Assembly (NCBI RefSeq): GCF_964204865.1
Contig: NC_135264.1
Coordinates: 12,462,001-12,526,000, forward strand
Length of the DNA: 64,000 nucleotides
DNA from: Styela clava
Lineage: Eukaryota
Direction of reading: 5' to 3'
Shown here: positions 1-64,000 of the stretch, one piece after another
Layout: every line of letters starts with the position of its first letter
Position numbering within the stretch: the stretch's first letter is position 1
Made by a program: the position numbers and the translations under genes
The notes under the pieces: model-generated
Seen by the model: the letters and a program-made list of their open reading frames with translations, nothing else
What the model was told of the DNA's origin: nothing
The model's database searches: none

Positions 1-1214
1 GCTCAAACTGGCCACTACCCATCCTACGGTTCACAATATCAACAAGGCACTAGTAGGCAGTATTACAACCCATATAATCAAAACTCGTACTCCCAGTACC
101 CACAAACAAACTATCAACAATATCAATCGAATGGCTACAATTATCCACAATCGACGGGAGTTTGGGGACCACAGACAAGATCTTCAGAAATCACGGAAGA
201 AGATAAGAATGCTGATAAGAATGACGATAAAAAACCAAAGATCAGATCATTTGGCTTTGACACGTATTCCATGATGAACAACTACGGTTACAATCCCATG
301 ATGCAATACCAACAAAATTATCCTATGCAAGGACCAATCATCGCCACAATGTGCAAGTAAGTTTAATAATTTTTATTGAAACGTAAATATAATACGATTC
401 GACACCGTATATTAAATATCGAGAGCTTTAAAGAGCTTTTAACCGTACATGTTGCGATTTTCCTTGACATTCCTTAGGTGATATTATTCAAGTTTTGAAA
501 TTGATTGATTTAAAACCTTACGATGCCTTTACCTAATTTATCATTTTATTTAGACGACCAGGACAGGCCTGTCAATGCAAAACAAGTGAAGACTGTGAAT
601 GCAAAAGCAGACGACCGAAGCTTTGCACTCAAAAATACACAGACGAAAGACGATTGTTTCGTGTATGGGAATATGTCACCATACCTGTCACTCAAACACA
701 CACCTACACAGACCAAACACAACAAGCGAATGATGGACAGACCTATGAACAAGATCCGGCAACAATGAGAAGCGGAGATGGAAACGATCAAACATTCCCT
801 GCACAGTCGCAAACTCACAGTACGACAGACTACCAACAACAACAACAACCGCAACAACAGCAGCCACAAGGCAGATATGAGCTCCAACAAAAGTGGCTTT
901 ATTTCAGAGTAAGTCGATTGTTATTTCATATATTGTATGCTTTATACTTACTACTTATATAAGTCCCAAAGAATCTGGTGTGAAAATTAACTCTTCAAGG
1001 CATATTCGATTCTGAGAATCAAAAATGTCACCATTTCGAAGTAAACATAGTTTAAACTGTATTCATAGCAGTTTAGCAACAAGCAAACAAATAATTAAAT
1101 ACATAATTGAGCAAATATTTAATTTTACTTAATCACATTCTCACATTTTAGAGACCCAGCGGTTGTGAATGCGAAACAATGAAGAAAACCCAAGAATACA
1201 ACTTCTTCGGCTAA
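1..1214 (+). CDS. Gene A (5'-truncated): long-form cystine-knot-like protein with Tyr/Gln-rich and Gln/Thr-rich low-complexity segments; exons <1-356, 554-908, 1152-1214
   Basis: Frame 1 is open from base 1 (AQTGHYPSYGSQYQQ...GPIIATMC). GTAAGT donor at 357 (phase 2) and TAG acceptor at 553 give K-RPGQACQCKTSEDCECKSRRPKLCTQKYTDERRLFRV...QQKWLYFR. GTAAGT at 909 (phase 0) and AG at 1151 give RPSGCECETMKKTQEYNFFG*. Cys spacing is identical to gene B. Confidence 0.85.
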
Positions 1215-1734
1215 AATAAATAATTTCAGTGATCCATGATCTCGAACAACGAGAAGTTGCGGGATATGCTGGTCAGTTGCGGATCTGGCTTCACAGACTA
1301 TTGAATGGGAACGAAAAGTTCCAATTGTGGTATGAAGCAACTCGACGACGTATTGGCAATCGGTTGCGAATTGACAGTTGGCGTTTCATCTAATTTTCGT
1401 ATTTCTATCTGATGATATATACGTTTTTGAATCTTTATTTATTGGTATTTGCTTATTTCTCAACATCTTTTTTCAATAAAAAAATAAAATAAAAAAAATA
1501 CGAAACATTGTCGTTTGCGACTTAACTGTTTTACTTATTGCAACACACAAAGGTTATTATAATTACTTCTGCGCCACAGTTAAGTAGCTTTTAAGAAGTG
1601 ATGAGATAAAAGGGGGTTTGCGGAGAACTGCTCTTGCAATGCTGTTTCGAAAGTTCTGTATAAGATTTATTAAAAGCGTGCCATGTCAATGTAGTTTATT
1701 TTCGTAATGAAATAGATACATTTTCTGAAATGAA

Positions 1735-1800
1735 ATTATCTGTTGTTAGTGAAAACCTACAAAAGAGAATCTGTTCTCAAAATTTTGAATTCCACCACTG
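1735..1800. repeat. Dispersed repeat fragment, also present near 50015-50080
   Basis: ATCTGTTG.TAG...ACAAA.GA.AA.CTGTT.TCAAAATTT.GAAT.CCACCACT aligns between the two sites. Confidence 0.5.
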
Positions 1801-3292
1801 CTATCGACGTGACCTAGTACACATACTATGTTCCGGCGTCCGCAATCTTGGTTTACATACTACAGGAGCGCCAATTTAGTTACAGCAAACTGGACTAACC
1901 AGAGCTTGAACTTCGATTTTCAGCTATAAACAAAAAAGTTTTAATCGACTCCGAACCATTTACACAATCTCGAGGACTCCGACCCGTAATGCGCATTTGT
2001 AGAAATGCTCAAAAATATAAAGCGCAAATTACCCATATGTCTGTCTACCTTATATAAATCTTTTAAATTTCTACAATTAGGGTTCTATTTTGTGAATAAC
2101 ATTTTTTAACTATCAGCAGCTTTAAAATGTTACTTTTTACCGCAGACGGCAAGCGTAGTTTATGGCGTCACCCCAAAACTATCACGCGAACAAAATTTTA
2201 GTCATATTTGGTAACGAACGCGGTAAACAGCTTGTGAAAAAAATGATTTCGATTTTATAGTGAGAGATTACAATCAAGAGCGGACTTTTCAGTAACTATC
2301 AGTCTTACTCCGTGTATATCCCTAATGTTATTTCATTTAGTTTTTCAAGCAGACCAATGCATAATTCACATGTGTTCCAACAATCACAAACATATTCATT
2401 ATTTGTTGCAATGTCATAAAACTGGAAGGGAAAGATTTATGCTGATTTGACACACCAACATTTTAAGATCTGATTCTAGACTTGGATGCCGTGTAGCTTG
2501 ACTTTTCCGCACAATTTTAACCAATACTGCAAATTATTATTTCGTATGCGTATTATGAAAGATTCCAAAATAACCGAGTGAGGAAACTTGCATATGTGTT
2601 CTAACAGAAATACGGGTGTACAATATTTTATTGATTGCTTCTGTTTGACAAATATTTTAATTTATATATATAACTTAACGATATCTTTATGAAAAAAAAA
2701 CATTATCTTATCGCAAACTAAAAAAAAAGGGGAAAGTTCTGCTTCTTAGCTTTATAGTTATTAAACACGAATCACACCACTATAATATTACTTTCATTGA
2801 GCTATTGAGTTCTTCCTGATAATATTAACATTCTCACTGATTTAATTCCTTGCATTTAGCCATTGAACAAAAAGATTACGGAAGTTATAATTCAAATTTT
2901 TAGAAAGAAATCACTGTTTATTGTAGAGAAACTATTTGTCATTCATTCCTGGCCTCGACACAATTGCTACCTAAGCATCATTTGGTTGCTTATGGAAGAA
3001 CATGGAAATTGAACTAGTGTGCCTTTAATGATTGGAAAACCGATTGGAGATAGATTACTTTGTGTTTGCATATGTAGAATAAGCTCGGAGAAAAGCATAA
3101 TAAGAAACTTAGTCTTTTACGATAAGGAATAATACCACGGCTCCGTGAGAGAAAACTAGCGGCTCCGCGAGCTATTCGTTTACCTATTATAGTACTGACT
3201 TGGCTAATTATGTACGCAATAAAAAATAATGGCATTAATAAAATTTCACAACGGCACGGTCGAATAGTGGAAACAAGGCGATAATTCGAATA

Positions 3293-3412
3293 TGGCATTA
3301 TCTATAAGATAATTTTCCTCGGGTGAGATCTCATCCGGTGCAATTGTAACGTTGGCATTATCTATAAAATAATTTTCCTCGGGTGAGATCTCATCCGGTG
3401 CAATTGTAACGT
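3293..3412. repeat. 2 x 60-bp tandem duplication
   Basis: TGGCATTATCTATAA(G/A)ATAATTTTCCTCGGGTGAGATCTCATCCGGTGCAATTGTAACGT occurs twice with one mismatch. Confidence 0.95.
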
Positions 3413-4629
3413 AGTATCAAATAACACAAGTATCAAATATTTTATACCGAATTCGATTCGTCATTTTTGAAAAAAATTTCAGGAACGGTCGGCACTTGTT
3501 CTCGAAAAATTATCTGTGAGATTTCGTTTTGCTATTTGCTCCTTCATTAATTTATTATGTGTGTTTCTTCATTACTGTGATGTTTATCACTGTTTACTAT
3601 TCATATACATCTAACGATATTAGGGTAAAATAATCTATAAGTTCCAATAGACAGTGACATATACCCATCCCAGCCTTGGTGCCACATTTTGAATCTACTT
3701 TATTAATATGTTTGTTAGGTGTCAAATTTACAGCATCAGTATATTGTTTTTATTCCAATAAATTTATTGTGGGCTCCGTAAATAATACCCTATTGACGAG
3801 TTCCAAAACACCAAAAGTTTGAGAACCCCCGTCCTGGAAAAATAGTTTCAAATTACCTCATTACCTGTTGGTAAATCAGGACCATAGTATTTGCTTTAAA
3901 ACCAATTAGAATGATGGCTGTTTATATTGGTATGTATGTCTTAATTATATTTTTCATATTTTTTATTCACTTTGATGGTTAGCTTCAAAAAATTTCACGC
4001 AAAAATTTCATAATTTTCGAAAAATCATTAGAGTGTTTGTAATTGCTTAATTTTTATCACGATTCAATTTTTGAAACTAATTTTTCAGTTGACGTAAAAT
4101 AAAACACTTATATACAAATTACCAACAAATTATACGACATTTGACAACATTTAATATTCATATAAACTATTATGTCTTCATTATTTCCAAATAAATGAGT
4201 TTACCATTCCCGTTAATGAATTTCGCATGAGAGTTAGGGCCGAATGACGCAAAAAGAGGATTAGGACTTTTTAATTGAGCTAAACAACCATGACAATGGC
4301 AATTACTCCAACTAAATCTTTTTAAACAATTATAAAATTGATATTAACAAGTAATTATTCTTGGAAAGATTAATACTTGATTCAAGCACGGTTCAGTGAA
4401 ATAAAGCTACAATTTTAACCGGATTCATTATATTCCTAACTTGGTCTACAGATAATTTTGATTTTGATTGGGAAAAGTTATCGCGATTGGTATATTAGCA
4501 ATATCTTGCTGTTTGAATTCAACGAATGTGATTAACGTAAATTAATTTAATAAGTAGAAATATAATATAGTATTATGAATACTAATTGCAAACATCACAA
4601 ACTTTTCTTTGTCGGCCTCAGTCAATATT

Positions 4630-4693
4630 TGACGTAAATTATTGAAAATGCGTCACATGACGTACAATTCGAGCAAAATGTTTAGTATATATA
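4630..4693 (+). promoter_or_regulatory. Putative B1 core promoter: CRE/ATF-like motifs and TATA box (mirrored upstream of B2)
   Basis: TGACGTAA at 4630, TGCGTCA at 4649, TGACGTA at 4658, TATATATA at 4686, about 100 bp upstream of the ATG. Confidence 0.45.
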
Positions 4694-4785
4694 GAGAGTC
4701 CGGTATCTAACAAATCATATCAAAATCTTAACGAGATTTGAATATAAAATTATTTTTAAAACTAAGTTTGAAATTGAAAAATAAG

Positions 4786-6992
4786 ATGTTGCTGAAAGGA
4801 CTGTATCTAGTGATGACTGTCGCAACTGTATATGGAAATGTAAGTATTTTTCCTATTGTGTATTTGAAAATATAAATAATCAAATTTTAAATCAATCTAA
4901 TTAATTTCTACACTATATTGAATTGATATATTTTTGTTGGAACAAATAAAATTCATTTGCTAGGAGTACTAAAATCACTAAAAAATTGGATGTTTATGTC
5001 TAACATAGTATAGTTGGGTATGAAAATTATATTCATCATTTTTGACGAGATATTTTCATGTTCACGATCTAAAAACTTGAAATGAATCGCTGTAATATAA
5101 ATCAAATTATATTTTTTATTTATTCCAGGACTTATTGGACAAAGCAAGAGAACTTCGAACATGTGGAAGGTACGTATTTCATATTTGATTTAGAATTATA
5201 AAATAGTAAGTTCGTCCTAAATTCATGGTACAAAAACTGCTTTATTATGGAGAAATTTTTATCTGACGTTCACAGTGTAGTATTTATGCACAAAAATGCA
5301 AATAATAAACAAAGTCTTCTCTTCTTTTAGATTTGAGGAGAGAAAATGCAATGACGACAAAGCCGCAGTTTATTACACATTAACCAATCCGGGAAAGTGT
5401 TTAACGAAAGAATGCCTTCTAAAGCCAAGTACTGGATACACTGAACATCCTGACAGAAATCCTTACGTGAAATTTTTTCCTCAAAAATTCTCACAGAAAA
5501 TTATCTACACTTTCGATGAAATAAAGGCTAAAACATGCGGGTAGGCACAAGTTTTGTTATATATAATATAGTAAATAGCATTGAGGTATTTATTTTTGTC
5601 TACAAAATTGGATTTCATGAAATAATTATGAGATATGCAAACGCCGATTATAGCCATAGCTGTAGGCCACACACTGAATACCTCTATTTGGAAACAAGAT
5701 TTTTTTCAAACAACTGATGACTCGCACAGGAGTAATTTGTTTATTAATTTAATCATTACGAAACAGCATTTTGAAACGTTAACTACGTCAGCAAAAATTA
5801 GGTTGATACGATTTTAACTGAGAATATATTTTTTTTCAGTTTTCAAAATCAACCATGTACCTGTAAGCAAGGAGACAAATGCACTTGTGACAACGATAGA
5901 CTCAAAATATGCAAGCAAAAATATAGATATGAAAGAAGCTACTTCCTTGTAATTAACACAGCAAAACAAGCAATCACCTTAACAAAGCCAGTGGTTTCTC
6001 ATTCTACACAACAGAAACCTTATCATCACCAGCAATACTATAATCAGCAACAAGCTCAGATGAATTCTCAACCCAACAGCTATTCATCGTATAATAACCC
6101 GGCTCCATCGTATAATAACCCAGCCCCAAGCAACACCAATAATAAACAAGGAAATAATTATGATGAATGGTATAGCACAAGAACAGGCGAACTTCCCAAT
6201 TATTACCCCAAACCAAATATGCCGAGACCACAAAATGTCGGCGGCAGCTCGATCTTAAATCATCTTATGATGCAAAAATTTATGGGCGGTTCCAAATCTG
6301 GAGGAAATTCAGGTATGATGAAATGGTTACTCATGTCTCAGATGATGAATAAACAAGGCACTGGACAACAACAACAACAACAAGTCGGATATGACACCGG
6401 AAACACTGCTCAGAATCATGCTTCCCACACACCTGGACCAAATACCCAGCACAAATCCAACGGACGACAGAAAGCAGCAAAACATGGCACCGTGTTCAGT
6501 CCGACAATGCTTTATTACATGATGAAGAGAAACAATAAAGACTCCGGTTCCAGTGGAAGTAAATTTCTTCAAATGTTACCAATGTTAATGGGAAATAACA
6601 ACTTATTTGGAGGTCAATTGGAACTCAAATCTTTGTGGGTGCAAGTACCATACGATTGCAAATGTGAACACAGGGAAGAACAAGAATATGATGATGACGA
6701 AGACGATGATGATTCCATATTTTCACTCATTCCATATTTGTTGGGAGGGGGAGGGAACCCTATGACAGCATTAATGGGAGGGGGAGGGAACTCTATGGCA
6801 GCATTAATGGGAGGGGGAGGGAACCCTATGGCAGCCTTAATGGGAGGGGGTGGAAACCCTATGGCAGCATTAATGGGTGGATCTGGTCTTGGTGGCAATC
6901 CACTTAATGTTTACAGCATGCTAATGAATCAGAATAATAATAATGACTATGGCTCCCCTAGATCAAATTCGCTTCCATTCTTACCATACTAA
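4786..6992 (+). CDS. Gene B1: secreted long-form cystine-knot-like protein, 485 aa; exons 4786-4839, 5129-5169, 5331-5540, 5840-6992
   Basis: Signal-peptide-like MLLKGLYLVMTVATVYG. Three GT-AG introns (phases 0, 2, 2) join in frame with ORFs 5296..5544 and 5991..6992. 12 Cys: ...KAKTCGFQNQPCTCKQGDKCTCDNDRLKICKQKYRYERSYFLV [low-complexity loop] LKSLWVQVPYDCKC. Confidence 0.9.
6744..6875 (+). repeat. Coding 33-bp minisatellite x4 encoding GGGGN(P/S)M(A/T)ALM
   Basis: Four GGAGGGGGAGGGAACCCTATGGCAGCATTAATG-like units. The B2 copy is at 17595-17726. Confidence 0.95.
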
Positions 6993-8521
6993 AATTTCGA
7001 ATCAAATAAGTAGATATTTAGTTTATGGCCTCTTTAAACTGAAATAACAAATACTTAATTGAATATGAACATTTTTTACTATTGAATGTGTGCATTTTTG
7101 TTTTGAATGAATTTGTTTTATCATTTTGGAACTTGTTTATTATTTATTTTGTTAATATAAAAATTTTACTAAAACTATTTTCTTGTTTATTTGAGTTTTT
7201 GTAAAACATGGTAAAAAGGAAAAGCAAATAGAACAGAGGATATTGTAAGATCTATTTCAAAATATTTAGAAACATAATAGATGGGATAAATAACATATTA
7301 ATTAGCTACTGACAACTTATTCCTAATCACATGTAAACAGGGTTTTCATTTCCACATTTAATTGGTATCGTAGGGTTTCTGAAATAAAAAAAATTCAAAA
7401 TTGTAAAACGAAATTTTATGATGGTGTTCGGAGAGAAATAGTGATGAAATCACAATCGGCTTCGATATTCGTCTTTATTACGGTGATTATGCGTGAAAAT
7501 CTACCGCATGCTAACTTTAAATCAGCAAAGAAATTTAAATAATAGTGCCGTTTTAAGATTTTTACCGTTTGTTTTTGCATCTTCACTCCGAAGAAGTGTT
7601 TCCCCTATACAAATATCTAAATATAAATTGATGTTTTTGCTACGTAGCAAGACACAAGAACTGATCGTGGCAATTTGAAAAGCATTTTGAAATTTAGTCG
7701 GAAGTTTCACAAAACAGACCCCAAGACTTCCGTGATTAGTTTCAGGCGAAGGTTTTAGTTTGAATATCTACAGTAAGACATAAACACATCACACACGAAT
7801 TAAATAGGTTGCATTCGGTTTTCAATAGGCCGGCCTTGTTATAATAAATAAATGTATGATATATTGTTATTCCAACTTTCAATCGTTCAATTTTTTTGAT
7901 GATTTATTTATAATAATTATGTGCATTTACTGTATTCTTTTAACCTATGGGTAAAAATCCGAAAAGATATAAAGCTAAACATCTTGCGGATTTGATAATC
8001 GGATTTCAAACTTTTGTTGTTATAGAAAGATTAAAACTTACTCGCTAATACTGTTCAAGGTATATGAATACCTTGAACAGTAGCATACCTTGAATAAGCA
8101 TTCGCGTCAATTTTCTTGTATCCTTGTCACTTGCAGTCTAAAAGAAAATGGCAGTTTTTTCAAATCAAGTTTCATAATAAAAAATGATCAATGGAAAAAG
8201 GGCCAAAAACTAAAAAAAAATTAAACAATGAAAGCACAATTATATAAAAGTTAATTTGAATGGTTTTGAATTTTCGTCGATATTTATATTGAAATAATAA
8301 AACTAAATATATTTAAAAACTGATTGGCAACAGACAAAAACTTTTATTATTCCTCATATTGAAAATAATTCCGTAGGTATTTATAATTTAGAAAAACTGG
8401 AAATTTAAATGGTAAAAACGTTCATGTAATAATTGCACGACAGGGAGCTTCCGATCTGAAATATTTTATGACGCAGAAAACGAAAAAATCTAACGCTTGT
8501 GGTCATTTGTTATATATATAT

Positions 8522-9083
8522 CAGGGGTGGCCGACCTGCTTTTGACCGCGATCGACTAAAATCTTTAGAATAGTTTGCAATCGACTGATCGGTAATTAGG
8601 TCATACACAATAACGAATGGTAACTGTATACATAATATATGATAACTGAACACGCGAATACACAGGCTCTGTGGGCGTATATTTAATGGAATCGTCACAA
8701 AAATTTGTACTTTTCATGTTCCATTACCCAAAAAAAATTTTCAATATTTTTTATTCAAATCATACAATTCAGATCTAAGGTCTTCCTGGCCTGGCCTAAC
8801 ACGCCTGGCCAAGTATCAATATTATTTAAACAAAAAAATAAATATAATTTAATTCATAAATGTTACATGCCTGCTCAAACTCAAATGTATGCGAAAATGT
8901 AAATATACAGTATTGTATTCCACTTGTTTTAAAACACACAACGGGCGCTGCAGGAAACTGGTTTAAGGCAATTTTATTGGGTTATCTTATTAAATTCACT
9001 CAACGTCAGATGCGCTTTTTACTCAACTACTCGAGACGTGGAGATCGATCGGTCGATCGCGATCGATGTGTTGGCCATCCCTG
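8522..9083. mobile_element. hAT-type MITE (family 1)
   Basis: TIRs CAGGGGTGGCCGAC / GTTGGCCATCCCTG, subterminal GATCGCGATCGA palindromes, TA-rich flanks (ATATATAT / ATATATAA). Confidence 0.85.
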
Positions 9084-12000
9084 ATATATAATATGTAAAT
9101 AAGCATGGTTGAAAAATACGAACTGAAACGCGATGTATATCATATGCATATGTATACTATATAGAATGTAAATATCAAAAGAAATATTTTTTTAGTCAAA
9201 TAGTCGTACATTTTTCCTGTGAGCCCCATTTGCGATTTCAATCAATTTAAAAGATTGTTTCACGAAATGTAGTTGAAAAAAATCATAAAGAAGTTTCTCA
9301 TCATTATTTCTTGCAATTACATTATTATCGAACATCTCAAGCTGTTGGCGGTAGTAACGTCTTAGATCATTTTTTATGGAAAAATCGAATTATTGATGCA
9401 ACAATGTTGCACGCTGTAATATATCATCGACGTCAACCTAAAATTCTACATATTTTAAATACAATCAATGATCCCAAAAGCACTTGACGATATTGTTGAG
9501 GAGTCATTTTTTGAAATATCATGTCAAAAATTTTATGTCGTTACATACTTGAATTTTGAGTTCGTTAAACATGATAGAAATGTTATTTTTACTTTTAATA
9601 GATATTACATACAAATTTTAAGATACTGAGTTACTGAAAAATATAAATTAAACAACTTTATTTTCAGAAACTGAAGCAAAACCCAATTTATAAAATAAAT
9701 AAATTAAGCACATTAAATTCTCCTGTTTGATAGTCTGTAATTTTACGAGGTCAGATCTTTGACAAAATGTCTTTCACATTTAATGTTAATGGAAAGTGTA
9801 GATGTGCTGTTCAATACGTGCTCTGGTACTTTCCTAATTACCTTTTTTACATAAACTCACACAACGATCAAATATTAAATGTTGTCACAATCATGACATA
9901 ATATGAATCAGAGAAAAGCTTTGAATTTTTTTTTCACTTTCATATTTATCAAAGTTTACTGCAAGTTTCATGTATTTAGATGAGGTTTAACATAATTTCC
10001 CTAATATTTCTGTAAATTTGCCAATTCGGAAATGAGTTTGAAAAGGGAAATAAATTAATTTGAGGTTATTAATGACAAATTAATGCCATCAAAAATATGA
10101 GGTTTTACATGACTTCTGTGTTTTACTTTTTTCCAAACAATAATGTAAGAGTGGTTTCTCGTAACCAAACGACATAAAGATTAATTGAGCAAAATGTTTT
10201 TCACAGACTTTTCAAAAATGGATATATAAGAAATGGCAGCAAGATCTCATGACGCTTATCAATTACCAACTTTTTAAATTCAGAATTACAGTCCATCTTA
10301 TATTTGTATCAGTATACTAATACTTATAAAGTATACTTTTAATGAAATTAAATATTAACGTTGAATGATTAACATGGCACAGTTCAATTTTCTTAACGAA
10401 TCATATTAAAAAGTTGCTCAAAGCAAAAAACTGCAAATAATACGTCTTCTAACAAACACATTAAGTCACAGTTGTATAAATGATACAACAATGTTTAAGT
10501 ATAAATATCTGCATTAATAACAACATTCTTGTTTTTTAAATTTAATCTCTACATCAGAATATTTGCATCATTACGTATATATAATATCAAAATTATTGAA
10601 ATTACAAAAATTAGTAGTTATATTTATCCGAAAAATTGGAAAATTTCAATGTCGAAAACGTGAATGTAATAATTTCATGATAGTTTACTTCCGATCTTGC
10701 AATTCTTTGGTGTAAATATATATTTCGCCCGCGGTTACTTGAAAGTATGTAAATTAGCCCAGAAAGGCTGTAACGAAATGCGACGACATTGTTGCTGATA
10801 AAGCATAAAAAGGCTATACTATATTTACGGTTCTATACTAAACTAGTCATATATTTTTTATTGAGAACATATCTAAGATTTGAATAAATAATATAAATAA
10901 ATATGGAATTGTTTCTCGTTTGCCTAAATCTCAATTTCAAAAAAATTCCATTAGCTTGTTTTAAAAGCTTTGTAATCTGAATTTTTTATACTACATTTTT
11001 CGATATTTTAAGTAATAGGACTTCTATTTTGATTTTCAAGACTTTATTTTGTTACATTTATATAGTGGAAAATATAACAAGTGCTACGAGAAATAAAAAG
11101 TTTACTCTGCTTCAAAGTTTACAAATACAATGGTATCAATATCATTCAAGTTATCTATCACGTCTATTTCAAGTTTTCTAAAACTGCAGAAAATAAAACA
11201 TACTAAATATTTTTCAAGTCAATTATTAGCTCCACGAGATTTTTGGCGGTTGATTTTTTCGGACGTTTTGATAGAGTTTATAAAATTAGAACACGAATAA
11301 GGAAAATAATGGAATGAACAAAATGAGCAGATGAAAAGTGGGATTGATATAAACAATAATTAATCATCATAATAACATAGTCAACATACCGGGACCAGTA
11401 TTTAAAATTTGGTAAAATAAAACATCATGAAACGAAAAAGAAGATATAAATAATAATAATATTACAGATGTTGGAAATTTTCACCTAATTGTGCCAATAT
11501 GCAAAAGTATTTTGAAATGGAGTCAGATTAAAGGATGGATTGATCATCGACTTCTTAACCTAGATATAATCAATTTTGCTCAAAGAACTTACAGTAAGTT
11601 GATGTATTTTGAGATTGTTCATAATATATGTAGATGTGATCATAAATTAAGAAAGTTTTACTGAAATGAAAATTTTGACAATTTAGGTACAAATTTAGTA
11701 TTTACCAATATATGCTGTTATTGAAACACCTCTGTGTATTTTTATCGTGAAATAGAAATATTTTGACAAGTTAAGAAAAAATTAAAAGTGTTGTGAAATC
11801 CACTCGTTATCTTTATTGTTCACCTAAAAAGAATATAAATTTGAAACATCCGGAGAAATATTTCAATTTTTGAAAGTAATATGATGGAATATTTATTTCA
11901 GTACCTGCAATAAACATTTTTGTATCATCTTGAGAGTGCCAAGGAATATCTGTGTTTTACCAGACTCATGTTTCTCGATGAACCTGAGACAATATGTCGA

Positions 12001-12403
12001 TATTTTAACGGCTCGTTAAATCATAGTATGCATAGATTAAAAAAATTCCAATTGTGCAATCATCACATGATAATTTTCAAATGGGATCTGTTTAATAAAT
12101 ATTTGCCTTTGAGAATAATTCAAACAACACATGATTGTAATATAGGAATATTACATGTTTTTTGCCCTCCAACTATTTTAAATTCATTACCCATTTCTGG
12201 AACTATTCAAATATCCAGGTTATATTTGGAGTTTCGCATAAACAATTTCAAATGAAAACGTGTTCGAACACACAAAAAGGTACCATAAAATAATTTATTT
12301 CGATCACGTTTTCAAACCAGAAATTATACAAGGGGAGACTTTTGACGATACTACTTTTACTCACATTATAAACACTAACTCAAGAAGGTGTTTGTAACAT
12401 GCT

Positions 12404-12559
12404 GGGGTACTTTCCCGAAGTAGTTTCAATGTTAATTCTTTTTATATAAATATTTTTCACACTCAAATAAAGATCAGATATTAAATGTTATCACAAACAT
12501 GAAAAGTTATGACTCGTGACAAATTAAAAAAAAAGAAAGTTGCCGGAAACTATATAAAG
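12404..12559 (+). promoter_or_regulatory. Putative C-gene promoter: kB-like site, AP-1-like site, TATA box
   Basis: GGGGTACTTTCCC at 12404 (GGTACTTTCC in all four copies). TGACTCG here but perfect TGACTCA at 23324, 30631 and 38467. TATATAAAG at 12551. Confidence 0.45.
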
Positions 12560-12628
12560 AATAGATTAAGAGCAAGAAAATCATATTTCTAAAGTTATTG
12601 TATCTCATGATACCTACTATCTATTAAT

Positions 12629-13488
12629 ATGAGACTTCTGACGATCTTTGTTTATTGCTGTGTTATAGCATATTGCATGGCTCTAGACGTGGAAAATCCG
12701 AACCCTCTACCCGAATGTCAAATGAAAAATGTTCCGTAAGTCCGTTTATATATTTGGTTTTATAAATGCTTTTATGCAAAAATAAAATCTGAAACAATAA
12801 TTTAATTCTTTCTTCTTATTTCGATTGGAGATTTCTAAAATAATTATTAGAGAACGTGAGTTCTTAAAAAGTTCTAAATATCGTATGTGATCTTTTAATT
12901 ATGTATGTTAACGTTCAATAATTTTTTCAGAATTAAGAATCCTGAATATTGCCAAGTTACAACCCCGACTAATTTCTGCCCAACGAAAAAATGCAGAATC
13001 AAAATTACAAAAGGTTTTTTGTCTACTGATCCCCCGAGTGAAGTCGACTTGATTGGAGGTATTTACGAGGCAGTTGACGAGTGCGAGTAAGTCAATTATC
13101 AAATTATACATAGACATTCGGTTTGAGGATATGCTTTTTTACACTACAAAAAAATATATTTCCATTTAAAATTATATAAAAAATCTACCTTGTTTCTCAT
13201 ATTTTAGGGTATACAATAAGAAATGCAGTTTATGGGTTAAAGGTTGTACATGTCAAGCGAGAGTCAAGATGATATGGAGGAAAGCCAAAATTCAAACCAA
13301 AATATCCAGAGAACCAGCAGAAAGATATGTTCGCATCAGGGTGAGCATTATTTTGTGTTCTGATTCCTAAAGGTTGATTACTGTTTATTAAACCAGTGTT
13401 TATTCTATTTCTTCAGATTCCAGATGGTTGCATTTGTGCTAAAAAGACTGTCATACTGGATGACAAGATATTCAAGTTTCCAAATTAA
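12629..13488 (+). CDS. Gene C1: secreted short-form cystine-knot-like protein, 155 aa; exons 12629-12735, 12931-13086, 13208-13340, 13417-13488
   Basis: MRLLTIFVYCCVIAYCMA-LDVENPNPLPECQMKNVP|IKNPEYC...AVDECE|VYNKKCSLWVKGCTCQARVKMIWRKAKIQTKISREPAERYVRIR|IPDGCICAKKTVILDDKIFKFPN*. GT-AG introns in phases 2, 2, 0; 10 Cys after the signal peptide. Confidence 0.92.
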
Positions 13489-14039
13489 TATGAAGCAATC
13501 TACATCAAAATAGTTATTTAATCATCATCATTATCTGTTTTTTATATATTCAAAAAACAATTGGACTACAAAAACTACATTTAATTTTTTTTTCATTTAT
13601 TATCGTTTGCTGCAATTCCCATGTATTTGAAGGACAATAACCAGATGTTCCTTAAAATTTCTGCAAATTTAACAATTTTAAAATGAGTTTGAAGAAATAA
13701 ATAAATTATTGTGGTAAAACAGAATTTTCTTTTATTCCAAGTGAATGTAATAAACAGGATAATACATCTATTTGTACCTTGCACTCATAGTAAACTGAAA
13801 TAGATATATAAAATATATGAGATTGTAAATGCACGGCGGAAGTTTAAAGATAGCGCGTATGCAACGCAGTTTTTCTTGTGCAATTTGTCTCCGGATTCCT
13901 TTACAAATTGATTCTAAAAAGTATTTTGGGTGAAGGCATTGAAAATAGATTGGGAAAATATAAAAAAAAAATTGAATCTTGATTAAAAAAAATCGAAGTA
14001 AATAAAAATTGTTGGATTACTGACTTTTGTATTAAAACA

Positions 14040-14950
14040 ATTTTTTGTACAAAAAGAGGGCAGACATATAACATAAACAAATCTATTTATATATATACAG
14101 AATATTACCGGCACAATGCCGGCGCCTGACATTCCTAAATGATCTCCTAGTTTTTTACATGTGCTGTTTCGTAATCAACATTACCTCACAATATAAATCA
14201 AAATGAAGTCGCGGAAATAAAATGCCGTGGGGTTCGTCGTAAATGGGTGTTGGTAATGGTAGTTGGTAAATATTGATGTCCTCATGTTTATCGACAATTG
14301 TTCATACTACAAAAGCTGAAATACAGTGTATATATTGAAACAACTTCAAAATATGATTAACAACATGTGACACCACGTAAATGTACGGATATATGAGAGA
14401 ATCAAAATTAATGAGAGGAAAAAATGCTGCCGTCAATAAATATTAGATTTGACATGAGTTCTGTGTTTTACTTTCTTCGAAAAATAATCTATAATTGGTT
14501 CCTCGTAACCATATCGTAAATTCATCAAGTTGATAAAGAGGAAATTGTTTTCACAAACTTTCAAAAATCGATATCTAAAATGGCAATCAAGATCATACGT
14601 CGCTCATCAATTAGCAAATTGACAACTTTCAAAAATCAGAATTACAGCCCATTTTTCATTTGTATATAACAAACAATACTTACAGTATATTTTCGATGGA
14701 GGTAAATATTGAATTTTGGCGTTGAAAGATTAACATCGCATAGCCAACTTCATTTTTTTAACTGATCATATTGAAAATTTTTAGAATCCTCTAATAAGAA
14801 ATTCCTCGAAACAAAAAGCTCAAAATTAGGAAGACTTCTAACAAACGCAATGAGGCGCATTTGTACAAAAGTAAAGTTATGTAGTTCCAATAATGTTTAA
14901 GTTAATGCCTTAATAATTTTCAAAAAACAACAACATTCAATTATTTTAAA
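14040..14950 (+). repeat. Diverged relic of the C-unit intergenic spacer
   Basis: Aligns to about 26275-27290 and 33725-34730 (GTACAAAAAGAGGGCA, GGGGTTCGTCGTAAATGG, CTCGTAACCATAT, CAGAATTACAG.CCAT) at lower identity than those have to each other. Confidence 0.8.
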
Positions 14951-15629
14951 AGAAAAATTGGACTTTTCCAAGCTATCCCCCCACGAATATATAAATACTC
15001 ACATTATTATGTTAGTGTTTGTGTTAGGGTTATAGGAATGCAGATTGCACTGAAAATTGTAAGAATTCCGCATGAGAGTTAGAGCTGAATGACGCAAAAA
15101 GTGGATTGTGACATTTTAATCGAGCTAAACAACGATGACAATGGCAATTACCTCCACTAATTCTTTTCGAACAATTATAAAATTGATATTATCCCGTAAT
15201 TATGCTTGAAAAGATTATTACTTGATTCAGGCACGGGCCAGTGAAATAAAGCTACAATTTTAACCGGATTCATTATATTCCTAACCTGGTCTAAAGATAA
15301 TTTGATTTTAATTGGTAAAAGTTATCGCGATTGGTATATTAGCATTATCGTGCTGTTTGAATTCAACGAATGTGATTAACGTAAATTAATCTAATAAGTA
15401 GAAAATATAATATCGTATTATGAATACTAATTGCAAACATCACAACTTTTCTTTGTCGGCCTTAGTCAATATTTGACGTAAATTATTGAAAATGCGTCAC
15501 ATGACGTACAATTCGAGCAAAATGTTTAGTATATATAGAGAGTCCGGTATCGAACAAATCATATCAAAATCTTAACGACATTTGAATATAAAATTATTCT
15601 TAAAATTAAGTTTAAAATTGGAAAATAAG

Positions 15630-17843
15630 ATGTTGCTGAAAGGACTGTATCTAGTGATGACTGTCGCATTTGTATATGGAAATGTAAGTATTTTTCTTAT
15701 TGTGTATTTGAAAATATAAATATTCAAATTTTAAATCAATCTAATTAATTTCTACACTATATTGAATTGATATATTTTTGTTGGAACAAATAAAATTCAT
15801 TTGCTAGGAGTACTAAAATCACAAATCACTAAAAAATTGGATGTTTATGTCTAACATAGTATAGTTGGGTATGAAAATTATATTCATCATTTTCGACGAG
15901 ATATTTTCATGTTCACGATCTAAAAACTTGGAATGAATCGCTGTAATATAAATCAAATTATATTTTTTATTTATTCCAGGACTTATTGAACAAAGCAAGA
16001 GTACTTCGAACATGTGGAAGGTACGTATTTTAGATTTCATTAGAAATTATGAAATAGTAAGTTCGTCCTAAATTCATGGTACAAAAACTGCTTTATTATG
16101 GAGAAATTTTTGTCTGAAGTTTACAGTGTAGTATTGATGCACAAAAATGCAAATAATAAACAAAGTCTTCTCTTCTTTTAGAATTGAGGAGAGAAAATGC
16201 AATGACGACAAAGCCGCAGTTTATTACACATTAACCAATCCGGGAAAGTGTTTAACGAAAGAATGCCTTCTAAAGCCAAGTACTGGATACACTGAACATC
16301 CTGACAGAAATCCTTACGTGAAATTTTTTCCTCAAAAATTCTCACAGAAAATTATCTACACTTTCGATGAAATAAAGGCTAAAACATGCGGGTAAGCACA
16401 AGTTTTGTTATATATAATATAGTAAATAGCATTGAGGTATTTATTTTCGTCTACAAAATTGGATTTCATGAAATAATTATGAGATATGCAAACGCCGATT
16501 ATAGCCATAGCTGTAGGCCACACACTGAATACCTCTATTTGGAAACAAGATTTTTTTCAAACTGATGACTCGCACAGGAGTAATTTGTTTATTAATTTAA
16601 TCATTATGAAACAGCATTTTGAAACGTTAACTACGTCAGCAAAAATTAGGTTAATACGATTTTAACTGAGAATATATATATTTTTTTCAGTTTTCAAAAT
16701 CAACCATGTACCTGTAAGCAAGGAGACAAATGCACTTGTGACAACGATAGACTCAAAATATGCAAGCAAAAATATAGATATGAAAGAAGCTACTTCCTTG
16801 TAATTAACACAGCAAAACAAGCAATCACCTTAACAAAGCCAGTGGTTTCTCATTCTACACAACAGAAACCTCATCATCACCAGCAATACTATAATCAGCA
16901 ACAAGCTCAGATGAATTCTCAACCCAACAGCTATTCATCGTATAATAACCCAGCTCCATCGTATAATAACCCAGCCCCAAGCAACACCGATAATGGACAA
17001 GGAAACAATTATGATGAATGGTATAGCACAAGAACAGGCGAACTTCCCAATTATTACCCCAAACAAAATATGCCGAGACCACAAAATGTCGGCGGCAGCT
17101 CGATCTTAAATCATCTTATGATGCAAAAATTTATGGGCGGTTCCAAATCTGGAGGAAATTCAGGTATGATGAAATGGTTACTCATGTCTCAGATGATGAA
17201 TAAACAAGGCACTGGACAACAACAACAACAACAAGTCGGATATGACACCGGAAACACTGCTCAGAATCATGCTTCCCACACACCTGGACCAAATACCCAG
17301 CACAAACCCAACGGACGACAGAAAGCAGCAAAACATGGCACCGTGTTCAGTCCGACAATGCTTTATTACATGATGAAGAGAAACAATAAAGACTCCGGTT
17401 CCAGTGGAAGTAAATTTCTTCAAATGTTACCAATGTTAATGGGAAATAACAACTTATTTGGAGGTCAATTGGAACTCAAATCTTTGTGGGTGCAAGTACC
17501 ATACGATTGCAAATGTGAACACAGGGAAGAACAAGAATATGATGATGACGAAGACGATGATGATTCCATATTTTCACTCATTCCATATTTGTTGGGAGGG
17601 GGAGGGAACCCTATGACAGCATTAATGGGAGGGGGAGGGAACCCTATGGCAGCATTAATGGGAGGGGGAGGGAACCCTATGGCAGCCTTAATGGGAGGGG
17701 GTGGAAACCCTATGGCAGCATTAATGGGTGGATCTGGTCTTGGTGGCAATCCACTTAATGTTTACAGCATGCTAATGAATCAGAATAATAATAATGACTA
17801 TGGCTCCCCTAGATCAAATTCGCTTCCATTCTTACCATACTAA
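15630..17843 (+). CDS. Gene B2: near-identical copy of B1, 485 aa; exons 15630-15683, 15980-16020, 16182-16391, 16691-17843
   Basis: Same exon lengths and splice positions as B1, open frame, about 10 amino-acid differences by manual comparison. Confidence 0.9.
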
Positions 17844-19380
17844 AATTTCGAATCAAATAAGTAGATATTTAGTTTATGGCCTCTTTAAACTGAAATAACA
17901 AATACTTAATTGAATATGAACATTTTTTACTATTGAATGTGTGCATTTTTGTTTTCAATGAATTTGTTTTATCATTTTGGAACTTGTTTATTATTTATTT
18001 TGTTAATATAAAAAGTTTACTAAAACTATTTTCTTGTTTATTTGAGTTTTTGTAAAACATGGTAAAAGGGAAAAGCAAAAAGAACAGAGGATATTGTAAG
18101 ATCAATTTCAAAATATTTAGAAACATAATAGATAGGATTAATAACATATTAATTAGCTACTGACAACTTATTCCTAATCACATGTAAACAGGGTTTTCAT
18201 TCCCACATTTTATTGGTATCGTAGGGTTTCTGAAATAAAATAAAATCAAAATTGTAAAACAAAATTTTATGATGGTGTTCGGAGAGAAATAGTGATGAAA
18301 TGGCAATCGGCTTCGGTATTCGTCTTTATTTCGGTGAATATGCGTGAAAATCTACCGCATGCTAACTTTAAATCAGCAAAGAAATTTAAATAATAGTGCC
18401 GTTTTAAGATTTTTACCGTTTGTTTTTGCATCTTCACTCCGAAGAAGTGTTTCCCCTATACAAATATCTAAATATAAATTGGTGTTTTTGCTGCGTAGCA
18501 GGACACAAGAACTGATCGTGGCAATTTGCAAAGCATTTTGAAATTTAGTCGGAAGTTTCACAAAACAGACCCCAAGACTTCCGTGATTAGTTTCAAGCAA
18601 AGGTTTTAGTTTGAATATCTACGGTAAGACATAAACACATCACACACGGATTAAATAGGATGCATTCGGTTTTCAATAGGCCGGCCTTGTTATAATAAAT
18701 AAATGTATGATATATTGTTATTCCAACTTTCAATCGTTCAATTTTTTTGATGATTTATATATAATAATTATGTGCATTAACTGTATTCTTTTAACCTATG
18801 GGTAAAAACCCGAAAAGATATAAAGCTAAACATCTTGCGGATTTGATAATCGGATTTCAAACTTTTGTTGTTATAGAAAGATTAAAACTTACTCGTTAAT
18901 ACTGTTCAAGGTATATGAATACCTTTGTTTAGCATTCGCGTCAATTTTCTTGTATCCTTGTCACTTGCAGTCTAAAAGAAAAAGGCAGTTTTTTCAAATC
19001 AAGTTTCATAATAAAAAATGATAAATGGAAAAAGGGCCAAAAACTAAAAAAAAATTTTAAACAATGAAAGCACAATTATATAAAAGTTAATTTGAATGGT
19101 TTTGAATTTTCGTCGATATTTATATTGAAATAATAAAACTAAATATATTTAAAAACTGATTGTCAACAGACAAATACTTTAATTATTCAGCATATTCAAA
19201 ATAATTCCATAGGTATTTATATTTCGGAAAAACTGGAAATTGAAATGTTAAAAACGTTTATGTAATAATTGCACGACAGGGAGCTTCCGATTTGAAATAT
19301 TTTATGACGCAGAAAATGAAAAAATCTAACGCTTGCGGTTATTTGTTATACATATATATTTGGTATATATATATATATAT

Positions 19381-19980
19381 CAGAGGTGGCCGACCTGCTT
19401 TTGACCGCGATCGACTAAAATCTCTAGAACAGTTTGCAATCGAGTGATCGGTAATTAGGTCATACACAATAACGAATGGTAACTGTATATACAGATAACT
19501 GAACACGCGAATACACAGGATCTGTGGGCGCATTTTTAATGGAATCGCCGCAAAAATTTGTATTTTTCATGTTCCCTTTTGTTAATTTGAATATGTAATT
19601 GTATCCGGAGAAAATTTTCATTATTTTTTATTCAAATCATACAATTCAGATCTAAGGTCTTCCTAATTTTTAGTCGTAAGTGTTGAAAAATCCTTAACAT
19701 GCCTGACCAAGTATAAATATTATTTAAACAGAAAAATAAATATATTTTAATTCATAAATTCTACATGTCTGCTCAAACTCAAATGTAGGCGAAAATGTAA
19801 ATATACAGTACTGTATTCCTCTTGTTTTAAAACAAACAATGGGCGCTTCATGAAACTGGTTTAAGGAAATTTTATTGGGTATGTTATTAAATTCACTCAA
19901 CATCAGATGCGCTTTTTACTCAACTACTCGAGACGTGGCGATCGATCGGTCGATCGCGATCGATGTGTTGGCCATCCCTG
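19381..19980. mobile_element. hAT-type MITE (family 1), duplicated with the segment
   Basis: CAGAGGTGGCCGAC / GTTGGCCATCCCTG with ATATATAT on both sides; same position as 8522-9083. Confidence 0.85.
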
Positions 19981-22900
19981 ATATATATTATGTAAATAAG
20001 CATGGTTGAAAAATACGAACTGAAACGCGATGTATACCATATGCATATGTATACTATATAAAATGTAAGTATCAAAAGAAATATATTTTTAGTCAAATAA
20101 TCATACAATGTTTCCGTGAACCCCATTTGCGATTTCAATCAATTTAAGAGATTGTTTCACGAACAGTAGTTGAAAAAATCACATAAGGATTATCATTATC
20201 TCATCATTATTTCTTGCAATTACAATATCATCGAACATCTAAAGCTGTTGGCGGTAGTAACGTCTTAGATCATTTTTTATGGAAAAATTTAATTATTTAT
20301 GCAATAATATTGTTGGAAAGTCATTTTTGGAAGTATCATGTCAAAAATTTTATGTCGTTACCTACTTAAATTTTGAGTTTGTTAAACATGATAGAAATGG
20401 TATGCTTACTTTTAATAGCTATTACATACAAATTTCAAGATACTGAGTTACTGAAAAATAAATATTACACAACTTTATTTTTAGAAATTGAAGCAAAACC
20501 CAATTTATTAAATAAATAAATGAAGCACACTAAATCCTCCTGTTTGATAGCCTGTAATTTTACGAGGTCAGATCATTGACAAAATGTCTTTCACATTTAA
20601 TATTAATGGAAAGTGTAGATGTTGTTCAATACGTGCTCTGGTACTTTCCTAATTACCTTTTTTACATAAACTCACACAACGATCAAATATTAGAATTTGT
20701 CACAATCATGAGATATTATGAATCAGAGAAAACCTTTGAAAGATTTTTTTTTCACTTCTATATTTATCAAAGTTTACTGCAAGTTTCATGTATTTAGAGG
20801 AGGTTTAGCATAATTTCCCTAATATTTCTGTAAATTTGCCAATTCAGAAATGAGTTTGAAAAGGGAAATAAATTAATTTGAGGGTATTAATGCCATCAAA
20901 CATATGAGGTTTTACATAACTTCTGTCTTTTACTTTCTTCTAAACAATAATCCAAGAGTGGTTTCTCGTGACCATACGACATAAAAGTTAATAGAGCAAA
21001 ATTTTTTTACCGACTTTTCAAAAATTGATATATATGAAATGGCAGCAAGATCTCATGACGCTCATCAATTACCAACTTTTTAAATTTAGAATTACAGTCC
21101 ATCTTCTATTTGTTTCTTTTTCCACATCAGTATACTAATAACTATACAGTATACTTTATTGAAATTAAATATTAACGTTGAATGATTAACATGGCACAGT
21201 TCAATTTTCTTAACGAATCATATTGAAAAGTTGCTCAAAGCAAAAAACTGCAAATAATACGTCTTCTAACAAACACATTAAGTCACAGTTGTATAAATGA
21301 TACAACAATGTTTGAGTATAAATATCTGCATTAATAACAACAACAACATTCTCGTTTTTTTAAATTTAATCTCTACATGAGAATATTTGCATCATTACGT
21401 ATAATATCAAAATTATTGAAATTACAAAAATTAGTAGTTATAATTATCAGAAAAATTGGAAAATTTCAATGTCGAAAACGTGAATGTAATAATTTCATGA
21501 TAGTTTACTTCCGATCTTGCAATTCCTTGGTGTAAATATATATTTCGCCCGCGGTTACTTGAAAGTATGTAAATTAGCCCAGAAAGGCTGTAACGAAATG
21601 CGACGACATTGTTGCTAATAAAGCATAAAAAGGCTATACTATATTTACGGTAATCTATACTGAAATAGTCATATATTTTTTATTGAGAACATATCTTAGA
21701 TTTGAATAAATAATATAAATAAATATGGAATTGTTTCTCGTTTGCCTAAATCTCAATTTCAAAAAAATTCCGTTAGCTTGTTTTAAAAGTTTTGTAATCT
21801 GAATTTTTTATACTACATTTTTTATTTTTTAAGTAATAGTACTTCTATTTTGATTTTCAAGACTTTATTTTGTTACATTTATATAGTGGGAAATATAACA
21901 AGCGCTACGAGAAATAGTTGTCTTCAAAGTTTACAAATACAATGGTATCAATATCATTCAAGTTATCTATCACGTCTATTTCAAGTTTTCTAAAACTGCA
22001 GAAAATAAAACATACTAAATATTTTTCAAGTCAATTATTAGCTCCACGAGATTTTTGGCGGTTGATTTTTTCGGACGTTTTGATAGAGTTTATAAAATTA
22101 GAACACGAATAAGGAAAATAATGGAATGAACAAAATGAGCAGATGAAAAGTGGGATTGATATAGACAATAATTAATCATCATAATAACATAGTCAATATA
22201 CCGGGACCAGTATTTAAAATTTGGTAAAATAAAACATCATGAAACGAAAAAGAAGAAATAAATAATAATAATATTACAGATGTTGGAAATTTTCACCTAA
22301 TTGTGCCAATATGCAAAAGTATTTTGAAATGGAGTCAGATTAAAGAATGGATTGATCATCGACTTCTTAACCTAAATATAATTAAATTTTGCTCAAAGAA
22401 CTTACAGAAGGTTGATGTATTTTGGGATTGTTCATAATATATGTAGATGTGATCATAAATTAAGAAAGTTTTACTGAAATGAAAATTTTGACAATTTAGG
22501 TACAAATTTAGTATTTACCAATATATGCTGTTATTGAAACACCTCTGTGTATTTTTATCGTGAAATAGAAATATTTTGACAAGTTAATAAAAAATTAAAA
22601 GTGTTGTGAAATCCACTCGTCATCTTTATTGTTCACCTAAAAAGATTATAAATTTGAAACATCCGGAGAAATAATTCAATTTTTGAAAGTAATATGATGG
22701 AATATTTATTTCAGTACCTGCAATAAACATTTTTGTATCATCTTGAGAGTGCCAAGGAATATCTGTGTTTTACCAGACTCATGTTTCTCGATGAACCTGA
22801 GACAATAAGTCGATATTTTAACGGCTCGTTAAATCATAGTATGCATAGATTAAAAAAATTCCAATTGTGCAATCATCACCTGAAAATTTTCGATCTGGGA

Positions 22901-23444
22901 TCTGTTTAATGAATATTTGCCTTTTAGAATAATTCAAACAACACATGATTGTAATATAGGAATATTACATGTTTCTTGTCCTCTAACTATTTTAAAATCA
23001 TTACCCATTTCTGGAACTATTCAAATATCCAGTTTATATTTGGAGTTTCGCATAAACAATTTCAAATGAAAACGTGTTCGAACACACAAAAAGGTACCAT
23101 GAAATAATTTATTTCGATCACGTTTTCAAAGCAGAAATTTTACAAGGAGAAACCTTTGACCATACTACTTTTACTTACATTATAAACACTAACTCAAGAA
23201 GGTGTTTGTAACATGCTGTGGTACTTTCCTAAGTAGTTTCAATGTTAATTCTTTTTTATATAAATCTTTTTCAAACTCAAACAAAAATCAGATATTAAAT
23301 GTTATCACAAACATGAAAAGTTATGACTCATAAAAAATTAAAAAAAAAACTATAAACTATATAAACTATATAAAGAATAGATTAGGAGCAAGAAAATCAT
23401 ATTTCTGAAGTTATCGTATCTCATAATACCAACTATCTATCAAT

Positions 23445-24303
23445 ATGAGATTTCTGACGATCTTTGTTCATTGCTGTGTTTTAGCATATTGCATGGCTTT
23501 AGACGTGAAAAATCCGAATCCTTTACCAGAATGTCAAATGAAAAATGTTCCGTAAGTCCGTTTATATTATTGGTTTATAAAATGCTTTTATGTAGAAATA
23601 AAATCTGGAACAATGATTTAATTATTTTTTCTTATTTCGAATTGAGATTTCTAAAATAATTATTAGAGAACGTGAGTTCTTAAAAAGTTCTAAATATCGT
23701 ATGTGATCTTTTAATTATGCATGATAACGTTCAGTCATTTTTTCAGAATTAAGAATCCTGAATATTGCCAAGTTACAACCCCGACTAATTACTGCCCAAC
23801 GAAAAAATGCAGAATCAAAATTACAAAAGGTTTTTTGTCAACTGATCCACCGACTGAAGTCGACTTGATTGGAGGTATTTACGAGGCAGTTGACGAGTGC
23901 GAGTAAGTCAATTATCAAATTATACATAGACATTTGATTTGAGGATATGCTTTTTTTACAAAACAAAAATATATTTCCATTTAAAATCGTATAAAAAACC
24001 TACCTTGTTTCTTAAATTTTAGGGTATACAATAAGAGATGCAGTTTATGGGTTAATGATTGTACATGTCAAGCGAGAGTCAAGATGATATGGAGGAAAGC
24101 CAAAATTCAAACCAAAATTTCCAGAGAACCAGCAGAAAGATACGTCCGCATCAGGGTGAGTATTATTTTGTGTTCTGATTCCTAAAGGTTGATTACTGTA
24201 TATTAAACCAGTGTTTATTCTATTTCTTCAGATTCCAGATGGTTGCATTTGTGCTAAAAAGACTGTCATACTGGATGACAAGATATTCAAGTTTCCAAAT
24301 TAA
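23445..24303 (+). CDS. Gene C2: short-form paralog, 155 aa; exons 23445-23551, 23747-23902, 24023-24155, 24232-24303
   Basis: Same exon lengths and splice sites as C1; intact frame. Confidence 0.92.
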
Positions 24304-27300
24304 TATGAAGCAATCTACATCAAAAGAGATTATCATCGCAACAAAATAGTTATTTGATCATCATCATTATCTTTTTTTTTTTTTTATATAATCAAAAGGG
24401 AATTAGACTCAATTTCAATAACTTTCTGTAAATTTGTCCGTATAAAAATTAGTTTGAAAAAAAATATAAAATTTATGTTGTGTTAAAATATTTGGTCGTT
24501 GTTTTCAGTATGAATGGTTTGATAAAACGGTAGTTTAGATGCAGACTTTTCACAAATGACGAAGAGTGTTTGGTAGCATATTGTTTAATTTCATTAGCCT
24601 ATTCAATGTTCAGTCAGCATTGCAGTATATTATTAGCTCTCAGCACAATACCTCCGGAGCACAACATAAGCTAGATACATTAAAACGGGATCGGAGAAAT
24701 AAAAAAAAAACTGTTCCTGAAATCATTTAAAATCATTTTCTTTTTATCCTTCTTGTGGTGACCAAGAGTAGAGATTTCAAACATACAAAGTTTCAATGAT
24801 AGCTATATATATCCTAAATGATCATAAACTTTGCGTATATGTTAAACTTATCAACGAAAATTATCTTTTATAGAATTTTTTTAGTCCACCAAATGAAATA
24901 TTATTTAGGGCGATAAATTTGATCAAACAATCAATTGCTGAAATATTCGGGCTGGAACTAACTTAACTTAGTTTATACTTAATTCCCTATTACCGATTCT
25001 TGGAATTAAAAAATTATGGCTATCGGGTCAAGACCTCTATATGTCAATTCATTTAACAGAAAATCAAAAAGCGAAGTTGACTTTTGAGATAAACTATACC
25101 ATATATTTATTTTCTCGTTTGAATTAGATTTCCGTGCTACCCGATTCCTATAAACGTGACACTTTGAATGTTTCTAGAAGTACGTTACATTTTGCGTAAA
25201 ATTATCGGTTGAACACGCAATTTATTTAGTACTAGCACGAAGTTTACGCCCACCGATATTAAAGTATTGTAATCCATTATGTAACTGTAGAATATGACGA
25301 AATGAAATTCATATCCATCCTAGTATAGAACAATGTTTAAACACACTGACAAATTTAATAAATACTATAGGCTGCTATCTAAGAACCAATTTTAATTTTT
25401 TAAATCACTTCAACAAGAACTATCAATAAATAATAATTCCTAAAAACATCTTGCGTTTTGTCATTATTATTGAGAATATTTTTTAAAGTTTTTGACTCTT
25501 CTCGTAGCAAATTGTGAAAACAATACAATTCTAGTTTTTCAGAGTCTATATCTCAATATATGGTAGAAACATGTATTTTAGAAATAAGATTTTATTACAT
25601 AAACTTGGCTAAATTGGTAGGTAATTTCTTTTTTATGAAATAAATGTTTTGTTCAACAAGTTAATTGTAAAATCACATAAATAAAAGCTTTAACGTACAA
25701 ATATACTAATTCAGCAATGATTTCAACAAAGATATAAAATTTAAAAATAAATCACTACTTGCATTTTGTAAAATGTAAAACAAATAAATAACGTGTATCA
25801 ATTAGTAGAAAATTTTTTCTCGAATTATGCAAAAAACGGTAAAATGATTCTAAAGTAGTGCGCGAAGCTTGAAGGCAACTAAAAGAACAAAACTTTAGAG
25901 ATTCAATATCGGGTCACATGATTAAAACTTCGACACCGTGAAACAATGCATGGGATTCGGTCGCGAAAATACAGATCTTTCGATAACAAGACTCCAACAA
26001 AGATTCATACATACAACAATTCACACGCAAACAATATTACATAATGGTATATATTTTCGCTGTTCGTTCCGTTTGCTGGATAAACTGTCCAATAAAATAA
26101 CTAATATATAATGTGCAACATATTTGTATTGTGCAGCCCTGTTATATGATCTTAAATTACTTTTACGGGAATAAGTAATATTAATTATTAAAATAATTTA
26201 ATGAGGCTTATATGGAGGTATCTGAAAAACAATCTAATTTATTTGTATTTAGTAAAAAACTCATCAATTGTTATCGTACAAAAAGAGGGCATGCAGGCAT
26301 ATAACACAAACCAATCTATTTGTATGTAGAATATTACGATCATAATAAAGACGCATGACTTTCATCAACAGTTAGTCAGAATTTTGCGTTATTAAGTCAT
26401 TTCATGATGAAATATTTTTTTATATAACAGGTTTGATCAAACAAGAATGCTTTCTAATTCTATAGCAGGGTTCCGAATTCTTACAGTAAATCTTTTATTT
26501 TCGGCATTGTCCGTCTTTTATGAGCTGTGAACATTGTACATATACACGTGTAAACAGAAAGGGCCATTAAACTTTATTTGTGACATTTTAAATGGTGCCA
26601 ATGGCATGTTTTGTAATAACAGTACCTCACAATATGAATCAAAATGGCGGCCGCATATATAAAATGTCGCGGGGTTCGTCGTAAATGGTTCAGGAAATGG
26701 CAGCAGGTAGAAATTGATTACCTCATGTTTATCAGCAATTGTTCAAATTACAAAAACTAAAATATACTGCATATATTGAAAACAACTTCAAAATATGATA
26801 AAGTTATTTGGGGAAAAAATGCTTCCATCAAAAAAATTGAAAATATGACATTTGTATTTTACTTTCTTTGTAACAACAATTCAAAAATAATATCTCGTAA
26901 CCATATAACATGAATCCAATCAGTTGATGGAGCGGATTTTTTTTTCACAAACTTTTTAAAAATTGGTAAATCTGAAATGGCAGCAAGGTCTCATGACGCT
27001 TATCAATTACCAACTTTTTAGATTCAGAATTACAGTCCATCTATCATTTGTTTATCACAGTATACTTTCAATTAAAAGTAAATATTAACGTTGAATGATT
27101 AACATCGCAATTCTTAACTGATCATAATAAAAAGTTGCTCAAAACAAATAAACTTGTCCAAAAACTGCAAAATAATACGTTTTCTCACAAACACATTAAT
27201 TCACAGTTGTATGAATGATTCAGCAATGTTTAAGTATAAGTATTTGCATTGATAATTAAAAAAAAAAATCAACAACAACATTCATTTTTTATAACCCAAT

Positions 27301-28120
27301 CTCTACATAAAAATACATGCATCATCACGTATAATATCGAAAGTTATTAAAATTACAAAATCTAGTAAATTTTCTTATCAGAAAAATAGGGAATTTTCAT
27401 CTTGAAAACGTGAATGTAATAATTTCACGATAATTTACTTCCGATCTTGCAATTCTATGGTGTAAATATATATTTCGCCCGCGGTTACTTGAGAGTATGT
27501 AAATTAGTCCAAGAAGATGGTAACGAAATGCGACGACATTTTGCTAATAAAGCATAAAATTGATCACGAAAAGCTATACTATATATTATATTACGGTAAT
27601 CTGTACTAAAATAGTCATGTATTTTTTATTGAGAACATATCTAAGATTTGAATGAATAATATAAATAAATATATGGAATTGTTTCTTGTTTGCCTAAAAC
27701 TCAATTTCAAAAAATTCCATTAACTAACTGTTTTCAAAAGTTTTGTAATATGAACTTTTTATACTACTACTTTTTCAATTTTCTAAGTAATAGTGCTTCT
27801 ATTTTGATTCTCAATACGTTATTTTGTTACATTTATATCATGGGAAACATAACGAGTGCTACGAGAAAGAGTTGTCTTTGAAGTTTACAAATACAATGGT
27901 ATCAATATCATTCAAGTTATCTATCACGTCTATTTCAAGTTTTCTAAAACTGCAGAAAATAAAACATACTAATTATTTTGCAAGTCAATTATTTACTCCA
28001 CGAGATTTTTGACGGTTGATTTTTTTGGACCTTTTGATAGAGTTTATAAAATTAGAACACAAATAAGGAAAATAACGGAATGAAAAAAATGAGCAGATGA
28101 AAAGTGAGATTGATATAGAC

Positions 28121-29479
28121 CAGCGTTTCCCAAACTTTTTTGACCACGGAACACTTACGTTTTTTATCTCGCCTCGCGGAACACCAAAAAATGAAAGGGT
28201 AAAAATGGTGCAATTCAGCGGTTCCCAAAGGGTGTGCCGCGACGCACTAAAGTCGTCAAAACTAACAAAATTGTGTAAAGCATACCTAAAATATGAATGA
28301 ATGTTTTACATATTGCAAATGCTCTGTATATGAATCAATATACCGGTATTCATTTTTCTTTTCTATGTCGTTCACTTTCTATTACATAATGTCTTTGATG
28401 TTACGTAACAAGGGAAATAGAAGTTCTTGCTGTAATTTCGCGAGCTGCAGAACTCCAGTTTATTTATCTGCTGAATCAAGTTTAGCGAACATGAGTGATT
28501 TTTTCAGCATTTCAGAGTAAAATCAGGCGGCGATGGGGGGCTAAGAGCTGACTTTTTACTTTTACACGTTTGCCTATGGCATTGGTTCACAAACTGGGGT
28601 TCGCGGTCGCTTAGGGGTCTGCGAAGCGATTTTAGGGGGACCGCGAGACAACTTTAACCTCGGCACAGAAGCACTTTGATTTGAAGTAAAATGTTGATGT
28701 CATGCTTTTACAGTGTTTCTCCAAAGCACGACACGCTCTACCGAAGACATTATTACGTAACAAACGTTGATAAACGTGGTAAGTCAGGAGATCAGAGCGT
28801 ATCTAGATATAACGATTCAAATTTTGGTTTAGCTGTGATAAGTTCCGGAGGAAAACAAAAACCACAGTCTTATCCTGATGTTGCTGAGATAGCCCTAAAA
28901 ATGATCATTTCATTTGTAACAACTTACAAATGTGAGGCAGCTTTTTCTTCATTTCTCGCTATTGAAACAAAATGTTGAAACAGAATTGACGTGAGTTACG
29001 ATATGAAAGTTGCATTATCCAAAACAGAACCCAAGATAGAAGAACTGGAGCCAAGCAAGGACACCCATCTCATTGAACTGTGTCAATGTCATTCAATATA
29101 TTAATGCTTGATATACCGCGTTGCTGTTTGCTCCCATTTCTTTAGTGGACCGCGAGTCATCAGAAAAATTGTACGGGGGCCGTTATGCATAACTTTTTAA
29201 AAAGTTTGAGAACCACTGGCCTATAGTAAATAGCAAAACCAAAATGATTAGTGTCAACTTGATAATGAACTAGACATTAAACAAGCTAGGCGGACAGTTA
29301 ACGATAATACCACTACCCTCGAAAGGTTAGGCCGACGGTGACGCGATATTGAACGGTCGCCAACTTCGCGATCGCGATGGCAACCAATTTAGTCGTAATT
29401 TTGATCCATTTTCCACGGAACACTCGGAAGACGCTCACCGAGCACTAGTGTTCCGCGGAACACAGTTTGGGAAACGCTA
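28121..29479. mobile_element. Non-autonomous hAT element (family 2) carrying a nested element
   Basis: TIRs CAGCGTTTCCCAAAC / GTTTGGGAAACGCTA. Perfect 8-bp TSD ATATAGAC (28113-28120, 29480-29487). The site is empty in the C1 and C2 units. Confidence 0.92.
28580..29218 (+). mobile_element. Nested internally deleted hAT (Buster/Charlie-like) element with transposase remnants
   Basis: TIRs CATTGGTTCACAAAC / GTTTGAGAACCACTG, TSD GCCTATGG / GCCTATAG. Encodes YPDVAEIALKMIISFVTTYKCEAAFSSFLAIETKC*NRIDVSYDMKVALSKTEPKIEEL, resembling the hAT C-terminal dimerisation region. Confidence 0.85.
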
Positions 29480-30751
29480 ATATAGACAATAGTTAATCAT
29501 CATAATTAGATAGTCAATATACCGGGACTAGTATTTAAAATTTGGTAAAATAAAACATCATGAAACGAAAAAGAAGAAATAAATAATAATAACATTACGG
29601 ATGTTGATATTATTTCACCTAATTTTGGCAATATGCAAAAGTATTTTGAAATGAATCGATCATCGGCTTCTTAACCTAGATATAATCAATTTTGTTTAAA
29701 GAAATTACAGTAGGTTGATGTATTTTGAGATTGTTCATAATATATGTAGATGTGATCATAAATTAGGGGAATTTTACTGAAAAAAAAATTTGACAATTGA
29801 GGTACAAATTTAGTATTTATCAATATATGCTATTATTGAAACACCTCTGTGTATTTTTATCGTGAAATAGAAGTATTTTGACAAGTTAAAAAAAATTAAA
29901 AGTGTTGTCAAATCTACTCGTCATCTTTATTGTTCACCTAAAAAGTTGATAAATTTGAAACATCCGGAGAAAAAAATTCTATTCTTGAAAGTAATATGAT
30001 GGAATATTTATTTCAGTGCCCACAATAAATATTTTGTTTTTCTATCCTCTTGAGAGTGTCAAAAAATGTCTGTGTTTTACCAGGCTCCTGTTTCCCGATA
30101 AACCTGAGACAATAAGTGGATATTTTAAAGGCGCGTTAAATCATAGAATGAATAGATTAGGAAAAAATCCAATTGTGCAATCATCACTTGAACATTTTCA
30201 AATGAGAACTGTTTCGATAAATATTTGCCTTTTGGAATAATTCAAACAACACATGATGGTAATATAGGAATATTACATGTTTTTGTCTTCCAACTATTTT
30301 AAATTCATTAATCATTACTGAACTTTTTTAAATATACAGTTTATATTTGGAGTTTCGCATAAACAATTTCAAATGAAAACGTGTTCGAACACACAAAAAG
30401 GTACCATGAAATAATTTATTTCGATCACGTTTTCAAAGCAGAAATTTTACAAGGAGAAACCTTTGACCATACTACTTTTACTTACATTATAAACACTAAC
30501 TCAAGAAGGTGTTTGTAACATGCTCTGGTACTTTCCTAAGTAGTTTCAATGTTAATTCTTTTTTATACAAATCTTTTTCAAACTCAAACAAAAATCAGAT
30601 ATTAAATGTTATCACAAACATGAAAAGTTATGACTCATAAAAAATTTGAAAAAAAAAGGAAGTTGCCGGAAACTATATAAAGAATAGATTAGGAGCAAGA
30701 AAATCATATTTCTGAAGTTATCGTATCTCATAATACCAACTATCTATCAAT

Positions 30752-31609
30752 ATGAGATTTCTAACGATCATTGTTCATTGCTGTGTTTTAGCATATTGCA
30801 TGGCTTTAGACGTGGAAAATCCGAATCCTTTACCAGAATGTCAAATGAAAAATGTTCCGTAAGTCCGTTTATATTATTGGTTTATAAAATGCTTTTATGT
30901 AGAAATAAAATCTGGAACAATGATTTAATTATTTTTCCTTATTTCGAATGGAGATTTCTAAAATAATTATTAGAGAACGTGAGTTCTTGAAAAGTTCTAA
31001 ATATCGTATGTGATCTTTTAATTATGATGATAACGTTCAGTCATTTTTTCAGAATTAAGAATCCTGAATATTGCCAAGTTACAACCCCGACTAATTACTG
31101 CCCAACGAAAAAATGCAGAATCAAAATTACAAAAGGTTTTTTGTCAACTGATCCACCGACTGAAGTCGACTTGATTGGAGGTATTTACGAGGCAGTTGAC
31201 GAGTGCGAGTAAGTCAATTACCAAATTATACATAGACATTTGATTTGAGGATATGCTTTTTTTACAAAACAAAAATATATTTCCATTTAAAATCGTATAA
31301 AAAATCTACCTTGTTTCTTAAATTTTAGGGTATACAATAAGAGATGCAGTTTATGGGTTAAAGATTGTACATGTCAAGCGAGAGTCAAGATGATATGGAG
31401 GAAAGCCAAAATTCAAACCAAAATTTCCAGAGAACCAGCAGAAAGATATGTCCGCATCAGGGTGAGTATTATTTTGTGTTCTGATTCCTAAAGGTTGATT
31501 ACTGTATATTAAACCAGTGTTTATTCTATTTCTTCAGATTCCAGATGGTTGCATTTGTGCTAAAAAGACTGTCATACTGGATGACAAGATATTCAAGTTT
31601 CCAAATTAA
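30752..31609 (+). CDS. Gene C3: short-form paralog, 155 aa; exons 30752-30858, 31053-31208, 31329-31461, 31538-31609
   Basis: Same exon structure as C1; intact frame. Confidence 0.92.
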
Positions 31610-33054
31610 TATGAAGCAATCTACATCAAAAGAGATTATCATCGCAACAAAATAGTTATTTGATCATCATCATCATTATCTGTTTTTTTTTATATAATCA
31701 AAAGGCAATTAGACTCAATTTCAATAACTTTCTGTAAATTTGTCCGTATAAAAATTAGTTTGAAAAAAGAAATAAAATTTTTGTTGTGTTAAAATATTTG
31801 GTCGTTGTTTTCAGTATGAATGGTTTGATAAAACGGTAGTTTAGATGCAGACTTTTCACAAATGACGAAGAGTGTTTGGTAGCATATTGTTTAATTTCAT
31901 TAGCCTATTCAATGTTCAGTCAGCATTGCAGTATATTATTAGCTCTCAGCACAATACCTCCGGAGCACAACATAAGCTAGATACATTAAAACGGGATCGG
32001 AGAAATAAAAAAAAAACTGTTCCTGAAATCATTTTCTTTTTATCCTTCTTGTGGTGACCAAGAGTAGAGATTTCAAACATACAAAGTTTCAATGATAGCT
32101 ATATATATCCTAAATGATCATAAACTTTGCGTATATGTTAAACTTATCAACGAAAATTATCTTTTATAGAATTTTTTTAGTCCACCGAATGAAATATTAT
32201 TTAGGGCGATAAATTTGACCAAACAATCAATTGCTGAAATGTTCGGGCTGGAACTTTAGTTTATACTTAATTCCCTATTACCGATTCTTGGAATTAAAAA
32301 ATAATGGCTATCGGGTCAAGACTTCTATATGTCAATTCATTTAACAGAAAATCAAAAAGCGAAGTTGACTTTTGAGATAAACTATACCATATATTTATAT
32401 TCTCGTTTGAATTATATTTCCGTGCTACCCGATTCCTATAAACGTGACACTTTGAATGTTTCTAGAAGTACGTTACATTTTGCGTAAAATTATCGGTTGA
32501 ACACGCAATTTATTTAGTACTTGCACAAAGTTTACGCCCACCGATATTAAAATATTGTAATCCATTATGTAACTGTGGAATATGACGAAATGAAATTGAT
32601 ATCTATCCTAGTATAGAACAATGTTTAAACACACTGACAAATTTAATAAATACTATAGGCTGCTGTCTAAGAACCAATTTTAAATTTTTTAAATCACTCC
32701 AACAAGAACTATCAATAAATAATAATTCCTAAAAACATCTTGCGTTTTGTCATTATTATTGAGAATATTTTTTATAGTTATCGACTCTTCTCGTAGCAAA
32801 TTGTGAAAACAATACAATTCTATTTTTTCAGAGTCTATATCTCAATATATGGTAGAAACGAGTATTTTAGAAATAAGATTTTATTACATAAACTTGGCTA
32901 AATCGGTATGTAATTTCTTTTTTATGAAATAAATGTTTTGTTCAACAAGTTAATTGTAAAATCACATAAATAAAAGCTTTAACGTACAAATATACTAATT
33001 CAGCAATGATTTCAACAAAGATATAAAATTTAAAAATAAATCACTACTTTTTTA

Positions 33055-33197
33055 TTTTTTTGAAATTGAGATTTAGGCGAACGAGAAACAATTCCATATT
33101 TATTCAAATCTTAGATATGTTCTCAAAGAAAAATACATGACTATTTCAGCATAGATTACCGTAATATTATATATAGCAGGAGTGGCCCACCTGATTT
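33055..33197 (-). repeat. Inverted copy of about 35500-35640 (MITE end plus its flank)
   Basis: TGAAATTGAGATTTAGGCGAACGAGAAACAATTCC...TATATATAGCAGGAGTGGCCCACCTG is the reverse complement of 35500-35640. It is absent at the paralogous positions near 25760 and 40875. Confidence 0.9.
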
Positions 33198-35030
33198 TTT
33201 TTATGTCGACGGACAAGAAAAATGTAAAACAAATAAATAACGTGTATCAATTAGTAGAAAATTTTTTTTCGAATCATGCAAAAAACGGTAAAATGATTCT
33301 AAAGTAGTACGCGAAGCTTGAAGGCAACTGAAGGAAAAAAAACTTTAGAGATTCAATATCGGGTCACATGATTTAAAAACTTCGACACCGTGAAACAATG
33401 CATGGGATTCGGTCGCGAAAGTACAGATCTTTTAATAACAAGACTCCAACAAAGATTCATACATACAACCATTCACACGAAAACAATATTACATAAATGC
33501 ATATATTTTCTCTGTTCGTTTCGTTTGCTGGATAGACTGTCCTATAAAATAACTAATATATAATGTGCTACATCTTTGTATTGTGCAGTCCTGTTATATG
33601 ACCCTAAATTACTTTTATGGGTATAAGTAATATTAATTATAGAAATATTTTATTGAGGCTTATATGAAGGTATCTGAAAAACAATCTACTGTATTTGTGT
33701 TTAGTAAAAAATTCATCAATTGTTATCGTACAAAAAGAGGGCATGCAGACATATAACACAAACTAATCTATTTGTATATAGAATATTACGTGCATAATAA
33801 CGACACATGACTTTCATCAACAGTTAGTCAGTCATTCCATAATGAATTTTGATATAATAGGTTTGATCAAACAAGATAGCAGGGTTCCAAATTCTTACAG
33901 TAAATCTTTCATTTTCGGCGTTGTCAGTCTTTTATAAGCTGTGAACATTGTACACATACTTGAATCAATAGAAAGGGTCATTAAACTTTATTTGTGAAAT
34001 ATTGAATGTTGCCAATGTGTTGTTTCGTAATCGCAGTACCTCACAATATAAATCAAAATGGCGGTCGCGGAAATAAATTGTCGCGGGGTCCGTCGTAAAT
34101 AGTTGCAGGCAATGGCAGTAGGTAGAAACTGATGACCTCATGTTCATCAGCAATTGTTCAAATTACAAAAGCCGAAATATACTGTATATATTGAAAACAA
34201 CTTCAAAATATGATAACAACATGTAAATTGTACGAACAAATTGGGGAATTTAAAGTTATTCGGGGAAGGAATGCTGCCATCAAAAAAATTAGAATTTATT
34301 ATGACATTTGTATTTTACTTTCGTCAAAACAACAATTCAAAAATGATATCTCGTAACCATATAACATGAATCCATTAAGTTGATGAAGCGGATTTCTTTT
34401 TCACAAACTTTTTAAAAATTGGTAAATCTGAAATGGCAGCAAGATCTCATGACGCTTATCAATTACCAACTTTTTAGATTCAGAGTTACAGTCCATCTAT
34501 CATTTGTTTATCACAGTATACTTTCAATTAAAAGTAAATATTAACGTTGAATGATTAACATCGCAATTCTTAACTGAGCATAATAAAAAGTTGCTCAAAA
34601 CAAAAAACTGCAAAATAATACGTTTTCTAACAAACACATTAATTCACAGTTGTATGAATGATTCAGCAATGTTTAAGTATAAGTATTTGCATTGATAATT
34701 TAAATAAAAATCAACAACAACATTCATTTTTTAAAACCCAATCTCTACATAAAAATACATGCAGCATCACGTATAATATCGAAAGTTATTAAAATTACAA
34801 AAATTAGTAAATTTTCTTATCAGAAAAATAGGGAATTTTAATCTTGAAAACGTGAATGTAATAATTTCACGATAATTTACTTCCGATCTTGCAATTCTAT
34901 GGTGTAAATATATATTTCGCCCGCGGTTACTTGAAAGTATGTAAATTAGCACAAGAAGATGGTAACGAAATGCGACGACATTTTTGCTAATAAAGCATAA
35001 AATTTATCACGAAAATGCTATACTATATAT

Positions 35031-35519
35031 CAGTAGTGGCCAACACGTCGATCGCGATCGACCGGTCGATCTCCACGTTTCGAGTGGTCGATCGCGTCAG
35101 ATGTTCGTAAATTTAACGTCATACCCCCAAAATTGCCTTGAACCAGTTTTATGCAACGCCTGCTGTGTGTTTTAAAACAGGACGAATACAGTACTCTACA
35201 TGTGCAAAAATACATGCACAGTATTTGATTCTAGGCAAGCCCAACAAGCATTTTATTACGTAACAAATGCAAGTTTCGCCGCTACCAAGGTCTAAAATGA
35301 ACGAGCCGAACATTTTGTGTCTTGACTAACAAACGTGTAGTGATGATATTTATGCGCAAAAGAAGCAGTGGCATTGAATTTTTTGTATGCGTGTGTGCAG
35401 TTATCTGCATATTCAGTACTCGTTCGTTTTTGTGTATTACCTTATTAACGATCAGTCGATCGCAAGCTATTTTGAAGATTTTTGTCGAATCGCGGACGAA
35501 AGCAGGTTGGCCACCCCTG
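35031..35519. mobile_element. hAT-type MITE related to family 1, opposite orientation
   Basis: CAGTAGTGGCCAAC / GTTGGCCACCCCTG with perfect TSD CTATATAT; empty paralogous site near 27580. Confidence 0.92.
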
Positions 35520-35918
35520 CTATATATAATATTACGGTAATCTATACTGAAATAGTCATGTATTTATATTTGAGAACATATCTAAGATTTGAATAAATAT
35601 GGAATTGTTTCTCGTTCGCCTAAATCTCAATTTCAAAAAATTCCATTTCAAAACTTGTTTCAAAAATTTTGTAATCTGAACTTTTCATACTACATTTTTC
35701 AATTTTCCATGTAATAGTACTTCTATTTTGATTTTCAAGACGTTATTTTGTTACATTTAGATCACGTCTATTTTCAAGTTTTCCTAAACTGCAGAAAATA
35801 AAACACAATTTTCGGTTGTTTTTTCGGAAGTTTTGATAGGGTTTAAAAAATAGGAACACAAATAGGTATATGTTAGAATGAAATAAATGAACAGACAAAA
35901 AGTGAGATTGGTATAGAC

Positions 35919-36833
35919 CAGGGGTGGGCAACCTTTATCGGCTTGCGTGCCAAAATCGGCTAAATTTAACGACAAAATTCCTTCCCGTGCCGACCAAAAT
36001 TAAAAACAATTTTTCGCTGCTTTCAAAGAAAAGATACACAATAATAAACCTTTTAAACATGTGCAGACAGATTCACTAGTCGGGAAAATATCAATCCGAC
36101 AAACGAATTTGATTCCATTTATTATTCTATATTAGTGAGGCTTCTGCTGCTGTATTACCGCTGATGGAGATTTACATTGGGTCTTTCTTCTGTAACTTTC
36201 AAAGAAATAAACGAATTACTGGTTTCATTTTTCGGACTACTCTTATTACAAGATTTAATAAAGTTCATAACTGAGAACAGAGATTCACAAGCATATGTAG
36301 ATGAAAACATAGAGGGGTAATTCAGTTGCAAAGTTTTTAAAAAAAGGAAAATTTTCGGTAATGGCATCCCAATCATGCAATAGTTAGTTTTCTGCACCTC
36401 TCTCTGTATTTCCGGTCATAATCTCTTTTGAAATTAATGGATAACCGTAAGTTAGCAAGTAACTCTAACCAACTTGAGCTTTACAACTTTATGAATAAAG
36501 CAGAAATGAAGCAAAAAGGGTGGCACGCACAGTCAAACTATATTATGTAAGAATGTAGCCAAATGAATGCTGCTCTCCTCTCGAAAGCTCACTCATTTGT
36601 TACGTCATAATATGTTTCTTTGTAGCCATATGTCATGAAAAGACAAAAAGAGTTTAAATAAATAACGGATTTTTAAACGATAATGAATAAACGAACACCT
36701 AGTTTCATCAGATAATTCTTGAAACTTGTTATCTGAAGAAGAATGATCTCGTTTTCAGAGGACTCGTTCGCGTGCCGAATAAATGGGCTCGCGTGCCAAG
36801 TTCGGCACGCGTGCCAGTGGTTGCCCACCCCTG
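35919..36833 (-). mobile_element. Non-autonomous hAT element (family 3) with transposase C-terminal remnant
   Basis: Perfect TIR CAGGGGTGGGCAACC / GGTTGCCCACCCCTG, TSD GTATAGAC / ATATAGAC. Minus-strand SMFSSTYACESLFSVMNFIKS resembles hAT (SPIN/GTF2IRD2-like) transposase C-termini. Confidence 0.92.
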
Positions 36834-36930
36834 ATATAGACAATATTTAATCATCATAATTACATAGTCAATTTACTGGGACCAGCATTTAAAATTTGTC
36901 AAAATAAAACACCATGAAACGAAAAAGAAA

Positions 36931-37358
36931 AAAATATTTTTATTTTTTATTGTTTTATATCATAAGCAATGATATATCATTCGCAATGAATGCATTTCGT
37001 GCAGAACAAGTAATATTTACACTTTACATAAATATAACCTAGTACATTTATCATCAAATATACAGCACAAATATTATTGCAAAATTATGCACCGCATGAG
37101 GGTTCTTTGTGTACAGTTACAAGAGTTACAGTAACGACCTACGTCACAGAGGATAACTTTGATCGGAAGGTAAGTACCGGTATCGTAATGCTGAGTGAAA
37201 ATATTTTGGTCGCATTCGGAATTACCGGTAACATACAGACTGATAACACAATATTTACTCAATTGAAAAATGTAGGAACTACATAGGCTATGTTAAATTA
37301 ACGTATTGAGATGGGACTGTAGGTGTGTATAACTTACTGACTGACTGAACTAATGAAC
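36931..37358. other. Unit-specific insertion of about 430 bp, possibly a retroelement fragment
   Basis: Absent from the other three C upstream spacers and begins with a T-rich tract. No TIR or coding similarity recognised. Confidence 0.5.
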
Positions 37359-38586
37359 TATAAATAATAATAATATTACGGATGTTGATAATATTTCACC
37401 AAAATTTGTCAATATGCAAAAGTATTTTGAAATGTAGTCAGATTTAAGCATGAATTGATCATCGGCTTCTTAACCTAGATATACTCAAATTTGCTCAAAG
37501 GACTTACAGTAGGTTGATGTATTTTGAGATTGTTTATAATATATGTAGATGTGATCATAAATTAGGGAAATTTTACTAAAATGAAAATTTGGACAATTTG
37601 GGTACAAATTTGGTATTTACCAATATATGCTATTACTGAAACATCTCTGTGTATTTTTATCGTGAAATAAGTATTTTGACAAGTTAAAAAAAATTAAAAG
37701 TGTTGTCAAATCCACTTGTCATCTTTATTGCTCACCTAAAAAGTTGATAAATTTGTAACATCTGGAGAAAAATTCATTTTTTCAAAGTAATATAATGGAA
37801 TATTTATTTCAGTGCATACAATGAATATTTTGTTTTTCTATCATCTTGAAAGTGCCAAAAATGTCTGTGGTTTCCAGGCTCATGTTTCTTGATAAACCTG
37901 AGACAATGGGTGGATATTTTAATGACGCGTTAAATCATAGAATGCATAGATTAGGAAAAAATCCAATCGTGCAATCATCACATGAACATTTTCAAATGAG
38001 ATCTGTTTCGATAAATATTTGGCTTTCACAATAACTCAAACAACACATGATGGTAATATAGGAATATTACATGTTTTTTGTCTTCTAACTATTTTAAATT
38101 AATTACCCATTTCTGGGACTATTCAAATATCCAGTTTATATTTAGGGTTTCGCATAAATAATTTTAAATAAAAACGTGTTCGAACACACAAAAATTACTC
38201 AACTTTGCAAAAAAGTCAATTTAGAAAAGAATTGAGGTACCATAAAATCATTTATTTCGATCACGTTTTTGAACCAAAAATGTTACAAGATTAGATCTCT
38301 AACAATACTACTTTACTTTACGTCATAAACCATAACTCAAGAAGGTGTTTGTAACATGCTCTGGTACTTTCCTAAGTAGTTTCAATGTTAATTCTTTTTT
38401 ATATAAATCTTTTTCAAACTCAAATAAAGATCAGATATTAAATGTTATCACGAACATAAAAAGTGATGACTCATAAAAATTAAAAAAAAAAAAAAAGTTG
38501 ACGGAAACTATATAAAGAATAGATTAGGAGCAAGAAAATCATATTTCCAAAATTATTGTATCTCATGATACCAACTATCTATCAAT

Positions 38587-39444
38587 ATGAGACTTCTTAC
38601 GATCTTTGTTTATTGCTGTGTTATAGCATATTGCATGGCTCTAGACGTGGAAAATCCGAATCCTCTACCAGAATGTCAAATGAAAAATGTTCCGTAAGTC
38701 CGTTTATATTATGGGTTTAATGAGTGCTTTTATGTAAAAATAAAATCTGAAACAATGATTTAATTCTTTCTTCTTATTTCGAATGGAGATTTCTAAAATA
38801 TTTATTAGAGAACGTGAGTTCTTAAAAGTTCTGAATATCGTATGTGATTTTTTAATTATGCATGCTAATGTTCAATCATTTTTTCAGAATTAAGAATCCT
38901 GAATATTGCCAAGTTACAACCTCGACTAATTTCTGCCCAACGAAAAAATGCAGAATCAAAATTACAAAAGGGTTTTTGGCAACTGATCCCCCGAGTGAAG
39001 TAGACTTGATTGGAGGTATTTACGAGGCAGTTGACGAGTGCGAGTAAGTCAATTATCAAATTATACATAGACATTTGATTTGAGAATATGCTTTTTTTTC
39101 AAAACAAAAATCTATTTCCATTTAAAATCATATAAAAAATCTACCTTGTTTCCTATATTTTAGGATATACAATAAGAGATGCAGTTTATGGGTTAAAGAT
39201 TGTACATGTCAAGCGAGAGTCAAGATGATATGGAGGAAAGCCAAAATTCAAACCAAAATATCCAGAGAACCAGCAGAAAGATATGTCCGCATCAGGGTGA
39301 GTATCATTTTGTGTTCTGATTCCTAAAGGTTGATTACTGCATATTAAACCAGTGTTTATCCTATTTCTTTAGATTCCAGATGGTTGCATTTGTGCTAAGA
39401 AGACTGCCATACTGGATGACAAGATATTCAAGTTTCCAAATTAA
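38587..39444 (+). CDS. Gene C4: short-form paralog, 155 aa; exons 38587-38693, 38888-39043, 39164-39296, 39373-39444
   Basis: Same exon structure as C1; intact frame. Confidence 0.92.
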
Positions 39445-42400
39445 TATGAAGCAATCTACATCAAAAGAGATTATCATCGCAACAAAAAAATTTTTTGATC
39501 ATCATCATTATCTGTTCTTTTACATAATCAAAAGGCAATTAGAGTCAATTTCAATAAATTTGTGTGAATTTATCCGTATAAAAAATTATTTTGAAAAAAG
39601 GAATAAAATTTATGTTGTGGTAAAATATTTTGTCGTTTTTTCCAGTATGAATATTTTGATAAAACGGGTTGTTTAGATGCAGGCTTTTCACAAATGACGA
39701 AGAGTATTTGATAGCATTGCAGTAAATAATTAGCTCTCAGCACAATAACCCCAGAGCACAACATAAGTTAGATACATTAAAACGGAGAAATAAAAAAAAT
39801 GTTCCTGAAATCATTTCATAAAATTATGGCAATTTTTCTTTTTATTCTTCTTTTGATGACCAAGGGCAAAAATTTCAAACATATAAAGTTTGAATGATGA
39901 ATATATATATATCCTAAATGATCATAAGCTTTACGTATGGGTGAAGCTTATCAACAAAATGTATCTTTAATTAATTTTCTTTTTTTTATTCTATTTGTGA
40001 GCACGAACAATAAGTTCACCAAATGAAATATTATTTAGGGCGATAAATTTGACTAAACAATCAATTGCTGAAATGTTAGAGCTGGGACTAGTTTCTACCC
40101 AATTCTCTATTACCCATTCTTGAAATTAAAAAATAAAGGCTATCGGGTCAAGACCTCTATATGTCAATTCATTTAACAGAAAATCAAAAAGCAAAGTTGA
40201 CTTTTGAGATAAAATTATATCATATATTTGTATTCTCGTTTGAAATATATTTCCGTGCTGCCCGATTCCTATGAACTAAACGTGACACTTTGAATGTTTC
40301 CTAGAAGTACGTTACATTTTGCGAAAAATTATTGGTTGAACATGCAATTGATTTAGTATTTGCACGAAGTTTACGCCCACCGATCTTAAAGTATTGTACT
40401 CCAATATGTATCTGTAGAATATGATGTAATGAAACTCAAATCCATCTTATAGAACAATGTTTAAACACACTGACAAATTTAATGAATACTATATGCTGGT
40501 ATCTAAGAACCAATTTTAAATTACTTCAACAAGAACTATCAATAAATAGTAATTCCTCAAAACGTCTCGCGTTTTCTCATTATTATTTAGAATATTTTTT
40601 AAAGTTATTGACTCTTTTAGTAGCAATTTGTGAAAACAATACAATTTTAGTTCTCATAGTCTATATCTCATTATATGATAGAAACGAGTATTTTAGAAAT
40701 AGGATTTCATCACATAAACTTGGCTAAATCGGTATTTAATTTATCTTTTATGAAGTTAATGTTTTGTTCAACAAGTTAATTGTGAAAACACATAAATAAA
40801 CGCCTTAACGTACAAATATACTAATTCAACAATGATTTCAACAAAAATATAAAATTTAAAAATAAATCACTACTTGCATTTCTTAAGTCGACGGACAAGA
40901 AAAATGTAAAACAAATAAATAACTCGTATCAATTAGTAGAAAAAATTTTCTCGAATTATACAAAAAAACGCTGAAATGATTCTAAAGTAGTGCGCGAAGC
41001 TTGAAGGCAACTAAAAGAAAAAAAAAAACTTTAGAGATTCAATATCGGGTTACATGATTAAAAACTTCGACACCGTGAAACAATGCATGGAATTCGGTCG
41101 CGAAAGTACAGATCATTTAATAACAAGATTCCAACAAAGATTCATACATACAACCATTCACACGCAAACAATATTACATAAATGCATATATTTTCTCTGT
41201 TCGTTTCTTGTTTTCTTAAATAAACCACCACCAACAAATTAAATAAATAATATACAGTTGTGTGAAAATTTAGTATTGTAAGTTTAATATTTTTTTGTCG
41301 GGGGAATTTGTAGAACAGTCTTTAATAAAAATAGAAACTCTTTATTAATAAACAATTGACACATGGTAGTTCAATGTGGCTTTGTTGTTTATTGCCCCTA
41401 GAAAATAATTATTGGCCCTGTTGAATGGAATCAAAACAAAACGCTTGAAAGTTTTCAAGCCATTTATAAACTTTTGCACTTTTTTGGTGACGATTTTTAT
41501 TACATAGAAAAAAATGCATGAGTGTAGCAGTAATCTCAAAAATGTATTAATATAAGTGAACCTTCAAGAAGAACATTTGTTTTTAGTTTTTAAATATTAG
41601 TGGCTTTCCTGTTTGACATGATTTGGGAATTGGAAAGTACCATGTTCTTGTAATAATTCCACGATCGGGAGCCCTAATCTCTAATATTAAATGACGTACA
41701 AAACGCATTGGACAAATCTATTGCCTGCGGTTATTTGCGGTTTAGAATTTCCTATGCAAATTACAATTGCCCAAGAATATTATGAGATAGATGAGACTTG
41801 TCATGTGATTGCAAATTTTTTTTAAAAATTTGTTAGACTTCCGGACTTTTCAGATAAGAATATAAAAGATGAGTAAACTCATACTTCATTTAGATACTAA
41901 GTATTTGTTTTTTTTTTGCTGAAAGTAATGTGGAATATGTCGCAATAAAATTGACGCAATTGTTCCAAAATTACCGATGTTATTGAAATAAGAATAAAGG
42001 TAATTATAATATTAATTTCAGACTTTCTGAATTGAAACAAGTAACATTTTTTGCAAGTAAATTTTTTCATTTGGTTTTTATTGATGAGTTGGGTATATTT
42101 ATCAATAGCCCCTATCTCAGTCTCCTGGTTAGATTTTGGCCTTGTTGTTCAAAAAAATGATCTATAACTGAAAAAGGTTCAAACTTTTAGTGTGTAACAA
42201 ATTTGAGATAAAGTACATGAAACTATCAGTAAATTTGTAATTTTTGAAATGCATTTGGAATAAATTAATTTTTATTATCAAATTTACCAATGCCAAGAAG
42301 TAATATTATGTAAGATTATGATGAGTTCCTATAGACATAAAAATAAAGGCACTTTTAAAATCAATAAAATGAATCTATTACATGACATGAATGTATTTTT

Positions 42401-43454
42401 TTTATATCACTCTTCTAACATTTATGGAAAGTATTTTTCCTATTAAAATTTTAAAAATACAAAAATACGAATGGAGCAAGCAGCAAAATGTGTTTTGGAA
42501 ACAACTATTTTACATAGACGAGGCTAGTTTGTATACTATTCGATAAAAAAAGAATTGTAAATAATTAACGAAAGTTCAAACTGAGAACTAGCTATGTCTG
42601 TCTACATTCGTTCAAAAAATTTGAAATTTTTTTTCGAGTATATTAGCATTTTACATTTTCTCAAGTTCCATTCGAAATTTTCTATTGTCACGAACGTGAA
42701 TGATAACATGACACAACGCGCACGCGATATTTGAATAATTATTATTATCTTGATACTTATGTGCCACATATAGCAACATACTGTAAAAATAAATACAGAG
42801 TAAAAAAGAGAGTGTTTTAACACGATAATTTTTTACGAAAATCCTTTTTTTCGTCACGATTTAGATAAAAATTGGAAAACATCAGAAATCATGTGGTAAT
42901 GAAACTATATGTGACAAGTTTCATATTTGTTGAAAGTCTTACTACGAAAATCGTGAAACAATTTATATTTTATTAATTTTATATTTGTTAAAATTGTAAA
43001 AATTAAGAAATATAAAATGAATGTAGAACATAGTATTGTTGGTCATGATAAATTCAAACAAATTATGTTTAAAAATAAACTACAGGCAATAGGCCGTTTA
43101 TCGGCGTTTTAAAAATAACATGTACCATTTAATATTACAATACGCAATCAACTCATCAAGTATATTTTCATTTATATTTTATTTTTGATATGTTTTTATA
43201 CTAAAATGTTGCATTCAATAAACAAATTGTGCACGTTATTTAGTGAGAGTGTTTTTAATACATGTTTTGGTACTTTTCTCGAAGGGTTTTTAATATTTTT
43301 ACGTAATTCAAAGCCGTTTACATTCGAATAAAAAAATATAGTCACGGGTGGGTCGCAATTCAGAGAAATGGTAAACGAATTTTTCTGTCATCGATCGACA
43401 AGGAAAACTATAAAAATGGCTAAAATTTTCAAAATTCAATATTTTTTCCAGAAT

Positions 43455-43850
43455 TTGATACTTCTGTTCATCTTTGTTCATTATTGTGTGATAACATATT
43501 GCTAGTCTCTAGATGTCAACTTCTCGATCCCACCTAAATGCCAAATTTGTTTATATTCCTTTGTGATTTTTTGTTGGGTTTTCATTCAAACTAAAATCTT
43601 TTTTTTTCTCCTTGTTCGGATATTCACTTCTGAAATAAATACTAAAAAAATGTGAATGCGTAAAATGATGTGAAAATTATACTCTCTTTTACAGGAATTT
43701 AAACAAATCAAGTTAAATCAGCCAGAAGATTCTTCAGCAAAACGCAAATTGGAAAAAAATGCCATACAGTGTTGACAAAGTGTCACTTCTACGAAAATCA
43801 GACCAAGAAAGTCTGGTTCAATGTCTGTGAAAAAGTTTAGACAATCCATA
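43455..43850 (+). pseudogene. Decayed family member related to C
   Basis: TTG ATA CTT CTG TTC ATC TTT GTT CAT TAT TGT GTG ATA ACA TAT TGC TAG TCT CTA GAT GTC...CCT AAA TGC CAA aligns to C exon 1. The start is TTG, there is an in-frame TAG at 43503 and no donor. TATAAAA at about 43409. A possible exon-3 remnant GKKCHTVLTKC lies near 43750. Confidence 0.75.
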
Positions 43851-44692
43851 TTTTTTCCAGTGAAAAGATTTTGCAAAAATAAATCTAGATTTGAAACAAT
43901 CATATTTATATTTGCATTTGGGAGATGTGCACAGTCTTGCAATACTCCATGCAAAATATATTTTAAGTTAATAAGAAAACAGCGCCATCTTGAGTACATA
44001 AATAAATTTTATTGGTGTTTGTTCAGAATACCTCGCATTGTTAGGCGTTCGCAGTTTACAAAACCCGATAATGCCAAGTATGCGCTTCGAAAAGATTATT
44101 AACGTATTCGTCATTTGAATCAAAACTTATTGACGAGGTGTTAGTTAGACAGAAAGAATAGTTACACAGAAAATTACATTTCTCACATAAGGAATAAATT
44201 TCAGATATGATTTTATCAATAAATATGTTATAAATTAAACACTTTAATATTTTGAGCGTATATCTATTTTCTAATTCAAACGAGCTCTGGAAAAACGAGA
44301 TGAAATAGTGAAAAAAAAGATCTGATTTTTAGGAAAATATTTGGAATTGTGTAAGCAAGCGACAGCGCAAGGAAAGAAACGAAATATACCGATCACTATG
44401 ATCAAGGTGGGTTGCTTTGCGAATAATATGAATATTATACTGAAGTATAAAGTAATACTGCATTTCTGAATTATTCATATATATTTATATATATATAGCA
44501 AAATGAGCCAAATAAAAATAGCAAAAACTATCTGCCAAAACTATCTGTAACTGCAGCACAAGAATTTTTACGCATGCTCAACCCGAGGGTGTGATGTAGG
44601 TGTGGCTCCATTATCAGTCATCTTTTAAAAATAACAATCTTGACTTCACAGCATTAATATAGATTGACAATACTTTCGATTGTACACGAATT

Positions 44693-44712
44693 GTAAACAA
44701 TGGAAATTCCCA
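44693..44712 (+). promoter_or_regulatory. Forkhead + NF-kB-type composite motif upstream of D
   Basis: GTAAACAATGGAAATTCCCA (GTAAACA plus the reverse complement of GGGAATTTCC), 19/20 identical to 50466-50485; TATAAA at 44826. Confidence 0.65.
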
Positions 44713-44877
44713 AATCGTTCTTAAAGGAGATTAAATCTTCAGATTGCGGTTTACTCAATTTTCTACGTAAAAGTGGGCTACCATATTTTAATAACAATTA
44801 AAAAACGCTTATGGCAAATCGTATTTATAAAGCTTCTGAGGTAAATATCACCATTTTGCTTTTGAGCTGCCGATGAA

Positions 44878-47800
44878 ATGAAACGGTTTATTCATTTTCT
44901 TGTCTGGCTGTGTGTTGGCGCGGCCTTCTGCTCAGCGGGAGGTCCACCAAGACGGGATAAAGCGCCACCACCACCACCACCAGAATGCCAACTTAAAAGA
45001 CCACCGTAAGTGAACTGCCATTGCTTATATTTTTCAGCGTGTTTATATTTTATAATAATGTAATTATACTTTCCTGGTAATCTAATTCACCCATATTCGT
45101 TTTAATGTAAGTCAAATTGTCCTTAATACGAGCTCGTTAATATCTAGAAAGGTCGTTTAAAAAAAGTTTAAACAAGATGTCCTGTCATTTAATTATTTTT
45201 TATTCATTTCACATTTTTCTAAATATTTTCTAAAAATTATTTTAGATTAAACAATCCGGATCCCTGTCCCATGCATGTCTATTGGGAACACAGATGTTTG
45301 CCTCCGAAACCATGTTTATTTACAATTAAGAAAGGGATTGTAAGAGAAAAAGGCGTGAAACATTACGTGAAACTGTCTCTTCCAGTAACCCACTTATCTC
45401 GGGAATGCAAGTATGTAAAATATCTGTTCTATTAAATGTAATTTTAAAAGTTGCATGTTACTAGATATTCTTCGCTGTTACAATTTTAATAGGACAGCTG
45501 AAAAATCTACGTTACATATTTAAAGTATAGTTTCATAGTTTCAAATTCGTTACACTCGCAAAAAGGTAAGTCGTATTAATCTAATTTTATTTTCAGAAAA
45601 TATGGAAAAATATGTAGTCCTGGAAAAAAATATTGCACATGCCAACACAAGGGAGAGTGGGTTAAGATAAAGGCTTGGGTACTTTGGAAAAAGAACAACT
45701 TTCATATTTCTGCTCTCAAAAAAGTTGAAGCGCTAGTAAGTTAATGAAACGGAAAAAGCCTGACAAGCTTGATTAAAATTATCCTGACAGATATTGTAAT
45801 GGCTTCTGTTTTCAAAATAGAGTTTGCTTGCAACATTGGTCTTAAAAATGGCTATTCAATGTCTTGGGTACTTTGGAAAAAGAACAACTTTCATATTTCT
45901 GCTCTCAAAAAAGTTGAAGCGCTAGTAAGTTAATGAAACGGAAAAAACCTGACAAGCTTGATTAAAATTATCCTGACAGATATTGTAATGGCTTCTGTTT
46001 TCAAAATAGAGTTTGCTTGCAACATTGGTCTTAAAAATGGCTATTCAATGTATCACTAATAAATACTTCGTCATGTAATAAATCACTGTCAACGGATTTA
46101 CTATTCGAATATTAGGTACCACGTGATCTGCGTCGCTTCACTTGGACACAGAACGTCTCTGAACCGATCGTGAATTGCGCGAGAATTCACCTACAACGCT
46201 CGCTAACAGACAAAAGCGACAAATTTGAAAAATCGTCTTTGCGTTGTGGTGTTATTTGTTTTCTTTGCGTTTCGATCGTTCATTTCAATTCCATATGTCG
46301 CACAAAGAGGTACCGACACCGTTCCCTAAATTTAGAAACGTTAAATCAGATGAGGTATTTAAAATAAATATTCCAGATTTTAAACTCTGTGTGATTGGCG
46401 GCACGGGATTAGCCGTTTCATGCATGAACCAAACATAAATTTGTTAAACAAAAATTAAAAGTTGAATTAGCTTTTGCGTGAAACCGTACATAGTATAACA
46501 CGAACAAGCTATGACCAGAAAAGAAATGGCAGGACATAGTTCTTTTAATGTACTTTCAAATAATTCTTTAGTGATCCCTTTCATTCTTGACTAAATAATG
46601 TTTCGAAAGTGTAAACATTTCACTCGGGCATGCATGGCGGGTGGAGTGTAGAAATCGTGAACAGGAGTATGGCGTAAAATCAATCGTGAATTTCGATGTA
46701 ACAACGCGCACTGTCTCGTTTACCAATTGTTTCATCGTCGGAAATGATTACATTCGTTATATTTTGAGCATTTTTGCACTAATAAATAGGGCGTGACATT
46801 ATCAAAATTGTCAAGAGAAGTAAAAGTGAATTCGCAAATTCCGTAAATAAAATCGTGAATTACTCGGTAACGATATTAGCTATAATGATCGCGCGGTTTG
46901 TTGAAAGAAAACGTCGGAACTTGGAAGAGTTAGTTATAATTAGTGCCTGGCCATCTATTATGCACAAAAGTAAAAAAGCGCAATTTTTTTCAGCATTAGG
47001 TCGCATATGTAAATTATTATTCAGGAAGCGCTGTTTATTAACGTCATCTCGTCATATGGCCACGCAGAAATGCCTTTATTGTCGAATTATTTAGTCACTA
47101 TTTTAAATCAACATTCGGGATTGACGCAATCGCAGCTTTGCGAGGTTTATCTGTAAAGTAACATAGACACCATAAAAAAGCATAGCAAAGTTAATTACGG
47201 TATTGTCTTAATAAATATCTACATCCCAGTATCGATAATAATATACCATTCGCTTAATATTGTGACGGTAAATTTACAAACGTTGATAAGTAATATGAGA
47301 GCCAACGCAAATGATAAAAATGAGAATAATATTAATTTGGGTTTTTACATCAATCCTTAATGGTTTTAACAGTTGTTGCCGACGTGACCGCACGGGTAAA
47401 CCCGAAATATAAACGTCGATGTCCGCCGACCCGAAAGAATTAATACTTGCAAATAACAGAACGGTTTTATAAATTATATATCGCCGCAAAAACGGTCACG
47501 GTGACAAAAACAATCAGCGATTATGACGAAATTAACCAGTAAAAAAACGCTTTGTAGCGAATTTTTCAATGTCTTTATTAATTTCCAAAGGGAGTATCGA
47601 CCGACGTTGTAGACCTCCTGTTGTGTATAAAAAAATATTCGTTATTCGGTATTCGTTAAAAATATTCGAACTATTCGATTCGAAAAAAATATTCGATTTT
47701 GCCCACCCCTACATGTGATATATTATACTAAGATTTAATATTTTATCTGAGACTTATATTCTGACTCTTAATCTGTATTTGAATTGTCAGTTATTCCGAG

Positions 47801-48000
47801 ATATATATAAAAATATTTACTATTTTTTTCTGGTAATCTAATCTAATATGTAATTGTGATTACCAAAGCAACCCGTAGTCACATTACTATTTTCTAGCTT
47901 ATCCAATTACATTTTAGCCCTCATTTATTTTAATATTATTTTATAGGTCCCGGGTGGATGTATGTGTGCAAGGAGAAACATAGCATCTTTCGTACCATAA
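44878..48000 (+). CDS. Gene D: secreted short-form family member, 161 aa; exons 44878-45005, 45246-45410, 45597-45735, 47947-48000
   Basis: MKRFIHFLVWLCVGAAFCSA-GGPPRRDKAPPPPPPECQLKRPP|LNNPDPC...LSRECK|KYGKICSPGKKYCTCQHKG...KKVEAL|VPGGCMCARRNIASFVP*. Intron phases 2, 2, 0; 10 Cys. Confidence 0.9.
45674..46051 (+). repeat. 2 x 189-bp tandem duplication spanning the D exon 3 donor
   Basis: CTTGGGTACTTTGG...GGCTATTCAATGT at 45674-45862 and 45863-46051, about one mismatch. Confidence 0.95.
46100..47711. mobile_element. Probable transposon-derived insertion in D intron 3
   Basis: The intron is 2.2 kb versus 76-529 bp in paralogs. It ends in clustered ATTCG motifs and TTTGCCCACCCCTA, resembling the TAGGGCTGGGC...ATCGAATA end at 54864. 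The left terminus was not found. Confidence 0.4.
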
Positions 48001-50465
48001 TATCTTTTTTATCGGATCTTAAATCATATTATGGAAAAAGCGATTTATCAAGTTGACAATAAATAAATTGATATTGATGCATTTTGATTATTTATGTCAT
48101 TCATGTGGATCAGTATTCAATTTGGGCGATTTCGCACCATTTTATTAGAAATGATGAAGAGGTTCATGTCAGTAAAGTTATCACATCACGACTGCGACGA
48201 TATTTCCGTGTTATATGATTTATTCAGACAGCTGAAAATTAGATACAATTCAAAACTAGATACAGAATCCAAAGTATAAATGTAACATGTCGCAGAAATG
48301 AAGGACATGAATAACGAATAGGGTTCTCCACTGAATAAATCATCAACCCAAACAACCCCCTCTCAGAATCGAATTTGCCGAACTTGGAAGATTACTATTC
48401 TCCTGGATACTTAGAAGCTGTGCACAAGTGCAGAAGATGTGCACTTGTTAATGAAAACAAAAAAAAAACTATAGGGAAACTTTAGTTTCCACAAAATTAT
48501 TAAATATATATAGGGGGTAAAACGTCTTAAATACATCTAAAATTGGCAATATGTTTAGTTATGAATGGGACACATGCCCTTTGGTAGAGTAAATAACTGT
48601 ATATAGCATCTAGTTTCTCAGATAACAAAATATAAAAAAATAAGCCTGGCACTGAAAAAAATTCTTCTATGTAAAATCATCAATGAATCAATCATCCAAT
48701 GCGTGGGTACTTCTTCTTCAAGAAAGAGTTCCATGAGAAAGAGTAATTAGTGCGTTAGACTAATGTGGGGTGATGTCAAGTCAGCTAAAGTCTAGTATTT
48801 TTCAGCCATTTTTTCAAGCCAACCAAATTTTGTAAAAAAAAAAGGCATTTAGGGTTTCTATTGCCGCAAAATTAAATTATAAATACAAGATAATCTACAA
48901 ATATTACTCAATACCAAATAAACAATAAAATCTACTAGAAAATAAAATCACTTTTATGTTTTGATTGAAAAACAAAACAACAACGAGCAACCCAGTTTTC
49001 GGTCGCGACCCGAAGGTTGGGGAAAATGAATTAGTCCATTTTACTCTAGGCCTAGGGTGATTATACGCAATGGGGTTTCTTCGTTTATTTTTTCAAATAC
49101 CCAAACTTAGCTTACGTAAATTCATATGTGAACAAATAAGAGATAATCTTCCCTAACCCCGAGCCGAAGACGTGGGTTTCAAATTAAATGACGACATACC
49201 TAAAGGCATCATTTGATAATAAACTGTTTGTCAAGTTGTTTACAGTTTTCTATTACAGCGTCGTCACAAATGCATTTTGGCGTATTCTTATTGGCCACTA
49301 GAATATTTCCCTCGAGTTTCCTAAAGTTGATTGACTTATTATAACATAATTAATATACCACGATAAGAAAAATTTCTTGATGTAGCTGATAGCTTATTTA
49401 AAATTCATAATATGCTAGGATAAGTTTTATTATGAAATTGGCCATAAACTGTGAATTTCAGAAATAATGTCTATTTGTGAACTTTTTATCATTTTGTAAT
49501 GACACATAACGATCTGTGTATACAAGCAATTTGGCAAAGGTGGCAGAAATAAATACAGTTTTAGGAGTATAAATAAGATTTTGTCTGCATTTGCTTTGTC
49601 AAAAATACAAGGAAATTAAAAATCAGGAATTTATTTAGACTGAGCATATATTTTTAGGTAAAAATAACGCATGAGTTGTATAAAAAGACATATTTTGTTT
49701 GATGCTAATCAATAGAAACTTACTTGTACTTCTGGATATATATTGCATATTTTAGCAGTACAGGAAATATAGCAAGCATCATCTTTATTTAAATAATGGT
49801 CACGGTTTCAGGAAATCTTAAAATGCCCAAAAAAATGATCTTATTGTGCTACGCGATTTTTATTCGTTGTCTAGTTAAAATGGCAAAACTAAAGAAAAAA
49901 TGGTGGAACGATATCGGCTATAAAAAAATAACTGTATTAGTGGGATTTTGGGTCCGCGCAAAGCAGTCCTTGGATCAGCGAACCGGTTCTTGTTCTTTTG
50001 CTTTGTCCCTGTTCTGAAATCTGTTGATAGCGAGTTTTACAAAGAAAAACCTGTTTTCAAAATTTCGAATCCCACCACTCACTAACGGGAATATCATCAG
50101 AAATACTATTGTGACAAAACAAGTTGAATGAATGTAATACACGTGGCTAAGATTTGAAGTTTTTCTGTATTTGAATACGGGTAATATGGATAATTTACCA
50201 AAGTACTGTTCTGGTTTATACCAATACCCAGGGGGACTCAGCTTTGCTGGACCATTATCAAGATTCTAGATAATAAAATAAATGTGTGCCGTATACTGGA
50301 GTGAAATAAACATTTAACTACAATTATTAAAATCGAAACCGCGTGGCATTTGTTTTAGTTTCAATTTAGCATGCGTCAACAGCAATGCCGCAAGCAAAGA
50401 TTCCGGAATATATTTTTCCGATCAAATGAACTTTGCACTATTATCGCATGTCAGCAACAATTATC

Positions 50466-50485
50466 GTAAACATTGGAAATTCCCA
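50466..50485 (+). promoter_or_regulatory. Forkhead + NF-kB-type composite motif upstream of E
   Basis: GTAAACATTGGAAATTCCCA, 209 bp before the ATG; TATAAA at about 50540. Confidence 0.65.
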
Positions 50486-50674
50486 TTCTTTCACTAATTC
50501 TACTTATCATACCGCTTCATCTGTAACAAGTACTAGTGTTATAAAGATGTTCTTGAAATCGTCTTTCAGCCTTTAACAATCATGACGAAAATAGGTTTCT
50601 GTGTTTTTTTGAGAATTTATATAATCAGGGTTATGACTATCGAAATCGTCAGTTGCTAAATTTGCTGCGTTAGA

Positions 50675-51719
50675 ATGGAAGTTGCAGTTTTTTGTATTGT
50701 ACTTGCTTGTGTGACTGCGGGTTGGGCTTGGCCGCCTATAGGACCCAAAGACCTGTCTCTGCCTGTTCCTCCGCCGTGCAAACTTAAAATTCCACCGTGA
50801 GTATATAGTTCACTGTCAAAAATATTGGCTCCTAATATTTTGTCTTTCTAATATTTATGAAAATTTTATATTTGTAATATAAATTTTGGTTCAGATGGAA
50901 AAATCCTGAACTTTGTAGCGAGGAGAAAAAGTCTAAATGTTTTCCGAGAACTTGCATCTTTACAATAACGAAGGGATACATTTACAAAAATGGAAAAAAG
51001 AAGGAGGTCAAAATTGCAAGGACGGAAAAGATAAAAGTTGTTGAATGTCGGTAGGTTAAATCCATGTATTGTTATATTACACACATATGTAACTGATTGA
51101 AGAGACTGATCCATGAATTGGCAACTCGGAACTTAGTATGGGCCAAACTGTATTTTGAGTATATTATTCGTACAAACATTTGATAAGATACGAAAGAGTG
51201 CTACTTAATAGAATGTAATTAAATTATATGTAATCAAATTAATTTTCAAATTACATTAATAAAAATAATTACAGGGACTATCTGGATAAATGCGACGCCA
51301 AGTTTTTATTCTCGTGTAGATGTCAACATATGGGAAAAAAAATCTTTAAATTCTTGTATGTCGCAAAGAAAATTAAAGGAAGATGGAAATCTATTAGAAC
51401 TTTGGTTCAAGTCAATGTAAGTCTTGTTAAGTATACAAGCCTTGTGAATGTCATCCTTTCAATGCAGATTTCGTAACAAATATAAATGTCCATTAATGGC
51501 TCAAACACATTTTGACACTTTTGACGCCATTAGAACATTGACACTGCTCAAATGTTACGTAAGTCACCTGTGAGCAAATATCTAAAAAAACGTAATATTT
51601 TTGCAAACTCATTATAAATTGATTAATTTTAGTGATATATAACTCAAAATAATATTTTATTATCACAGATTCCTGATGGATGCATATGTGCCTCACCGCT
51701 CATTGTCGAGATAGATTGA
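50675..51719 (+). CDS. Gene E: secreted, strongly Lys-rich short-form family member, 156 aa; exons 50675-50796, 50895-51050, 51275-51416, 51669-51719
   Basis: MEVAVFCIVLACVTAGWA-WPPIGPK...PPPCKLKIPP|WKNPELC...KNGKKKEVKIARTEKIKVVECR|DYLDKCDAKFLFSCRCQHMG...LVQVN|IPDGCICASPLIVEID*. Intron phases 2, 2, 0. Confidence 0.9.
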
Positions 51720-52790
51720 ACACGGAGTCATAAATTAAATACCAGACGAACGCAGATAAAGTGTCAAAATTATACGCTGAAAATAAATTTATCTTTGCAG
51801 CAATAAACATTGTTATTTTTGTTTCACGCTGAAACTGTATCAGTTAGATATATTATCTTATTTAAATCGTCAAATGGGTTTTTGCCTAACATATTAAGCA
51901 GAATTTCATATTTTCCGTTGATTGTGACTTTGTCGGTAAGGTTGTGCGAGGCCTAGCAATAATAAATATAACAATTTCGAAAAATTGTCAATATCTACCA
52001 CAAAATCCATTTTATACCAGTTTTCAGTCACCAGCTGTAAATTACTTTATCAGTCATCAGGGGGTTTTACGTTGCAACTATTGAGAACCTCAGCATTTCA
52101 AGCCATTTGCTGTCAAACGTACCAAGATCATATATACCGGTATATGGTATATGTATGGATAGTACATGCACTGCCTCTCTATTTTACAAATTAACATACA
52201 GACACAGCATGAAATGTCTAGTTACCGACAAGAAGCAATCCTTCAAATAAACCAAGTGATACTAACTGCATTTCAGTTTGTTTGATACAAAAATAAAGTA
52301 TATTTTGCAACGTTTTTGAAAAAATATTCAAAATGAAATTTGCAAAAATATATTCCCACAAATCATAGGTTATAGCAAGTCATAATCGTTTTATTAAAAT
52401 TATGACAGAAAATATAATCTCACCTGTCGGATAAAGCCTTTTCAGTAAACCTTTTATCGACTTCTGTAGCAATCTTAAAAGCTTAGCACTAGCAGTATCT
52501 CTTCAAGCCCATCTACTTTTATAAGTAAAATATAGCCTAACGCTAAAAATTAGAAAAGCAAGAAATTAATTCTCAAATATGAAGACACGAAGGTAGCAAA
52601 CATATACCGATATAGCATGGCCTGAGCACAATGAGCTGAAAATATTGGGGAACAAGTGTAACGGAGACGTTGAACACGACGAAATGAAATTTTTTTTTTA
52701 ATCAAAAAACAGCAATACATATAAAAGCTATATTTTTCTTCGATTTCGGAGTACCGAAAAAAGAAAATCAATTGTTCTATAAGTCTAGAA

Positions 52791-53101
52791 AAGGGGTTCT
52801 TAAACTTTTAAGCTGCGCCCCCTTTTTAGGATTTGTCGAGTCTCGCGTTCCACATAAAAAATAACTAGCTGACAATAAATTACAAATAACAGATAGTAAG
52901 GCAAAAGTATGTTTTATTAAAAAACACGTTGAAAATACGAGGATGAAACGTAAATATCCAAACTAAAGAAATATTAATATCCGAAATAAGGCGGGCAAAA
53001 TCAAATCTAAAAATATTTTTATTTTTAATTACCTTCACGTTTCCTCAAAAAATTGTCTACGTCCCCCTAGTTGGGCGCGTCCCATCATATGGGAACCACT
53101 T
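52791..53101. mobile_element. Charlie-type hAT MITE
   Basis: Ends AAGGGGTTCT / GGAACCACTT, TSD GTCTAGAA / GTCTAGGA (NTCTAGAN pattern). Confidence 0.7.
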
Positions 53102-53414
53102 GTCTAGGAGAAAAGCGTATTTTCTAAAAAACAACAATCACGCCAATAACAACAAAACGTATGAAAACAACAGCGATTTAGCAAAACGATTCACAATTCC
53201 ACTTCGTACCTACTGTCGTAACAATAAGTTTCGCCCGGCGCTTCGGTTGGGGTTGATTTGTTTACCCGTTAATTAGGGGTAAGTCCAACGGTAGATACAC
53301 AGACGTGACCACACGTGAAACGACATTGGCGATCTATTACTATCACTTCTGGCCCTAGTTGCCCTGCGGTATGTGTTCAACGTTTAGCCTGTTTGTAAGC
53401 AGCTGTGTGCTGCG

Positions 53415-53595
53415 ATAGTTTCCCGACGCTCTAGAAGTGTACGTAGACTGAATCCTATGGGCAGGGAGCATATTCACTTGGCTAACACAGACAGTCCCCG
53501 AACTCGTAATAGAACGAAAATAAGAAAAATGGGAATAAAATCACGGCCTAATCCTAACCTGGTACATACACTACGGGAGTACTAGTTTCCCAGAA
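53415..53595 (-). repeat. Dispersed repeat, inverted copy of about 61045-61275
   Basis: GGCTAACACAGACAGTCCC...CCTAATCCTAACCTGGTAC...GTTTCC is the reverse complement of GGAAAC...GTACCAGATTAGGGTT...GGGACTGTCTGTGTTAGCC. Confidence 0.75.
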
Positions 53596-54199
53596 GTCGT
53601 GTCGATGCTGCAATTCTGGAGAAACATTATCAACATGCTTTTGAAGAAAAGAAATTTACGTTTGGCGCTAGTTGTCATTCGCAATATTAAGATGTTGTTG
53701 TTTACACCAAGCAGAAGCAACTATCTCACCTGTAAACGCAGATCCGTGCCAAACCAAGGTGAGACAGCTGTACTTGGAATATACAGGTAACCGAGAGCAG
53801 GTCGCTGAAACACAGGCAGTACTGTGCGATGACGCGCTTGCTGCAATCTGGGTCTACTACCTAAGACTTTCTCAACTAAGACGAAACAGACGCAGGTAGT
53901 ACAGTCTAGTGCCATATTGTAGCAGAGTGTTTGGTTCTTACCTGCCATCATATCGAAATAAATAAATTTATCTGTCCATTTAAATTACAAATCGAGCGTA
54001 TCAATTCACTTCGGTATCGGTACCGGTAAAGCATCAGCTGAGCACAGAGTATTCCGAAAATGGCGGACTAATGTGACGTAATGTCACGTGTTGGCACCAT
54101 ATGCACAAAAATCTGGCGCGCGGAGTATGCATAGTATAATCTATGCTGGAGTAGGATTATTGGACACGGACCTATGGATCTAGAACTAAAATTAGTCCA

Positions 54200-54500
54200 T
54201 TTAAAAATGCTCTAATCTTGGCTTCATCCAGTGTGTCGCCTGATGTCGAACAGATAGCAAGCGTAATGCAACAACAAGTGTCACATTAATTTCCATTTGT
54301 AATTTTTTTGTCTAGTACTGTGACTTGAGTCCACGAGTGGTCGCAGTGCTCGTTATTTGAAATCTAAAATTTCAACTCCTGATCTGTGTAACAAATGTGA
54401 TTCATCAGCCACGCGTTCGGTTTTCACCTTTCTCAGAAATACATGTGCGGCCCGCCAAGATTTGTAATCCCTAATTTTGGCCCGCAATCGACAAAGGGTG
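54200..54500 (+). mobile_element. hAT transposase extreme C-terminus and 3' end remnant
   Basis: Translates FKNALILASSSVSPDVEQIASVMQQQVSH*, followed by GCGGCCCGC / TGGCCCGC subterminal motifs. Confidence 0.6.
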
Positions 54501-54677
54501 TTCAAAAATATGAAGAAACTGAACAAGTAGTATTATTCTTATGTGAAAATTTATAATATGCAATTATGAAAATCGATTGGTTCTGGGCATCACATATGCG
54601 TTAACTAAAAATCACAATTTATTCATTCTGTTGAAATGATATAACGCAACACAAAGAACTTCTCTCTAAGTCTAAAC

Positions 54678-55473
54678 CAAGCCTGCACAACCTTTTTGGT
54701 GTCGTGGCCCCTTTCACATGGAGAAATACATTGCGGGCGGCAAACGATTTTATTAAACTAAGTATACATACACCAGTTCTGATTTACGTGAGAATTTACA
54801 TAATACCTAAAAAGTAAGTTTGTTTACGTAAAAATCATCAGCCAATAGTTAGTGGTTACTGAGTAGGGCTGGGCATAATAATCGAATATTACAATAGCGG
54901 CTTACTATTCGACTATCTTGTAACACGTGACCTGAACGCGCTCAATCAGAAGATTCATTTAACGCAAAAACAAACATAGACAGGATAGGAAAATACGAAC
55001 AGAAAAAAGAAAACGAATCCCAGAGCCAGTAGTAAATATATTATTTGTTATTGTATAACGGCGATAAAGCGATCAAAGCCGACAAGAAATATAATAATCC
55101 GAATAAAATTAATTCAAAAACGTGGGTTTTAAATTGCAACTCCCTTTTTCTTTTTTATCAGCGTCTCGTCACTAATGATCGCACAGTAGCTTTAAAGTTT
55201 ACTGAACAGAACCCACAGTCCTGCAAGTAATGAAAAAAAAAAATATGTATATCGATGTCAACAAGAGCGTAAGACTTGATACATGCGTAATAAGGAGAAG
55301 GGACTTTTGGATGTTGATGACCGGGACCATCAAACACAAATCACGAAAGAGCTTATATTAAATAGTAAATATTACAAATTCAAAATGTTTGCTTATAAAC
55401 TCGTTATATAGCGAATCGCAGTAAACAGCCTGACGGGTTACACGCGGCTCGCTGGCCGGGTTGGGCAGCCTTG
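54678..55473. mobile_element. hAT-type MITE, older
   Basis: Imperfect TIRs CAAGCCTGCACAACC / GGTTGGGCAGCCTTG and a degenerate TSD GTCTAAAC / CTCTAAGC. Confidence 0.6.
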
Positions 55474-55479
55474 CTCTAA

Positions 55480-55544
55480 GCAGTGATCGTTTAGTAATTT
55501 AGTTAGACTCTAGACTAGAGTCTAAAGTTCTAAACGATCACTGC
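55480..55544. repeat. 65-bp near-perfect hairpin
   Basis: Outer arms GCAGTGATCGTTTAG / CTAAACGATCACTGC; inner TTAGACTCTAG-A-CTAGAGTCTAA. Confidence 0.9.
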
Positions 55545-55608
55545 ACAGCTCACTTTGTAGTAAATTTTCTGAAAGTTTCGAAAACTAGTAAAACAAACTT
55601 ATTTACAA

Positions 55609-55687
55609 CATTTGACGTATTGCTGAATTTGAAATAAAGCAAAATGTTGTCATAGATTTATCACACACGTCAGCAATACGTCAAATG
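55609..55687. repeat. 18-bp perfect inverted repeat with 43-bp spacer
   Basis: CATTTGACGTATTGCTGA ... TCAGCAATACGTCAAATG. Confidence 0.9.
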
Positions 55688-55849
55688 AGTTAGCATTGGG
55701 ATGGATTGTAAATATACTATGGCTGCTAATCCCGGTATGGGGATGTAAGAACTGCAAGTTCGTTACGTAGTTTTATGTTGTCATGTGTGCAGTGGCAAGA
55801 AGGAGTTGGAATTCTTGACGCTTCAGCTCGATTAAATCTGGCGAAATCG

Positions 55850-57020
55850 AGTATATAACGAATGGGGCCATAGTAAGCAAATTTACTATTGTGACAGATT
55901 GAGTAATCGCATAAAGTCGTCTCTTTTTATAATCAACTTCTATTCTAAAATGAAAACATCAACACTGAATCACATGGAAGTTGTCAGTAATCGTATGCTG
56001 CAATACTGAGCATTCTGCACGTTTGTGGTCAACTACAACTTATCAAGCTTCAAACAAGTTACCACAGGCTCGTGTTAGTTTATTTGAACTTACCACAGAA
56101 TGAGAAAGCTAAGCTCTAATATCAAGGAAAGCGTCCACAAGAATAAACAAAGGAAAAGCACCATATCGTGCATACATATTTGCTGCATATTTATTTTCGA
56201 TTTTTTTTTGGGCGTATTCTGAGTGCCTTCTGATTGCAGTGACATTATCTCATGGTCATCAAAATCCTTAGTGTTAAACGAAATGCTTTTTTAGATAAAA
56301 GCATAAACAGTGGAAAGCACCATGACGTGCATTCATTTTACCACGGAGAAACATAAAATATTCTGTATTTCTGTTACGAAAACAGTTGCAATTAATATTT
56401 ACTTCCGACGGAAACACTGTAGAAAAAATTGAACTGAAGTTCATTCAAAAGTTCTGTCAAACCAAGTATATATCGAATGCGGCCATAGTGAGCAAGCGTA
56501 CTAGTGCGACAGAATAGGTAATTGCATAAAGTCATCACTCTTCGTAACAAAATCTTATTCTAAAATAAAAACATCAACATGGAAGTTGTGAGTAATCGTA
56601 TTCCGCAATACTGAGTATTCTACACGTTTGCAGTCAACTACAGCTTATCAAGCTGCAAACAAGTTACCACAGGCTCGTGTTAGTTTATTTAAAACTACCA
56701 CAGACTGAGAAAGCTAAGCTCTAATAGCACGGAGCTATTCCACATAAATAAACAATGGAAAGCACCATATCGTGCACTGCATATGTAATTTCGATTGTTT
56801 TTTGTTATGGTGATATTCTCAGTGCCTTTTGATTGCAGTGACATTATCTCACGGTTTTCAACACCATCAATGTTGAACTAAAATAGTACGGAATGCATTT
56901 TTTGGCAAAGGTATAAACGGTGGAAAGCACCATGACGTGCAATCATTTTACCAACGAAAAATACTGTATGTCTGTTACGAAAACAATTGCAATTAATATT
57001 TACTTCCGGCGGAAACTGTG
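55850..57020 (+). repeat. Diverged 2-copy tandem duplication, period about 615 bp
   Basis: About 55850-56420 aligns to about 56465-57020 (e.g. AAACAAGTTACCACAGGCTCGTGTTAGTTT, TGAGAAAGCTAAGCTCTAATA). Confidence 0.9.
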
Positions 57021-58796
57021 GAGTTCATAATAACTTTCGAAGTTAAAAGAACTTATAGTTACCAGAAATAAATCTATAAAACGCTTTTCAATTTGAACAC
57101 TTCAAATTAGTTTGCAAGTTTGAAAATAATAACAATACAGACGTTTACTGTGGGCGCTTCGTCATGTAGTAAGAGTATATGAAGTGGTAACTCTTACTCC
57201 GCGTGCTCTATTCCCATGTACTAATGACGTACTCATTGAAATATTTCGTGACATTATTTCTGGCAAAGCATAAAAGGCTTGCACAAAAAGTTTATTTTCG
57301 TAAACCATATAAGGAAACGAATGATGTGTCAACCGCAACATTCATTGGTTGAAAAGTATTCGAGTCCGAAGTAGCCATGTATGTTCAATTTATACTTTAT
57401 GCGCTACCTACAGGCCTAGCTATATCTACTCGAATTGAATTTCGGGAATTCTCTACTCTCCTTGAAAATGAATACATAAATAAGCATCAAATTACCCAGC
57501 ATAACGAAGTTTCGGCATTCCCTTCCCGGATCACGCAAAATCCCGGATTATCGCAAAAACAACTTTTCTTCATGACATGCTTTTGCAGTAAAACGTAGAT
57601 TATCAAGCACGCTTACCACATGCCAGTGTTATTTTAATAAAAAATACCGCTCATACCGTGATATACTTAGCTTGATAAAACGAAATTCAAAAAGTTTCAT
57701 AAACACATATTTACTTTCAAAATACTGTGGTACCACGGGAGGCTACTTCAAAGAAATACCGAAAACAATGGAAAGCAATATATCGTGCATAAATAAATCT
57801 ATTTTAGGAATTTTCCCGTTCCGATTTTTTATGAAAAAAATGAAATTTGAGTTATTACTTATCTTATTTGATTCTTCGCTAACTCGATATAGATCTGAAA
57901 GTATTTCGTTACAAAAATAAATTCCTGCAACTATAACTAGAGTGCAATTCGGTCTAGCAGTGAAAATATCAAATCCGCTTTGTATACTTACATACGGAAT
58001 AGCTGGAAAATATTGCGTAAAGAAAGCTTCGATCCAACTGTTTGCTTGCTATGGTTGCCTATTTTTTTTCTATTAATTTAGGTTTCTTAGGCTTCTTTTT
58101 CTGAGGAAAATTGTCTTAAAATACGAATAAAAAATTAAGTAGTTTTTGTTATATTTAACAGCGTCGATGGCCGAATGTCACATTGCATCGAATTTAAATA
58201 ACTTTTTTAAAAAACATTTCTTGACAATGTATCTTCATTGGAGAAATTTTGTCAATAGTATTCCAGTCTAGGATTCTTCAAATTTGTCCTTCAAAAGAAA
58301 GCATAATCATGGAAACATTCGAATCCCAGCATTGTTCTTTGTCAATTGTCATTGTTTTTAAACAAATATTTGTAAAACTGAAAAATCGCGACGAGTTTAT
58401 TCATTTTTATTGTTACAGTTGACATACTGTAAATTGAAAATAATATTTGACATTTCAATTTTGAGCGATCGAAACTTTTCGGCTATTGTCAACTAGCGGT
58501 GGTTGTCATTCAAGGCCAATTAGAAATTAGATTTTAGAAGTTTTTGATAATTGTCTCTTATATTTTCATTAATCTCTCCGTTTTGTTAAAGAAGTACTCT
58601 TCCTTTAACTTAAAATATGGGTCTAAAAATGTTTCATTGAAGCAAAAAAAATCAGTGTTTATAATAATTTATATTGGTGGAAGCTCTAGAGCGGGTAAAA
58701 AGCTTTTGTGGTTGGATTATCCTACAATGTCTAGAAACTCTATAAAATGGCATGCAATATGAAAAAGCTAGCAATATCTGGTATCCTTCTACCAAA

Positions 58797-60074
58797 ATGA
58801 AACTCTTCATTGCTATATTGCTTTGTGCAGGAACTTTTCTGTGCTCAGCGGAGTCGAAAAATGAGAGAATACGTCGATCGACGCCATTTTGCGCCGTTAA
58901 AAACCCGCCGTAAGTATAGCAGATATAGCAATGAGTAGCCCTCTTATATGTCGCCGTTCTTAGAAGTTTATTCGTGATTATAATATTATTTTTTTTTTTA
59001 ATACCACAGATCGAAGAATCCCAACCAATGCGAAACGAAGCCAGTGTCCAGATGTCCACAAAGAGATTGCATTTTTCGTGTTAGAGAGGGTAAATTGAAC
59101 ACTTGGGAAACAGTTGAATTGATATGGGAATTGGACAAACACGTGGAAGAATGCAAGTATGTCTACACTAAGTTTTACTACTACAAATATATATACAATC
59201 ACATCATAGAGTAATTTTTTTTTGACCTGATATTTTAATGAAACAATTTAGATTATCATTCTTTCATTTAGAATTTGACAACTCGAGTCGACCTTGCCGT
59301 CTGAATATTGTAATTTATCTTTTTAATATTATCTTTCCGGCACTTGTTTTAGGAACAGGGTATCTGGAATGAAATGTAGCAACGCTAATCTTCCGTGCAA
59401 ATGTCGCCACAAAGGCAAAACATTATGGGAAAAGGCTTATGTTTGGGTAAAGATCGCTGGGAAATTGGAAGTACAAAATCGCTGGATCAGATTCACGGTA
59501 TTTCATTTTATATATTTACAATTTTATAAAGACAATGAAAAGAGTTAGAGGTGATAGACAAGGAAAAGTATGTTAAACTATCTATGACGTCATCTGACCT
59601 ATGATGTCACAAAATGTCTTTCAATGTGCATTGTGTGGTGAACTTAAATAACTAATAGGTTTCGAAATATATTAACATCAATAAAATATTTGAAACTTTG
59701 ACCCGATTAAATTACTAATAAGTTTTAGTACAAGTGTTGTGCATTTTCAGAGTTAAAGTTTTATGTACAAGCTATGTTATTTGAAGCACTTTATTAATAT
59801 ATATCTGTATTTTTATGTTTTTTTGCTGTGATATATGCGTTCGTACAAAATTTATATCTATTGTAAACAAGATCAAAAACATTTAAATCTAGAATATTGA
59901 TAGAATTAATAATTACTAAACTATAAGAATTTAACATTTCAAACCTTTGGAAAAGTTACTAATTTTCGACAAAGCTTGAGTTTTGATTAACAACAATTTA
60001 TAATATTATTCTTGACTTTTTTTCAGATCCCAGATGGATGCATGTGTGCAGTGGTTAATGTCCCTCACAGATAA
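58797..60074 (+). CDS. Gene F: secreted short-form family member with furin-type site, 150 aa; exons 58797-58909, 59010-59156, 59353-59497, 60027-60074
   Basis: MKLFIAILLCAGTFLCSA-ESKNERIRR-STPFCAVKNPP|SKNPNQC...HVEECK|NRVSGMKCSNANLPCKCRHKG...NRWIRFT|IPDGCMCAVVNVPHR*. Intron phases 2, 2, 0; TATAAAA at 58741. Confidence 0.9.
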
Positions 60075-61044
60075 ATCAGCTTTCCTTTCAATTGCTGGCA
60101 AAAATGAGAACATTTAATTATGATTTGACACATTGGTGCTTATAATGTTTTTTTTTGGCTTTCTCTTATCGTTTGTTCAAAAATAATGTAATGCATTGTT
60201 ATTCTAAACTATAAAAATTAAACTGCTAGAGACTAATTTTGAATATTATGATAATAAAATAAATTGTATTCCGGACAACATTGTTTGATGAGTTTATAAC
60301 GATAGTAAGGCTATTTTGAGTAGAACAATATGATACTGGCTTTTGTGGTTTTATATCGGAGCGAAAAATATTCAAAAAACAGTAACTTGTGAGTTGATGA
60401 ACAAATGTAAATTGGTGGAAAAGCATCAATATTAACCCCCCAAAATAAGGTTTTCGAATTAAAATATAGACAAGGATTTGGAACTCTTCATCAATAATCC
60501 ACTATTGTCTTATGTCCGCTAAAATTAGTAATAAAAACATGTTTCTAATTGAAGAAAGAAAAGTACGACACAATTTGCTTTGTTTACCTTCGAGTCTGTG
60601 ACGTCATACTGAAAACGCTAAAACACATGATTCGAACCTGTTGTAGCTATGCGCGCTCAGCCTTTCCCCCTTTTTGTGTTGCATTGTCGATGTAAGCAGT
60701 ATTTCCGACTCACCAGTACAACCTCGTACATCTGCTAACAACTCATTGATCATGTAAAAATCCCAAAGTCACTCGTTGTTGTGTGTTTTTATTTTGTATG
60801 AATAACATTGTTGTGAGCAGAAATCTTTGCCTATAGTCTGGAGAGTTTTTTTTATCTCTGCTTTGGTCAACAACGAACAAAGTACAATTTTCATGATAAG
60901 AGCATGTGGTTCGGCATCAATGTATTTTTCTAGCGGTCTAATGACCGATTACATTACAATTTTAATAATATGTTTTGTATACTTATATTTATAAAGTTGA
61001 GAATACATAACGGAGGCTTCAATACGTGAATACATAATTGAATA

Positions 61045-61275
61045 GGAAACTGGGTAAAAAATTCGGTACTTTCGTATAGTATAGGTACCAGATTAGGGTT
61101 GAGCCATAATTTTATTCCGATTTTCTTATATTAGTTCTAAGAGTTCAGGGACTGTCTGTGTTAGCCACGTGACCTTCTGCTCATAGGCTTTCGTCCCTTT
61201 ACACAACTTGATGTGAAGTAGGTGAAAAAAATTAGTTACCTCCATATTGGTACACACTTCTGGAGCGCCAGAAAT
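61045..61275 (+). repeat. Dispersed repeat, same family as 53415-53595
   Basis: Reverse-complement similarity to 53415-53595. Confidence 0.75.
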
Positions 61276-62151
61276 CCTATATGTAATATCAAATTTATAT
61301 CGACTTTAAGTGCGGATTCAACTCTTGGTCTGAATCCATAGCTATTCTGATTTTAAAAATAAAAAATGAATTTACCGCTCCATGGCATTTTAAAAACAAA
61401 AATTCATTTTGTTCATTTTGAATGGCAAGAATTTGTTTTTTAATAAACCACGGCATCACGAAAAGCTCCGAACGGATTAAACTATAACCATTTGGAAGTA
61501 TGGTTGAGATGGATTAGATGGAAATTTCAGATTTAAAAACCTCTATTTTTTATAATGAAAAATATGGTTTTTCATCGTTTAGTCTTAAAATAGAATATGC
61601 AATATGCAAAAAATCTTGCTACCTTATTATTTCAACATATTAAAGGTTCAATATTTCAAGTAAAAAAATTGTTATTTTAAAAAATACGATAAAATTCATT
61701 GAGTGTTTGATTATTTTAATATTCGGCTTTCTAATTCCTAGTGGTATAATTAGTTCAAATAACTTTTTGACAGTTAGCAGTTGATTATATAGATTTTATT
61801 AAATACAATTTGAATCAGACCACCCGCGTGAAAATAATCCGACGTAAAGCTGTACATTGTTTATCGCAGGTTGTAATCAATAGGACAAAGAAGTTTTTAA
61901 AATCGAAACGATGCCACAAGTTTTCTGCCACAAGGAATTACCTGTAAATAATAAAATTAATTTTTGTTCAAATAAATACAGTCGCTTATACGTCATAAAC
62001 ATTTTTTCCCTTCCATTTCTCTCAAATATCAAAATTGAAGATTCAAAACAATTTTCGTTTTAACAATAATGCATTTTTTTTCATTTCAGTCTATCTATTT
62101 AACGCCAATCTGCTAAGACAAGTTTTCATATGCTCTTATTGTTGCTTCACA

Positions 62152-63432
62152 ATGAGACTGTTTACGCTGGTCATTTTCGCCACATGTGTTGTGCTGGGTT
62201 CGGCGCTTCCTCCACCATGCATGACGAAAAAACCACCGTGAGTATCAAAGACTAACATGTCCAATTGTTTCGAAAGTTGCGTAATTATTTTATTTGTTAT
62301 TATTACAAATTTTTCAATTTTTTCACGAGAAGAAAATGTTGTTTACGGATAGCTGATCAAAGTGTTGATATGCATATTCACAAAATAATATTAAATTTAT
62401 CATTTCAAACCCCAAATTTTTTACTAAAAATTAAATTAGAAAAATTTTAAAATTATGCAAGTTTTAAATAATTTGTGTTTGATTGGAAACTAAACAATTG
62501 TGTAACTTACTATCTTTCCTTGCGTTATGCTTTTGCGCACTTTGTGTTTGATTATTTTATATGGAAATAATTGCATAGTAGTTATAAAATAAATTATTGC
62601 GTAATATTTCAGATCAGAGAACCCCATGAAATGCACACATGTCCCACAGTCGCTGTTTTGCCTTGTTAGACCATGTACTTTTACGGCAATAGAAGGATTG
62701 ACATTAATAAACCAAAAATTAAAGAGTGTAAAATTAGCGAAAAAAATCAGAGTAACAGTCGATGAATGCAAGTAAGTATAGTTTGATTTTTTAAGGTGTA
62801 TACCAAGAAAAATAGTATCACGTTTTATTATTTTTGTTTCTGAACCAAAATTGTTTAAATTTTTTTTAAATTTATATATTGCCAAATTAGTCCAGAACGA
62901 ATTTCTTATTTTATTTTTGAAGAATAATAATATTATCATTTAAAAAAGTTTAATGAGTCGGCCATGGCGAAGTAACTAACATTGTAATCAACTACTGACT
63001 ATTTCAGAATAATAAAAAACATTTTTCTATGTTCCCACATAACAGAAAACCGGGTCAGAAATGCTCTGGGTATCGTTGCCCATGTAGGTGCTACAATAAG
63101 GGAAAATGGATCTGGGAAGTCGGTATGGTAACAGTGAAAATTAATGGAAACTGGGTATCTGTGCCGAAAGCAGTCAAACTCAGGGTAATTATCTAATATT
63201 GCCATTAGGCTTTCTAGATGTATTTGTGTAGACTACACGTGTATTTTAAATCTATAAAAGCAAAGTAATGTAGGCCTTAAGCAATTAAAAAGGTGATGTA
63301 GAATAGAAATGAAAAAAGAAATTATGGAATAAGTTGTGTTTTGATAGATTAGCACCAATAGTAACTAAAAATACTACTATTGCATTTTTATAGGTGCCAG
63401 GGGGTTGCACGTGCACTGAACCTGATGACTAG
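62152..63432 (+). CDS. Gene G: secreted short-form family member, 140 aa, 11 Cys; exons 62152-62237, 62613-62771, 63046-63184, 63394-63432
   Basis: MRLFTLVIFATCVVLGSA-LPPPCMTKKPP|SENPMKC...VTVDECK|KPGQKCSGYRCPCRCYNKG...AVKLR|VPGGCTCTEPDD*. Intron phases 2, 2, 0. Confidence 0.9.
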
Positions 63433-63663
63433 AATCGATGGCAGATGAAGAAGTTGAAATAAAGAAAATTGAAATTTTTATTCGTAATTAAATTAATTCT
63501 ATTTTGAGCGCCATCAATACTGGAGCAATATAAACAAATACAAGCAAATGTGTGCATTTCAAAGTTGCGTTTTATTTTCATATTGAAGCATTTCTATAAA
63601 ATCCTTCATCAACAATCAGGATTTTCTGTTTATATTTTGACAATATATATACATCTTATAGTG

Positions 63664-64000
63664 CAGGGGTTGAATTTTTTTTAGTATAAGAGCCGCATGC
63701 AGCAATTCAGAAATATGGAAGAACCGCATAATTTTTCAAATTATTAATATTGAAGTTCATTGAATCATTTTCTATTGTAACTGGTACATTGGTCCTAATT
63801 TGGGAGATGCGCTGTTGTGTAGTGCGACGCGAAACCGGCGTTTGGGCTAATACTCGCTTCGTGTTGTTGAGATTCAAGACTGCGACAACATCAGCAATAT
63901 TTTTTTCACAAAATCACGATCAGAGTATAGAAATTTAGCACGATAAATATTCCATGATATACCAAAATTAGATTCAGTTGTTGCATCGAATTTCTTGCCA
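63664..64000. mobile_element. Probable hAT MITE left end, running off the window
   Basis: CAGGGGTT followed by repeated GAGCCGCAT / GAACCGCAT subterminal motifs; right end not visible. Confidence 0.4.

Follow-up and report, generated by a model that had tools for sequence, protein, structure and literature searches.

The 64-kb window analysed here (the whole stretch Styela clava C19:12462001-12526000, contig NC_135264.1 of assembly GCF_964204865.1) contains 11 genes of a single family, all on the plus strand, and structural models make it plausible that their secreted products resemble NGF/Spaetzle-type cystine knots at the level of the fold. Eight of the genes are short forms (C1-C4, D, E, F and G) and three are long forms (A, B and B'). 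Rebuilt gene models bear out the 11 co-oriented genes of one family proposed in the preliminary description, and seven of these models (C2, C3, C4, D, G, B and B') are identical, letter for letter, to S. clava RefSeq XP proteins, all seven of which are named 'uncharacterized protein'. The genes and their splicing as modelled by RefSeq are in this respect established; as NCBI already annotates them, the family is unnamed rather than hidden, as it had been called. The features are as follows (positions within the window).

1..1214, plus strand: gene A, long form, truncated by the window start; exon 2 runs to 356 (..ATMC, phase 2), exon 3 554-908, last exon 1152-1214 (RPSGCEC...stop)
4786..6992, plus strand: gene B, long form of 485 aa; exons about 4786-4839, 5129-5170, 5331-5540 and 5840-6992; maps exactly to XP_077976724.1 (P0005), reading frame checked
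12629..13488, plus strand: gene C1, short form of 155 aa; exons 12629-12735, 12931-13086, 13208-13340 and 13417-13488
15657..17843, plus strand: gene B', long form, RefSeq model of 476 aa; maps exactly to XP_077976772.1 (P0024)
23445..24303, plus strand: gene C2; exons 23445-23551, 23747-23902, 24023-24155 and 24232-24303; XP_039257749.2 (P0014)
30752..31609, plus strand: gene C3; exons 30752-30858, 31053-31208, 31329-31461 and 31538-31609; XP_039256855.2 (P0013)
38587..39444, plus strand: gene C4; exons 38587-38693, 38888-39043, 39164-39296 and 39373-39444; XP_039257960.2 (P0015)
44878..48000, plus strand: gene D, 161 aa; exons 44878-45005, 45246-45410, 45597-45735 and 47947-48000; XP_039257746.2 (P0019)
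45748..45930, plus strand: relic of D exon 3, a repeat of the 3' part of the exon inside D intron 3
50675..51719, plus strand: gene E, 156 aa; exons 50675-50796, 50895-51050, 51275-51416 and 51669-51719
58797..60074, plus strand: gene F, 150 aa; exons 58797-58909, 59010-59156, 59353-59497 and 60027-60074
62152..63432, plus strand: gene G, 140 aa; exons 62152-62237, 62613-62771, 63046-63184 and 63394-63432; XP_039257869.2 (P0003)

The signal-peptide exon of gene A and the start of its exon 2 were located 0.5-1.4 kb upstream of the window. B' is a duplicate of B lying ∼10.85 kb downstream, within a duplicated block that is 92-94% identical in DNA, and C1 shares 94-96% identity with C2-C4. The last intron of D extends over 2.2 kb and holds the exon 3 relic, in which 21 of the exon's last 22 codons are identical (the first differs) and two codons spanning the donor site are also repeated. 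For gene E an exact database protein was not retrieved; the nearest are P0023 (97/156 identical) and P0004 (93/156), which form one 90%-identity cluster (LOC120340344) on a 20.05-Mb contig, whereas the nearest database protein to F, for which an alternative acceptor is possible at 59359, is the downstream paralogue P0008. Perfect kappaB-type decamers, of which there are just four in the 64 kb, occur 176 bp (D) and 200 bp (E) upstream of the start codons. A six-frame exon-profile scan of the window gave no additional copies except the partial D exon 3 repeat, and no recognisable non-family gene was found; in line with the proposal that every gene in the window belongs to the family, a Pfam scan of ten non-family ORFs (76-149 aa) returned nothing beyond a weak hAT transposase remnant. 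The array continues past the window. An exon-2 profile, which misses the long forms, gave 21 matches on C19 (12.467-12.704 Mb), all on the plus strand, and two more on C18, the contig that also bears the database proteins nearest to E. Together with the long forms, the 21 exon-2 matches amount to about two dozen family genes in the 264 kb around the window, a region that yields further long forms as well as two minus-strand copies.

All eight short forms consist of four exons separated by GT-AG introns with split-codon phases of 2, 2 and 0, as given by the exon lengths, and their exon borders are canonical (AG/GT). Their proteins carry a signal peptide followed by the motifs C-x2-K-x1-2-P, NP-x2-C, ...EC, C...CxC and [IV]P-x-GC-x-C. 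These elements of the motif string first described for the short forms are all present, but its 'KA' element is not general, reading RKAK in C, EKAY in F and IKAW in D and being absent from E and G. The mature short forms comprise 122-141 residues, are basic (pI 9.0-9.9, 21-30 Lys+Arg) and share the cysteine spacing C-x12-C-x7-9-C-x4-5-C-x27-30-C-x6-8-C-x6-7-C-x-C-x33-35-C-x-C; G has 11 mature cysteines, the additional one lying within a CPCRC stretch. Types C, D, E, F and G are just 27-38% identical to one another, yet the ten mature cysteines are invariant, which is far beyond chance at such divergence. The first conserved cysteine lies 4-17 residues past the predicted signal peptide, preceded by a short Arg-Arg stretch solely in D, F and F-like copies, and none of the family members has a long pro-domain of the kind found in NGF or Spaetzle. 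The young C copies are under purifying selection (dN/dS 0.18-0.38), with dS of ∼0.09-0.10 in five of six pairs (0.02 for C2-C3), in agreement with an intron divergence of ∼9-10%. These observations support, as had been suggested, a tandem array of secreted ten-cysteine proteins that has expanded within one lineage, diverges fast and lacks a named family.

Segments of 200-300 residues rich in Gln, Asn, Tyr and Gly, along with GGGGNPMAALM repeats, characterise the long forms A, B and B'. In B the last exon corresponds to short-form exons 3 and 4 fused into one, and encodes a ∼210-residue Gln/Asn-rich insert, then an acidic tail, then the GGGGNPMAALM repeats; in A, Tyr/Gln-rich inserts fall within both predicted hairpins. 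The A and B inserts coincide with the two predicted hairpin tips, a placement that is expected if the hairpins are solvent-exposed fingers.

Sequence searches did not attach the family to any named one. When nine full-length members were compared with Pfam by hmmscan at E up to 10, there was no match to NGF, Spaetzle, Coagulin or IL17, which are among the families against which the proposal was to be checked, and the Cys_Knot_tox model reached E 0.13 on one member only; a family profile gave no match to PDB sequences at E up to 10. Neither search revealed a strong full-length match to a characterised family. Searched in six frames with the NGF model (PF00243), the whole genome gave two sub-threshold matches, neither of which is in the window, and a genome search with the Spaetzle model (PF16077) gave none, a result of little weight as the control genomes also gave none. 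No homologue was found outside S. clava, and conservation thus cannot back the assignment of a fold.

AlphaFold2 models were obtained for two proteins, G and an F-like paralogue sharing 34% identity with it. Each model exhibits two long β-hairpins (pLDDT ∼87-90) rising from a cysteine cluster that is itself modelled at pLDDT below 60. Against 48,161 PDB representatives, VIA-align returned six and five chains at Z of at least 2 for the two models, with NGF in ranks 1 and 2 for each (Z 3.5 and 3.2 for the first, 3.3 and 2.9 for the second) and sclerostin, VEGF-C and PDGF behind it; save for one unrelated ribosomal chain (Z 2.0) in the first list, all are cystine-knot growth factors. In a second structural comparison the top 22 and top 25 rows were all neurotrophins, most of them aligning residues ∼40-130/146 of the models to ∼10-106/116 of NGF. 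These neurotrophin matches are weak (Z 2.9-3.9, rmsd 4.7-8.2 Å), and a Z below 8 may reflect merely a common arrangement. Foldseek likewise placed NGF and NT-3 first, but at E 0.27 or worse. The monomer modelling foreseen in the preliminary description points toward the neurotrophins, with the knot region itself poorly modelled. The protein-language-model neighbours of G and C include clusters bearing NGF, Spaetzle, IL-17, PTTH-like and Noggin proteins, at scores of 0.84-0.89 that count as leads only, being below 0.9. The order of strands and cysteines in the models fits the two-finger growth-factor layout, though the scores are weak. As regards the affinity to cystine-knot cytokines that had been put forward, two models and two language-model searches point there, against Z values of at most 3.9 and no match to a sequence model; a cystine-knot growth-factor/cytokine fold of NGF/Spaetzle type appears the most likely, with moderate support.

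The comparison with known systems illustrates both sides. Like the neurotrophins (NGF, BDNF, NT-3, NT-4), the short forms are secreted basic domains of ∼120 residues, with two long (here predicted) β-hairpin fingers that have cysteines on either side and with a C-x-C at the end, after a hydrophobic strand, and neurotrophins are the best structural match of both models at the low Z given above. Unlike neurotrophins, which have six cysteines, the S. clava family has ten, a shorter ring segment (C-x6-8-C), no long pro-domain and a mature domain spread over four exons, and there is no sequence match. Spaetzle and the Drosophila neurotrophins are invertebrate cystine-knot cytokines with variable extra cysteines and multiple paralogues, and are among the language-model neighbours of G and C; the odd 11th cysteine of the G type, and of that type only, could form an inter-chain bond as in Spaetzle. 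In contrast, the S. clava proteins lack a Pfam match to Spaetzle and a pro-domain for proteolytic activation, and Spaetzle chains all stayed below Z 2 when the PDB representatives were searched.

We favour, at roughly even confidence, a tandem family of secreted proteins with an NGF/Spaetzle-type cystine-knot fold that forms an extracellular receptor-ligand repertoire by duplication and divergence. The signal peptide is followed almost directly by the basic 122-141-residue domain with five predicted disulfides, and on this model the two long hairpin fingers would project from the disulfide cluster. The ring would be made up of the final C-x-C together with the E-C/C pair, and the threaded knot would in G numbering pair C50-C95/97, C81-C133 and C88-C135, with two further disulfides toward the N-terminal side. 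By analogy, the short forms may be extracellular receptor ligands, probably dimeric, and duplication with rapid divergence would have generated a repertoire for which immune or wound-response use is our best guess. The kappaB-type decamers upstream of D and E count in favour of this reading. In the long forms, the low-complexity inserts sit exactly at the predicted hairpin tips.

Other readings were weighed against the same evidence. Horseshoe-crab coagulogen is an extracellular building block of the haemolymph clot, and combines an NGF-like knot with extra disulfides; proteins of the same or a similar fold might in S. clava have such a structural role, as blocks for haemolymph clot, wound sealing or tunic matrix, with the long-form inserts driving self-assembly. 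The low-complexity segments and repeats of A, B and B' offer a possible functional analogy to coagulogen, and a demand for gene dosage could lie behind the near-identical copies (C1-C4, B/B'). However, the short forms have no low-complexity segment, an activation-cleavage peptide is not evident, the cysteine count differs from that of coagulogen (PF02035), and coagulogen lies below Z 2 in both wide searches, gives no Coagulin Pfam match at E up to 10 and appears as a single weak Foldseek row (rank 47, TM 0.32, E 2.5). We regard a structural role as unlikely. The basic character of the mature proteins (pI 9.0-9.9, 21-30 Lys+Arg), their disulfides, the fast-diverging, lineage-restricted tandem array and the kappaB-type sites upstream of D and E would also suit antimicrobial or toxin-like defensive effectors, directed straight at microbes or predators, whose growth-factor likeness reflects only a shared β-hairpin scaffold, but 122-141 residues is large for typical antimicrobial peptides and the lone Cys_Knot_tox match is at E 0.13; this reading we hold to be improbable.

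The low Z (3.9 at most), the rmsd of 4.7-8.2 Å, the pLDDT below 60 over the cysteine cluster and the lack of a sequence link to any family could alternatively signify a new disulfide-rich two-hairpin fold with no threaded knot, matching NGF only because the PDB contains few long paired hairpins. This has a small chance of being correct, as the order of cysteines and hairpins is that of growth factors, and one superfamily is indicated independently by two models and by two language-model searches. Finally, the family could be a highly diverged IL-17 offshoot signalling via IL-17 receptors. IL-17 (PF06083) shares a C-terminal hydrophobic strand and GCxC, the [IV]PxGCxC end resembling the V/IGCTCV with which S. 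clava IL-17 exons end; it is likewise expanded in tandem arrays in this genome, and IL-17 clusters are among the language-model neighbours. Sequence-membership tests nevertheless failed: the 32 IL17 Pfam matches over the cut-off in the genome include none in the window or array, the full-length proteins have no IL17 match at E up to 10, and a comparison by hhalign with eight IL-17 exons of S. clava yielded 13% probability with only the last strand aligned. IL-17 structures stayed below Z 2 in both wide searches, and the cysteine framework and intron positions differ, which makes IL-17 descent very improbable.

Tunicates, with Ciona as their representative, have been described as lacking neurotrophins, presumably through loss (PMC2586362). 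If the S. clava proteins have a true NGF/Spaetzle-type knot, the closest invertebrate relatives of vertebrates would have kept and greatly expanded that ligand class, which would persist in a form invisible to sequence searches, and the receptor use and evolution of neurotrophin and Toll-ligand signalling in chordates would be reopened. More specifically, and only tentatively, tunicates may have kept the neurotrophin/Spaetzle superfamily as an orphan branch in S. clava with two extra disulfides, no pro-domain and at least two dozen tandem genes, some with prion-like, low-complexity inserts at the tips of the fingers. We know of no cystine-knot cytokine for which such a combination of ligand and condensate-forming segment has been described. 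Should the fold assignment fail, there is still a large orphan family of secreted proteins under selection, and its long forms, with low-complexity segments inside a disulfide-locked scaffold, provide a tractable system for extracellular assembly.

Eleven genes of one secreted, cysteine-rich family lie on the plus strand of the window, eight of them short forms (C1-C4, D, E, F and G) and three long forms (A, B and B′), in agreement with the preliminary description. The window (G000:C19:12462001-12526000, plus strand) is AT-rich (G+C 28–37%) and contains no N. A six-frame motif scan located eight [IV]P-x-GC-x-C endings and eleven NP-x2-C segments on the plus strand, ten of the latter within family exons, with these short motifs occurring on the minus strand at chance level only. 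Eight start exons encoding a hydrophobic leader end in C-x2-K-x1-2-P adjoining a GT[AG]AGT donor, and four-exon models of C1, C2, C3, C4, D, E, F and G were assembled from in-frame acceptors and donors. All eight models have AG/GT borders, joined frames that stay open and split-codon phases of 2, 2, 0, the phases that had been claimed for the short forms. The long forms are as follows.

4786-6992, plus strand: gene B, long form
about 10.85 kb from B, plus strand: gene B′, long form, a copy of B
to 356, 554-908 and 1152-1214 (RPSGCEC), plus strand: last three coding pieces of gene A, long form, truncated by the window start

The leader exon of A lies ∼1.4 kb upstream, outside the window, and B and B′ each possess one large exon in which the counterparts of exons 3 and 4 have merged. 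RefSeq proteins are identical letter for letter to seven of the models (C2, C3, C4, D, G, B and B′) and all seven carry the name 'uncharacterized protein LOC...'; these genes are thus annotated but unnamed, and not hidden as had been supposed.

Exon profiles revealed no further family copies in the window, except that part of D exon 3 is repeated. Within intron 3 of D (45748-45930, plus strand), ∼150 bp beyond the genuine exon, the 3′ part of exon 3 recurs with 21 of its last 22 codons identical (the first differs), together with two codons across the donor site, and this repeat could represent a relic or else mark an alternative end of the exon. Apart from one weak hAT remnant, no other recognisable gene was found among the ten non-family ORFs of 76–149 aa scanned in the window. 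The exception, an ORF between C2 and C3 (28691-28978, plus strand), matches the hAT transposase dimerisation domain weakly (E 0.025) and is probably a transposon remnant.

The window is built of tandem blocks, in which a 10.8-kb B-C unit occurs twice and is followed by C units of 7.3–7.8 kb. The C copies are 93–98% identical to one another, and their dS (0.02 for C2-C3 and ∼0.09–0.10 for the other five pairs) agrees with the divergence of their introns. A dN/dS of 0.18–0.38 among these copies indicates young duplicates under purifying selection. Between the C, D, E, F and G types identity is only 27–38%, yet ten mature cysteines are invariant, with the spacing C-x12-C-x7-9-C-x4-5-C-x27-30-C-x6-8-C-x6-7-C-x-C-x33-35-C-x-C; G carries an eleventh. 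The mature proteins comprise 122–141 residues, have a pI of 9.0–9.9 and contain no N-glycosylation sequons. Full-length searches and structure work employed database proteins; for C1, E and F, the spliced models entered only the alignment, dN/dS and composition analyses.

In all, 264 kb around the window was read. An exon-2 profile gave 21 matches on the same contig (C19) at 12.467–12.704 Mb, all on the plus strand, and two more on contig C18, while the reading itself disclosed further long forms outside the window. From window position 58797 onwards, three tandem copies of a three-gene unit follow one another (G000:C19:12520797-12558327), each comprising an F-type gene, a G-type gene and a gene of a third type (represented by database protein P0011). 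In the third F-like copy (near 12550285-12551330) the last exon is preceded by GG rather than AG, which may make this copy a pseudogene. Two family endings, VPDGCKC... and VPGGCKC..., lie on the minus strand of C19 at 12562906 and 12606820, so the array is not co-oriented throughout; the copy at 12562906 bears a long tail that is Gln/Tyr-rich and Lys/Asp-rich. On the second contig a D-like and an E-like gene form a pair (G000:C18:5751141-5755076), the D-like protein (P0002) differing from the D of the window at two residues and the E-like protein (P0004) being ∼60% identical to E. The pair represents a duplication between chromosomes or, alternatively, a haplotype that was left unplaced.

The preliminary description had not recognised the family as a named one, and the sequence searches bear this out. 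Pfam assigned no family to ten exons taken singly or to nine full-length members at E up to 10, and the family profile gave no match to PDB sequences at the same limit. The NGF model had no match in the window, and the Spaetzle model had none in a genome search that was equally silent in every control genome. Against protein clusters, the exon-2 profile (51 positions) retrieved nine genuine S. clava clusters along with three false positives from repeat proteins, and thus no homologue outside S. clava, in a search too weak for relatives at 30% identity: in leave-one-out trials the profile scored just 17–38 bits on a paralogue at that identity, so that the lack of matches does not establish absence from other tunicates. 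In word-indexed searches, neither the full-length alignment nor P0004 retrieved anything but S. clava proteins, and even some of the query members were missed. No description of the family was found in literature on its gene identifiers or on S. clava and ascidian cystine knots.

Structure models of G and of an F-like paralogue 34% identical to it were computed from alignments of 11 and 13 sequences, with mean pLDDT of 65.8 and 61.4, respectively. Both models contain two long beta-hairpins with pLDDT of ∼87–90, and in both the cysteine-bearing stretches fall below 60.

G model, predicted beta-hairpins: residues 49-79 and 103-128
F-like paralogue model, predicted beta-hairpins: residues 56-83 and 109-134

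Conserved cysteines stand at the start and end of each predicted hairpin, a layout that would be the same as that of cystine-knot growth factors, where each hairpin is bounded by cysteines. When the models were compared with 48,161 representatives by VIA-align, only six chains (G) and five (F-like paralogue) reached Z >= 2. NGF led both lists (Z 3.5 and 3.2 for G; 3.3 and 2.9 for the F-like paralogue), followed in each by sclerostin, VEGF-C and PDGF, and for G by an unrelated ribosomal chain at Z 2.0. In a second look, the first 22 and first 25 rows were all neurotrophins (Z 2.7–3.9, 72–90 residues aligned, 2–18% identity). Foldseek gave no significant match, its best rows being NGF and NT-3. 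Language-model neighbours of G and C, which are 28% identical, were clusters with NGF, Spaetzle, IL-17 or Noggin domains (0.84–0.89). The structure and language-model lines agree with each other, and each is weak by the standard of its own tool. Of the NGF/Spaetzle-like fold proposed earlier, the likeness to neurotrophins is retained in the leading rows of VIA-align and Foldseek, whereas Z remains below 4, Foldseek is non-significant and the NGF and Spaetzle sequence models are unmatched. An independent point that fits the finger model comes from the low-complexity inserts of the long forms, which fall at predicted hairpin tips: Tyr/Gln-rich segments in A (window 1-908) and a Gln/Asn-rich segment of ∼210 residues in B and B′ (5841-6992; 16692-17843). 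At the end of B, four or five GGGGNPMAALM repeats come after an acidic stretch.

These observations lend moderate support to a predicted knot of the NGF/Spaetzle type that has two additional disulfides and lacks a pro-domain, against which several other readings were weighed. One rival is an unrelated new fold. IL-17 was first guessed because of the GCxC ending, and an offshoot of that family is opposed by the absence of any match to the IL-17 model in the array, the 32 genome matches over the cut-off being either 530 kb distant or on different contigs; profile-profile comparison with eight S. clava IL-17 exons aligned just the last strand, at 13% probability. These IL-17 exons above the Pfam cut-off, at least 32 in number, are spread over contigs C3, C5, C2, C10, C1, C8 and C19, mostly in tandem clusters on C3 and C5, and this large S. 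clava IL-17 expansion is separate from the family of the window. Since each sequence-membership test failed, we place the family within the cystine-knot cytokine kind but outside NGF, Spaetzle, coagulogen and IL-17. As to what the proteins do, a coagulogen-like structural role is favoured by the long forms, and direct defensive activity is a further rival to signalling through the predicted knot.

On the receptor side, PF16920 (library name LRRCT_2), which we take to be a Trk-specific model, gave no significant match. The TIR model has three matches on contig C10, and given TIR-domain exons in the genome a candidate receptor of Toll type would at least be at hand. According to PMC2586362, tunicates, with Ciona as their representative, lack neurotrophins and are believed to have lost them. 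A perfect kappaB-type decamer (GGAAATTCCC) occurs at 44702-44711 and again at 50475-50484, which places it 176 bp before the start codon of D and 200 bp before that of E; with four strict matches in the 64-kb window, two of them ahead of D and E, these sites hint at possible immune control. The family combines secretory leaders, a conserved framework of five predicted disulfides and selection on coding sequence, and by analogy with cystine-knot cytokines its members would be extracellular ligands, probably dimeric, whose finger surfaces may have diversified from one ligand to another.

Follow-up and report, generated by a model that had tools for sequence, protein, structure and literature searches.

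As a rule, cystine-knot growth factors are compact ligands whose hairpin loops are short; to our knowledge (a limited literature search), no described member carries a disordered loop of 200-340 residues inside the knot domain. A 64,000-nucleotide stretch of the Styela clava genome (contig NC_135264.1, positions 12,462,001 to 12,526,000, hereafter the window) contains a gene, gene B, in which a sequence-only reading had seen a cystine knot split by such an insert. This raises the questions of whether the insert is really part of the protein, where it lies in the fold, and what role a secreted knot protein with such a loop may have.

Gene B is LOC120334190, whose 485-aa product (P0001) bears the NCBI label "uncharacterized". 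Window positions 5840-6992 (+) form a single unbroken coding exon of this locus, exon 4; translating 5841-6992 gives 384 open codons (chance ~2e-14 at the local base composition), and the exon 4 translation is 100% identical to P0001 residues 103-485. The coding exons 4786-4839, 5129-5169, 5331-5540 and 5840-6992 have AG/GT borders and, once joined, yield P0001 exactly. RNA contigs from three runs (X1, X2 and X4) have the three upstream GT..AG introns spliced out and read through the insert without a break (5839-6741, 5839-6758 and 5839-6784, respectively), although they omit rare variants, so that a minor isoform spliced inside exon 4 could escape them. The sequence-only reading required exon 5840-6992 to be free of internal splicing, which these contigs bear out; as all three cross the whole insert, its being an intron is ruled out at the RNA level. 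Contig X1, 1731 nt long, covers 4680-7216. Gene B is transcribed, and its product carries a signal peptide. We found no paper on LOC120334190, nor any that ties S. clava to cystine knots or to IL-17 of such kind. The features of gene B copy 1 (B1), together with its second copy and its sister gene in the window, are as follows.

4680..4839, + strand: exon 1, with the 5' UTR, the start codon (4786) and an 18-codon signal peptide; X1 begins at 4680, and the joint from 4839 to 5129 is GT..AG
5129..5169, + strand: exon 2 (41 nt), with the first Cys of the mature protein; joints 4839 to 5129 and 5167 to 5329 (cut +2) in X1 and X2
5331..5540, + strand: exon 3, with the N-terminal Cys residues and the first beta-hairpin, ending in Cys101; from the paralog alignment, the donor position and AlphaFold strands
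5840..5951, + strand: start of exon 4, with the Cys cluster CxC-x5-CxC-x7-C (Cys108-126) and strand beta3 KQKYRYERSYFLV; from the translation and paralog alignment
5952..6617, + strand: low-complexity loop of 222 residues (140-361); from composition and pLDDT
6252..6347, + strand: Met-rich hydrophobic segments 1 and 2 (residues 240-250 and 261-271); from the translation and a clustering test
6501..6590, + strand: Met-rich hydrophobic segments 3 and 4 (residues 323-332 and 343-352), kept in the paralog B3; from BLASTP, Smith-Waterman and a predicted helix
6618..6665, + strand: strand beta4 and final knot motif LELKSLWVQ-VPYDCKC (residues 362-377); from the alignment, with a predicted strand at 363-370 (pLDDT 78)
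6666..6989, + strand: C-terminal tail of 108 residues; from composition and repeat analysis
6990..7216, + strand: stop codon and 3' UTR; the X1 record ends at 7216
15630..17843, + strand: gene B copy 2 (B2), near-identical and intact, with exon 4 at 16691-17843; from a tandem duplication of ~10.85 kb
558..935, + strand: exon of gene A (the sister of B) that shares the Cys cluster and bears a ~98-residue Q/T-rich loop at the same hairpin tip; from paralog comparison

Predicted fold of the family and position of the insert

Gene B belongs to a family of which at least 22 exon copies were found in S. clava, nearly all in one tandem cluster. Its members are small, cysteine-rich proteins with 10-12 cysteines and, the long-loop genes apart, look like secreted ligands or effectors that evolve fast. 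Word-based searches with exon 4, P0001 residues 20-150 and a short-paralog profile returned no homologues beyond S. clava, and the single-stretch matches of an exon-2 profile in a HMMER search of 1.84 billion representatives were all from S. clava. Multi-stretch matches to this profile, with Anaeramoeba as the one named source, were taken as spurious. Neither P0001, nor the exons, nor eight short paralogs matched the Pfam families NGF, Spaetzle, Coagulogen or IL17 at E up to 10; single-sequence and profile searches of PDB sequences gave nothing relevant, and neither the knot part nor the loop plus tail had a usable match in the ESM Atlas.

The fold was tested on a short paralog, P0003, for which AlphaFold gave a model at pLDDT 80.7 with two long hairpins (strands 47-61/64-81 and 96-114/117-136). 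In a structural search with this model, all 33 chains with Z ≥2, among 48,161, were cystine-knot growth factors, and Foldseek placed NGF, NT3, BDNF, coagulogen and Spaetzle at the top. Note that these scores are modest (Z at most 5.3, best Foldseek E 0.013) and concern P0003, not B. On this evidence, the family is predicted to adopt an NGF/Spaetzle/coagulogen-type cystine-knot fold.

Gene B can be placed on this fold by alignment to the short paralogs, in which five cysteines (Cys55, 60, 101, 108 and 110) never vary and Cys375/377 hardly do. A phase-2 intron follows Cys101 of hairpin 1 at a position common to all short paralogs, and AlphaFold predicts strands in the exon 3 region at residues 57-70, 78-80 and 89-94 (pLDDT 69-83). 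The start of exon 4 (5840..5951) is 34% identical to gene A and 44% to B3, and SLWVQVPYDCKC of gene B aligns to the beta4-[IV]P..CxC part of the short paralogs. The insert lies in the second hairpin, where it separates the two strands, and each side aligns to the short paralogs, as expected from the earlier remark that strand-like flanks are kept on both sides. The spacings on which that remark was built, from the pre-terminal Cys to the final CxC, were all reproduced: 248 residues in B (Cys126-Cys375), ~98 in A and 33-35 in the short paralogs. In the full-length P0001 model, which has a mean pLDDT of 44, the strand at 363-370 reaches 78 and the Cys cluster (96-137) only 28-53; a structural search with this model was dominated by the signal-peptide helix and uninformative. 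Because AlphaFold confidence is low for residues 96-137, the closed-loop topology of B, in which the distal CKC would pair within the knot, is proposed from homology only. If these predictions are right, the architecture of gene B is unusual, with ~210-220 low-complexity residues in the second beta-hairpin of a secreted, NGF-like protein.

Composition, paralogs and origin of the loop

The SYFLV-LELKSLW segment of gene B comprises 222 residues (about 210-220), including N28, Q26, S22, G21, P16, M16, K15, T14 and Y13; Q+N amount to 24%, and Q, N, S, G, Y and P together to 57%. AlphaFold assigns pLDDT <50 to residues 143-359 of full-length P0001, so that the loop is predicted to be disordered, in line with the earlier supposition, and the tail likewise. 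The same reading had described the insert as Q/N/Y/G/S-rich and punctuated by four Met-rich segments, and this makeup is indeed present, with segments at 240-250, 261-271, 323-332 and 343-352 that are clustered beyond what shuffling produces. Fourteen Met pairs lie within 5 residues of each other versus 5.4 +/- 2.1 in shuffles (p 0.002), and of the 11-residue windows 19 hold at least 6 hydrophobic residues versus 1.3 (0 of 5000 shuffles); residues 323-331 form the sole predicted helix within the loop. By composition, pLDDT <50 and clustering (p 0.002 and <2e-4), the loop has the sequence character of a sticker-and-spacer, or prion-like, low-complexity domain.

The loop carries a net charge of +14 and adjoins an acidic patch in the tail (~-11, 6666-6713), which is followed by a 33-bp repeat present 4.1 times (6742-6877) and by an N-rich end. 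Each 33-bp unit encodes GGGGNPMAALM, and RNA contig X1 shows a 66-nt repeat-unit difference. N-glycosylation sequons are missing from B (0 versus 5.3 expected, p 0.004), from B3 (p 0.04) and from the hairpin-1 loop of A (p 0.014). Asn, Ser and Thr are nevertheless abundant in all three. The single KR of the gene B loop, at 331-332, had been suggested as a point where the loop could be cut while the knot held both chains; with 1 seen versus 1.6 expected, its count is at chance level and we do not retain it as a meaningful cleavage site. No furin-type RxxR site was found.

Loops at the tip of the second hairpin, ranging from 98 to 338 residues, are found in four genes: A, B, B2 and B3. B3, a newly found paralog, has a 338-residue loop at the same site as that of gene B, with a knot only 44-53% identical. 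The last two Met-rich segments and a polyQ-GY element of the gene B loop are conserved in B3 and the remainder has diverged; residues 318-373 of B match B3 with a BLASTP E of 1e-4, and the colinearity of the two loops is of moderate significance (Smith-Waterman z 3.5, a score reached by 3 of 500 shuffles). Since the B and B3 loops are colinear, the loop would predate the B/B3 split; most of it is unalignable among B, B3 and A. Gene A, whose final exon (RPSGCEC) lies near 1152-1215, has a second giant loop in hairpin 1, encoded by an upstream exon outside the window, and hence loops in both hairpins; its hairpin-1 loop resembles the gene B loop in composition only. Low-complexity parts outside the second-hairpin site occur in three genes, as tails in B and B3 and as the hairpin-1 loop in A. 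Between B1 and B2, the nine nucleotide differences of exon 4 amount to 2 synonymous and 6 non-synonymous codons, all in loop and tail, a pattern that would fit a loop largely under weak constraint.

The gene B loop contains a 21-bp tandem duplication (6085-6128) and an (ACA)n polyQ run (6365-6383) of variable length in RNA, where the variants at 6364 (+3 and +9 nt) are all in-frame. No donor for loop or tail was found elsewhere in the S. clava genome, both occurring only in B1 and B2. Given these slippage-type repeats and the absence of a donor, the loop probably grew in place. An origin by intron exonisation was rejected: gene B lacks an intron that the short paralogs, A and B3 have directly before [IV]P..CxC, and this intron follows beta4, whereas the loop precedes beta4, so that B merely lost it.

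Possible roles of the long-loop proteins

The reading that we favour, tentatively and at a little under an even chance, is that B is a secreted member of an NGF-fold family whose loop and tail self-associate, in a long-loop subfamily that has become a scaffold, material or adhesive. The knot would form a covalent closure at the base of the loop; this loop, which is basic and Q/N/Y/G/S-rich and has conserved Met-rich hydrophobic segments, could act as a self-associating extracellular low-complexity domain, and so could the tail, with its acidic patch and Gly/Met-rich repeats. The long-loop subfamily would then have shifted from a cytokine-like ligand to a scaffold, material or adhesive role, possible sites being the tunic, the plug of a wound, the coat of an egg or larva, and extracellular condensates. 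The gel, matrix or adhesive role, already put forward by the sequence-only reading, is one that we infer, self-association being suggested by composition alone.

It is possible, if rather unlikely, that gene B still encodes a cytokine-like or Spaetzle/NGF-like ligand, with the loop as a regulatory appendage such as a cleaved pro-region, an anchor in matrix or tunic, or an element that modulates access to the receptor. Its fold is typical of signalling ligands, its family forms a tandem array whose small secreted proteins evolve fast, and there is one KR in the loop; coagulogen and Spaetzle, moreover, are both activated by cleavage. This KR is however at chance level, with no furin-type RxxR, a discarded linker would need neither conserved Met-rich segments nor avoidance of sequons, and three genes carry extra low-complexity loops or tails beyond this site.

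We consider it improbable that the loop is a functionless slippage expansion, tolerated at a permissive hairpin tip and kept in frame only so that the final CxC is translated. The 21-bp duplication, the polymorphic (ACA)n and the 33-bp repeats of variable copy number are what such an expansion would leave, as are the missing genomic donor, the 6:2 ratio of non-synonymous to synonymous changes between B1 and B2, and a loop whose bulk cannot be aligned among B, B3 and A. Against it, the two C-terminal Met-rich segments are kept across the B/B3 split, hydrophobic residues are non-randomly clustered, sequons are missing in three genes, and long loops persist in four.

An artefact, the insert being an unrecognised intron or gene B a pseudogene, is very improbable: nothing was found in its favour, though the short paralogs have an intron nearby, just before [IV]P..CxC, and it is opposed by the three independent RNA contigs that span the insert and splice real introns, the 384 open codons, the intact state of both B1 and B2, and the position of the paralog intron after beta4, away from the loop.

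Returning to the scaffold or material reading, it can be extended into a proposal that we regard as doubtful, namely that A, B1/B2 and B3 form a new extracellular "knot-and-loop" class of materials. The knot would serve as a covalent clasp on a prion-like loop of 100-340 residues, and the unglycosylated Met/Tyr-rich segments, with opposite charge blocks, might make the proteins condense or cross-link into a biomaterial peculiar to tunicates (tunic matrix, wound plug, coat or adhesive), the cytokine fold having become a cross-linker independently of coagulogen. If true, nature would here have used a disulfide knot to close a low-complexity loop, a design relevant to condensate and biomaterial research. 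For Styela, the data lend support to an unannotated NGF/Spaetzle-fold family and, gene B being short, expressed and duplicated, the idea is open to direct testing.

Comparison with known systems

The tail repeat of gene B (GGGGNPMAALM) and a stretch of gene A (GGFG..FGGM..MGGG) are alike in composition only to abductin, whose repeat is GGFGGMGGGX (PMC13052691). Abductin has no cystine knot and no homology to these genes; we group it with other Gly/Met- or Tyr/Gln-rich elastomeric or adhesive low-complexity proteins, which they also resemble in composition. Complete-knot IL-17 (type T1A) has a cystine-knot cytokine fold, with Z scores against the P0003 model (IL-17A 4.1, IL-25 3.6) only ~1 unit below that of NGF, and invertebrate IL-17 genes often stand in tandem arrays, as does the gene B family; Pfam IL17 gave no match. 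The complete-knot types are reported lost in tunicates (PMC11087794). The CTCK knot is a weak structural match to the P0003 model (4nt5, Z 2.8). In gel-forming mucins and von Willebrand factor, a CTCK knot is combined with very long disordered regions to give an extracellular gel. There, the disordered region is heavily glycosylated and outside the knot, which serves for dimerisation, whereas in gene B it lies inside the knot domain and has no N-glycosylation sequons.

Spaetzle and the Drosophila neurotrophins have the same fold as the P0003 model (Z 3.9 and 3.2), and the gene B family gives no match to Pfam Spaetzle. They are invertebrate secreted ligands with disordered pro-domains or Q-rich regions; these disordered parts lie outside the knot domain, in contrast to the gene B loop inside the hairpin. 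NGF and the neurotrophins (PDB 1sg1, 1bet, 4ec7) are the best structural match of P0003 (VIA Z 5.3, rmsd 4.3 A, 86 residues aligned) and, like the family, are secreted proteins with two long twisted hairpins tied by a knot ending in CxC. No sequence similarity to the family was found in Pfam or PDB, and neurotrophins have 6 cysteines and short hairpin loops, as against 10-12 cysteines and, in the long-loop genes, loops of 98-338 residues.

Coagulogen of the horseshoe crab (PDB 1aoc), an NGF-like knot with extra disulfides, covers the greatest length of the P0003 model (residues 24-138, Z 4.8, rmsd 3.7 A, 89 aligned). Coagulogen is the established example of an NGF-type fold that works as a polymerising material, and it gels, without a low-complexity loop, once its helical peptide C, near the N-terminus, has been cut out by a serine protease. 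The link to coagulogen drawn in the sequence-only reading therefore stands at the level of the fold (Z 4.8) only: there is no sequence match and no matching cleavage motif, and the gene B insert is at the tip of the second hairpin, the excised peptide being elsewhere in the coagulogen chain. If the gene B loop self-associates, it would represent a second case, after coagulogen and independent of it, of an NGF-type fold turned into a material.

Exon structure and transcription of gene B

Gene B (B1, LOC120334190) lies in an AT-rich window (~31% G+C), and given that composition the 384 open codons translated from 5841-6992 have a chance probability of ~2e-14. Their product matches P0001 ("uncharacterized protein LOC120334190 [Styela clava]", 485 aa) over residues 103-485 at 100% identity, and a scripted check verified that four exons, with AG/GT borders throughout, join to give exactly P0001:

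4786-4839, + strand: gene B, exon 1
5129-5169, + strand: gene B, exon 2
5331-5540, + strand: gene B, exon 3
5840-6992, + strand: gene B, exon 4

For full-length searches the query was the database protein P0001, and the window sequence was searched one exon at a time.

For RNA evidence, contigs from three runs belonging to a single 2020 study were aligned to 4600-7400. Three introns are spliced in these contigs (4839->5129, 5167->5329 and 5539->5839, each with GT..AG ends), and coverage past the third one is unbroken over 5839-6741 (X1), 5839-6758 (X2) and 5839-6784 (X4), X1 being a single 1731-nt contig that spans 4680-7216. The RNA length variants are all in frame: +3 or +9 nt at the (ACA)n polyQ run at 6364, i.e. 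one or three Gln codons more than the assembly, and, in one contig, a 66-nt difference within the 33-bp tail repeats (6741-6808) that corresponds to two repeat units. The contigs thus read through the 5840-6992 exon with no internal splicing while the real introns are removed, which rules out the insert being an intron, the first objection that the sequence-only reading had raised against itself. A minor isoform may exist, since contigs drop rare variants; that the long loop is an artefact, given these transcripts, strikes us as extremely improbable.

Several single-base differences in the RNA contigs match B2, the second copy at 15630-17843, and not B1, and the expressed copy or allele may be either. 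Low-depth minus-strand contigs also lie inside gene B introns 3 and 1 (5610-5822, 4927-5140; X5 and X1 record 2) and may derive from unspliced or antisense RNA or from DNA carry-over.

The loop, the tail and the long-loop genes

P0001 contains 12 cysteines, of which Cys126 and Cys375 are separated by 248 residues, compared to ~98 at the same place in the sister gene A and 33-35 in the short paralogs, exactly the spacings first read from the sequence. The segment from SYFLV to LELKSLW accounts for 222 residues, rich in N, Q, S, G, P, M, K, T and Y, with a net charge of +14. The four Met-rich segments noticed earlier are found in this loop at residues 240-250, 261-271, 323-332 and 343-352; Met pairs are more clustered than in shuffles of the same residues (p 0.002), and the observed count of hydrophobic windows is reached by none of 5000 shuffles. 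The tail after the final CKC, to which the sequence-only reading gave little weight, carries an acidic patch (net ~-11) and then a GGGGNPMAALM repeat, whose 33-bp coding unit is present in 4.1 copies.

Giant loops are also present in gene A and in a further paralog, B3, located here on the contig containing the window (C19) and on two pieces extracted from it (L002, L003):

L002:5455-6357 = C19:12461455-12462357, reaching into window 1-357, + strand: gene A hairpin-1 exon, with a second giant loop
C19:12,563,164-12,564,354 = L003:3164-4354, - strand: gene B3, found by genome search with B's Cys-cluster segment, ~37 kb past the window end
about L003:2470-2900, - strand: gene B3, last exon

Gene A shares with B 34% identity across the Cys cluster and beta3 as well as corresponding motifs in hairpin 1, and has giant loops in both hairpins: 98 residues in hairpin 2 and ~250 in hairpin 1, the latter composed of about eight TGYPxTNTQ-like repeats, a Gly/Met-rich segment (GGFG..FGGM..MGGG) and a Ser/Tyr/Gly/Gln-rich stretch. 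B3, the fourth long-loop gene, is 44-53% identical to B in its knot part, and its loop, located at the same tip as the one in B, reaches 338 residues (Q 20%, P 11%, G 10%, Y 9%, M 6%). The intron upstream of VPDGCKC, lost in B, is present in B3, whose low-complexity tail of ~135 residues has a K/D-rich end.

The B and B3 loops are colinear, with a local alignment score of 100 against 65 +/- 10 for shuffles (reached by 3 of 500), and B residues 318-373 match B3 by BLASTP at E 1e-4. Conservation is confined to the polyQ-GY element and the final pair of Met-rich segments (ML[YR]Y[ML]M and FLxxLPxLM), the remainder being unalignable. The loop is therefore older than the divergence of B and B3, and constraint acts on the pattern of hydrophobic segments, at least in part. 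Despite a signal peptide and Asn/Ser/Thr richness, sequons are absent from all three long-loop sequences, which fits selection keeping the loops N-glycan-free.

N-x-S/T sequons observed and expected from shuffles
B, mature protein: 0 observed, shuffle mean 5.3, P 0.004
B3, long exon: 0 observed, shuffle mean 3.0, P 0.04
A, hairpin-1 exon: 0 observed, shuffle mean 3.8, P 0.014

Tandem family and origin of the loop

Family members stand in tandem in the window: a partial gene A, B1, B2, four near-identical short genes and more short ones. B1 and B2 are carried by a 10.85-kb duplication whose units are 96.4% identical over 4.3 kb (4214-8499 versus 15060-19335). Between the two copies of exon 4 only 9 of 1152 nt are different (0.8%), few of the changes being synonymous; this greater likeness than in the rest of the duplication points to gene conversion or to a constraint beyond the protein level. 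Other family members lie between the four copies of one 155-aa short paralog (P0002 cluster), and this arrangement and the near-identity of the copies indicate a very recent tandem amplification:

12929-13470: P0002-cluster copy
23745-24290: P0002-cluster copy
31051-31600: P0002-cluster copy
38886-39440: P0002-cluster copy

In the short genes, exon 1 encodes the signal peptide, exon 2 encodes hairpin 1 and ends at a Cys and a phase-2 intron, the next exon encodes C..CxC and hairpin 2, and the last exon starts with [IV]P..CxC. The phase-2 intron is common to B and the short genes and the last intron is absent in B, exon 4 of which therefore corresponds to the paralogs' last two exons fused. The loop is not an exonised intron, as the alignment places the paralogs' last intron after beta4 and the B loop before it.

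A genome search with a hairpin-1 exon profile yields at least 22 copies, nearly all of them within C19:12.46-12.70 Mb; against 1.84 billion protein representatives the profile's single-stretch hits are all S. clava "uncharacterized" proteins, and word-based searches agree. Two family exons lie on another contig (C18:5751138-5755079), one scoring exactly as the window copy at 45244-45411, and may represent a haplotig or a recent segmental copy.

Searching the genome for a donor of the B insert or tail gave no match to either outside B1 and B2. Repeats mark both parts: a 21-bp tandem duplication and the polymorphic trinucleotide run in the loop, and in the tail the 33-bp unit, whose copy number varies, so that in-place growth by slippage is the simplest origin. 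That the loop is nothing but neutral expansion, a reading to be weighed between these repeats and the segments conserved in B3, appears rather improbable to us.

Fold and possible role

Pfam and PDB sequence searches gave no match for B or eight short paralogs. The AlphaFold model of the short paralog P0003, built from an alignment of the eight paralogs, shows two long hairpins (pLDDT 80.7); neurotrophins, coagulogen and Spaetzle lead its Foldseek matches (best E 0.013). Exhaustive comparison of structures against 48,161 chains gives 33 at Z >= 2, every one a cystine-knot growth factor (NGF 5.3, proNGF 5.0, coagulogen 4.8, gremlin 4.6, IL-17A 4.1, Spaetzle 3.9). The scores are modest and the match list is uniform, and we accept from this modeling that the family probably has the cystine-knot growth-factor superfamily fold, an NGF/coagulogen subtype being favoured over IL-17. 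For gene B with the paralog alignment, mean pLDDT is 44, with hairpin 1 at 69-83 and the strand 363-370 before CKC at 78; the loop (143-359, except a short helix at 323-331), the tail and the Cys cluster (96-137) are below 50. The loop is thus predicted to be disordered, with beta4 rejoining the core, and by homology the distal CKC would pair within the knot, as suggested by the conserved cysteines and the strands on both sides of the loop.

P0001 has, as judged from sequence, a signal peptide and the family's knot cysteines. We tentatively lean to a material or scaffold role, in which the knot would clasp the base of the loop, and loop and tail would self-associate or cross-link extracellularly, possibly driven by complementary charges and by hydrophobic contacts of Met and Tyr residues. 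That the protein is a ligand whose loop is regulatory or removable seems less likely, if compatible with the growth-factor fold: KR, proposed earlier as a cleavage site, occurs once in the loop against 1.6 expected, a chance level that supports nothing. The observations of the sequence-only reading hold, and its interpretation holds in part, cleavage at KR being dropped.

To our knowledge, giant intra-knot loops are undescribed, and we found no paper on LOC120334190. The likeness of B's Gly/Met repeats to abductin (PMC13052691) is purely compositional. An unannotated complete-knot family in Styela is noteworthy because complete-knot IL-17 types are reported lost in tunicates (PMC11087794). The gene B protein passes none of the sequence tests for the NGF, Spaetzle, coagulogen and IL-17 families, although it would share the growth-factor knot fold with them, and is best classed as a new family of this fold, restricted to its lineage; coagulogen and knot-bearing mucins are its functional analogies, not its relatives.
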